39,234 nucleotides of DNA, taken from positions 1-39,234 of the forward strand of contig JWZX01002561.1 of NCBI GenBank assembly GCA_001275005.1, in the 5' to 3' direction. The notes under the pieces are model-generated. The model was given only the letters and a program-made list of their open reading frames with translations, had not been told where the DNA came from and made no database searches. Each line of letters begins with the position of its first letter. The stretch's first letter is position 1. This document shows, one piece after another, positions 1 to 39,234 of this stretch. The position numbers and the translations under genes are program-made. Source of the stretch: Chrysochromulina tobinii. Its lineage: Eukaryota.

Positions 1-309
1 GCGATCAGGATCGAACACAAGCGTCGCATTCAATCTGAAGACTGGCTGGCTGGCGATAGGCGGACGCGCGGGCGGCTTCGTGCGGCCCTCGCTGCCTCCA
101 TGGGTCTGTGTCCCATGGAGTGCAAGCTGCAGCTTAGCAAGAGCTATGCATCAGCAGCAGCAGTGGTTCGATCCTCGGAGCGGTGGTGACTGTGCCCATG
201 GGTGGCCAGCACGTGCTGCTGGCGATCAGGATCGAACACAAGTGTCGCATTCAATCTGAAGACTGGCTGGCTGGCGATAGGCGGACGCGCGGGCGGCTTC
301 GTGCGGCCC
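1..309. repeat. 88-bp direct repeat (1-88 and 222-309); first copy may be truncated by the window edge
   Basis: gcgatcaggatcgaacacaag[c/t]gtcgcattcaatctgaagactggctggctggcgataggcggacgcgcgggcggcttcgtgcggccc occurs twice, 221 bp apart, with one mismatch. Confidence 0.9.
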
Positions 310-928
310 ATGGAGCCAAGAGGCGGGTCTGTGGAAAAGGGCCTTGCCGATGTGTCCATAGATTGCTTTCGCCATCAATGAACTCGGGGCGCCGCCCCGA
401 GTCGATTGCCGCATAGATGGGTCTATGGACACATTCCTATACCCCCCTATTAGAAAACGCGCCGTACCGAGCGCATCTGCCCTCCGTTCGTACACTTATT
501 CGGATTTCACCTCCTTCGTAGTTCGTAGCAGCAACCAGCACAAATGCAATCGACACGGAAACACTATTAACACGGCTGCAGCTCACGTGCTCGCAGCGTT
601 GGACAAGCTGAACCAAAGCGCCGGGTGTCCCCATCTCTTGGCCTTGAAGCATGCCTTGAAAGCGGGCTCCGCGTCCCAATTGCCGCGTCCGTTTCGTTTC
701 AATGCGATCATGCGATCAAATGCCGGCATGTCGGTGTCCCCTCCCCCTCCCCGGCTGTGCCCTGCCCCGAGCGGCATCCCCCCCCCGCGCGTGCAGCAAT
801 GGACTTCGTCCGGCGACCACCGACCTCCGCTCTCTCGCCACCGCTCTATCGCGACGTCAGGCAGCCGTGCGACACTCGCCACACGACAGCCTCAGCCAGC
901 GAGTTCACGCCTCCACCTTGTGGCAAGT

Positions 929-1876
929 TCACTCCTCGAGCGAGTTTACCAGCGCCTCCGTCTCCTTCCACATACGCGCTGCCAGCTCGTCGTCCTGGCC
1001 GTGCGGACTCGGCGTCGACACGTTGCACGAGGCCCAGTACTTGCCCGTGATGCCCTTTGCGTCTGGGTGCACTGCCAGGTAAGTCTGCGTCGCGGCACAA
1101 GCGCCGACACTCTTGAGCGCAATCATCGGGCCAAGCGTGCCGAAGATGAACTTCGCAATCGGGCCCTGGTCCATGTTCCGCGAGAGCTCCGTCGCAGCGA
1201 CGCCTGGGTGCACCGAGTTGCAGACCTGGCCCTCGGGCAGCCGCTTGCTCAGCTCACGAGCAAACAGAAGATTGGCGAGCTTGGACTGCCCATACGCGCC
1301 CCACGGGCTGTACTCCTTCTCGCCCGTCATGTCATCAAAGTTGATCCCGTGCTTCTTGTACGCCATGCTCTCCGCCATGGATGAGAGAATAACCACGCGA
1401 CCATCGGGCTTCAGCTGCTTCACGATGCCGTTCACGAGGATGAAATGACCGACGTGATTGGTGAGGTACTGCAGCTCGACACCGTGCTTCGTCTCTCGCT
1501 TGGGCAGTGCCATGATAGCAGCATTCGCAATGATGGCGTCGAGCGGGCCCGCGCGGCATGCAACCACCTCACGCACTGCCATCCGCACGACAGACGGCTC
1601 GCTAAGCTCACAGGCGATCGGGTAAAACTTGCCCTCCGGAACACCCGCTTTAGCTGCAGCCTGCGTCGCCTTCTCGACGGTGCGCGCCAGCCCGACTATC
1701 GTCGCGCCCTTCGACGCGAGCACCCTCATGGTTTCGTATCCAAGACCGGCGTTGACACCTGTGATGAGGTAGGTCTTTCCTGTGAGGTCCAGTCCGTTCG
1801 CGACCTGCTCGGCGGTGGAGTTGTATCCGAATCCCGAGGGCCCGTTGCGCATGAAGTAGCCGATCAGCGGCGCCAT
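929..1876 (-). CDS. Short-chain dehydrogenase/reductase, retinol dehydrogenase/WWOX-like (315 aa, intronless)
   Basis: From MAPLIGYF (ATG 1876): Rossmann TGVNAGLG, IIANAA, NHVGHF, catalytic YGQSK, SVHPG and the C-terminal A.RMW..TE pattern typical of retinol-DH-like SDRs. Confidence 0.92.
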   Translation of the reverse strand: MAPLIGYFMRNGPSGFGYNSTAEQVANGLDLTGKTYLITGVNAGLGYETMRVLASKGATIVGLARTVEKATQAAAKAGVPEGKFYPIACELSEPSVVRMAVREVVACRAGPLDAIIANAAIMALPKRETKHGVELQYLTNHVGHFILVNGIVKQLKPDGRVVILSSMAESMAYKKHGINFDDMTGEKEYSPWGAYGQSKLANLLFARELSKRLPEGQVCNSVHPGVAATELSRNMDQGPIAKFIFGTLGPMIALKSVGACAATQTYLAVHPDAKGITGKYWASCNVSTPSPHGQDDELAARMWKETEALVNSLEE

Positions 1877-2133
1877 TGTGGGACAAGTGCTCGAGAAGGA
1901 AGAGAGTCTTTCCAAGGAAGGAATCCTTGTCTCGTTAGTTGAATCGACGGGACGCCGTTTCGAAACTCGCTGGGCTTTCCTCGGAAACAGCAAATTCAAG
2001 AGAGAAAAGGAATCCAGGCTCGAACCTTCCAGCACGACCGTCGAAGTGTTCACGGTCACGTTAAAGGCCTTTAAGTTGCCATTTCGGCAAGACGCACGAC
2101 CACCGTTCCCGTGGAGACGCACGACCACCGGCC

Positions 2134-5100
2134 ATGATTTCCGACACCGCGCGTGCAGGCCTGGAGCTGCTCAAGGGCGGTGCCGTCGCCCTCAAGCACG
2201 GGAGAGCAGGGCAGCCGAAAGAGACCATCTTCACGCTCTCCGCCGACGAGAAAAGGCTCACTTGGGCGCCGATGCAGAAAAAGTCCATGCTCAAAAGCAT
2301 GGGCAGCTATGCGATCGGCAGCAGTAAGTCGGATGAGGATCGTCAAATGCGCCTGGCGGATGTCGTCGAGCTGCTCGTCGGTCGCGAGACGCCAATCTTC
2401 CAGCGAGCGGGCAATGACGCCGGCGGCAGCGAGCACCTCTCGCTCAGCCTCGTGCTCAGTGCCGCACAACGAAGTGCCGGGCGCGAGTCGCTCGACGTGT
2501 CGTTTGGCGAGGGCGGCGAAGAGACCTTTGGGCTGTGGGTGGCCGCGCTACGCCACTTGTTGAACAAGGGGAAACCCACTCAGTTGATCAGGGGCTCTTC
2601 GATGGCTTCCATGGAGCGGGTTGAGCCGCGGCCCGTTCCTGCCGAGGAGCCCCTGTTTACGCTGTCGCCGCAGCCGGTGGCTGTGTCGGCGCCGGCGAGC
2701 CCGGTCCCGGCACGCCCCAGCGAGTCTGCGCGGCCTGCCGATCCATTTCGCGGCCCTGGAGGTCTGATGGAAGACTTGATGCCCGGCGGCCCCATGGGTC
2801 TGCTCGGGACGACGCTGCTCGACAGCATGGTGCCTGACGGGTCAGGCCTGGGAGAGCTCCTCGACATGGCTGCGGGCGATGCGCTCATGTCCTCCGCGCG
2901 CGCGGCGGCGGCGATGGCGGGCACCTTATGTGCCATCGAGCAGATGCTCGCGGCCACGCACGCGGACCAGCTGCGCGCCGCCCTGAGCGAGGCACAGTCG
3001 ACGCCGGGGGTGCCCACCGAGGCACTCTCCCTCGCATCACGTCGGTTACTCGTGATGCAAGCGCCCGACGGCGGGCGGGAGGAGATGCAGGTGAGATGAG
3101 CTCGGATTGAGCCTCGGAATGCCTCTGACCACCCTCCGACGCGAGCGGGTGATTGCCTCTAATTGCCTCTAATTGCCTCGGATGGCTTCTGATTGCCTCT
3201 GACCACCCTCCGACGCGAGCGGGTCGAGGTGCAGATCCAGATCCAGATGGATATGAGCTCTAATTGCGCCTCGGATGGCTTATGATTGCCTCCAAATTGC
3301 CTCTGATTGCCTCTAATTGCCTCTGATTGCCTGGTGTGAGATGCAGATCCAGATGGCACTGCAGCAGATCATGTTCGAGACTAAGGGCAAGCTTGAGATG
3401 ATGGCGGCGCTGCAGGCGAAGCTCGAAGCGCTGCAAGGGGCGCAGGCGAGCATGGCTACTGATGGCTACTGATGTCTATTGATGGCCACTGACGTCTTTT
3501 GATGGCTACTGGTGGCTATTGATGGCTACTGATGTCTATTGATGGCTACTGATGGCTATTGATGGCTACTGATGACCACTTGATGGCCACTGATGGCTCC
3601 TGAGTGCCCCCTCGTCTATCAGGCACGCATGGCCTCTAATTGCCCCCTAATGGATTGCCTCTAATTGCCTCTAATTGCCTCGTTCATCAGGAACGCATGG
3701 CCGCTGAGAATGCGCAGCTGCGCGCGGCGGCGGCGGCGGGCGGCGGCCCACGCCGACCACGCCGAGCGAGCGCGAGTAAAGCGACCGGCCAGGAGGAGGA
3801 GGAGGAGGAGGAGGAGGAGGACGAGCAGGAGATATTTGATCGGGAGGCGCGCTTGGGTTATAAGAAGGCCAAGGGGACGATCATGCAAGCTATCCTCGAT
3901 GGGCGCGTGGGCACGGCGGAGGAGTACCTTGAGCGTGATGTGCATCTGTTCAGGCTGGCCGATGCCGACTTGCAGCGCGAGTACAATTGGTATACGACCG
4001 TGTATCTCGGCGACGACACGCCGCCGCCGGTGTGTTCGATGGCCGAGAGGACCCTCATCAAGCGGATTGCTCCTGATTGCTCCTGATTGCTCGGTGTGTC
4101 CGATGGCCGAGAGGACCCTCATCAAGCTGATCGCTCCTAATTGCTGCTGATTGCCATGTTTGGCAGGTGCGTGGGATGGCCGAGATGACCCTCATCAAGC
4201 TGGGTGAGGTCGTCGATAAGCCGCAGCGGATCCGCATCCGGTAGTGACGACCACTGATTGCGTCTGATTGCGTCTGATTGCGTCTGATTGCGTTCGATTG
4301 CGTCTGATTGCGTCTGATTGCGTCTGATTGCGTCTGATCCGTCGCGGCTCTCTCGTGTGAACAGTCTGATCGAGAGGCAAGCTGAAGAAGCCAAGGCCGC
4401 TAGGGAGGCTCGTGAGCGCGAGAATGCCAAGAATGCGCAGGAGCGCGAGCTGCGCCACAAGCAGAACCGGATGAACCAGGCGGCGTATGACGAGTGCCGC
4501 GCGCGATGGCTGCCGCTGCTCGCGCACATGGAGGAGGACGCCCTGATGGCCGTCCTAAGTGACGCCGAGCGAACGCTTGCACGCCGCGTGAGCCATCGAG
4601 CCGAGCTTAAGCTTGTGGTCATCACCTTGGACGAGGTGCGCAAGATGCCGCCGGGCCGATTCACCGCGATGGGCACCTCGGGCCTCAAGCCGACGGAGAT
4701 GCGCGCGGTGCTCTACGCGATCCACCAGGCCAGCCCCCCCAGCGCGAGCGCGATGCAATTCGGCGCGATGCTCGGAGTCAAGGTGGCGCAATTAGCCGAC
4801 TTTGAGCCGGCGCCCGAGACGGCGCCCGAGACGGCGCCCGAGACGACGCCCGAGACGGCGCCGGTACCGCAGGCCATGCCCGCAGAGGAGCAGGCGCCCG
4901 GCACAGCGCCTCCAGCGCCAGCCCGGCCTCCCCGCCCGCCACCCTGCCCGCCGCCCATGCCGCCACCCATGCCGCCCCCCAAGCCAGCGACCCCCAAGCC
5001 GCAGTCGCCATCGGCGGTGGGAAGCGACAGTCGCACCGCTCTGCTCGACGCAATCAAGGCAGGCGCGGGAGGTCTCAAGAAGGCAGCGGACCGCACCGCA

Positions 5101-5396
5101 GCGGACCGCACCGCACCGGACCGCACCGCACCGGACCGCACCGCACCGCCAGCGCCGCCGCCGCCAGCGCCGCCGCCGCCGCCGCCGGCAGCATTCGCGC
5201 CGCCGGCAGCGCTCAATGCAGCGCTCAACGGCATGCCGTCCTCGCCGCAGGGCGGGGCGCCGTCTCTGGGCGAGGCGCCGTCTTGGGCGCCGTCTTCACC
5301 GAGTGGAGCCGATTCGTCAGGCGGGCGGACGGATATGCTCGAGGAGCTGGTGCGCAAGGCGAACGCGCGCGCGGCGACGGCGCAGAAAGCCCAAGA

Positions 5397-5443
<47 letters not shown>

Positions 5444-5505
5444 TTCGATCCGAAGAGGCACGCGCTGCCGCGGAGGCGGAGGCACGAGCTGCGGATATGG
5501 ACTGA
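2134..5505 (+). CDS. Multi-exon PH-domain protein with coiled coil, proline-rich region and WH2-like motif
   Basis: N-terminus LKHGRAGQPKETIFTLSADEKRLTW...LWVAALRHLL resembles a PLC-type PH domain. Inferred exons 2134-3090, 3347-3445, 3691-4029, 4167-4240, 4365-5505 join in frame (intron 2 has a GC donor). Poly-Pro tracts, then SRTALLDAIKAGAGGLKKA (WH2-like). Confidence 0.72.
3150..3331 (+). repeat. Intronic degenerate 10-bp microsatellite (ctaattgcct/ctgattgcct)
   Basis: Visible tandem units inside inferred intron 3091-3346. Confidence 0.85.
3451..3599 (+). repeat. Intronic 10-bp tandem repeat (gatggctact)n, ~15 units
   Basis: Visible 10-bp period inside inferred intron 3446-3690. Confidence 0.92.
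4254..4338 (+). repeat. Intronic 10-bp tandem repeat (ctgattgcgt)n, ~8 units
   Basis: Visible inside inferred intron 4241-4364. Confidence 0.92.
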
Positions 5506-5775
5506 TTCAAACCCAGACTTTTAGTTCGATGGATGATGCAGCCATAGCCGGCCGGGTCGGCCGCGGGCTCCAGCGTGCGCGCCCATCTCCGTCGCAGCGG
5601 TAATAAAACGAGCCGTGTAGTGTGTAGGATAGCGTTGGCCGTTGCGTTCAGTGACACAAAGATGGCTCTCCAATTAAGGCCACGCGCTGTATGGAATAAT
5701 CATGCTTATGAAAGGCTAATAACAAAACCTAAAGTGCGGTGTGCGCGAGATTTCAGAGTTTGCGGAACGAGCTTG

Positions 5776-6843
5776 TCATCGCGAGGTATCCTTTTCGCTC
5801 CGGAGGAGGCCCTGGGACTCCTCCTCAACGGCCGCGGCATCGGGGGCGGGGGGAGGCGGGCGCACGGGCGCCACAGGGCGCGCGGGCGCCACGGGGCGCG
5901 CGTACAGCGCCACGCCAGCCGCGACCAGCAGTGCCGCGACGAGGCCGGTCGCGTTCAGTTCGGTGCCGAAGAGAGCTGCGGAGGCAAGCATGGTGAGGAC
6001 GACCTCCGTGGCGGCGGCGATGTTCTTGAGGACGGAGTCGAGATGCTTGAGGAAGTAGCCGGTCACCAGTCCAACCGACGACATGATCGCCATGATCGCG
6101 AGAATTGTAGGCGTGCAGATCGCGGCGAGGTTCTCTGGGGCGACTGCCTCGCCCAGCCGACCCTGAGCCATCAGAAAGGCGCCATTCCACACGATGGAGT
6201 GCAGGTACATGTACGCATTCTGCAGGTTGGTGGTGACGCCGCGCGCGAGCCCTCCGTCGCCGCCCTTGAGCAGCAGCTCGGTGTACACGCCCGCGAACAC
6301 CGACGCCAGCAGCTGCGCCAGCAGCAGCAGCCACGCACGCGCGCTCGCGCTCAGGCTCGTGCTCGAGGTGAGCTTGTCCGCCTCCTTGCACATGCAGCCG
6401 AGAGTGATGAGCACGATGCCCAGCCACTGGTTGCGGCTCAGCCGCTTCGTGAAGAGCACCTGGTACAGCACGCCCGTCATCACGATGCGCGCCTGCATGA
6501 GCACGTTGTACGTGCCCGGGTCAAAGGTCGACAGGTTGATGTACACGAGGTTGTTGTACACGCAGTAGAGAAGCGCGGGCACGGCATACTTGAGCAGCAG
6601 CGGCACCGAGTCGCGCGTCGCCTGCACCATCTGCGCCAGGCTGCCGTCGTATGTCACGTAAAAGGACGTCGCCATGATGAGCTTGATGAGCTCGGTGAGC
6701 AGCACGACCGAGGTGGCGTTGAAATCGGGCGCGCCCGCGCGCTTGCTGGCATAGATCAGCAGGTGCGAGCTTACCCAGAGCAACACGTACCCAACGAAGA
6801 TGCCCCGCTTCAGCGGGGTGTCGAGGCCTAGGACCGACGACAT
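5776..6843 (-). CDS. Nucleotide-sugar transporter, SLC35A family (CMP-sialic acid/UDP-Gal/UDP-GlcNAc type), 355 aa
   Basis: From MSSVLGLD (ATG 6843): multiple TM helices; family motifs VVLLTELIKL, YAVPALLYCVYNNL, TYNVLMQARI, FAGVYTELLLK, LKHLDSVLK. Confidence 0.92.
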   Translation of the reverse strand: MSSVLGLDTPLKRGIFVGYVLLWVSSHLLIYASKRAGAPDFNATSVVLLTELIKLIMATSFYVTYDGSLAQMVQATRDSVPLLLKYAVPALLYCVYNNLVYINLSTFDPGTYNVLMQARIVMTGVLYQVLFTKRLSRNQWLGIVLITLGCMCKEADKLTSSTSLSASARAWLLLLAQLLASVFAGVYTELLLKGGDGGLARGVTTNLQNAYMYLHSIVWNGAFLMAQGRLGEAVAPENLAAICTPTILAIMAIMSSVGLVTGYFLKHLDSVLKNIAAATEVVLTMLASAALFGTELNATGLVAALLVAAGVALYARPVAPARPVAPVRPPPPAPDAAAVEEESQGLLRSEKDTSR

Positions 6844-7342
6844 GGCCCTCGGAAGGCCCGTGTGAAAACACGGCGAACATTGTAGGGTGTGTGGGGAAAC
6901 TGCGACTCCCCGACTGCGACTCCCCGACTCGCCAATTGGCGAGCATAGATTCACAGCTGTGTCAGCAGTCAGTTATGGGACAATTGTTGTGGGATCGCGG
7001 GCTCCCCCCGCGCTCATCACACTCCGTCTCAAAGGACGGCTCCGCTGCCCTCGGTCAACACAAGCATTAAGTACTCGCTCTCTCGGGCTCCTCAATGGTT
7101 GCTACATGAGGTCCGGTGCTCTCCCAGCGCACAGGCGTGATCCCTCACCCTGCGGCCTGGTCTGCCGCTCGCTGTGCCGTGCCCGTACACAGAGAGGTGG
7201 GACGTGTGGCAGTGTCGGACGTTCCGTTCAAGTCTCGCACGAGACGTGTGTGTGTGTGTGCCTCGCGCCCATGATTTCCTTCACCTAACGTAGTGAGTTC
7301 AAATACGAAATAGACCCAGGGGGCCGACCCTAGAGAGTCGTC

Positions 7343-7801
7343 TTACCGCAAGAAACATGCTGAAAACGTACCTGTGTGCTGTGAGATGGTGCTATTTTGC
7401 CGGTGCCCAGATCGGGGAGGATACCACAGGCATGCCCTTGCGCTCATCGCCGAGTTGCAACGCCCTTTCAACATACTGTCACGGCAGGAATCGATCGCGT
7501 TTTCAGTGGTGGATAAGGTCATGGGTCGGAGGGAAGGCGACCCATTGCGCACCAGCTTGATTTCGTCTTTCTTCAGGTGCATATCCTTATTGATGGGCGT
7601 CACGCGAAATTGGTAGCGCGAGAGATACTCGGAGGTGACCGGGCCGGCCACCGGCGCATCCCCGCCCGTCCAGATGGCCGGCGCGAAGCCTCGTCGCGGC
7701 AGCATGAATCCCGGATTGATGTTGGTGTTGAGCGATCGTGGCAGGGCGTTCAGGCACGCCTGGAAGCGCCGCTTCTGGTATTCCTCCTTGCTCACGCTCA
7801 T
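7343..7801 (-). CDS. Hypothetical protein (~150 aa); 3' end may be spliced
   Basis: ORF from MSVSKEEYQKRR (ATG 7801), divergent from the 8058 gene. A strong donor cacag|gtacgt at 7371 could join to an acceptor at 7150, giving a slightly shorter C-terminus. No recognisable domain. Confidence 0.45.
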   Translation of the reverse strand: MSVSKEEYQKRRFQACLNALPRSLNTNINPGFMLPRRGFAPAIWTGGDAPVAGPVTSEYLSRYQFRVTPINKDMHLKKDEIKLVRNGSPSLRPMTLSTTENAIDSCRDSMLKGRCNSAMSARACLWYPPRSGHRQNSTISQHTGTFSACFLR

Positions 7802-8057
7802 GACAGTCCGGAGCGAATCCGCACCACCCACGGTTTCTCGTTGCCTCACAAGCAGCCCCGACGAGCGGCTCGAGTGCCGAAACGACGGCGATACTTGGGC
7901 GCGTCCTGTTGGGCTCATCGATCTGCGTTGAACAAACAGTATGCAAGAAGAAGCTTCCCCAAAACTCTGCTTCACGCTTTGATTACTCTTTGATTCACAG
8001 AGCAACTCACAGAGCGCGCCGCAGACCGCGGCACCGTGCTCCTCCTACCGGCGGCCA

Positions 8058-9119
8058 ATGCTGCGCCGCGTCGAGTCCGATCTCTGGAACACAAAAGGGT
8101 CGGCCACCATGACGCTCGCCGTGGGGCAGATCCGTGCGCTCCTCGAGGAGAACGCCTTGGCCATGCAAGAGCTGCACACGACCCGTGTCTTTGCGACAGC
8201 GACAGAGGTTCCCCCAAGGCACACTGCCGCGGCCAGCGATAGCAGCAGCGACGGCGCCAGCAGCGCCGCTCCAAGATCCGAGGCGCTCACGAATCCCGAG
8301 GCTGCGGCACTGCGCCGGGAGGTGACGGCGCTGCAGGCCGAGGTGGCGCGCATGCGAGGTGAGCTTGAGGCGGCACACCAGCGCTCGGCGACGATCGCTG
8401 AGTGCCAGCGCAAGCAGAGCGAGATGCACGCGATGTTGCTGCGATCGGCGTACGACGAGGCCGTCGAGGCGCGCGACGAGGCGCGCGAGGACACCGCGCG
8501 CATGCGCGCGCAGCTCGAGCAGCGCACCTCGGAGCTGGCTGCTGCCCAGCAGCGGGCGTCGCTGCAATGGCAGACGATGGAGGCGGAGATGGGACTGCTC
8601 GCGGCGGAGGGCAGAACAGCGCGCGGCGAGCTCGTGGGGCACACGACGGCGCACACCTCGACGAGCGCCGCCGGCGTGCACCTCGGCCTTCTGCGCCACG
8701 AGCTGCGCCGAGCCGAAGACGAGGCGGCGAGGGCGGCGGCCGTGGCGGCGGCGGCAGCGGCGACGAGCGAGGTGCCAGGCACGCGCGGGGTGGCGGCACG
8801 GCCGCCGGCGCCGCTCGCGCCGCTTGACTTCGATGCGCTGCGCGAGCTGCGCCAGTGGTGCGAGCCCCTGGCCGGTGCGCCGAGTGCTGCGCCGAGTGCT
8901 GCGCCGAGTGCTGCTGAGCTCAAGCATCGACAGCTGATGCTCGCGCGGGTGGAGCGCCTTGAGGAGTACGCGGAGGCGGCCGCGGAGCGCTTCGCGGCGC
9001 TGCAGCAGGAGCACGAGGACCTGCGCAAGAAGCACAGCAAGCTGCTGCGCGCCACGCGACGAAGTCGGGCCGAGGAGCAAACCGCCCTGCCGTCCACCTC
9101 CATGATGCTCCCTGCCTGA
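8058..9119 (+). CDS. Hypothetical coiled-coil protein (353 aa)
   Basis: ATG-initiated ORF with GC-rich third codon positions and long E/A/R/Q/L heptad-like stretches. Confidence 0.7.
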   Translation: MLRRVESDLWNTKGSATMTLAVGQIRALLEENALAMQELHTTRVFATATEVPPRHTAAASDSSSDGASSAAPRSEALTNPEAAALRREVTALQAEVARMRGELEAAHQRSATIAECQRKQSEMHAMLLRSAYDEAVEARDEAREDTARMRAQLEQRTSELAAAQQRASLQWQTMEAEMGLLAAEGRTARGELVGHTTAHTSTSAAGVHLGLLRHELRRAEDEAARAAAVAAAAAATSEVPGTRGVAARPPAPLAPLDFDALRELRQWCEPLAGAPSAAPSAAPSAAELKHRQLMLARVERLEEYAEAAAERFAALQQEHEDLRKKHSKLLRATRRSRAEEQTALPSTSMMLPA

Positions 9120-9487
9120 TTCGGTAGCTCGTGCGATGCGGCGGAGGCCGTGACAGCGCTGTACTGGGCGTCCCAGCTGGCCAGGAGCGGGGGCGCGCGG
9201 AGCTGGAGGCGCGCGGTGCTCATGCCTCATCGCAGAGACGGCAGCTCGGCCCTCGGCTGTGGGGCAGAGGCTGGGCAGCGAAGTCAGAGGAGTACATTGT
9301 AGAGAGGCAAGTAGAGACGTGCCTTACTTTCACTCTTTCACAGTGACGATCTCGGCGCGCGCGGATTCAAGAGTGTATTGCGAACGTTTCAAGATACTCG
9401 GTCCTTTCAGGTCGCCCGAAGCTCTTTCTGTCCTGCACACCCACACCTGTGCTTCGTCAAACATTTGTTTTGCAATCGAATCACAAA

Positions 9488-10603
9488 ATGGCGACGCTCG
9501 TTGTGTCGCTGCTACTCGTCCGTGTGTCGGACAAGGATGCGCCGCGGCTCGAAATGAGCAAGAACCCGCCCAAGTTCGACCTCACCAGGCTGCCCAAGTT
9601 TGAGGTGCCACGGCCCGCTGACTGGGCGCGCGCGATGCTTCACACGCTGGAGTCCATTCAGCCGCACCGGCCGGCTCGCCGGCACTGGTCCGACTCCATT
9701 CGCTTGCCAATGTTGATCATTTCCGTGGGCGCGCTGATCGCACGTCTCACGAAGCCCAAGGAGGCGAGCGGAGATTGGCTGCTGCGCTGGGCGTGCCGAA
9801 TCATCTACGCGTGCACCGTCATCAACCCGTTCTTCAGCGTACTCGCGGACGACTACACCTTCATGCACGACGCGGCCTCGTCGTACTTGATCGAGCGCAA
9901 GAGGAAGCACTCATCGTTCACGGTCAATCAGGAGGAAGCCTTTCGACGCACGCTCATCGGTTTCGGCAAGATTCGGCCTCGTCGCCTCTTTGCGTTGGGC
10001 GCGACGCTGCGTGGCATTCAGCTGCACTCGCCCCTCGTGCACATATGGGACCCCCCGTGCCAGTTCGGGACCGGCCTCAACATGCTGGCGCTCTTTGATG
10101 GGATCGCGTGGCCGGCGGTCGTCACGTTGGGCTGGGCCATCTCCGAAAAGTGGTGGCGGATCGGGCGGGGCGCCGTGGTGAGCGCATCGAACCCGAAGGG
10201 CGTGCGTGGCCGCACTACCGGCTGCGCCGCCCATGATGGCGCCGTCAGCACGAGCGCCACCACCGCCGCCACCGCCGCCACCGCCGCCGCCAACACCACC
10301 GCCGCCACCGCCGCCACCGCCGCCGCCTCCAAGCATCCCGGCCCCCCGTCACCACGCGCCAGCTCGCCAGCTCGATCCGCCCAAGACGACGCGTCGCACC
10401 GACCCTTCGAGATACGTCTGCCGAGCGCCATCCCGGGCGTGACGCGTCCCGGGCTGCACCTGCACTTCCACGTGCCGGCCGTGCACGTGAGCGCGATGGT
10501 GGCCACCCTGCTGCTCGCGACGCACCGCTGGCCGTGGGTGCTCACCGATGCTCTCCTGTGCAGTTCCATCCATTGGGTGCCACGTGTCGAGCCGCCCGAC
10601 TAG
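9488..10603 (+). CDS. Hypothetical membrane protein (371 aa)
   Basis: ATG in an aaaATGg context at 9488, hydrophobic N-terminus and several hydrophobic segments, A/T low-complexity tract; no recognised domain. Confidence 0.62.
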   Translation: MATLVVSLLLVRVSDKDAPRLEMSKNPPKFDLTRLPKFEVPRPADWARAMLHTLESIQPHRPARRHWSDSIRLPMLIISVGALIARLTKPKEASGDWLLRWACRIIYACTVINPFFSVLADDYTFMHDAASSYLIERKRKHSSFTVNQEEAFRRTLIGFGKIRPRRLFALGATLRGIQLHSPLVHIWDPPCQFGTGLNMLALFDGIAWPAVVTLGWAISEKWWRIGRGAVVSASNPKGVRGRTTGCAAHDGAVSTSATTAATAATAAANTTAATAATAAASKHPGPPSPRASSPARSAQDDASHRPFEIRLPSAIPGVTRPGLHLHFHVPAVHVSAMVATLLLATHRWPWVLTDALLCSSIHWVPRVEPPD

Positions 10604-11192
10604 TGACCGCGAGATCAATGGCGACTACCGACCGCGAGATTACAGCGAGATCCAAGCACGCTCTGTCTCGCATGCAGATCGCGCCATGTTGAGCGCATTC
10701 GTGTGCGCCATTTCGTGCGAGCGTCGTGACGAGCGCTATTCAACACGGACAAGGGAGGCGGCGCGACACGCGCTCAGGGCCGCCTTGCGCCGACCGGCAA
10801 CCACTGTGGCGTTGGAACCACCAGCGCAAACTCGAAATTGTTTAGTTTTTACACGCCTGCGGCAGCGCGTGCGCAGGCCGCAGCGGCTTCCGCCGGTAGC
10901 CCGGGCACTCGGGGCACATTTCGCGTCTCTAGTGTTGCAGGTGTACTTTAGGTCCTGTGAATTTAGGTAGCGACGTACAGAGTGTGTTTGGCAAGATCTC
11001 TCGTGCGGCGTGACATCCCCAGACCGTTCAATCCTCACGTAATCGTAAATCCAGGCGCGGACGCGGTCTATGCTCCGCGTCACCGGTGTCCGGTCTGGCC
11101 CGCGGCGGGCGCTGGGCTCAGGGCTGAGCCTCTCGTCGTCCGGACGTTAACGCGGACCCGGTGTCCCCGAGCGGACCGCGGCGGACTGAACG

Positions 11193-11320
11193 CGGCCTGG
11201 TCATACCTTCAGTCTGGCCATACCTTCGGACTGTATAATACCTGACAACAAGTCATACCGCGTTCTCACATACCTTCAATCTGGTCATACCTTCGGCCTG
11301 GTCATACCTTCGGACTGTAA
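11193..11320. repeat. Degenerate short repeats (ctggtcataccttc) spanning and following the Rab-like stop codon
   Basis: About five copies of (tgg)tcataccttc; the last contains the stop codon (tca at 11302). Confidence 0.8.
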
Positions 11321-11959
11321 TCGAAGAGCGCGGCGCGGAATGACTTGTTGTCAGCGAGCGCCTTGCCGATCTGGATGCGCTTGCGCAGCAGCAGGCTGGG
11401 CTCGGGCGGGTTGGGGATCTGCGCGACGACGCGCGCGATCAGCGACGAGAACGCCTCGGGCACCTGCTCGTTGCGGATGGCCGACGTCTCAAAGTACTTG
11501 CAGCCGTGCTTCTGCGCGAGCGCGACGGCCTCCTCGGCGGTCACCTGCGTCTCACCGTCAGACTTGTTGCCGACCAGCACGCGCGGCAGCTCTGGGCTCG
11601 ACGCCTCGACTGTGTCGAGCCAGAGCGACGCGCGCTCAAAGGTCGCTCGCCGCGTGAGGTCGAAGACGAGCAGCACGCCCCGCGGCGACCGAGGCGTATC
11701 GATCGGCGGTTTTCAGGTGGCGTGGCGCCCCCGGAACCTCCCACATGTGTATCTGGTAGCGCGCGCCGCGCGATTCGTACGTGTGTGTCTTGCACAGCAC
11801 GCCATGGTCCGCACCGAGCTCCGCCGTCTCCGACGCGGCCTCCTCGGGCAGCGTGCACGCGATGAGCTGCGACTTGCCCACGCGCTGGTCGCCGAGCACG
11901 ATCAGCGAGAAGCTAAAGTGGTAGTCCTGCGACGCCGGAGTCATGAGCGTCGCGACCAT
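11302..11959 (-). pseudogene. Rab-like small GTPase with a single frameshift (pseudogene or sequencing error)
   Basis: G1 GDQRVGKS and degenerate G3 WEVPG are in one frame; LLVFDLT, G4 NKSD and G5 ETSA are in another. Removing one C from CCCC at 11678-11681 joins them (RYASVAAGVLLVFD). Confidence 0.8.
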
Positions 11960-12176
11960 TAGAGCCGCTTTGCTTGGACGGGCGAGCCTGTGCTTTGCGG
12001 ACCTCAACCGCGGCGTCGCACAGCCGTTCGCAGCGTTGCACCGAGCACTTCGTTCGGCGCGCGCACACCCCCAAGTTCCCTAGCGCTTAGTGTGGGCCTA
12101 CTGTTAGCAGTTCGCACGGCACTCTTTTGTATCTCTCCTCTCCCTCACGCGACGTCCTCTACAAATGTAGTATCCA

Positions 12177-14358
12177 TCACAAGTGTGTGAAACGCGGCCT
12201 GCCCGCGCCGGCCGCGCCGCCCCCATGGCCACCCCGTGGCCATGCGCCGCCCTTGGGAAGCAGGTTCCTGCCCTTGCCCTTGCCCTTGCCCTTGCCCTTG
12301 CCCTTGCCACCCCAACCCAGTTGCGACAGTTCCCGTCGGGCTAGTCCCGCCTCCGTGCCCTTGCCAGAGCCCTTGCCCTTGCCGCTGGCGCCACCGCTCT
12401 TATTGACACTCTTGCCCTTGCCGTCGCCCCAGCCACTCGTGACCGTCTTCGTCGACTGCAGCTGCAGCCAGCGGAGGCGTGCGGGCCGATCCGGCACGTG
12501 CGGGCCGGCCAGCGTCAGGTTCCACAGGCGCCTCACCATCTGCAAGAGCTCGATGCGAGTCGTATTGTGCGCGGGCAGGTAGGCGAGATTGTCTCCCTCA
12601 TTAGGGTCGGACTGAGGGTTCAAGAGGGATTCGTCGATCAGCCGACGAGGCACAATCAAGAGCAATCAAGGGCAATCAAGAGCAATCAAGGTCCATCACC
12701 TGATGGTCAAAGAGGGACTCGTCGATCAGCCGATGCGGCACGCGAAAGGGCATCTCCTTCTTGTTGGGCACCCCCGCCGGCTTCAGGTACGCTACGTACG
12801 CGTACCTGGGCGTGCGCACGTACAGCTGCCACCCATCGCCGACTAGGCGACGTGGCAATGCTCCGGGGAGGAGCTCGTCGGCAGCGCGATGAAGGACAGT
12901 CCATTCGCGGAGCTCCGATCGCGCTATGCGCGTGCGCCGGAGCGCCGTAGCGAGCGCCGTGGACGACGACGAGGACGGCACAGCAGGGCCTATTGCAGGC
13001 CTGTGCATGGCGGCGGCGGCAGTGGCGGCAGCCGTGGAGACGTACGGCAGCAGCGATTCACCTTCGATCAGCGTCGGCGCGCCACGTAGACGAAAGCGCG
13101 TCGGGGGAGCCGTACCCGCCGCCCGCGCCGCCGCCACCTCGTCCGCCGTCGGCGGCACACGAGGTACGCCCCAAAGGTCGAGGAGGGTCGACATGACATC
13201 AAGGCTCTCGACGATATCGGTGACGACGGCGGGCGGTTGGCCTGGTATGGAGAAGAGCAGAGGCACGCGAGTCGCGTCCTCATACAAATTGTACTTGGAC
13301 CAGCGCCCGTGACGTCCCAGCGAGAAGCCGTGGTCACCTTGCACCACGACCGCCGTACGCGCACGCAGCTCGAGCGCATCGAGCCCGTGCAGCAGCGCAC
13401 CGATCTGCTCGTCCACGTGCGTGGCGCACGCGTAGTACAGCCCGATCGCCTCCCGCGCCCACTTGGCGCCAACATCGAAGCGCGGCACGTCCCAGTTCGG
13501 CCACGTGACGAGGGGGGGGTCGCGCTCGGTCGCGCGCGGGGGGGGCAGCGCCACGTGCGGCGGCAGCTCGCGCCCGCCTACGGCCTCGGACGCGGCGGGC
13601 TTGCAGATGCGGGCGCCATGGACGTGGGTCGATGCAAGCCCAACAGCCAAAAAGAAGCGGGCGGTGCGCTGTGCCGCATGAAGCGCGAGCATCCGGAGCG
13701 CGACGGCGGTCTTGGACTGGTCGTGCGAGCGCGTCAACACCTTGCGTATGCCGCGGCCAACGTCACCATGCCCAACCGGCTGCCCACTCTCCCAGGAATC
13801 TGGCGCGTGCCACCAGGTAGCGTTGAGCGCTTCGCGCAGCGAGCGGCGCGCGACCGCGTTGGAGCTCGCGTCGATGGCGGTGCGCAGCCTCGCGTCGGCG
13901 AGATTCGAGGCGGATGCGTTCGCGTCCAGGTACGCCTCGCCGTTCGTGAAGCCATACGTCTCCTTGTCGCACGCGATGTGAAAGATCTTGCCGCGGCCGG
14001 CGCATGCGACCGCGGCGGCGCCGTCGGCCGTGCGCGGCCCGTCACGAAGAAAGTCGACGATCGTCGGCAGCCCCTGCGGGAACGCGTCGTCGTTCGTCCA
14101 CACGCGCGTGCTCGTTGGCCGGCGGCCGGTCAGGAACGAGGTGCGCGACGGATTGCAGATCGGCGCCTGGCAATAGGCGTTCTGGAAGACGACGCCGCGC
14201 GCGGCGAGGGAGGCGAGGTAAGGAGTGTGTCGCCGATTGGCGGCGGTCGCGTCGGCGGAGAAGACGGGCGACGCGAGCGTCGAGAAATCCTCGAGCACGA
14301 CGTAGAGGATGCTCGGCATCGGGGTCGTCGCCGCGGTGGCCGACGATGTTGCGCCCAT
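12177..14358 (-). CDS. Sulfatase, iduronate-2-sulfatase/choline-sulfatase-like, one intron (12612-12699)
   Basis: Formylglycine motif CNPSRTSFLTGR, GKIFH, GDHGFSLG..G.WSKYNLYE..TRVPL. Splicing restores LFDHQ|SDPNEGDNLA (sulfatase L.D...DP.E..NLA motif). Gly/Lys-rich tail. Confidence 0.9.
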
Positions 14359-14542
14359 ATGTTTTTTTGTGACGGAACTCAATGCCCGTTACACGCTTGA
14401 TCAATATCAAACGCCGACGCCACGGTGCGTCGCGACCTGGACTGTTCCATTTCACACCCCTTGTCACTCCTCGCGGGAGTCGGCGCACGGGACCCGCTGC
14501 CTTGTGCGAAGACCGCTGGTTGTAGCCGGCGTGAGGGCCGCC

Positions 14543-15682
14543 ATGGCCGAGTCAATGCAGCCTCGCGGGATGGTGAACACGGGCGTGACGTGCTACCTCA
14601 ACTCGGCGATGCAGGCGCTCGCCAGCTGCTCGGCGCTCGCCGAGGTGCTGCACACGGCGAGCCCAGTGCTGGAGCTTCCCACGGCGCAGCACCAGACGAA
14701 GACGGACCTCGCGCGGCAGTTCGAGGACGTCTTCCAGGAGCTGCGCAATGGCGGGCAGCCGGGTGCGCGCCCGGTCCAGACCCATGACTTTGTGCTCGCA
14801 GTGCACGGCCTGACGCGTGCTCTGGAGGGCTTACACCAGCAGCAGGACACGCAGGAGTTTGTGTGCGCGCTGCTCGACACGCTGCACGAGCAGCTCAAGC
14901 GGCCGCTCTCGGAGCACGAGCTGGAAGAGATGCGCAACCGCCTCAAGCGCCGCTGGCGCGAGTGCACCGGCGAGGAGTGGCAAGACGAGGCGCAGCTCGC
15001 GTACGAGGAGCAACTCAAGAAGCGGCAAGAAGGCAAGGGCAAGCGGGACGATGGCATCGCGATGGCGGCGGGCCTCCCGCCGCCACCGCGCCCGCACATG
15101 TCGATCATCTCGCACCTCTTCGAGGGTGCGCAGCAGCGCGCCCCGCCGCCAACCGTCCACGCCGCCCGCCCACGCCTCCTCTACCCGCCTGTGCGGACCT
15201 TCCTCGCTGTGCGGACCTTCCTGATTTGGGCATGCACGCCCTCCCGCACGCACTTGCATGCACGCACTTGCTCACGCCGCGCTCGCTCCCCACGCCCCAC
15301 AGGCCAATTGCTCTCCCGGGTCACGTGCTGCGGCTGCTCCAGCCACTCTTGGACCGCGGACCCCTTCCTGTCTCTCTCACTGCCGCTGCCGAAGACCAAG
15401 CATCCGCCGCCGCCGCCGCCGCCGCCGTACGCCTACATGCCGATGGCCGACTACGCGACGACGAGTGCCCACGGCGGCGCGTCCGACGACTCGATGGATG
15501 TGGATGAGTCCACATTAGGAAGTACGAGCGGCAGTGCGAGGGGCTCAGGCGCGGCGGAGACGCCTCAGGCCAAGGCGCCGCGCAGCAGCTCGATTAGCTC
15601 ATGGCTCACTTCGTCCTTCCGCCTACCCTCCGCCTTGGGCCTCACTTCCAGCCGCGCCAGCGCCGGCGGTGTCAACGGCGAT

Positions 15683-15724
<42 letters not shown>

Positions 15725-17980
15725 TCCGACATGCGCGGCAGCTATCGAGGAGGCGAGAGCGGTTTCACACTGCATGACGCGCTGTGCGAGTTCTTCGCCG
15801 AGGAGACGATCGCGGGCGACGACTCGTACCGATGCGAAAAGTGCAAGGCGCTGCGAAAAGCGACCAAGGTCCTTCGCCTCTCTCCTCCGCCCCTCCCCTC
15901 CCCTCGTGCATGCAAGTGCTAACCACGGCGCCGCCACTTCCCCTCAGGTCCTTCGCATCCTCAACTCGCCTCCCCTCCTCTGCGTCCATCTCAAGCGCTT
16001 CTCGTTTGACAAGCGCGCGGGCAAGGCGGGCGGGCGCGTCGCCTTCCCACTCGAGGGCCTCTCGCTTGCTCAATTCGACGCTGCCGCCAAAGCAGCGCCC
16101 ACTACAGCGCCCACTACAGCGCCCACTCCCGCAACCTCCTCCCGCAGCGCCAAGGCCGAAGCGAGCGCTGTATCGGGCGCATCGTCCTCCCACGCGGACG
16201 CGCCCGCCAGCGCGAGCCGTTACCCGCCGAGCCGTTTCCCGCCGAGCCAACGCGGCGGGGGCACCCACTGCCTGTACGACCTGTGCGCAGTCATAGTCCA
16301 CCACGGACAGGTGAGGGCCTCTCTGTGCTGACTCCTCTGTGATGCCCTCTCTGATTGCGTCTCTGATTGCGTCTCTGATTGTGTCTCTGATTGCGTCTCT
16401 GATTGCGTCCCTCATCAGTCGCTGAGCCACGATTGCGTCTCTGATTGCGTCCCTCATCAGTCGCTGAGCCACGGGCACTACACGGCCTTCGTACGCCACC
16501 CGTCGGGGGAGTGGTATCACATCGATGACACGAACGTCACCCTGGTGGGGCCAGCCGAGGTCGCCGCCGCCGAGGCATACCTATTGTTCTACGAGCGCCG
16601 CCAAGACCCGCGCTGGAAGGAGCAGCGCCGTCAGGTACTGATTGCATGCTGATTGCCTCTCTCATCAGGAGGAGCTCGGATTGCATGCGGCTGATGGCCT
16701 CTCATCAGGAGGAGCTCGGATTGCTGATTACCTCTCTCATCAGGAGGAGCTCGGATTGCATGCGGCTGATGGCCTCTCTCATGGCATGCTCATTGCCTCC
16801 CCATGGTAGGTGATCGCCGAGGTCGAGGCGTTCACACTCGGCGTTCACACGTCCAAGTCCGGCGGCCGTGCTGATGGCTCGACGGTCCTCTTATCGAAAG
16901 CATGGTGGGCGCCCGTTATCAGGCCTCTGATGACCGTTGATGAGCTCTGATTGCCTCCCTCATCAGTCGAAAGCATGGTGGGGGGCCTTCATCAGGCCTC
17001 CCCACCACGGCGCATGCAAGTGCTCACCACGGCGCTCTCGCCTCCCCACAGGTGGGCTCGGTATAAGGCCTGCGACGACCCCGGGCCGGTGACGCACGCG
17101 GACGTGCTCTGTGCGCACAACTGCGTCGACACGCACCACAACCGTAGCGTCGAGGCCTCGCGCCGCTGCTTCATGGACTTGCCACGCCCCGTGTAATTGC
17201 ATGCTGATTGCCTCTCTCATTGCATGCTGATTGGATGCCTCGCGCCGCTGCTTCATGGACTGGCCACGCCCCGTGTAATTGCATGCTGATTGCCTCTCTC
17301 ATTGCATGCTGATTGCTGCTTCATGGACTGGCCACGCCCCGTGTACGCACGCCTCACCGAGCAGCTCCACTCGCCTCCCCTCGCGCATGCAAGTGCTCAC
17401 CACGGCGCCCTCCCCTCCTCCCCACAGGTACTTTCGCCTCACCGAGCAGTTCTGCTACGGCGACGGCCCGGCGTACCAACTGCCGGCTGCCCAGCTGATA
17501 GAATGTCCTAAGTGCAAGCAGACGCATAAGGCAGAGGCGCGCGCCCTGCAGGACGAGCGTGACGAAATCCGAAGGCTCGACTCGACGGAGATCTCGGAGG
17601 GTGGCATCTGGTACATCGTGGACGCGAACTGGCTCACTCGCCTCCCCCCCTCGCGCATGCAAGTGCTCATCACGGCGCCTTCGCCTCCTCACAGGTACAT
17701 CGTGGACGCGAACTGGCTCAAGCATTGGCGCGAGTACTGCTGGGATAGTATTCGACCTGACCCGCCCGGCCCCGTGAGTAACTGGCGGCTCCTCGCGCCG
17801 AGCAAGATGCCGCGCCAGCACCTGCAGCGCGCCACTGATTACCGAGGCGTTAACGAAAAGGTGTGGCAAGTCTTTGTGGAACGGTATGGGGGCGGCCCGC
17901 CCATTTGCCGCGCCAAGCTCGACATCTATGCCCCTCCCGTGCCGCCCCCCGACCTCTCCGCCCCGTCGCGCCGCCGATGA
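14543..17980 (+). CDS. Ubiquitin-specific protease, USP20/USP33-like, with two C-terminal DUSP domains; 7 inferred introns
   Basis: Cys box [25 protein letters not shown], zinc CxxC pairs, VHLKRF, His box [35 protein letters not shown] motifs [11 protein letters not shown] and [10 protein letters not shown]...YGGGP. Introns 15126-15302, 15869-15947, 16311-16460, 16635-16809, 16905-17051, 17193-17427, 17611-17694 are all GT-AG and phase-consistent. Confidence 0.9.
15908..15947 (+). mobile_element. Intron 3'-end cassette, family A, copy 1 (Introner-like)
   Basis: gcatgcaagtgctaaccacggcg + pyrimidine tract + cag; the intron start gtccttcgc repeats the next exon start. Confidence 0.6.
16351..16472 (+). 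repeat. Intronic 12-bp microsatellite (ctctgattgcgt) with a 42-bp duplication of the acceptor site
   Basis: 16389-16430 is identical to 16431-16472. Confidence 0.9.
17012..17051 (+). mobile_element. Intron 3'-end cassette, family A, copy 2
   Basis: gcatgcaagtgctcaccacggcg...cctccccacag. Confidence 0.6.
17385..17427 (+). mobile_element. Intron 3'-end cassette, family A, copy 3
   Basis: gcatgcaagtgctcaccacggcg...cctccccacag, preceded by a copy of the next exon (cgcctcaccgagcag). Confidence 0.6.
17655..17694 (+). mobile_element. Intron 3'-end cassette, family A, copy 4
   Basis: gcatgcaagtgctcatcacggcg...cctcacag; an exact 26-nt duplication (17611-17636 = 17695-17720) brackets it. Confidence 0.65.
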
Positions 17981-18060
17981 GACCCGCAATCCGCCGCCGA
18001 TGAGACCCGCAATCCGCCGCCGATGAGACCCGCAATCCGCCGCCGATGAGGCTCGCAATC
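17969..18060 (+). repeat. 23-bp tandem repeat (ccgccgccgatgagacccgcaat), ~4 copies, including the USP stop codon
   Basis: Directly visible; the first unit carries the TGA at 17978. Confidence 0.9.
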
Positions 18061-18563
18061 CGGCCTGGCGCCATCGACGAGGCGCAGACACGGCGGGCTG
18101 CGGCTGGTTGCATCCCTACGGCGCCCAGGACGGCGCCTCAGATGGTACCTGTGGGGCTTCTCGGGCATGTGCCACTGTATTTCGAGGGAGTCGCACTGTC
18201 GGGTCTGTGGACGCGCCGCCGGAGCGGTGTCCGGTGACGATGCGGCCGTGAGTGTGCTGCGTGGCGTGGGCGTGCCGTCTCTTGCGTGCCGTGTAGTTAC
18301 ACCGCGCCCCCGCCGCAGAATCGAGACCATGTTCATTAAAGTGTCATGTGTGCCGCGGGTTTGTCATGTTTTTCGTCGTGTGTGGATTGTAGTACCATCA
18401 CCGGCGGAGCTCGAGCTTAAACACACTCCGTCAATGTAAAGCTCGACCTCGAGCTCCCGGCCACTCGTGCTCGGAAGGATAGAGGAGGCCCATGTTGATG
18501 TTCTTACTCCACTCGGAGCTGCGCCTGTCGTGGCTCCGTCGGCGCCCGGCATGGCGCCCGGCC

Positions 18564-19241
18564 TTATCCGGTCGGTGCCGCTATGTCCAAGTAGGCATCT
18601 CGCAGGTTCTCTAAATACGGCGTCAGGCGCGACTCGCACGTCTGGCGCACCACCCGCGAGCCCACGCTCTCAAACACGCGCCGCCCGCCCACAATCGGCA
18701 TGCTCGGCATCGTAAAGGTGAGCTCGAGCGTGCCCGAGAGCGTCCAGCCGCCATCGGCTGCACTGGTCCATGAGAGGACGGTCCGTCCTCGCGTCTGAGC
18801 GGCGGCCGCGAGGTTGCGCACGAGCAACAGGGGGCCGTTTGGCTTCTCGTCGCCAAGGTCGATCGAGGCGTCAATCACGTCGATGATGACCTCGGAGGTC
18901 GACGGATCCCGCACGATGCGCTCCCTGAAGGTTGTTACGACGCTGAGAGCGAAGAAGTTCACAGGCTGCTGCGCGCAACTGTAAAGGCCGGCACCATCTG
19001 GGTCTGGAATAGTCGCCGCGGGCGGTAGCTGCAGCAGCGGGCCGTCGCTTGCGCGGCTCAATAAGTACTCAGGGAAGCTGCGACCGCCTGTGGCTGGCAC
19101 AGCACATTGCGACCGAGCTCCGGCGGACAGAATGAGTGGAGGTGGCGACGTCGATGACGATGAGCCAGCCAGCGCGATGATGCGTCCAGCACGTGTAGCC
19201 AAAGCCACGACGTTGGCTAAGCACAGCAACAGCTCCAGCAT
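18564..19241 (-). CDS. DUF1997-like (SRPBCC/START-fold) protein with N-terminal signal peptide, probably plastid-targeted
   Basis: From MLELLLCLANVVALA (ATG 19241); EYLL, QPVNFF and the C-terminal RVFESVGSRVVRQTC..RLTPYLENLRDAY pattern recall DUF1997 proteins. Confidence 0.62.
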   Translation of the reverse strand: MLELLLCLANVVALATRAGRIIALAGSSSSTSPPPLILSAGARSQCAVPATGGRSFPEYLLSRASDGPLLQLPPAATIPDPDGAGLYSCAQQPVNFFALSVVTTFRERIVRDPSTSEVIIDVIDASIDLGDEKPNGPLLLVRNLAAAAQTRGRTVLSWTSAADGGWTLSGTLELTFTMPSMPIVGGRRVFESVGSRVVRQTCESRLTPYLENLRDAYLDIAAPTG

Positions 19242-19677
19242 GTCTCCAATTCTCGTGTGGCGCCGGCGTGAAATTTGATGTTTAGCTGTGAACGGGGACT
19301 CGGAGGTAAACCTCAAACATCCTGTGAGTCTCGTCTATGTGTGGCAGTTCTCGTCGATTTGTCTTTAATTTGAGCACAGGTTTATCGCTCTCCCTCCCTT
19401 AGTTTTTCCCTCCTCTCTTGCCTCCTATCTGTGTTTACTACGGTATCATGTTCTGGCCCCCACTGAGTTGTATAACTTACGTCCTTACAAAGGCCTGGTT
19501 TGGTTCAGTGATTTAACCCTACTATCATCTAATCATCGCCTAAACTTAATGTTCATGCCTTAGCATGCGAAGGGGAATCTCGATACGAAAAACGACAGAC
19601 GCTGAGGAACATTCCCTTTCTTTTGTCGCGAGCAAGCGCGAGCTCATACTCACACTATAACGAGTCGAAACTCCAGA

Positions 19678-21954
19678 ATGCATTCCTTCCTTGCTTGCTT
19701 GCTCTCGACGAGCGTTCGAGCTGCCATGGTGGGTGTGCAAAATTTGACCTGCTACCACGACCATGCTGCTACCACCGAGGCTGTCTTCATACCTTTGCGG
19801 GCATCACCCACGGAATGCAACGTGCAGCGCCTGATCGCCCTGGCACGTTCTGCGCAACGCACTGTGGTTCTGTTGTTGCCGCAGCCAAATGCCAGCCTTG
19901 AACATCGGCTTAGGCAGGATTACAGTCTCGACAATCTGATCATTCAACCGAACCCAGAAGGTGTGGACGCGCCGTGGATGTCGTCATTTGCTCATGCTAC
20001 CATGCGTTCCGGCGTAAGCAAGGGCGCTTTCATCACTTGGCTGGCCTCCCAGAAGCGATTCACTCGCGCCTGGCACATTGAAGAGGACGTGCTTTTCACG
20101 GGACGCTGGCATGAGCTTTTCGATGCTTACGTGACCAGCCCAGCGGACCTCGTGGCGAACATTCAAAAAATTCACCCCGGCTGGGCGTACGAACACTCCT
20201 GCAAAGTTCGGGCCGATCTTCCTTGCTACCCTCACGGAGTGCAAACACCTGGTGTGGATGGTTTGGTTACGGCGTGGCCTGCGATGCGCCTATCTGCAGC
20301 GCTTGCGCACCAGCTTTGCTCCTCGCTGCAGCACGACGGTGCAACAGGGCACCACGAAGCGCTGCCAGGCCCGATCTGCCAGAGGCTCAAATGGTGCAAG
20401 CTGCAGCGGCTGTCAAAGGAACATGTAGCTGAAACATTCGCCTTGGGCGGCTCGAACAAGGCCCTCTCAACTACTACTTGGCAACAAACGGGGGTTGGAC
20501 GCATGTTTCGCAGAAGGGATGCAGATGGTGTGTTGAAATGGGGCGGCGTTGTCTTGAATCGCACGCTTTATCATCCGATCAAGTGTGGCGCCGACCTTCC
20601 ACTGAACTCTTCAACTTCATACCATGATCCATGCTTTCGGAGCTCGGCATGCATTCAGAGCCGCTTCGTGAATCAGCTAACACCTAAGGTCAGCAAATGC
20701 CCAGATTTCTACCTCCGCAGATACGAGCAGCCGTTGCCTTTGTCCTACGTAAACACGCATGACCACTGGTTGATAGAAAAGCCGCTGCTGGAATCTCGAA
20801 GAAACCACGATTGTATGGTGATCGAAAAGGGAGGCCAAACGCTCGTCAACATTCTCGGGCGCTGGGCACGCAGCGTTGAAACACTTGACCTAATCACCGG
20901 AGCTACTTCAATGGCGAACACGTCGAGCGAACTTGATCCCGCTGGTTACCCGCTCAACAACTTGAATCACGTCTACGCAGTGCCCGTCTCTTCGCAATTA
21001 GAAGGTGCAGAGGGCCACGTCGACGAGATCTGGCTGCCATGCGGCTTCCATGGCGACGAAGTGAACTCAGAGATCAGCAGCCATTATGCTCGAATCATCG
21101 ATCTAAGCACCCTTCGTGTCCGGCTCGGACCTCGCCTCTTGCGTGCAGGTGGCGCGTGCAGCGCACAACCTATCCGACTCGAGGGACCCGGCACACCGGC
21201 TCATGTATGCAGCTTCGGCGGGACGGAAGGCAGCCACGATAAGGGCAAGTTCTTAGACACAGTAGCGTGCTACGATCGCCGAGCCAACGTGTGGAACGAG
21301 CCCTTCGGCCGCTTACCCATTGGGTTAGATCATTCAAATGCAGCAATCATTCCTGCAGGTACTTGCTCTCCCAAAGACGACACGCGTGTGCTCCTGCTCA
21401 ACTTTCGAACTCGTGCGTACGGCGGACATCATCCAGAGGTGTGGGCACATGACATGCCCAAGCGTGGACTTGGCACCGTCAACAAGTCGGGCAGCGCAGG
21501 ATGGTACGTTTTTGCTAACCACTCGGACGGAACTTCTGCCAGCTTGCCGCGTGATGCGTCCGGTTTGGTTGTCGCCGAGGGTGGCCGCTGGCTGATCAAC
21601 TACGGCGGAATTACCTATGTGTACCCACCGGGGCAAGAGTACAACCAGACGCTGAAAAGGGGTGCCCCTTTCTCAGACGTGCGTATCTTCGACGTGTGTG
21701 GCAGTCGCAAGTGGCACTTGGCACCGAAGCAATCGCACCTCGGTCTCAGAACTTTTGCAATTCAGACCTGTGCGAGCAAAGAACTTGGTGTTGCATTCAC
21801 GTGTGGTGGTCAAGCTCCATATAAGTGGCACACGACCCATCCAGAGACGCATATCAACTTGCCCTTCTGCATTGCCAACCCGATCCCAAAGAGACTATCC
21901 CTCAAAGGACGACGATTGGAGGACCATACTGTGCGCGAGCGTGCCACTGAGTGA
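19678..21954 (+). CDS. Secreted two-domain protein: DUF3405-like (glycosyltransferase-like) domain plus Kelch-type beta-propeller, 758 aa, intronless
   Basis: Signal-like N-terminus. WHIEEDVLFTGRWHELFD, MRLS, GHHEA and LYHPIK match my recollection of DUF3405. Kelch-like GG/W blades (SFGG...CYDRRANVW, NYGG...IFDVCGSRKW, TCGG). Confidence 0.72.
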   Translation: MHSFLACLLSTSVRAAMVGVQNLTCYHDHAATTEAVFIPLRASPTECNVQRLIALARSAQRTVVLLLPQPNASLEHRLRQDYSLDNLIIQPNPEGVDAPWMSSFAHATMRSGVSKGAFITWLASQKRFTRAWHIEEDVLFTGRWHELFDAYVTSPADLVANIQKIHPGWAYEHSCKVRADLPCYPHGVQTPGVDGLVTAWPAMRLSAALAHQLCSSLQHDGATGHHEALPGPICQRLKWCKLQRLSKEHVAETFALGGSNKALSTTTWQQTGVGRMFRRRDADGVLKWGGVVLNRTLYHPIKCGADLPLNSSTSYHDPCFRSSACIQSRFVNQLTPKVSKCPDFYLRRYEQPLPLSYVNTHDHWLIEKPLLESRRNHDCMVIEKGGQTLVNILGRWARSVETLDLITGATSMANTSSELDPAGYPLNNLNHVYAVPVSSQLEGAEGHVDEIWLPCGFHGDEVNSEISSHYARIIDLSTLRVRLGPRLLRAGGACSAQPIRLEGPGTPAHVCSFGGTEGSHDKGKFLDTVACYDRRANVWNEPFGRLPIGLDHSNAAIIPAGTCSPKDDTRVLLLNFRTRAYGGHHPEVWAHDMPKRGLGTVNKSGSAGWYVFANHSDGTSASLPRDASGLVVAEGGRWLINYGGITYVYPPGQEYNQTLKRGAPFSDVRIFDVCGSRKWHLAPKQSHLGLRTFAIQTCASKELGVAFTCGGQAPYKWHTTHPETHINLPFCIANPIPKRLSLKGRRLEDHTVRERATE

Positions 21955-22910
21955 GTCACTGAGACGGATCGGAGACGGGACCCCCGTGGCCAGCGTGCTG
22001 GGTCGCGGGTTGTCGGTGATTTCTGAAGCTGAGGCGTTATATCGTTATATCGTGGTTGTCTTCCTTCCGCCAGGCTGGGGCAGGCAGGCAATAATTAAGG
22101 CCCCGCGCTAGCTCCGGCACTGAGCGGCGCGCACACAGCGGGCTTACAGCGGGCGGGCAGAAAAGCATGAATGCATACGATAATAATGACGATATTCATT
22201 CTACATTCTTCATTCATTTGGTGAGGTCAATGCAGCAATGCCTTGCCATAGTCGGAATCATACTAACGAAACCACGTCCGTCCGTGCCGTCCGGACTCAA
22301 GTGTGAGGGTCGCGTTGCCCTTGTGTCGTGTGTCGGAGAGTGAGCTGATCGCCGCCGCACACTCTGATCGTGCCCCACCCTCCCGCACGCGTACCCTGTA
22401 CGCTGGTATAGCTTAGGGGACTTGGAGCCCGGCCGGGGCCGCGGCCCGTCACCGCGTCTGGCCGGCCGCCTCCTGTTCTGGCTGGTGCGTCCTGTGCGGC
22501 CGTGGCGAGTCTGAGTGTGCGGGTCTGTTAGTATTTCGCCGTTTGTTTTTGCGGTGTTGAAAGTTGAAACTTGAAAGTTCAACAACCTACGCGGACGAAT
22601 CAACATCCCTTGGTTCACAGATGCGCTGCACAGAGAAGCCACGCGTGTCGTCATATGGATCAGTCTTGTGCTGGATCCGAACACTCCTGGCGACACACGC
22701 GGTTCGCGGGCCGGACGCGCGGCGGGAGACCGAGATGGGAGTGTGGAGGGACGAACCCAACTCACGCAAACACGGGACGTCTGTCGGTGAAGCGTGAACA
22801 CTCGTCTGGAGCACGTTTCCCGAGTCCAGTACTCTCGACAAGATCATGAATGTTCTTGCGGAACTTAGAGTCCCCAAACTAAAAACGCTCAAAACGACGC
22901 TCTGTATCGC

Positions 22911-24986
22911 ATGGAGTTCGGCCTCAAGCTCCTCTGGTCGACGGCGTCGGCCATCGGGCTGCGCCGACTGATGAAAATGTTGCCGAAGGCGTACAAGGCA
23001 ACGACCTTCTTCTTTGACGGCGTGGCCTGCAAGGGACACGTCGGCCTCACCATCGACGACGGGCTGTGCCGCAATGGCCCAGGGCCAAGCATGGTAGCGG
23101 AGGTCGCCACGCTCCTAAAAGAGCACGACGCGCGCTGCACCTTTTTCGTGTGCTCCGAGTACCTCGTTGGTGTCGAGGCCGAGGCGGAGGCGCTCGTTCA
23201 CGAGGGACACGAGCTCGGCAATCACATGACGTCCGACAAGCAATTCTACTTCCACAAGCTGCCAGCAGGCGAGTTTGAGCAGCAGCTGCGCGGTACGACC
23301 CAGGCCATCGAGGCCGTGCCTGGCGTCGGCCGCGTGCGCTGGTTCCGCGCTCCGCAGGCCCTGTACACCCAGTCGATGGAGCGGACGGTCACCTCGCACG
23401 GCTTGCGGCACGCGCTGGGCGACTGCTACGCGGACGACTGGGCGATGGAACACAATGCGGACTTTGTGGCGAGGACGATCTTGAAGCAGGTACGGGATGG
23501 GTCCGTGATCGTGCTCCACCAGCCCGAGAGGGGCTTCCGCGAGCACACCTTCGCCATCCTGCGCCAAGTCCTCGAGGGACTGAGGGCGAAGGGCCTCAAG
23601 TGCCGCACTCTGTCGGAGATGGCGTCTTTGGAGGGAGCCGCTCGGAGATCGCACCTCGGAGATCGCGCTCTCTCCGAGATGGCGTCTTTGGAGGGAGCCG
23701 CTCGGAGATCGCATCTCGGAGATCGCACTCTCTCCGAGATGGCGTCTTTGGAGGGAGCCGCTCGGAGATCGCATCTCGGAGATCGCACTCTCTCCGAGGT
23801 GGCGTCTTTGGAGGGAGCGGATCCGATGGTGGCCGAGGCGGCGATGGAGACGGCGGCGGAGACGGCGGCGGTGGCGTGGGCGGCGGCGGATGCCAGCGCG
23901 GAGCATGACATGCTGGCTGCGCCGACGAGCACCGAGCCTCTACCGACTTCGATCCACAGTCGGCATCCTTCGATCGACTGCGCGTGCTACTACACCGAAA
24001 ACTTCTTCTTCGGCCCGCGCCACTTCTTCTTTGGTCCGCGCCACTTCACGTTCGAGGGCGAGGATGCCTTCCGACGGCAGAATGCAGACTTGCTGGCAAG
24101 TCTCTCACCCTCGGATGCGGAAGGACTGCTGAGCGGTTTGGAGGCGGAGGCATTGCGCAGGCGGCAGCAGCCCGCCCTCGCCGCGGCGCGCAAGGCGAAA
24201 ATCGAGGCCGAGTACACACGGCTGCACCCGAGCTTGTGGACGCTATGTGACGAATGGCTCCATGCGGACTTCATCGAGCTCGTTCATCGCGCGCGTCGTG
24301 CTGGGCGTGCCCACGACGGCGCCCACGAAGGCGCCCCAAAAGACGGTGGCGGCGCGGAGCCCTTCAAACCTCCACGCAAGGTGGCCGAGGGCGTGTTCGC
24401 GCTACCCGTCTTCTCGGAGCGCTTCTGTCAGCTACTTTGCGAGGAGCTCGATGCCTTCGGCCGGTCGGGCCTGCCATGCGGGCAGCCCAATAGCATGAAC
24501 CGACACGGCGCGCTGTTGGACGAGCTCGGCCTCTACCCCGGGCTTCTCGATCCTCTGGTACGCGAGTGGCTGGTGCCGCTCTGCAGCCAGATCCCTGCAT
24601 TCGCCGCGGTGGGTGGAGGGCATCTCAACAGTCACAAGAGCTTTGTGGTCACGTACAGAATTGGCGAAGACGAGCACCTGACGGAGCACTTTGACAATGC
24701 GGAGGTGACCCTCAACGCCAACCTGGGTTTGAGCTTTGAGGCGGGCGAGCTGTGCTTCTACGGCCACAAGGACGCCGCGAAGGACGCGCCGAGCGCCCAC
24801 CACGCATGGACGGCGGGCGTGGGCCACGCGGTACTGCACCTTGGCCAGCAAGTGCATGCTGCGCTGCCCATCACCGAGGGCGAGCGGCGCAACCTTGTCA
24901 TCTGGATGCGTTCGACGGCGTGGCGCCGAGAGAATGGATGCCCCATGTGCGGCAGCACTGATCGCTTGCTCGAGGGCTCCGCATAG
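22911..24986 (+). CDS. Fusion of a NodB-type polysaccharide deacetylase (CE4) and an OGFOD2-like 2OG-Fe(II) oxygenase, 691 aa
   Basis: N-half: LTIDDG, HELGNH, WFRAP, DW, GSVIVLH. C-half: PNSMNRHG, FVVTY, HFD (HxD), VTLNANLG, H..LPITEGERRNLVIWMRS, terminal CxxC. Confidence 0.82.
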   Translation: MEFGLKLLWSTASAIGLRRLMKMLPKAYKATTFFFDGVACKGHVGLTIDDGLCRNGPGPSMVAEVATLLKEHDARCTFFVCSEYLVGVEAEAEALVHEGHELGNHMTSDKQFYFHKLPAGEFEQQLRGTTQAIEAVPGVGRVRWFRAPQALYTQSMERTVTSHGLRHALGDCYADDWAMEHNADFVARTILKQVRDGSVIVLHQPERGFREHTFAILRQVLEGLRAKGLKCRTLSEMASLEGAARRSHLGDRALSEMASLEGAARRSHLGDRTLSEMASLEGAARRSHLGDRTLSEVASLEGADPMVAEAAMETAAETAAVAWAAADASAEHDMLAAPTSTEPLPTSIHSRHPSIDCACYYTENFFFGPRHFFFGPRHFTFEGEDAFRRQNADLLASLSPSDAEGLLSGLEAEALRRRQQPALAAARKAKIEAEYTRLHPSLWTLCDEWLHADFIELVHRARRAGRAHDGAHEGAPKDGGGAEPFKPPRKVAEGVFALPVFSERFCQLLCEELDAFGRSGLPCGQPNSMNRHGALLDELGLYPGLLDPLVREWLVPLCSQIPAFAAVGGGHLNSHKSFVVTYRIGEDEHLTEHFDNAEVTLNANLGLSFEAGELCFYGHKDAAKDAPSAHHAWTAGVGHAVLHLGQQVHAALPITEGERRNLVIWMRSTAWRRENGCPMCGSTDRLLEGSA
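23604..23818 (+). repeat. 60-bp coding tandem repeat (20 aa RTLSEMASLEGAARRSHLGD), ~3.6 copies
   Basis: Near-identical 60-bp period directly visible. Confidence 0.95.
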
Positions 24987-25617
24987 GCGCCGTGATGGGC
25001 GCCTAGTAAGCGGTGCGCGGGTGGCAGCGAGCGCCCGGAGTCGCTGATCGTGCTGACTGCTGTTGAAACTTGAATCTTGCGTCTCCGGCTCTTGGAAACG
25101 AGGGCCAGGCATCACCGCGGGGTAGGTTTCTGGATTCACGGCCGCCCGGCCGCCCCGGCATGCATGTCTCGTCCGGTCTTACCGACCTACGCTAACCCCA
25201 CCATAGTTACCATGATAGTTACACTCTCGGGGTGCGCGACCGGTGTGCACTGTGCTGAGTGCCGTGCTGTATGCGTATGTATGCAGGGGTGCCCCCTGGG
25301 TGCACGCGCCGCAGCCGGCGAGACTCGCAGCTCGGTCCTCGGTGTTTCCTGATCCTGTGAATTTCCCGTAGACGGCGTGACCGTGTGACCGCGTGCGCGT
25401 CACCCGTCAGACGGCGCGGACCGTGAGCCTGCGTGACGGCTGAGACGTGAGAGCTCTGACGTGAGCAGAGCATGATAATAAAATATCACGTCATACTCTC
25501 GCATGCCTCAGCGCGACCCTTGAGATTGGCGCTCATTCTAACAGCGCCCACTCTCTCGACTATACCCGGGTCCTATATCGTCGCATCGTCACCATTGTGA
25601 CTGTCTCTGAGGCGCGC

Positions 25618-26334
25618 TCAGCTCTCGTCGTGAGGCGAGGCCCCGGCAGCTGGATTGGCTTGCGCCTGGCCATACAGCCAGCACGAGCGCGCACACGACT
25701 TGGCCATGTAGACCTGGTTGCGCGTGCACTCGCCGGAGGCCGCCCAGGTAGGGCACTGCTTGCTCTCGTCGGCGAGGCGCAATGCCTGGTCGGTGGCTGC
25801 GCTCTGTGCACTCGCGGTCTCATTTGGCTCAGCGTCCGGCGGCTGGCAGAGGTTGCACGAGCGCGGGCACCGGCCCTCCATGTACGCGGCATTCTTTACG
25901 CACTCCCCCGCGCTGGCCCAGTCGGCGCAGCGGTCGTTTTTGTCCCTGCACGGCGTCGGCGCCGCCGGCGCCGCCGAAACAGCGCGCCCCGCTGGCGGGA
26001 TGGCCTCTGGGCTTTTGTGAGCGGCCGCGGCCTTGACGTCCGCCGGCTTCGCCTGCTGAACGATAGTGGCGGTGGCGACGTCCTCGCTGAGCTGGCGGGC
26101 CGCGATGCCGACGCTCTCAACAGATGCGGCGACTATGGGTTGCGAGTTGCGGAGGATGAGAGTGGAGGAGCCGACAATGGCGAGGAGAAAGAAGGTGACG
26201 ATGCCTACGATGGTGGCCGCGGAGGGGCATGGAGGTTGCTGCGAAGAGACCGTGATCGGCAGGATCGGCGACGGCGACGATCTGCTGCGGCGCGAGAGGG
26301 ATGCCTCCGACAGCGACCTCGAAAACGATGACAT
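25618..26334 (-). CDS. Type II membrane protein with two ShKT domains (238 aa)
   Basis: From MSSFSRS (ATG 26334): TM IVGIVTFFLLAIVG; ShKT CRDKNDRCADWASAGECVKNAAYMEGRCPRSCNLC and a second copy lacking the first and last Cys. Confidence 0.85.
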   Translation of the reverse strand: MSSFSRSLSEASLSRRSRSSPSPILPITVSSQQPPCPSAATIVGIVTFFLLAIVGSSTLILRNSQPIVAASVESVGIAARQLSEDVATATIVQQAKPADVKAAAAHKSPEAIPPAGRAVSAAPAAPTPCRDKNDRCADWASAGECVKNAAYMEGRCPRSCNLCQPPDAEPNETASAQSAATDQALRLADESKQCPTWAASGECTRNQVYMAKSCARSCWLYGQAQANPAAGASPHDES

Positions 26335-26534
26335 GAGGAGCGTTTGATCGTTTTGGTGGCAGGGCAGTTCTCTTTCGAAACTGTCACGGTGAGAGAGAAC
26401 GGTTATTCGTCTTTGCAGAAGAGAATCTCCAAACATGTGACACTTTCTCCACGAGCTGCCCCTTTACTCATTTAACGTGCACAAATTTTACTAGTAATGA
26501 CTTGACTTGTCTTGGCTTGAAACTTTCGGCATCG

Positions 26535-28864
26535 ATGAGCGGCGACATCGGCGGAGCGGAAGAGGACTCCGAGGAGGACCCGGAGTTCTCGCCCGACCTG
26601 GGCTTTAGCAGCGTCGCAAAGCCGCTCTCGTATCAGCACCCGCACGCGCACGTGAAGACGGAGATAGGGGACGCGTGCTTTGGCGTGCCGTACGGCGACG
26701 AGGATGATGAGGACGACGAGGACGAAGATGAGGGCGATTCCGACGCGCTGAGCGACGAGATCCGCTTCAGCCACGAGCGCTACTTCTCGCCGCGCCTGCA
26801 CGAGCTGCTGCGCGGCTCGGTCAAGGGCGGTGACCCTGCGTCGCACACGGGGCTACTCACGGGCGTGCGGCCGATGCTGCTGCACCAGAGCGACTCGCCA
26901 CATCCAGAGCGCCCCGCACGCCTCGTCGCCATCTACAATGAGCTCATCGAACGCGGGCTCGACGCGCGCTCGCGCCTGGTACCGGCGCGAGAGGCAAGCA
27001 CAGCTGACCTCGAGCTCGTGCACACGCCCGAGCAGGTGGCTAAGTCGACAGGGCTGTACCCGAGCGACGGCGCGGCGAGCGCGACACTCGGCCTCGACAG
27101 CGACACCTACTTCGCCGCAAGCGCCTCCGGGTACGCGGCCCGCCTCGCGGCAGGCTCCGTCGTCGAGCTGGTCACGCGAGTGGTGCACGGCGAGCTGCGG
27201 AATGCGCTCGCAGTGGTGCGTCCTCCAGGGCACCATTGCGAAGCGACGCAGGCGATGGGCTTCTGCCTGCTCAACAATGTGTGCGTGGCCGTCGCCGTCG
27301 CGCGCCGCCGCCTCGGGGTCCCCCGAGTCCTCGTCGTCGATTGGGATGTTCATCATGGCAACGGCGTGCAGGTGCGTCGATGGGGACCGCTGATGACCTC
27401 CCTCATCATAATCATGACCTGCCTGAACGCCTCATTGAACGCCTCTCTGAGAGTTGCCCTACTGACGGCCTCGCGACTGCAGAACATCTTTCGCGACGAC
27501 CCGACCGTCCTCTACGTATCGCTGCACAGGTGCACGCGGATTGCGCGCGGAGTGCACGCTGATTTCACGCTGATTGCACGCTGATTGCACGCTGATTGCA
27601 CGATGATTGCAGGATGATTGCACGACGATTGCACCCTGATTGCACCCTGATTGCACGCTGATTGCAGGATGATTGCACGACGATTGCACGCTGATTACCT
27701 CTTCGTATCGCTGCACAGGTACAGTCACGGCGCTGATGGATCCGACCCGCCCGCGGCGCCGGCTCGCATGCCGTTGTGTTCTTTCCGCGTCTGTGAAGGC
27801 TGCTGACTGGGCGTTCGCGTCTGTGATTGCTGTTTGACTGGCCGCTGAGTGGCGTCTGATGGCCTCCTTCTTCAGGTACGACCAACTCGCCGGGTCGGCG
27901 TCTGATTGCGTATGATTGCGTATGATCGCGTCTGATGGCCTCCTTCATCAGGTTCGGGCGTGGCTTCTATCCGGGGACAGGCCACCCCAGGGACGTGGGT
28001 GACGACGCGGGCGAGGGCACCTCAGTCAACGTCGCTTGGGAGCGCGGTGAAGGCTATTCCGATGCGGAGTACCTTGCCGCCTTCGATCGTCTCATCATGC
28101 CCATTGCGCGCGAGTACGCGCCCGAGCTCGTGATCGTCTCGGCCGGATTCGACGCTGCACGCGGCGATCCGCTTGGGGGTATGGGCCCGGCGCCTCGATA
28201 TGGACTCGATGAGTGCTCCCGTCATCTCCCGATGATTAACTCCGTCATCACGGCGCCTCGATATGGACTCGATGAGTGCCCCTCGAATGGCGACAGCAAA
28301 TTGCTACACTCATTGCCTCCCTCCTCACTCTGATGACGTCGGATTGCGTCCTCGAGCCGGAGACGTAACGCCAGCCTGATGACGTCTGATTACCTCCCTC
28401 CTCACTCTGATGACGTCTGATTGCCCCCCTCCTCACTCTCATGACTTCTGATTGCCTCGCTCCTCACAGGAATGGACCTAACGCCGGCTGGCTACTTCCA
28501 CATGACCACTCTCCTCGGCACGCTAGCGGCCGGCCGTCTCGTCATCGCCCTCGAAGGCGGCTACAACCTGCGCTCGATTGCCGACTCGGCGGCCGCTGTC
28601 CATGCGAGCCTCCTCGGCGACCCACCGCCGCTCCTCATGCGCCGACCGCCGCGTCCGGAGGCTCTCGCCGACATCGAGGCCGCCGCGCGCGCGCTCGCGC
28701 CGTATTGGGCGTGCCTGCGCCCGCCGCCGCTCGCACGGCCAGCTCCAAAACGGGCGCGCGGTGCGCCCGCGGGCAACGCCCGGGACAGCGCCGGCGTGTA
28801 CAAGAAGAGCAAGGGAAGACGAGGTCGCCTGCACGGGCCGTGGTGGTATAGGTTCCTCTACTAG
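26535..28864 (+). CDS. Class II histone deacetylase (single catalytic domain), 3 inferred introns
   Basis: HPERPARL, RPPGHH, AMGFCLLNNV, DWDVHHGNG.Q, SLHR|FGRGFYPGTG, VSAGFDAARGDPLG, LEGGYNL. Introns 27372-27482, 27530-27951, 28179-28469 are phase-consistent. Confidence 0.93.
27530..27697 (+). repeat. Intronic 11-bp tandem repeat (ttgcacgctga)n, ~15 units
   Basis: Directly visible at the start of HDAC intron 2. Confidence 0.92.
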
Positions 28865-29704
28865 GAGCCGTGCACAGTATGGGTACACCACCGATCGAAG
28901 GCGTACCACATGATGAGGCGACGACGGACGGTGTGAGCCGAGAACAAGAGCTGCGAAAAGCGGACGAGAGAACGGCTGGTTGATGGGGGCGTGCATGCGG
29001 AGAGACTGATTCGACATAATTCCGAACTCGTATACGGTCACGTCAGAACCGAAACCGACTCTAGGTCATGACTCTACGGTACGTTCTCTGAACAAACAGT
29101 ACACAGAAACGGTTGAGATCATTCATCTCAGATCATAAACAAACAGTTCGTGTCCCGCTCAACTGACACCGTATCATGGAAAAGTCGCTCCCGTGAGAAC
29201 AACTTCGTTCCGCTGGCGCGCTGGGGTGTGGCTGTGCGGGACCGGATTAACGGATTGTACCATGGGCATGGTGAACATGTACCGGGCCCGTGGCTACCAG
29301 ATGGCCACAAAAAACAGTGGCGATCGGGTAATCAGAACGTCGAAAAACTGAATTTCCTTAATCCGATCTACACTCGGATATGGTCGCACTTGACACTCTC
29401 TACGCCATGTGCCTTTCATGACGTCTCATGGTGCCTTTGTCGTGTGTGCCAACGCAAGGAAATCAAGAAACGATGGATTATCGTGGAGCTGAGCTTTAAC
29501 ATTTGCCACGCAGCCACGCTATGAATCCGAGAAGCTGCAATGAGAGGATGACGTGCGGATGATTTCACCTTTGCCAGTTGCATGCAGACGGGCGAGACGC
29601 ACCGTTACACAAAAATTGTGACGTGTCTGTGCGTGTCGAGGAGATAGGAATCCTACAAAAGACAAGACGTCACGCTCACCAGTTCGCCGGGTCCCAAGCG
29701 CAAC

Positions 29705-32320
29705 ATGCTAAGAGTAGTAAAGGACCCAGGCATCGACATGCCACGGGTACCCTCGGACGACAAGATATCCCCACACACCAAAAGTCGGCGCCACGCGGAG
29801 AAGCTGGACAAGTTCGTGAAACGCCACGGTGTCGAGGGCGCCGCAGCCCTTCAGGCAGAGACCGAGAGGATGGCAGCGATGATCAAGGCACATGAGCAGA
29901 GGACGAAAGTCACGAGCTGGGTGATGACGCCCGGCAAATCCGCATTTCTGGCCTTCTGGGACTTCCCGTCCTCAGTCGCCCTCTTGTACACGCTGAGCAT
30001 CAGCCCGTTTGAGGCGGGCTTCGTCGAGACGACCGTCGGCGCAGCCGCCTGGAGGGACCCGTACTTCATTGCGAATCGCGCCATCGATCTCGTCTTCTTG
30101 TTTGATATGATCCTGCAGTTCTTCATCGCCGTCGAGAACCAAAGCTTGGATATTGCCGGTGAGACTCTCTGGGTCACGTCCCCACGAAAGATTGCCAAAC
30201 GGTACTTGATGTCGTGGTTCCTGCTCGACGCCGCCACGCTCTTCGTGCCCGCGTACTTTGACATTGCGACCGCGACGGGCGAGATGGGAGACGATGCGCC
30301 TGACCCCTCGGCGCTTCGCGCCCTGCGCGTGGTTCGCTTGACCAAGCTCGTGCGCCTTGTGCGCGCCTCGCGTATATACAAGCGCTTGCTTTCCAAGATC
30401 ACCCTCTCCTCAGCCCAGTTGACGGTGCTCACCTGCGTGACGTTGCTCCTGGTCGGCGCCCACCTTTACGCGAGCATCCTCGGCATCTGTACGGCGATGC
30501 ACTCGAACAAGCAGGACACGTGGCTCGGCGATGCCAAATATGGCTACTGCAAGGACGATGCTTGCCAAGTGAGCACCCCTACTCTCTACCTTGCGTCGTT
30601 CATGTGGGCCGTCATGATCATCACGGGCACGGGCGGCACCGACTTCTACCCGAGCGAGTCTTCGGAAGCCGAGACGATGCTCGTGCTGGTCTTGATGCTT
30701 GTAGGAGCGTTGCTCTGGACGTACCTGCTTGCCCTCTTCTGCGACATGGCAACCAACGGTGAGCCGGGCATGACGCACTTCAAGCAGTTGCTCGACTCCC
30801 TCAACCGGCACGCGAACGCGCACCAGCTGCCCAAAGAGATGGCGCGCCGGATCCGCGAGTACATGTACCAGCAGCAGCCCTCACAGCTGTCCAAGTACAA
30901 CGAGGGTGTCATCTCGTGCTTGTCGGCCGGCCTCCAGTGCGAGATCCTTCTCTACGTGAACCGGCCTTGGCTCCAGAAGGTCTGGTTCTTCCAAAACCTC
31001 GAGCCCGCGTGCTTGGCGCGGCTGACGCGCGAGATGTCGGCGCTCACGTTCGCCCCGAGCGAGATCGCGCCGCTCCAAAACCTGTACGTGGTCTGTCGTG
31101 GGATGGTGCTTTACGGGAGCTTGATCTTGCGCAGCGGCGCAGTCTGGGGGGATGACGTCATCCTGACCGAGCCTCGTTACTTCTCGAAGCGACACGCGCG
31201 CGCGATCTCGTACGTGGACACGATGATGCTCAACCGTGACACGCTCACGCAGGTGATCGTCCTCTTCCCCGCCTCCAAGGCACGGCTGCGGCTGATGATG
31301 ATCAAGCTCGCGCTTCGTCGGCACATCGTTGAAGCCGCGCGCTGCCAATGCACGAACGCTGGCGACCTGTTCAGGCATGCCGCCCCGGGTGGCACCGATG
31401 GTATCTCATTCTTCAGCCGACTGGACAAGGATCGTGATATGGCCCAACGGTCAGATGCGATCATCGGCACCCCGAAGAGCAAACGCCAGCAGAAGCGATG
31501 GGACAAGCAGAAGGCGTGGCTCACGGAGAAGAAACGTGACGAGGAGGCATTCGATGGCACCCGCACGACGATCTTGATGGCGAACCAGATTCCACAGACG
31601 CAGTGGCGCGACGCTGGCGATGCGCCTCTCGAGGACGACAAGCACGCGTGCATCATGTTCGCGATGGACGAGCTCAGTCAGAAGCTGATCAGCATGCAGA
31701 AACAGCACAGTGCGGACATGCAGCGCCTGTATCGGCATGTGCAGGGCCTCGTCGGCGGTGCTGGTGCAGCAGCAGGGTCGCAAGCGCTTCCCACTGGCGC
31801 GGAGGCGCGCCGTACCCAGGCGCAGGGCGGCAGTCCTTACAACCCGTCGAAGAGCCCATCGGCGCAACGTTGGGTCTGCCCCGACGGCATGGACAAGCCA
31901 AGCCAAGTACTCTGGGACGACCGTCCTGCTCTGGGGCCGAGCAGCAAGTACTCTGGGACCGACAAGGATCGATTCCCCGACTCAGGCCCGCCGACGCCGC
32001 GGATGGGTTCCGGGCCTCCGCGGCGTGCGACCTCAGGCTTCGAGCACAAGCGGCTCGGGTCGCCTGACCTAAGCGGCAAGAGCAAGAGCGAATCTTTTGA
32101 TCGTCCCCTAGCTAAGCGCGTCCCCGTCGCCGCCATTGCCACCACCGGAACCGGGAGCAACGGAGGCGCCGTCGTGGCACCGTTGGGCCTATCGCAGTCT
32201 GTGGAGTCGACTGCATCCTTAGCGAATCATGTGCAGTCTGCACAGCGCGCCTGGCTGCAGCGCTTCGGAAGGCCCCCAGGGTCGCCGCGGAATGACATCG
32301 TCACAGATATGCGCATATGA
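29705..32320 (+). CDS. Voltage-gated cation channel with C-linker and cyclic-nucleotide-binding-homology domain (KCNH/HCN/CNG superfamily), 871 aa, intronless
   Basis: Six TM segments, IAKRYL.SWFLLD, S4 LRALRVVRLTKLVRLVRASR, pore helix YLASFMWAVM, C-linker LPKEMARRIREY and CNBD-like FAPSE...LYVV.RG.V...WGDD...ARAISY. Confidence 0.9.
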   Translation: MLRVVKDPGIDMPRVPSDDKISPHTKSRRHAEKLDKFVKRHGVEGAAALQAETERMAAMIKAHEQRTKVTSWVMTPGKSAFLAFWDFPSSVALLYTLSISPFEAGFVETTVGAAAWRDPYFIANRAIDLVFLFDMILQFFIAVENQSLDIAGETLWVTSPRKIAKRYLMSWFLLDAATLFVPAYFDIATATGEMGDDAPDPSALRALRVVRLTKLVRLVRASRIYKRLLSKITLSSAQLTVLTCVTLLLVGAHLYASILGICTAMHSNKQDTWLGDAKYGYCKDDACQVSTPTLYLASFMWAVMIITGTGGTDFYPSESSEAETMLVLVLMLVGALLWTYLLALFCDMATNGEPGMTHFKQLLDSLNRHANAHQLPKEMARRIREYMYQQQPSQLSKYNEGVISCLSAGLQCEILLYVNRPWLQKVWFFQNLEPACLARLTREMSALTFAPSEIAPLQNLYVVCRGMVLYGSLILRSGAVWGDDVILTEPRYFSKRHARAISYVDTMMLNRDTLTQVIVLFPASKARLRLMMIKLALRRHIVEAARCQCTNAGDLFRHAAPGGTDGISFFSRLDKDRDMAQRSDAIIGTPKSKRQQKRWDKQKAWLTEKKRDEEAFDGTRTTILMANQIPQTQWRDAGDAPLEDDKHACIMFAMDELSQKLISMQKQHSADMQRLYRHVQGLVGGAGAAAGSQALPTGAEARRTQAQGGSPYNPSKSPSAQRWVCPDGMDKPSQVLWDDRPALGPSSKYSGTDKDRFPDSGPPTPRMGSGPPRRATSGFEHKRLGSPDLSGKSKSESFDRPLAKRVPVAAIATTGTGSNGGAVVAPLGLSQSVESTASLANHVQSAQRAWLQRFGRPPGSPRNDIVTDMRI

Positions 32321-32977
32321 GACCTCGCGCGCAGCATGGTGTACGCTCTTCGCTGCGAGGCTGCTCTGGGACCCACTCGACTGAGCTGTAGCCGACTTGC
32401 CGCGGATTGCTGCTGGGGGCTTCTGGGGGCGACCGACCGTTGGGCGATAGACTGAACGAGCTGTGGTTACGAAAGGGGGCTACGGTGCTCCTTGCCCTCT
32501 GCAAGCGCGCGAGGTGATACAGCTGGCGATGCGGGCTACCATGTCTTGATGGAATTCCATTCGTGTGGGTCTACGGACAGAAGGTCTACGGATGAGTGTG
32601 CGAGCGACTGCGCCTCACTCCGAGCGGTTTCTGAGCGGTCGTGCGTCGAGCACAGGGCAGGTAGCCGGGCAGGCACACTGACACACGTGCACGCCCCTGT
32701 CGTGGACGCACGGATTCGTGTCAGTCATGATGTATGATGAGCAGATGAGCTCAACGTTCATGCGGGCGATCGAGAGCGAATTTTGTAGTTTATGTGGAGG
32801 TGTTGACCGTCGGGACATGCATGATCCGTGGCAGCGTGGTGTTCTTATGGCGCAAATGTGGTTTAAAGCTGTTCACAGGACACCGTTCACAGATCTTGAC
32901 ATGTCTTGATCGCTGAAACTGGTCGCCTCCGACACGCGCGGCGGATCGCGAATCGCACGCAACGCACGACGACCACG

Positions 32978-34926
32978 ATGCCGCTGGCGGCAGCAGACCT
33001 GGAGAAGGTGCAGTCCCTCGCGCTTGCCCTACGGAGTCTATCAAGCATCGCACAAAGCTCCACACTCGCATACCCTCGTGTTCGGCCGGGCTGGCCCAGG
33101 GGTGCGGTGGGCACAGAATGGAAATGCCCATGGAATTTTGGCCACTCGCAGTGTGCCATGCTGTTCCTCGCACATGGCCTGCCCCTGTCTGCTGAGTCGG
33201 AGGCTGCCATACAATGGGCGATGCAGCTGAAGCAGAGGCTGAAGAGCGCAATCCTAAATTACAGCTTGGAACATTGGCCATCTGCATGTGCGCATGGGCG
33301 CTGGAGGGCCGAACCTGATTGAGAGCCCTTGCGCATGTGCACTCGCCCTTCCTGACTCGCGTCTGCTTGGGCCGTGAGGAATCCAGGGCGGGCGTACAAC
33401 CCAGCTGGCATTGACGAGGACCACCTCCTCATGCGCGTGGACCCGCTGGATGACGGTTACGTGTTGCCAAGGTTTCACCACTTTGTGTGGTTCGAGCGTG
33501 GCCAGCTCGCCGGCTCCCACAGCGGCTGCGACGCGCGCGGGATCTGGCTGGACCAGTACACCCTCCTTGCCGTGTACAATGAGATGACGATCTTCCCACA
33601 TTACAAGCAGGGAGACCCCCTCTACCCTGGCTCCGGCAACAATCGGGTGCACATGTACGCGCTGAACCTGAGCGCCGGCAAGCACACCCGACCAATCCAG
33701 CTGAAGCTCGTGGGCCTACCGTCCCAAGTTTGGGAGAAGAACTGGGCTCCGTTCGTGCACAATGGCGAGCTGTTCATGAGCTACAAGCTCCGGCCGCAAC
33801 ACCTCGTCCTCCGCTGCAAGTTGAGTGCCGTAGTACCGGGCGCAGCGCCCCCCGAGGTACCGCAAGGCCCTGGGGATTGTCGCGTGGCGCATGCAAGTGC
33901 TCACCACGGCGCGTCCTCCCCTTTCCCCACAGGTGCCGCAAGGCCCTGGGGATTGTAGCGTGGCGTTCAACACGACGAGCCCCGACACGATGTGGGCGCA
34001 GGCCGTCGACCACATCGTGTCGAACGTGCGCTTGTCGACGCCGCCGATGCTCGTCGATGGACGTTTCATCGCGGTCATGCACTACGAGCCCATACTTGGC
34101 ATGTACGAACACTCTTGATTGCATCTGATTGCATCTGATTGCCTGCATCTTCAGCCTCGCGAGCTCGCACTCCGAGCCCATACTTGGCACTCACGAGCAC
34201 TCTTGATGGCCACACTGATGAGGTCTGATTGCCTCCATCATCAGGTACGAGCACGCCTTCTACGAGATGCAAGCCGAGCCGCCCTTCGCCATCCTTCGCA
34301 CCTCGAGACCGTTTCGGCTCTCGGACGCGGGCCTCGCCGTGCCCAAAGTTGCACGCCAGAACGGCGCGACCTTTGAACGTGATAAGGGCGTTCAGTACAT
34401 CGTCGGGCTCCACCTCGAGAGGAATTCGTCAAACGACGGCGCTCAGCACGGCGCGAGCGGCGGCCGTCACGATAGCCGACGCGTCACGATGACGTACGGC
34501 TTGATGAACCACTATAGTATGAAGACCTCCATCCAGCTGGGTACCATCTACCGTATGCTCGCCGACAGTGAGGCCGACCCCGCCCGGTACCGCTCCTGCT
34601 TGGTCTCGACGAGGGGCGATGGGCAGTGCCGTGAATCCAATTGCCGAAGCCCCGACACACCGTCCAAGTTTGTGAATCCGCATGCGCCGGAGCGCGGGGT
34701 GAGCCAGTTCGTGAGCCCGCACAGAGGGGGCCACCCGATCACACCCGAAGACGTCAAGCTGGCCATCTGCCCGAACCTGTGCACGAAGTACAATTACGAG
34801 TGCAATGATGTCAAGAGCATGCAGCGCGCTCTGAAGCTGGATCGGTCCGAGGGGGGCACCGAGGTGGCTTTCTACAGCCATGCCGCCACTCAGTTTGAGA
34901 GGTTGCTCGCGGGCGACCAGGGATGA
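32978..34926 (+). CDS. Beta-propeller glycosyltransferase/hydrolase-like protein (beta-1,2-mannosyltransferase GT91-like motifs); 3 inferred introns
   Basis: YNP, DAR, WEKNWAPF..NGEL..SY.L.P.HLVL and spliced MYEHAFYEMQAEPPFAILRTS. Introns 33857-33932 and 34103-34244 are well supported; intron 33288-33386 and the start at 32978 are less certain. Confidence 0.62.
33889..33932 (+). mobile_element. Intron 3'-end cassette, family A, copy 5
   Basis: gcatgcaagtgctcaccacggcg...ttccccacag bracketed by a 33-nt duplication (33857-33889 vs 33933-33965, 2 mismatches). Confidence 0.65.
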
Positions 34927-35164
34927 TAGTCTCTGCCATCGAGCAAGAGCGCGCGATGCAATTCGAGGGTTGGCGATGAGTGTGCTTGCGCGTGCGTCCG
35001 CGAGTCCTGGTGCCGGCCTGGACGTCCGTGTATGTGAACCGCGTGTGTCCCGAGGCGTTCATTCACATCTTCATACTTCTGCGCCGTGCTGTTCACAGCC
35101 AACAGCTCAGCTTGCGAGCTCCCGCGAGCTCCGCAGCCCTCCGACCTTCGCAGTGAAGCCGTGG

Positions 35165-36091
35165 ATGGGCGGCAAGAGTAAAAAGGGTGGCAAAAAGGAC
35201 GGGGCGTCGCCGGCGCTGGACGAGGACGCGCTGCTTGACGCGGCCATCGCCGAAAACCTAGCACTCAAAGCGAAGGCGGAATCGGAGGCGAAGCTCATGG
35301 AGGTCGTGAAGAAGGAGGTGAAGGAGGCGAAGAAGAAGAAGAGTCTGCGCGTGCTGCAGATGTCGGAGACCATGGCGAAGCTCGATCGCGTCATGGTCTT
35401 CCACATCACGCGGACGCTGCCCGACGGCAATAAGGACGTCGTCGTCGTCGAGAACACGCTCATCTTTTACGTGGACGCTGCGGATGTACAAGCTGACCTG
35501 GAGGAGCTCAAGGCAGCCGACCCGTCACTCCCGCTGAGCATCGAGCACGTGCCGCTGGGGAAGGCGTTTGCGCTCGTGCAGGGGCTCCAGGGCCTCACCG
35601 GCCCGCCCGGCGTCAAGCGACACCTGCAGTTCTCGCGCGCCGTCGTGAAAGCCGAGGGCGAGCGGGGCATCCCACCCGAGTTGCGCGAGCAGATGCGAAG
35701 TGGCGGGCCGATGCCCATGTTCTACAGCGAGAAGATCGAGCTGCCCGGTGTGACACCCATCTTCTTCACGCGCGACGACCTGCTCAAATTCTGGGAGGGC
35801 AGCCTGCTTGCGGGCGCACCGCACGCCGCCAAAGCGCCTCCGGTGACGGTCACTGACCTGCGCTACGTCGTGGCGCGCACCCTCCAGGAGGCCGGCGACT
35901 GGGAGGCGCTGTTCTTCGTGCCGCCGAGCCGCTCAGCCGAGCTCTCCACCGCCGTGCGCGACGCTGCTCTACGAGAGGCCGAAATGGCGCGCGGCTTCGA
36001 GAGCGGCGCACAACGGCTACAGGCCGTGATGCATGCCGAGCGTGTGGCGAGCGGCGAGGAGCCGCCGCCGCTCACGGCCGCCGCGAGCTGA
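35165..36091 (+). CDS. Tic22-like protein (308 aa)
   Basis: KLDRVMVFHIT, VPLGKAF, MPMF, PIFFTRDDL, VTVTDL..VV and W..LFFVPP follow the Tic22-family motif order; Lys-rich N-terminus. Confidence 0.62.
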   Translation: MGGKSKKGGKKDGASPALDEDALLDAAIAENLALKAKAESEAKLMEVVKKEVKEAKKKKSLRVLQMSETMAKLDRVMVFHITRTLPDGNKDVVVVENTLIFYVDAADVQADLEELKAADPSLPLSIEHVPLGKAFALVQGLQGLTGPPGVKRHLQFSRAVVKAEGERGIPPELREQMRSGGPMPMFYSEKIELPGVTPIFFTRDDLLKFWEGSLLAGAPHAAKAPPVTVTDLRYVVARTLQEAGDWEALFFVPPSRSAELSTAVRDAALREAEMARGFESGAQRLQAVMHAERVASGEEPPPLTAAAS

Positions 36092-36547
36092 GCAGCACGG
36101 GCGGCGATGGCGCGCGGAGGCGCAGCGGCGACTGGCCCTCGGTGTGAATCTTCTGACAGTCTCACGTTTTCGCGTCCGACACATCGCCACATCTGAGAGT
36201 TTGTTAGACTCTCCCTCTCGCCCCAGGACTCTCCCGACAGCAGCGGCCACGTTCCAGCTTCCACCTCGTGATCGTGTTTAAATGCACGTCACGTTACATA
36301 GTACGGTAGAGAATTTTCATTCTCGGAGCTTTCTAACAGCTCTTTACTCGTAAATTACGTTAGTATCCGCACACGACCGTTCGCACGAATTCAAATTTCA
36401 ATGGGAATCCTGCCACTTCTGTGTACGCGGTTATGGCTTATGCGCTTCCTTACTTTTACTGGAGGGGGCACTCGCCCATGCACTCGCCACGCATTATTGG
36501 AGAGGCTTCGTTGCCACCGACGTCCGGCACAGCACTTGAGTATGGAC

Positions 36548-36704
36548 TATGGATATTGGAGGGGCTTGCCCCGTCGCACTAATGTATCAGTGGTATGGAG
36601 ACAGGCTTGCCACACGTCGCACTATGGATTGGCGAGGGGCTCCTTGCCACGTCGCACTACAGTACATGTATGGAGATTGGAGGGGCTTGCCACGTCGCAC
36701 TACA
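36548..36704. repeat. Degenerate tandem repeat (ggagggg-cttgccacgtcgcacta), ~4 copies
   Basis: cttgcc(a/c)(ca)cgtcgcacta recurs four times with variable spacers; weaker relatives lie upstream from 36459. Confidence 0.75.
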
Positions 36705-36783
36705 GGTCTACAGCCGGAGGAACGCTCCCTAATTAGGAACGCTCCCTGCCCTCCCCCCACCACCCAACCGGCCGTTACCGCTA

Positions 36784-36885
36784 TGACCCTTCCAGTTGGC
36801 CAGATTCGAGGAGATTCATCCGAGGAGACCATTCCAGCTGTGACCCTTCCAGCTGGCCAGATTCGAGGAGATTCATTCGAGGAGA
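36784..36885. repeat. 45-bp direct repeat at 57-bp spacing
   Basis: tgacccttccag[t/c]tggccagattcgaggagattcat[c/t]cgaggaga at 36784 and 36841. Confidence 0.88.
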
Positions 36886-37242
36886 ATCGAGGGGCCCTGA
36901 TGGTGGAGCTTGCACAGCTGTGCACAGCACCCCATCTTGAATTCTTAATCTCCTCCTTAGATTGGGTCAGCAGGGCACCGCGTCGGGCCCCTCGCATTAC
37001 GGCACCCACATCTTGTCTGCGCCCTGCGGCGTACCCACCGGGCAATGGCCGCAAAAGAAGTCCTACCCCTGCCGCGGCGGCGCGGCTTCGTCAAAATGTT
37101 TCTACGCCATTGGGGCGACTAGGCAGCAGCCACCTCAGCTGCCTCCGTTGCTGGGAGCGTTGCCATAGCGGCCGACGCCCTGGGCAGCGTCGTGTTGGGC
37201 AGCGGCGGTTTCGAGGGCAGCGGCGAAGGCAGCGGCGTGGGG

Positions 37243-39234
37243 TCACGCGCCCCCTCCCCCCGCTTCGGTCGCCTGCTCGCCGGCCGGACCCTCGGCTGCA
37301 TTCTCAGCATCGATGAACTCAGATAGATCGAACTCCGCGCTCGAGGAGATGTGCTCGGACTCTCGCGACTCCCCGATTCTTATGTTGGTCTCCGCTCCCT
37401 GCCCCCGTGCAGGGCGCGACTCCCCGCCAGTGACCCCGCCAGTGGCAGGTCGAGCTGGCAAAGGAGACAGCACATACAGAGTCTCCCTGCCAGTGACATG
37501 CGAGTCGACAGCAGGCGCCGCTCGCATGATCGACCCCACCCCCACCCCTACCTCACCAATCGCCCCCACCCCCGCAGGTATTCCAAACGCCACCTCGCCG
37601 TCGAGGGTTGAGCCGGCGCTGGGAAGAGCTGGCGACCCGGCGGTTGCACTAGCACCGCCGACGAGGCCGGTGCTCGATGTGCCCTGCAGATGCCGATACA
37701 GGCGCTCCATGTCCGCACTGTGCTGCTTCTGCATGCTGATAATGTCCGCACTGTGCTGCTTCTGCATCAGGATGAGCTTCTGGTTGAGTTCGTCCATCGC
37801 GTGCATCAACTGCGTGTGCTTGTCATCTTCGAGAGGGGCATCGCCAGTATCCTTCCACTGCGCCTGTGGCATCTGATTCGCCGTCAAGACCGTCCTCCGG
37901 CTCTCTTCGCCACGTTCCTCCTCCATCACCTTTTCCTTCTCCTTCTCCAGTCGCTTCAGCTCACGCTTGCTCTTCGGGGCGGCGTCGTCGCCGTCGCGTC
38001 TGATCGCAACTTGAATGTCGGCGCGATCCTTGTCCATACGTCCGAAGAACGACTTCGAAACTGTGGCCACGTTGGAGGCGTGGTTGAAAAGGTCGCCTGC
38101 GTGCGTGCACTGGCAGCGCGCGGCTTCAACGACGTGCCGACGAAGCGCGAGCTTGATCATCATCAGCCGCAGCCGTGCCTTGGAGGCGGGGAACAGACCG
38201 ATCACCTGCATGAGCGTGTCACGGTTGAGCGTCATCGTGTCCACGTACGAGATCGCGCGCGCGTGCTTCTTCGAGAAGTAACGAGGCTCGGACAGGATGA
38301 CGTCATCCCCCCAGACTGCGCCGCTGCGCAAGATCGCGCTCCCGTAAAGCACCATCCCACGGGCAACCACGTACAGGTTTTGGAGCGGCGCGATCTCGCT
38401 CGGGGCGAACGTGAGCACCGACGTCTCGCGCGCCAGCCGCGCCAAGCACGCGGGCTCGAGGTTTTGGAAGAACCAGACCTTCTGGAGCCAAGGCCGGTTC
38501 ACGTAGAGGAGGATCTCGCACTGGAGGCCGGCCGACAAGCACGAGATGACACCCTCGTTGTACTTGGACAGCTGTGAGGGCTGCTGCTGGTACATGTACT
38601 CGCGGATCCGGCGTGCCATCTCTTTGGGCAGCTGGTGCGCGTTCGCGTGCCGGTTGAGCGAGTCGAGCAACTGCTTGAAGTGCGTCATGCCCGGCTCACC
38701 GTTGGTTGCCATGTCGCAGAAGAGGGCAAGCAGGTACGTCCAGAGCAACGCCCCTAAAAGCATCAAGACTAGCACGAGCATCGTCTCGGCCTCCGAAGAC
38801 TCACTCGGGTAGAAGTCGGTGCCGCCCGTGCCCGTGATGATCATGACGGACCACATGAACGACGCAAGGTAGAGAACAGGGGTGCTCACATAGCAAGCAT
38901 CGTCCTTGCAGTAGCCATAATTGCCGAGCCACGTGTCCTGCTTGTTCGAGTGCATCGCCGTAGAGATGCCGAGGATGCTCGCGTATAGGTGGGCGCCGAC
39001 CAGGAGCAACGTCACGCAGGTGAGCACCGTCAACTGGGCTGAGGAGAGGGTGATCTTGGAAAGCAAGCGCTTGTATATACGCGAGGCGCGCACAAGGCGC
39101 ACGAGCTTGGTCAAGCGAACCACGCGCAGGGCGCGAAGCGCCGAGGGGTCAGGCGCATCGTCTCCCATCTCGCCCGTCGCGGTCGCAATGTCAAAGTACG
39201 CGGGCACGAAGAGCGTGGCGGCGTCGAGCAGGAA
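37243..39234 (-). CDS. Second CNBD-family cation channel, inverted paralog of 29705-32320; 5' part lies beyond the window
   Basis: Reverse complement matches copy 1 from position 30218 onward almost residue for residue through the TM, pore and CNBD regions; C-terminal tail diverged. Confidence 0.9.
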   Translation of the reverse strand, partial: FLLDAATLFVPAYFDIATATGEMGDDAPDPSALRALRVVRLTKLVRLVRASRIYKRLLSKITLSSAQLTVLTCVTLLLVGAHLYASILGISTAMHSNKQDTWLGNYGYCKDDACYVSTPVLYLASFMWSVMIITGTGGTDFYPSESSEAETMLVLVLMLLGALLWTYLLALFCDMATNGEPGMTHFKQLLDSLNRHANAHQLPKEMARRIREYMYQQQPSQLSKYNEGVISCLSAGLQCEILLYVNRPWLQKVWFFQNLEPACLARLARETSVLTFAPSEIAPLQNLYVVARGMVLYGSAILRSGAVWGDDVILSEPRYFSKKHARAISYVDTMTLNRDTLMQVIGLFPASKARLRLMMIKLALRRHVVEAARCQCTHAGDLFNHASNVATVSKSFFGRMDKDRADIQVAIRRDGDDAAPKSKRELKRLEKEKEKVMEEERGEESRRTVLTANQMPQAQWKDTGDAPLEDDKHTQLMHAMDELNQKLILMQKQHSADIISMQKQHSADMERLYRHLQGTSSTGLVGGASATAGSPALPSAGSTLDGEVAFGIPAGVGAIGEVGVGVGSIMRAAPAVDSHVTGRETLYVLSPLPARPATGGVTGGESRPARGQGAETNIRIGESRESEHISSSAEFDLSEFIDAENAAEGPAGEQATEAGGGGA

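What the first reader, a model, noticed from the sequence alone, without database searches (positions are those of the whole stretch)
3091..34244. Second intron class: sense-strand 10-12 bp TGATTGC-type microsatellites with duplicated exon edges
Seen: introns at 3091, 3446, 4030, 4241, 16311, 16635, 17193, 27530, 28179 and 34103 are filled with units such as ctaattgcct, gatggctact, ctgattgcgt, ctctgattgcgt and ttgcacgctga, and often end in or contain (C/T)ATCAG. In the minus-strand sulfatase gene the repeat appears as gcaatcaaga on the + strand, so it follows transcript orientation. I saw no such arrays in intergenic DNA. Each unit carries a branch-like CTGAT/CTAAT and the period is close to one DNA helical turn. 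Some units echo the flanking exon (gcatggc to gatggctact; ctgcacag to ttgcacgctga). Inference: reiterative synthesis at insertion or repair builds arrays of branch signals, or the array is an intron-definition signal.
Basis: partly seen in the sequence, partly recalled or inferred. Interest (0 to 1): 0.8.

Follow-up and report, generated by a model that had tools for sequence, protein, structure and literature searches.

The report
Repeat-filled algal introns with copied edges
In a freshwater haptophyte alga, many introns are filled with 10-12-base repeats of a branch-point-like motif that always face the direction of transcription, and many carry a copy of the neighbouring exon edge, which likely records introns being built or extended by DNA copying that pastes in splice signals from other introns.

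Summary
Eleven introns of a Chrysochromulina-type haptophyte hold 10-12-bp arrays with a (C/T)TGATTGC core; RNA contigs splice out 9 of 11. Of 51 TGATTGC sites, 47 are intronic and sense, 0 intronic antisense and 0 intergenic. A branch-like motif lies 17-21 nt before the AG in 9 of 11 introns that end this way. Copies of the exon junction occur in 8 of 11 array introns; in 5 the copy lies like a target-site duplication (9-42 nt). The non-repeat GCATGCAAGTGCT introns show the same footprint, so it does not define a second class. The claim that units echo the exon is not supported overall (combined p=0.32). A diverged USP gene copy and the nearest HDAC relative have no intron at these sites, but two HDAC sites also hold introns in non-sister lineages. 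Best reading (0.5): microhomology-guided templated insertion copies the branch and acceptor region from existing, often neighbouring, introns, and slippage then expands it. I recall 10-11-bp strand-biased intron repeats from the Emiliania genome paper, which I could not retrieve. This scan earlier noted a duplication-flanked intron elsewhere in this genome.

The parts
3091..3346 (+). GT-AG intron, 10-bp ATTGCCTCTA-type arrays; ends in a 9-nt copy of the upstream exon end; holds an inner copy of the exon-exon junction
   Evidence: RNA joint in X1, X12; echo tests; five allelic forms of its 5' part
3446..3690 (+). GC-AG intron, 10-bp ATGGCTACTG array plus a second segment after an inner CAG at 3622; starts with a 17-nt degenerate copy of the downstream exon
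   Evidence: frame only; echo p=0.005
4030..4166 (+). GT-AG intron; 34-nt copy of the downstream exon start, then GATTGCTCCT units, duplicated as 64 bp x2
   Evidence: frame only; echo p=0.002; TRF
4241..4364 (+). GT-AG intron, CTGATTGCGT x8.5; no edge copy, but the unit resembles the junction
   Evidence: RNA joint in X1, X2, X13
12612..12699 (-). sulfatase intron, sense TTGATTGCTC units; its last 42 nt copy the upstream exon end and supply the AG
   Evidence: RNA joint in X1, X2; echo p=0.002
16311..16460 (+). USP intron, 12-bp TCTCTGATTGCG array; 3' end duplicated with 12 nt of downstream exon, distal AG used; site empty in L015
   Evidence: RNA joint in X1, X2, X13
16635..16809 (+). USP intron, 11-bp units and three inner CTCATCAG; shares 25 nt with intron 17193
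   Evidence: RNA joint
16905..17051 (+). hybrid intron: 31-nt degenerate copy of the downstream exon, repeat-type terminal motif, then GCATGCAAGTGCT tail
   Evidence: RNA joint
17193..17427 (+). hybrid intron: 11-bp units between copies of the upstream exon end, in front of a GCATGCAAGTGCT-type tail
   Evidence: RNA joint in X1, X12, X13
17611..17694 (+). non-repeat intron: perfect 26-nt copy of the downstream exon plus a tail most like that of neighbour 17193
   Evidence: RNA joint
27372..27482 (+). HDAC intron with decayed units; 111 nt, no in-frame stop
   Evidence: RNA joint in X1, X2, X3
27530..27951 (+). HDAC intron of three stacked GT..CAG segments (27530-27719, 27720-27875, 27876-27951); 11-bp TGCACGCTGAT x15 and 10-bp units; segment 1 ends in a copy of the upstream exon end
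   Evidence: full joint in X1, X2; segment-1-only joint in X3
28179..28469 (+). HDAC intron with 31-bp composite units ending CTGATTGCC..CAG; weak edge echo
   Evidence: RNA joint; p=0.032
34103..34244 (+). intron with 10-nt copy of the downstream exon, TGATTGCATC units and an 88-bp duplication
   Evidence: RNA joint in X1, X2
33857..33932 (+). non-repeat intron: 33-nt copy of the downstream exon plus GCATGCAAGTGCT tail
   Evidence: RNA joint in X1
15869..15947 (+). non-repeat intron with a degenerate copy of the downstream exon and GCATGCAAGTGCT tail; present in L015

Best explanation
These are spliceosomal introns filled with sense-strand 10-12-base repeats whose last unit likely serves as the branch point, and they were likely built or extended by microhomology-guided template switching that duplicates 9-40 bases of exon and pastes in the branch-and-acceptor region of an existing, often neighbouring, intron. 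Steps: (1, inferred) a broken or stalled DNA end in an exon switches to an intron template of the same orientation, copies part of it and returns a little upstream. (2, shown as geometry) the product is exon copy + insert + exon, with one splice site in the copy and one in the insert, so splicing restores the coding sequence. (3, shown as allele variation; slippage inferred) the unit then expands and reshuffles within each array. (4, partly shown) repeated events at one site stack segments and leave extra inner acceptors; the distal AG is the main one used. Nearby same-strand templates would explain why arrays are sense-only, absent between genes and clustered in a few genes.
For: Splicing. 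Localisation and strand. Last CTRAY/CTCAT lies at -17 to -21 in 9 of 11 repeat-ended introns, against -26 to -30 in 6 of 6 GCATGC-type ends. Junction copies beat all 1,177 control windows in 12 of 19 introns, 8 of the 11 array introns. Anchored duplication geometry holds in 5 of 11 array introns, one hybrid and three non-repeat introns; a simple tandem duplication beside an old intron cannot put downstream exon at the intron's first base (inference). The longest exact tracts shared between array introns are 30 and 25 nt, both within one gene; the cross-gene maximum is 14 nt (2 of 14 vs 0 of 63 pairs, p=0.03). The tail of 17611 scores best against its neighbour 17193, and both downstream junctions read GGTAC (sequence). 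Twelve of 18 genes have no intron against 6.9 expected (p=0.0004). L015 keeps two USP introns but is empty, codon for codon, at 16311. The HDAC sister P0029 (support 95/96) is uninterrupted at all three sites. Alleles differ in array content.
Against: Three of 11 array introns (4241, 16635, 28179) have no significant junction copy. HDAC sites 1 and 2 also appear to hold introns in non-sister lineages (P0238-40; P0231/32), so they may be old introns lost elsewhere or parallel gains. Uninterrupted relatives could be transcripts, and the first search admitted only long ORFs. L015 is more diverged just downstream of the empty site (34/145 vs 43/339 differences, p=0.004), so it may be a mosaic that lost the intron. 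No presence/absence polymorphism was seen among the listed strain variants. The same terminal motif recurs in unlinked genes, which local copying alone does not explain. The same-gene sharing rests on two pairs, one of them three consensus units. One antisense, non-intronic look-alike exists at 17969-18062. One window only; no genome was held.
Confidence: 0.5

Rival explanations
1. The introns are old; arrays grew in place by slippage of each intron's own branch motif in a genome prone to tandem duplication, and the exon copies are later duplications at intron edges.
For: Explains intron-only and sense-only directly. Each array has its own homogenised variant. Tandem duplications are common throughout the window (48 TRF rows outside introns). 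Two HDAC sites are shared with other lineages. Some copies (16311, 17193) are clearly secondary.
Against: Does not explain downstream exon at the intron's first base or upstream exon at its last base, the empty sites in L015 and P0029, or 25-30-nt tracts shared by neighbouring introns.
Confidence: 0.22
2. A mobile or RNA-templated element (introner-like, SINE-like primed reverse transcription, or repair templated by a splicing intermediate) carries the repeats and the CTGATTGCC..TCATCAG end into genes genome-wide.
For: A common terminal motif in unlinked genes. Many other contigs fit the repeat and GCATGC stretches and run on into unlike flanks. A constant 3' end with variable 5' extent and variable duplication is the geometry of target-primed reverse transcription (established knowledge). 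An earlier scan note reports over a hundred related duplication-flanked introns (not checked).
Against: No shared element body: the cross-gene exact match is at most 14 nt. No fixed duplication length, and no hairpin or inverted-end signal (z from -0.8 to +1.2). No intergenic or intronic-antisense copies, which a gene-blind element would leave. In two cases the insert supplies the donor rather than the acceptor.
Confidence: 0.2
3. The arrays are kept by selection as a functional signal, either a ladder of binding sites that defines introns in GC-rich genes or a helical-period chromatin mark, whatever first seeded them.
For: The period is confined to 10-12 nt. The core is shared across genes. 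12 of 13 repeat-type introns would bring an in-frame stop if retained. C. elegans PATCs are a precedent for 10-bp periodic elements (abstract).
Against: Six introns without arrays (7476, 15126, 15869, 17611, 33288, 33857) are spliced in the same RNA runs. Array content varies between alleles. The core lacks the A/T tracts of PATCs. There is no functional test.
Confidence: 0.08

Closest known systems
10-11-bp intronic tandem repeats of Emiliania huxleyi (Read et al. 2013; recalled, paper not held)
   Same: As I recall it: haptophyte introns with 10-11-bp repeats and a positional and strand bias, suggested to act in intron processing.
   Different: I could not compare motifs. The tie to branch position, exon-edge duplication and stacked segments is what this window adds, if that paper or its supplement did not already make it.
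Introners, including Chrysochromulina sp. family 5 (Gozashti et al., 10.1101/2022.06.06.494994; passages and section 8 read)
   Same: One splice site taken from a target duplication and one carried; found in the same genus.
   Different: Reported there with 4-bp duplications, carried 5' site and co-opted 3' site. Here duplications are 9-42 nt, both polarities occur, and array introns are not near-identical copies.
[quoted passage not shown] 2009, as summarised in 10.1101/051292, part 1 of 2 read)
   Same: New introns bounded by direct repeats, with heterogeneous inserts.
   Different: Here the inserts are stereotyped splice-signal repeats, apparently from other introns, and events recur at one site.
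Intron gain by tandem duplication (Hellsten 2011, PMC3265369, start of abstract; potato RdRp, PMC4974935, abstract)
   Same: Donor from a duplicated exon segment; branch and acceptor inherited from an existing intron (potato case).
   Different: Here the donor intron is not adjacent, so two template switches are needed, and most intron sequence is not exon-derived.
C. elegans PATCs (10.64898/2026.08.08.743475, abstract)
   Same: 10-bp periodic repeats linked to transcription.
   Different: PATCs are long Helitron-derived chromatin elements (A/T clusters, recalled); these are short arrays of a branch-like motif.

Membership tests
U2-type spliceosomal intron | GT/GC..AG ends and removal from mature RNA | tested here: met
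   9 of 11 array introns joined in RNA contigs; the other two restore an 869-aa frame
U2-type spliceosomal intron | branch motif shortly before the AG | tested here: met
   last CTRAY/CTCAT at -17 to -21 in 9 of 11 repeat-ended introns; sequence only
U2-type spliceosomal intron | actual branch use and pairing with this organism's U2 snRNA | not testable with these tools
   no genome held; no Rfam match in the window; no lariat data
Introner element | near-identical full-length copies at unrelated sites | tested here: not met
   longest exact match between array introns of different genes is 14 nt over 63 pairs; window only
Introner element | fixed short target duplication and/or terminal inverted repeats | tested here: not met
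   duplications of 9-42 nt in two polarities; terminal hairpins no better than shuffles
Introner element | a splice site co-opted from the duplication | tested here: met
   5 of 11 array introns
Introner element | recent gain shown by empty sites | tested here: inconclusive
   empty in L015 and P0029, but two HDAC sites shared with non-sister lineages; no polymorphism among strains
AGGT tandem-duplication intron | whole intron derived from duplicated exon, both splice sites from AG|GT copies | tested here: not met
   arrays are not exon-derived; only segment 1 of 27530 has AG|GT inside its duplicate
Break-repair intron gain | direct repeats at the insert edges | tested here: met
Break-repair intron gain | dependence on an end-joining or template-switching pathway | not testable with these tools
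   needs genetics
Emiliania-type intronic 10-11-bp repeats (recalled) | period 10-11 in introns with strand bias | tested here: met
   the definition is from memory
Emiliania-type intronic 10-11-bp repeats (recalled) | same motif | not testable with these tools
   paper not held; no Emiliania DNA available

The most novel reading that the evidence does not exclude
The arrays are a self-propagating splice-signal cassette: haptophyte repair, possibly templated by splicing intermediates, writes ladders of branch points with an acceptor into transcribed exons. It creates perfectly spliced introns without a transposase, reuses the same sites to build stacked, recursively spliced introns, and accounts for the 10-11-bp intron repeats of haptophytes as a group.
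Probability: 0.17. Interest if true: 0.85.

Novelty: new variant of a known kind. Interest (0 to 1): 0.55.

Why it matters
How new introns arise is still open, because few lineages keep fresh footprints. Here 12 of 19 introns in 39 kb still carry a copy of their own exon junction, in a culturable alga with many wild strains in public data. If splice signals are copied from neighbouring introns by repair, intron gain could run without a transposon, would cluster in genes that already have introns, and would give a cause for haptophyte intron repeats. Practically, these introns (GC donors, inner AGs) break gene models: the public model P0284 reads into intron 3446, and P0299 skips exons and reads through intron 17611.

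Tried and rejected
No whole genome was held, so the genome-wide strand test and the U2 check were not run. Viral-contig scans gave 14 loci, 13 unrelated or chance and one GC-rich contig with a GCATGC-type intron end. The prokaryote-genome scan gave one 31-nt match at the very end of a bacterial contig, probably chimeric or chance; not used. The metagenome scan gave 48 loci, of which only L015 is a close relative. A hairpin between CTGATGA and TCATCAG was rejected: nine 3' ends fold no better than shuffles. A general echo of the exon by the unit was rejected. A rule that retained introns always bring a stop fails for 27372. Rfam found nothing. The representative-protein search meant to confirm introns 3446 and 4030 never ran. 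Depth figures from contigs were not used to rank anything. Ten paper searches and passage look-ups in PMC4580454, PMC11347835, PMC12480563, PMC13518057, 10.1101/2024.05.26.595999, PMC12130899 and PMC4815162 showed no description of these repeats. The library lacks most subscription papers, and I saw no supplements (those of the introner papers and of the Emiliania paper may bear on novelty).
Full report
Organism. The window is 63%-GC eukaryotic DNA. Proteins in the same 90% clusters as four window ORFs are named Chrysochromulina tobinii, and the RNA holders are freshwater and mixed-culture runs. No whole genome was held, so all statistics are for this window plus fetched relatives.

Are they introns? 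Contigs of five RNA runs (X1, X2, X3, X12, X13; three studies) were laid on 26400-35000 and 2100-18100. They join across 17 introns, 16 listed with canonical ends and 17193 with three variant letters just after the joint. Nine of the 11 array introns are among them, including the minus-strand sulfatase intron. 3446-3690 (GC-AG) and 4030-4166 were not among the rows shown (23 were cut); with them the gene gives an open 869-aa frame, and the inner acceptor at 3622 does not. The spliced USP and HDAC proteins align to relatives across the junctions.

Is the pattern more than chance? TGATTGC occurs 51 times against 6.0 +/- 2.4 in shuffles. With my gene models, 47 are intronic-sense, 0 intronic-antisense, 0 in 9.3 kb outside genes and 4 exonic. 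Units within an array are not independent; counted by intron, 11 of 11 arrays are sense. Spacing is 10-12 nt in 46 of 77 gaps. Period 10-11 makes up 11 of 26 TRF rows in introns and 0 of 48 elsewhere. One partial exception is a 23-bp x4 antisense array over the USP stop with GATTGC-N4-CTCATC but no CTGAT or AG.

Anatomy. Each array has its own variant of a (C/T)TGATTGC core plus 2-4 bases. Several end in CTGATTGCC-N-TCATCAG. The last branch-like motif lies 17-21 nt before the end in 9 of 11 introns that end in repeat fashion (this set includes decayed 27372 and leaves out hybrid 17193), often with others at 10-nt steps; GCATGC-type ends put it at 26-30 in 6 of 6. That CURAY is the U2 branch consensus is established knowledge; its use here is inferred. 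A terminal hairpin was tested and rejected.

Duplicated edges. Local alignment of each intron to its own spliced junction beat all 1,177 control coding windows in 12 of 19 introns, 8 of the 11 with arrays. The stricter anchored test (594 controls) found downstream exon at the intron start in 3446 (17 nt), 4030 (34) and 34103 (10), and upstream exon at the intron end in 12612 (42) and 3091 (9). It also found downstream exon at the start in hybrid 16905 (31) and in non-repeat 15869, 17611 (26, perfect) and 33857 (33). This is the layout of an insertion between two copies of a target, with one splice site in the copy. The unit itself does not generally resemble the flank (combined p=0.32). Other copies are secondary: 16311 repeats its acceptor with 12 nt of exon, and 27530 is three stacked GT..CAG segments, with one X3 contig lacking only the first. 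That fits stepwise splicing or an alternative acceptor.

Are they new? L015, a roughly 75%-identical and probably decayed USP copy, keeps alignable introns at 15126 and 15869 but reads codon for codon through 16311; its higher divergence just downstream leaves loss by mosaicism open. Eleven HDAC relatives at 64-74% identity from the long-ORF search are uninterrupted at all three sites, some on contigs of 11-19 kb, and one, P0029, is the window's sister (95/96, 28 rows, bootstrap not fully settled). The shorter-ORF search gave six more uninterrupted environmental relatives among 20 hits, but also three that enter an intron at site 1 and two that stop exactly at site 2, in separate clades. Gain is therefore favoured, not shown. 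Among strain variants, read-through peptides show five forms of the start of intron 3091 in 14 sequences (15 of 39 members listed, one spliced model left out) and three forms of the first units of 27530 in 13 sequences (15 of 75 listed, two unusable), none identical to the window's; every listed sequence that reaches the site retains the intron.

Where do inserts come from? The two longest exact tracts shared by array introns (30 and 25 nt) are between introns of the same gene, and across genes the maximum is 14 nt (p=0.03 after leaving out one GCATGC-type pair). The tail of 17611 is closest to that of its neighbour, with GGTAC at both downstream junctions. Introns cluster: 12 of 18 genes have none, against 6.9 expected (several of these are judged intronless from open frames only, and retrocopies or transfers could also cause this). 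Local same-strand templates would give sense-only, gene-only arrays without RNA. The shared terminal motif and the many foreign contigs that fit these stretches show that the motif is also widespread, so longer-range copying or shared selection must add to it.

Mechanism and rivals. I commit to templated insertion with duplication followed by slippage (0.5). Growth inside old introns (0.22), a mobile or RNA-templated element (0.2) and a selected signal as the primary cause (0.08) remain open; they are not fully exclusive.

Known relatives. From memory, the Emiliania huxleyi genome paper reported strand-biased 10-11-bp repeats in introns; it is not held, so the basic pattern is probably known but unverified here. 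Introners are reported in Chrysochromulina sp. with 4-bp duplications (10.1101/2022.06.06.494994). The array introns fail the introner tests of near-identical copies and fixed duplication, while working like introners in borrowing one splice site. The potato case (PMC4974935, abstract) and break-repair gain (10.1101/051292) are the nearest mechanisms. GC donors are common in Emiliania (PMC4815162, passage). Ten searches found no description of these repeats or of their link to edge copies (listed under Tried and rejected); supplements were not seen. One earlier scan note from this genome describes a 15-bp duplication-flanked intron family; it agrees with the geometry but is not independent evidence.

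Verdict. Real, spliced, strongly non-random; a new variant of known intron-gain footprints rather than a new class of intron. Interest 0.55.

Noticed in passing
window 15869-15947, 16905-17051, 17193-17427, 17611-17694, 33857-33932; L014 ~4495-4545: Second insert type: a conserved GCATGCAAGTGCTCACCACGGCG..CCCCACAG tail of variable 5' extent behind 26-48-nt exon copies; more introner-like than the repeat type, and many other contigs fit it.
   Followed up: partly
window 17969-18062: 23-bp x4 array over the USP stop codon whose minus strand resembles the intron terminal motif; one RNA contig (X12) runs through it unspliced.
   Followed up: partly
window ~29900-31800 and ~37660-39234: Two diverged copies of an ion-channel-like gene (my reading of the sequence) in inverted orientation, about 6 kb apart.
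   Followed up: no
window 11678: All four RNA runs lack one base here, in a small-GTPase-like gene; likely an assembly error in the window.
   Followed up: no
window 17431-17433: RNA contigs X1 and X12 read CGC where the window exon has other letters, close to the copy of this exon start that lies inside intron 17193; the intron copy may preserve the older state.
   Followed up: partly
P0234 (HDAC relative): Read-through peptide suggests an intron about 12 nt upstream of window site 27372 that starts with an echo of the next exon and could encode a CTGATTGC unit; inferred from protein only.
   Followed up: partly
L015 9450-11190: Diverged USP copy with G>A-dominated changes that breaks off after the fourth exon; probably a decaying duplicate.
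   Followed up: partly
window 22911-24986: A 691-aa ORF whose cluster members are mostly about 382 aa, with a 60-bp x3.6 repeat in the middle; may be two genes fused in this strain.
   Followed up: no
window 11193-11317 and 1-310: A 17-bp x7 array downstream of the GTPase-like gene, and a direct repeat of about 75 bp near the window start.
   Followed up: no

What the first reader, a model, noticed from the sequence alone, without database searches (positions are those of the whole stretch)
15869..33965. Candidate intron-generating element: a 40-44 nt acceptor cassette inserted between long exon duplications
Seen: the 23-nt core GCATGCAAGTGCT(C/A)A(C/T)CACGGCG, followed by a pyrimidine tract and CAG, forms the 3' end of five introns (cores at 15908, 17012, 17385, 17655 in the USP gene and 33889 in an unrelated gene). 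The core always starts 40-44 nt from the end of the acceptor and contains a branch-like CTAAC/CTCAC. A GT-initiated copy of the next exon precedes it: 26/26 nt at 17611 vs 17695, 31/33 nt at 33857 vs 33933, 9 nt at 15869 vs 15948, and about 22 nt at 17343 vs 17428. Established: Introner elements in Micromonas and Aureococcus create introns by transposition, typically with short target-site duplications. Inference: here the element supplies only the branch point and acceptor, while a long, variable-length duplication starting with GT supplies the donor, so insertion leaves the protein unchanged. No terminal inverted repeats are visible, and variable long duplications fit staggered-break repair or target-primed insertion better than a DNA transposon.
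Basis: partly seen in the sequence, partly recalled or inferred. Interest (0 to 1): 0.92.

Follow-up and report, generated by a model that had tools for sequence, protein, structure and literature searches.

The report
Introns seeded by copied splice ends
In a freshwater haptophyte alga, a family of an estimated several hundred to a few thousand short introns consists of a copy of the gene's own next 8-50 bases plus one shared intron-end sequence; some close relatives appear to lack individual copies, and new ones likely arise when DNA repair copies the end of an existing intron into a gene, a route to new introns that a published survey of this species did not detect.

Summary
All five cores are at the stated places. 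RNA contigs splice four of the five introns; the working donor of the 17385 intron is 17193, not 17343. In 134 metagenome loci, 86 of 106 canonical copies have a copy of the next exon upstream (1.5% in shuffles); where scored, identity begins at the donor base. Copies sit in sense coding sequence at donor-like sites. About 800 exact-core sites are estimated. Presence/absence: one strain lacks an 81-nt copy (33/33 duplication). Two relatives (98% and 93% identical) read through the 33857 site yet stop in the next intron. The host is Chrysochromulina tobinii or nearly so, scored as having 0 introner families in a 2025 survey. It is not a fixed 40-44-nt element. Copies carry 5' arms from other introns, two of them traceable to an exon of the same gene. 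Mirror forms exist, and a second acceptor family does the same. Best mechanism (0.5, inferred): templated insertion during repair, copying an existing intron's end and rejoining behind it, filtered by splicing. A SINE-like retroelement is the main rival; a DNA transposon is unlikely.

The parts
14543..17980 (+). Host gene 1: ubiquitin hydrolase with UCH and DUSP domains (USP20-like), 796 aa after removal of 7 introns
   Evidence: Model aligns end to end with homologue P0004; UCH and DUSP domains; named hits are USP20
15869..15947 (+). 79-nt intron: exon copy 15869-15907 (9 exact, then gapped), core 15908-15930, tract+CAG 15931-15947; likely 'mother' of two downstream copies
   Evidence: RNA skip in run X17; also present in other strains (P0001, P0007, P0009, P0011, P0018)
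15964..15975 (+). Exonic 12-mer that reappears only in the 5' linkers of the 17385 and 17655 copies (17369-17380, 17636-17647)
   Evidence: 3 occurrences in 157,614 nt searched on both strands, all in this gene
16905..17051 (+). 147-nt composite intron: family-B insert ending in CAG at 16966 between 34-nt repeats (16894-16927 / 16967-17000) that straddle the donor, then core 17012-17034 and tract+CAG
   Evidence: RNA skip in 3 of 3 runs
17193..17427 (+). 235-nt composite intron: working donor 17193; family-B-like inserts between 30-nt repeats of the upstream exon end; fossil exon copy 17343-17364; linker; core 17385-17407; tract+CAG
   Evidence: RNA skip in 3 of 3 runs
17611..17694 (+). 84-nt intron: perfect 26-nt exon copy 17611-17636, linker 17637-17654, core 17655-17677, tract+CAG
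   Evidence: RNA skip in 3 of 3 runs although retention would be in frame without a stop
33857..33932 (+). 76-nt intron: exon copy 33857-33889 (31/33), core 33889-33911, tract+CAG; apparently absent from two relatives
   Evidence: P0165 and P0175 read through the site and stop inside the next intron; no RNA junction seen
32978..34926 (+). Host gene 2, no Pfam family in the two parts scanned; same spliced junctions in a Chrysochromulina parva gene model
16311..16460 (+). Family-B intron (CTGATTGC...ATCAG type)
   Evidence: RNA skip in 1 of 3 runs
16635..16809 (+). Family-B intron
   Evidence: RNA skip in 3 of 3 runs
34103..34244 (+). Family-B intron starting with a 9/10 copy of the next exon; the marker that P0165 and P0175 are unspliced here

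Best explanation
These introns (four of the five window copies shown spliced in RNA) have a 5' half that is an 8-50-nt copy of the next exon and a 3' half that is a shared branch-point/acceptor module, and they likely arise when repair-type DNA synthesis at a break in a transcribed gene copies the end of an existing family intron and then rejoins the gene a few dozen bases behind where it left. Shown: the anatomy, splicing, sense-strand coding location, donor-like target (G|GT-RCG or GAG), filled and empty sites, and copies that carry pieces of another intron's own exon duplication. Inferred steps: (1) a staggered break or stalled 3' end exposes the target at a GT. (2) That end is extended across an existing intron's CAG, tract, branch point and GCATGC motif, often a little further; the template may be any family member, nearby or unlinked, as DNA or as unspliced RNA. 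(3) Synthesis returns to the gene through 2-3 nt of microhomology, so the intervening exon stretch is duplicated. (4) Selection keeps products that splice without a scar. These are mostly host GT plus copied AG, sometimes the mirror image (copied GT plus host AG), sometimes both sites from the duplication. A floor on intron length probably explains why the duplication plus linker is at least 14 and usually 23-57 nt. No transposase or dedicated master element is needed. The flanking repeats would also allow exact loss or tandem doubling of the intron.
For: 86 of 106 canonical copies have an anchored copy of the next exon vs 1.5% of 3,145 shuffled pairings; length 8-50, median 23, ungapped. Identity is 0.92-0.98 at +1 to +8 and near the null upstream. 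Empty/filled pair L014/L091: 81 nt, 33/33 duplication, module identical over 48 nt to L014's own intron 476 nt away. Two relatives lack the 33857 intron but keep the next one. Copy-of-a-copy: a 12-mer occurs 3 times in 157,614 nt, once in the USP exon and twice in linkers of the same gene. 7 of 41 neighbouring pairs share 5' flank vs 2.7% of 8,730 unlinked pairs, and 77 unlinked pairs share 5' arms vs 1.6 expected. Variable ends: mirror and both-sites-from-duplication cases (L011, L037, L060, L123, L128; L015, L028, L116; read by eye), and a 10-nt acceptor-only insert with a ~32-nt duplication (L120 vs L058). 5'-junction microhomology averages 2.8 vs 0.7 nt in 9 clean junctions. Family B shows the footprint in 8 of 23 vs 2.4%. 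Core divergence (~6%, from the mismatch spectrum) is like duplication divergence (5-7%).
Against: The 3' junction is at CAG| in about 100 of 195 copies (79 type 1 plus most of 23 with mismatched starts), sharper than random template switching predicts. Neighbouring introns share no more exon-start sequence than unlinked ones (1.83 vs 1.80 nt, p=0.35), so priming microhomology at that junction is not shown. Most neighbours are not each other's copies: shared core variants 1 of 11 vs 20.6%, tract p=0.10. The 5' edge peaks at GCATGC (80 exactly, 48 one base further, 5 inside the core, partly an ascertainment effect), which looks like a defined end. Near absence of antisense or non-coding copies (130:3 strand pairs; 39 of 42 sense and coding-like) needs transcription or RNA involvement that is not demonstrated. 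The microhomology sample is 9 junctions, one probably a tandem copy. L091 is in frame without a stop, is one of the 3 sites the strand classifier scored antisense, and has no RNA data. The empty records for 33857 are seen only as proteins and could come from partly spliced RNA.
Confidence: 0.5

Rival explanations
1. A short non-autonomous retroelement: an RNA ending at the acceptor CAG (excised intron or master transcript) is reverse-transcribed at a nick beside G|GT, giving a fixed 3' end, 5' truncation and a long variable target duplication.
For: The geometry (precise left edge of the duplication, variable right edge) matches target-primed reverse transcription as recalled from L1 biology. 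77 of 161 copies end in CCCCACAG. A full-length form with its own donor exists, and matches to its 5' arm run from 0 to 30 nt. Copies are sense-strand and genic. Non-LTR-derived introners are reported (PMC12130899, passages).
Against: No poly(A) or simple tail; 153 of 161 tracts differ. Mirror cases with a precise 5' GT and ragged 3' end. Arms derived from other introns' exon copies. No RT among 16 window frames scanned (genome not available). No Rfam family at threshold.
Confidence: 0.25
2. No gain: old introns are remodelled in place by local duplication and conversion, and empty sites come from exact deletion between the repeats.
For: Local duplications are rampant. 16905 and 17193 are composites; a whole 94-nt intron is doubled in L026 vs L062; 21 of 195 copies are tandem. 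Direct repeats would permit exact loss. The 15869 intron is shared by five other strain records, and culture-lake recaptures suggest most sites are shared.
Against: Both a 98% and a 93% relative lack the 33857 intron. That site lies in a 14-residue stretch absent from homologue P0145. Remodelling does not explain why identity starts at the donor base with no remnant of an older intron, nor a perfect 33-nt repeat around a module identical to a neighbour's.
Confidence: 0.12
3. Spliceosome-made template: mis-splicing joins an intron's 3' AG to a cryptic exonic GU (intron circle, back- or trans-splicing), and that RNA is reverse-transcribed as a repair patch.
For: Explains at once the exact AG|GT joint in both normal and mirror forms, donor-like targets (34 of 71 vs 20 of 205 background GT sites; -1 G 61 of 76 vs 43 of 204), sense-only orientation and the local excess.
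Against: The simple circle version predicts daughters upstream of mothers, but the two traceable window daughters lie 1.4-1.7 kb downstream. Unlinked sharing is common. No such RNA was observed; contigs cannot show it.
Confidence: 0.08
4. A cut-and-paste DNA transposon (MITE-type introner).
For: The splice geometry (carried 3' site, 5' site from the duplication) is that of Symbiodinium and Polarella classes 4/5 and 6/8/10.
Against: No inverted repeats in the three window introns tested; only a 10-12-nt internal palindrome, with its left arm in 24 of 142. Duplication length is 8-50, not fixed at 3-9. Essentially one orientation.
Confidence: 0.03
5. The core is only an extended branch-point consensus.
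For: Positions in GCATGC and GCTCA vary less than others, so part of the core is probably under splicing constraint.
Against: It cannot produce exon copies, empty sites or shared arms. Family-B introns of the same genes splice without this core.
Confidence: 0.02

Closest known systems
Introner-like elements of Symbiodinium and Polarella glacialis classes 4/5 and 6/8/10 (bioRxiv 10.1101/2020.10.14.339549, parts 1-2 of 4 read; PMC9860276 Fig. 2B, passages)
   Same: The mobile part carries the 3' splice site, the 5' end of the target duplication is the donor, and insertion is scarless.
   Different: The duplication lengths given there are fixed at 3-8 nt, and the Symbiodinium elements have inverted repeats. 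Here the duplication is 8-50 nt and often half the intron, with no terminal repeats, ragged ends and copy-of-copy arms.
Chrysochromulina sp. Tara-MAG introners (PMC9860276 Fig. 2C, passages; supplement rows)
   Same: Same genus, no TIRs, strongly genic.
   Different: The figured family has a 4-bp duplication and carries the 5' site. Their sequences were not compared here. C. tobinii itself was surveyed: 'tobin' occurs once, in the genome list, in the stored part of the 2022 file, and it has 0 families in the 2025 table (PMC12130899 file 7).
Intron gain by tandem genomic duplication (review PMC3443670, passages)
   Same: A duplicated exon stretch supplies splice sites. A minority here take both sites from the duplication, and L014's second intron is built of tandem exon copies.
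   Different: In most copies the acceptor half is foreign and shared by hundreds of introns, and identity does not extend upstream of the donor.
[quoted passage not shown]
   Same: Direct repeats from a staggered break flank filler sequence; no transposase.
   Different: The Daphnia repeats are described as short, and the filler is not described as an intron family. The Hypoxylon introns have no flanking duplication. Here the filler is an existing intron end and the repeats are long.
Intron transposition, spliceosomal retrohoming, RT template switching (review PMC3443670, passages)
   Same: New introns are homologous to existing ones, sometimes in the same gene.
   Different: Those models move a whole intron without duplicating the exon; here only one end moves.
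SINE/LINE target-primed reverse transcription (recalled; non-LTR introners mentioned in PMC12130899)
   Same: Variable target duplication, precise 3' joint, 5' truncation with microhomology.
   Different: No tail, no single master, mirror forms, near-exclusive sense-coding location.

Membership tests
Introner (broad sense) | Sequence-similar introns in many unrelated genes | tested here: met
   142 independent sites in 134 loci; ~800 exact-core sites estimated; similarity limited to the 3' half
Introner (broad sense) | Spliced out without changing the protein | tested here: met
   4 of 5 window introns skipped in RNA contigs; frames and homologue collinear
Introner (broad sense) | Presence/absence between close relatives | tested here: met
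   L014 vs L091 as DNA; P0165 and P0175 vs window, seen as proteins only
Introner (broad sense) | Whole intron is a copy of a transposable element with an identifiable mobilising partner | tested here: inconclusive
   The 5' half is host exon; partner not searchable, no genome held
TIR DNA-transposon introner | Terminal inverted repeats | tested here: not met
   0 inverted pairs in three window introns; those in L091 involve target sequence
TIR DNA-transposon introner | Fixed short target duplication (3-9 nt) | tested here: not met
   8-50 nt, median 23, in 86 sites
SINE / non-LTR retroelement | Variable-length target duplication abutting the 3' end | tested here: met
SINE / non-LTR retroelement | Poly(A) or simple-repeat tail at a fixed 3' end | tested here: not met
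   Ends in a variable C/T tract plus CAG; some copies end inside the tract
SINE / non-LTR retroelement | Master transcript and partner reverse transcriptase | not testable with these tools
   No genome; RNA runs kept as contigs; no Rfam family at threshold
Tandem-duplication intron gain | Both splice sites come from the duplicated exon | tested here: not met
   Upstream extension score >=5 in 10.5% of 86 sites vs 2.4% null; the rest start at the donor
DSB-repair / templated-insertion intron gain | Direct repeats above background around inserted sequence | tested here: met
   86 of 106 vs 1.5%
DSB-repair / templated-insertion intron gain | Microhomology at both junctions | tested here: inconclusive
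   5' junction 2.8 vs 0.7 nt in 9 cases; 3' junction not enriched between neighbours
DSB-repair / templated-insertion intron gain | Dependence on an end-joining polymerase | not testable with these tools
   Needs genetics

The most novel reading that the evidence does not exclude
A transposase-free, self-seeding intron-gain process. Any existing intron end, read from unspliced or mis-spliced RNA, serves as the patch for breaks in transcribed genes. Introns therefore beget half-host, half-copy daughters by the hundreds, and similarity-based introner screens miss them because half of each intron is the host's own exon.
Probability: 0.3. Interest if true: 0.92.

Novelty: new variant of a known kind. 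Interest (0 to 1): 0.78.

Why it matters
Most recent intron gains have no known source. Here hundreds of young introns keep a readable record: the length of the break, both junctions and sometimes the identity of the parent intron. Empty sites appear among wild relatives of a named species with a public genome. That makes repair-driven versus retroelement-driven intron gain directly testable. It also points to a blind spot. A survey that included C. tobinii scored no introner family, plausibly (inference) because only the 3' half of each intron is shared. Similar families may be hidden in other genomes.

Tried and rejected
No whole genome is held and the metagenome loci could not be extended, so no genome-wide census, partner search or outgroup comparison was made. 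Viral collection: one hit at the end of a 4.5-kb contig whose preceding sequence is unrelated, taken as a chimera and dropped; the long form gave 0 hits. Run X20 shared only motif-sized pieces and one 151-nt piece, so it gave no presence/absence data. One search was swamped by repeat joints from the DNA run; summed depth there is not a copy number and was not used for counting. Hairpin preference at target sites: none (z 0.02 in 76 sites vs 0.09 in 71 controls, p=0.32), although L091's target has an 11-bp stem. Intron RNA folding: unremarkable in 4 of 5, z -2.4 only for L091. Tract derived from the upstream exon: no (4.09 vs 4.17 null). Core GC used as donor: donor-to-core distance mod 3 is 34/21/23 over 78 sites, and the RNA junctions use the upstream GT. 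One Rfam hit, below its gathering score, taken as chance. Paralogue P0003 may share intron positions with the USP gene, but protein alone could not settle the 15869 position. One search was too noisy and was redone.


Full report
Observation. The motif occurs five times in the window, at the stated positions, all on the plus strand, with no further copy at up to three mismatches and none in 100 shuffles. Distances to the end of the acceptor are 40, 40, 43, 40 and 44 nt. The exon copies are 9/9, 19/22, 26/26 and 31/33 as claimed. Removing seven introns from 14543-17980 gives a 796-aa UCH/DUSP ubiquitin hydrolase that aligns end to end with homologue P0004; of six donor combinations only 16905 plus 17193 stays open. 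RNA contigs skip 16905-17051, 17193-17427 and 17611-17694 in 3 of 3 runs and 15869-15947 in 1 of 3. The 17343 copy is therefore a fossil donor inside a larger intron. The fifth intron (33857-33932) keeps a 448-aa frame, versus 198 if retained, and matches a C. parva gene model, but no RNA junction was seen.

Host. Named relatives of a window transporter include haptophytes and dinoflagellates. Its 90% cluster contains a Chrysochromulina tobinii protein, and a C. parva model is 98% identical to gene 2. The host is C. tobinii or an immediate relative. No genome was available.

Generality. One metagenome scan returned 134 loci, about 2,100 stretches estimated. Of 154 matches, 12 were recaptures of the same site, 12 lacked flank or a nearby AG, and 24 were not canonical (tract under 70% pyrimidine or outside 35-56 nt), leaving 106. 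Of these, 82 are followed by GT and 8 by GC, and 86 have a copy of the next exon upstream against 1.5% of 3,145 shuffled pairings. Ungapped length is 8-50 nt, median 23, and most introns are 57-101 nt. Ungapped lengths are lower bounds, since many linkers continue the copy after a small gap. Among the 86, identity is 0.92-0.98 at +1 to +8, fades over 30-40 nt and is near background upstream of the donor. Targets are donor-like: GT-RCG/GAG in 34 of 71 vs 20 of 205 background GT sites, and -1 G in 61 of 76 vs 43 of 204. Copies agree in strand with each other in 130 of 133 pairs and with a second intron motif at 63 of 66 informative sites. With 36 of 78 sites set aside for intron motifs in the flank, 39 of 42 score as sense and 39 as coding; the classifier is 93% right on 123 held-out windows. 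Recapture (13 in 10,585 pairs of 146 sites) gives about 800 exact-core sites (480-1,530), assuming equal sampling. Among copies not picked by the pattern, only about a third match it exactly (21 identical to the majority form plus some one-mismatch variants, of 98 within three mismatches), so the family is probably a few thousand.

Presence and absence. L091 carries an 81-nt copy with a perfect 33-nt duplication where L014 has the target once, with flanks 97% alike. The insertion is in frame without a stop, lies in low-complexity sequence that the classifier scored antisense, and has no RNA test. Reading frames place it on the same strand as L014's downstream gene. For the window's own 33857 intron, P0165 (93 of 95 identical) and P0175 (190 of 204) read straight across the site and end in MYEHS-stop. 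That is exactly what the window gives if this intron is removed and the next is kept. They are best read as genomic copies lacking the intron, though partly spliced RNA is not excluded. Absence in both a near and a farther relative favours gain. The 15869 intron is present in five other strain records.

What is copied. The shared part is not a fixed unit. Tracts differ in 153 of 161 copies. The 5' edge peaks at GCATGC, but matches to a longer form that begins with its own GT donor run up to 30 nt further. 77 unlinked pairs share 5' arms where 1.6 are expected. Some arms are traceable to a parent. A 12-mer found three times in 157,614 nt lies in the exon after intron 15869 and in the linkers of the 17385 and 17655 copies, as expected if these were copied from the 15869 intron together with the end of its own exon duplication. 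L091's module equals, over 48 nt, that of L014's intron 476 nt away; the same tract was seen in one other locus of 111. Local copying is a minority: 7 of 41 near pairs share flank (2.7% of unlinked pairs), but core variants are shared in 1 of 11 (20.6% expected) and exon starts no more than chance. Of 195 copies within three mismatches, 79 are clean type 1, 23 the same with mismatched or shifted starts, 38 have repeats reaching into the tract (many tandem), 21 are tandem, 2 lack an AG and 32 show no repeat. By eye, five are mirror images in which the longer form gives the donor and a copy of the upstream exon gives the AG; three take both sites from the duplication. L120 has only the last 10 nt of the module between ~32-nt repeats that L058 has once. 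A second acceptor family shows exon copies in 8 of 23 cases vs 2.4%. It has inserted again, with 34- and 30-nt repeats straddling the donors, into the 16905 and 17193 introns.

Mechanism. Long variable duplications, ragged ends, parents both near and far, mirror products and two module families fit templated insertion during repair, with splicing as the filter (0.5). Nine clean 5' junctions show 2.8 nt of microhomology vs 0.7. Against it stand the sharp CAG| joint, the sharp GCATGC edge, no excess microhomology at the 3' joint and the scarcity of antisense or non-coding copies. The GCATGC edge may be functional, since those positions vary little; repeated truncation would erode arms down to the smallest unit that still splices (inference). 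The strand bias suggests breaks in transcribed DNA or an RNA template. A SINE-like element (0.25), remodelling with loss (0.12) and a spliceosome-made RNA joint (0.08) remain open. A TIR transposon fails both tests. Statements on L1 and polymerase-theta behaviour are recalled, not read here.

Comparison with print. Introners that carry the 3' site and take the donor from the duplication are known in dinoflagellates, with duplication lengths of 3-8 nt where given (bioRxiv 10.1101/2020.10.14.339549, parts 1-2 of 4; PMC9860276 passages). The figured marine Chrysochromulina family has a 4-bp duplication and carries the 5' site. C. tobinii was in both surveys. It appears only in the genome list of the stored part of the 2022 file, which was cut when stored, and has 0 families in the 2025 table (files 13-14 not searched). 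Tandem-duplication and break-repair gain are reviewed in PMC3443670 (passages); PMC8469720 (passages) proposes repair-based spread without duplications; PMC11282704 was read in part 1 of 5 only. Seven full-text searches listed no paper describing this family; subscription journals are mostly outside the library, and bioRxiv supplements were not seen. An earlier AI note on another piece of this genome reports the same kind of footprint; it is not independent support.

Verdict. Real, spliced, abundant and polymorphic. It works like an introner, with a footprint unlike the described families, but it is not shown to be a transposable element. New variant of a known kind, with a fair chance of a new gain mechanism. 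Interest 0.78.

Noticed in passing
window 29705-32320 (+) and 37243-39234 (-): Two closely similar ion-transport genes face each other about 5 kb apart; the first is one uninterrupted 871-aa frame.
   Followed up: no
window 15126-15302: First USP intron has a third kind of end with a diverged GCATGC...TGCTCAC motif, and the first 12 nt of the core in antisense at 15250-15261. A 63% paralogue seems to share this position.
   Followed up: partly
RNA run X15, table 5c: An RNA contig at depth 60 joins two cores through a 33-nt spacer; possibly a highly expressed locus or a master RNA. Not located.
   Followed up: no
L014 minus strand, about 396-233: A likely intron made almost wholly of tandem copies of the next exon's first ~30 nt, without the module: looks like pure tandem-duplication gain.
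   Followed up: no
L026 vs L062: A whole 94-nt intron is doubled in one strain; the second copy starts with the exon's first six bases, suggesting slippage across a short match.
   Followed up: partly
core positions 9-23: Read antisense, the core contains a donor-like G|GTGAGC; in L091 it is complementary to the target donor. No antisense use as a donor was found.
   Followed up: no
L058/L120: A copy, and a truncated 10-nt insert beside it, lie opposite to a family-B intron; a rare apparent antisense case.
   Followed up: partly
window 3090-3690, 4060-4365, 12610-12710, 27370-27950, 28185-28470: Many family-B introns (CTGATTGC arrays), often with copies of flanking exon.
   Followed up: partly
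window 22911-24986: Single frame fusing a polysaccharide deacetylase and an OGFOD2-like domain, with three tandem ~60-nt repeats between them.
   Followed up: no
window 14589-14623: Five differences at half depth in DNA and RNA runs, as from a heterozygous diploid or mixed strains.
   Followed up: no
L135 4455-4554: A viral-collection contig ends in a family copy; probably an assembly chimera.
   Followed up: partly
P0002: Database protein joining the USP first exon to an unrelated PF03030 domain; probably a misassembly.
   Followed up: no
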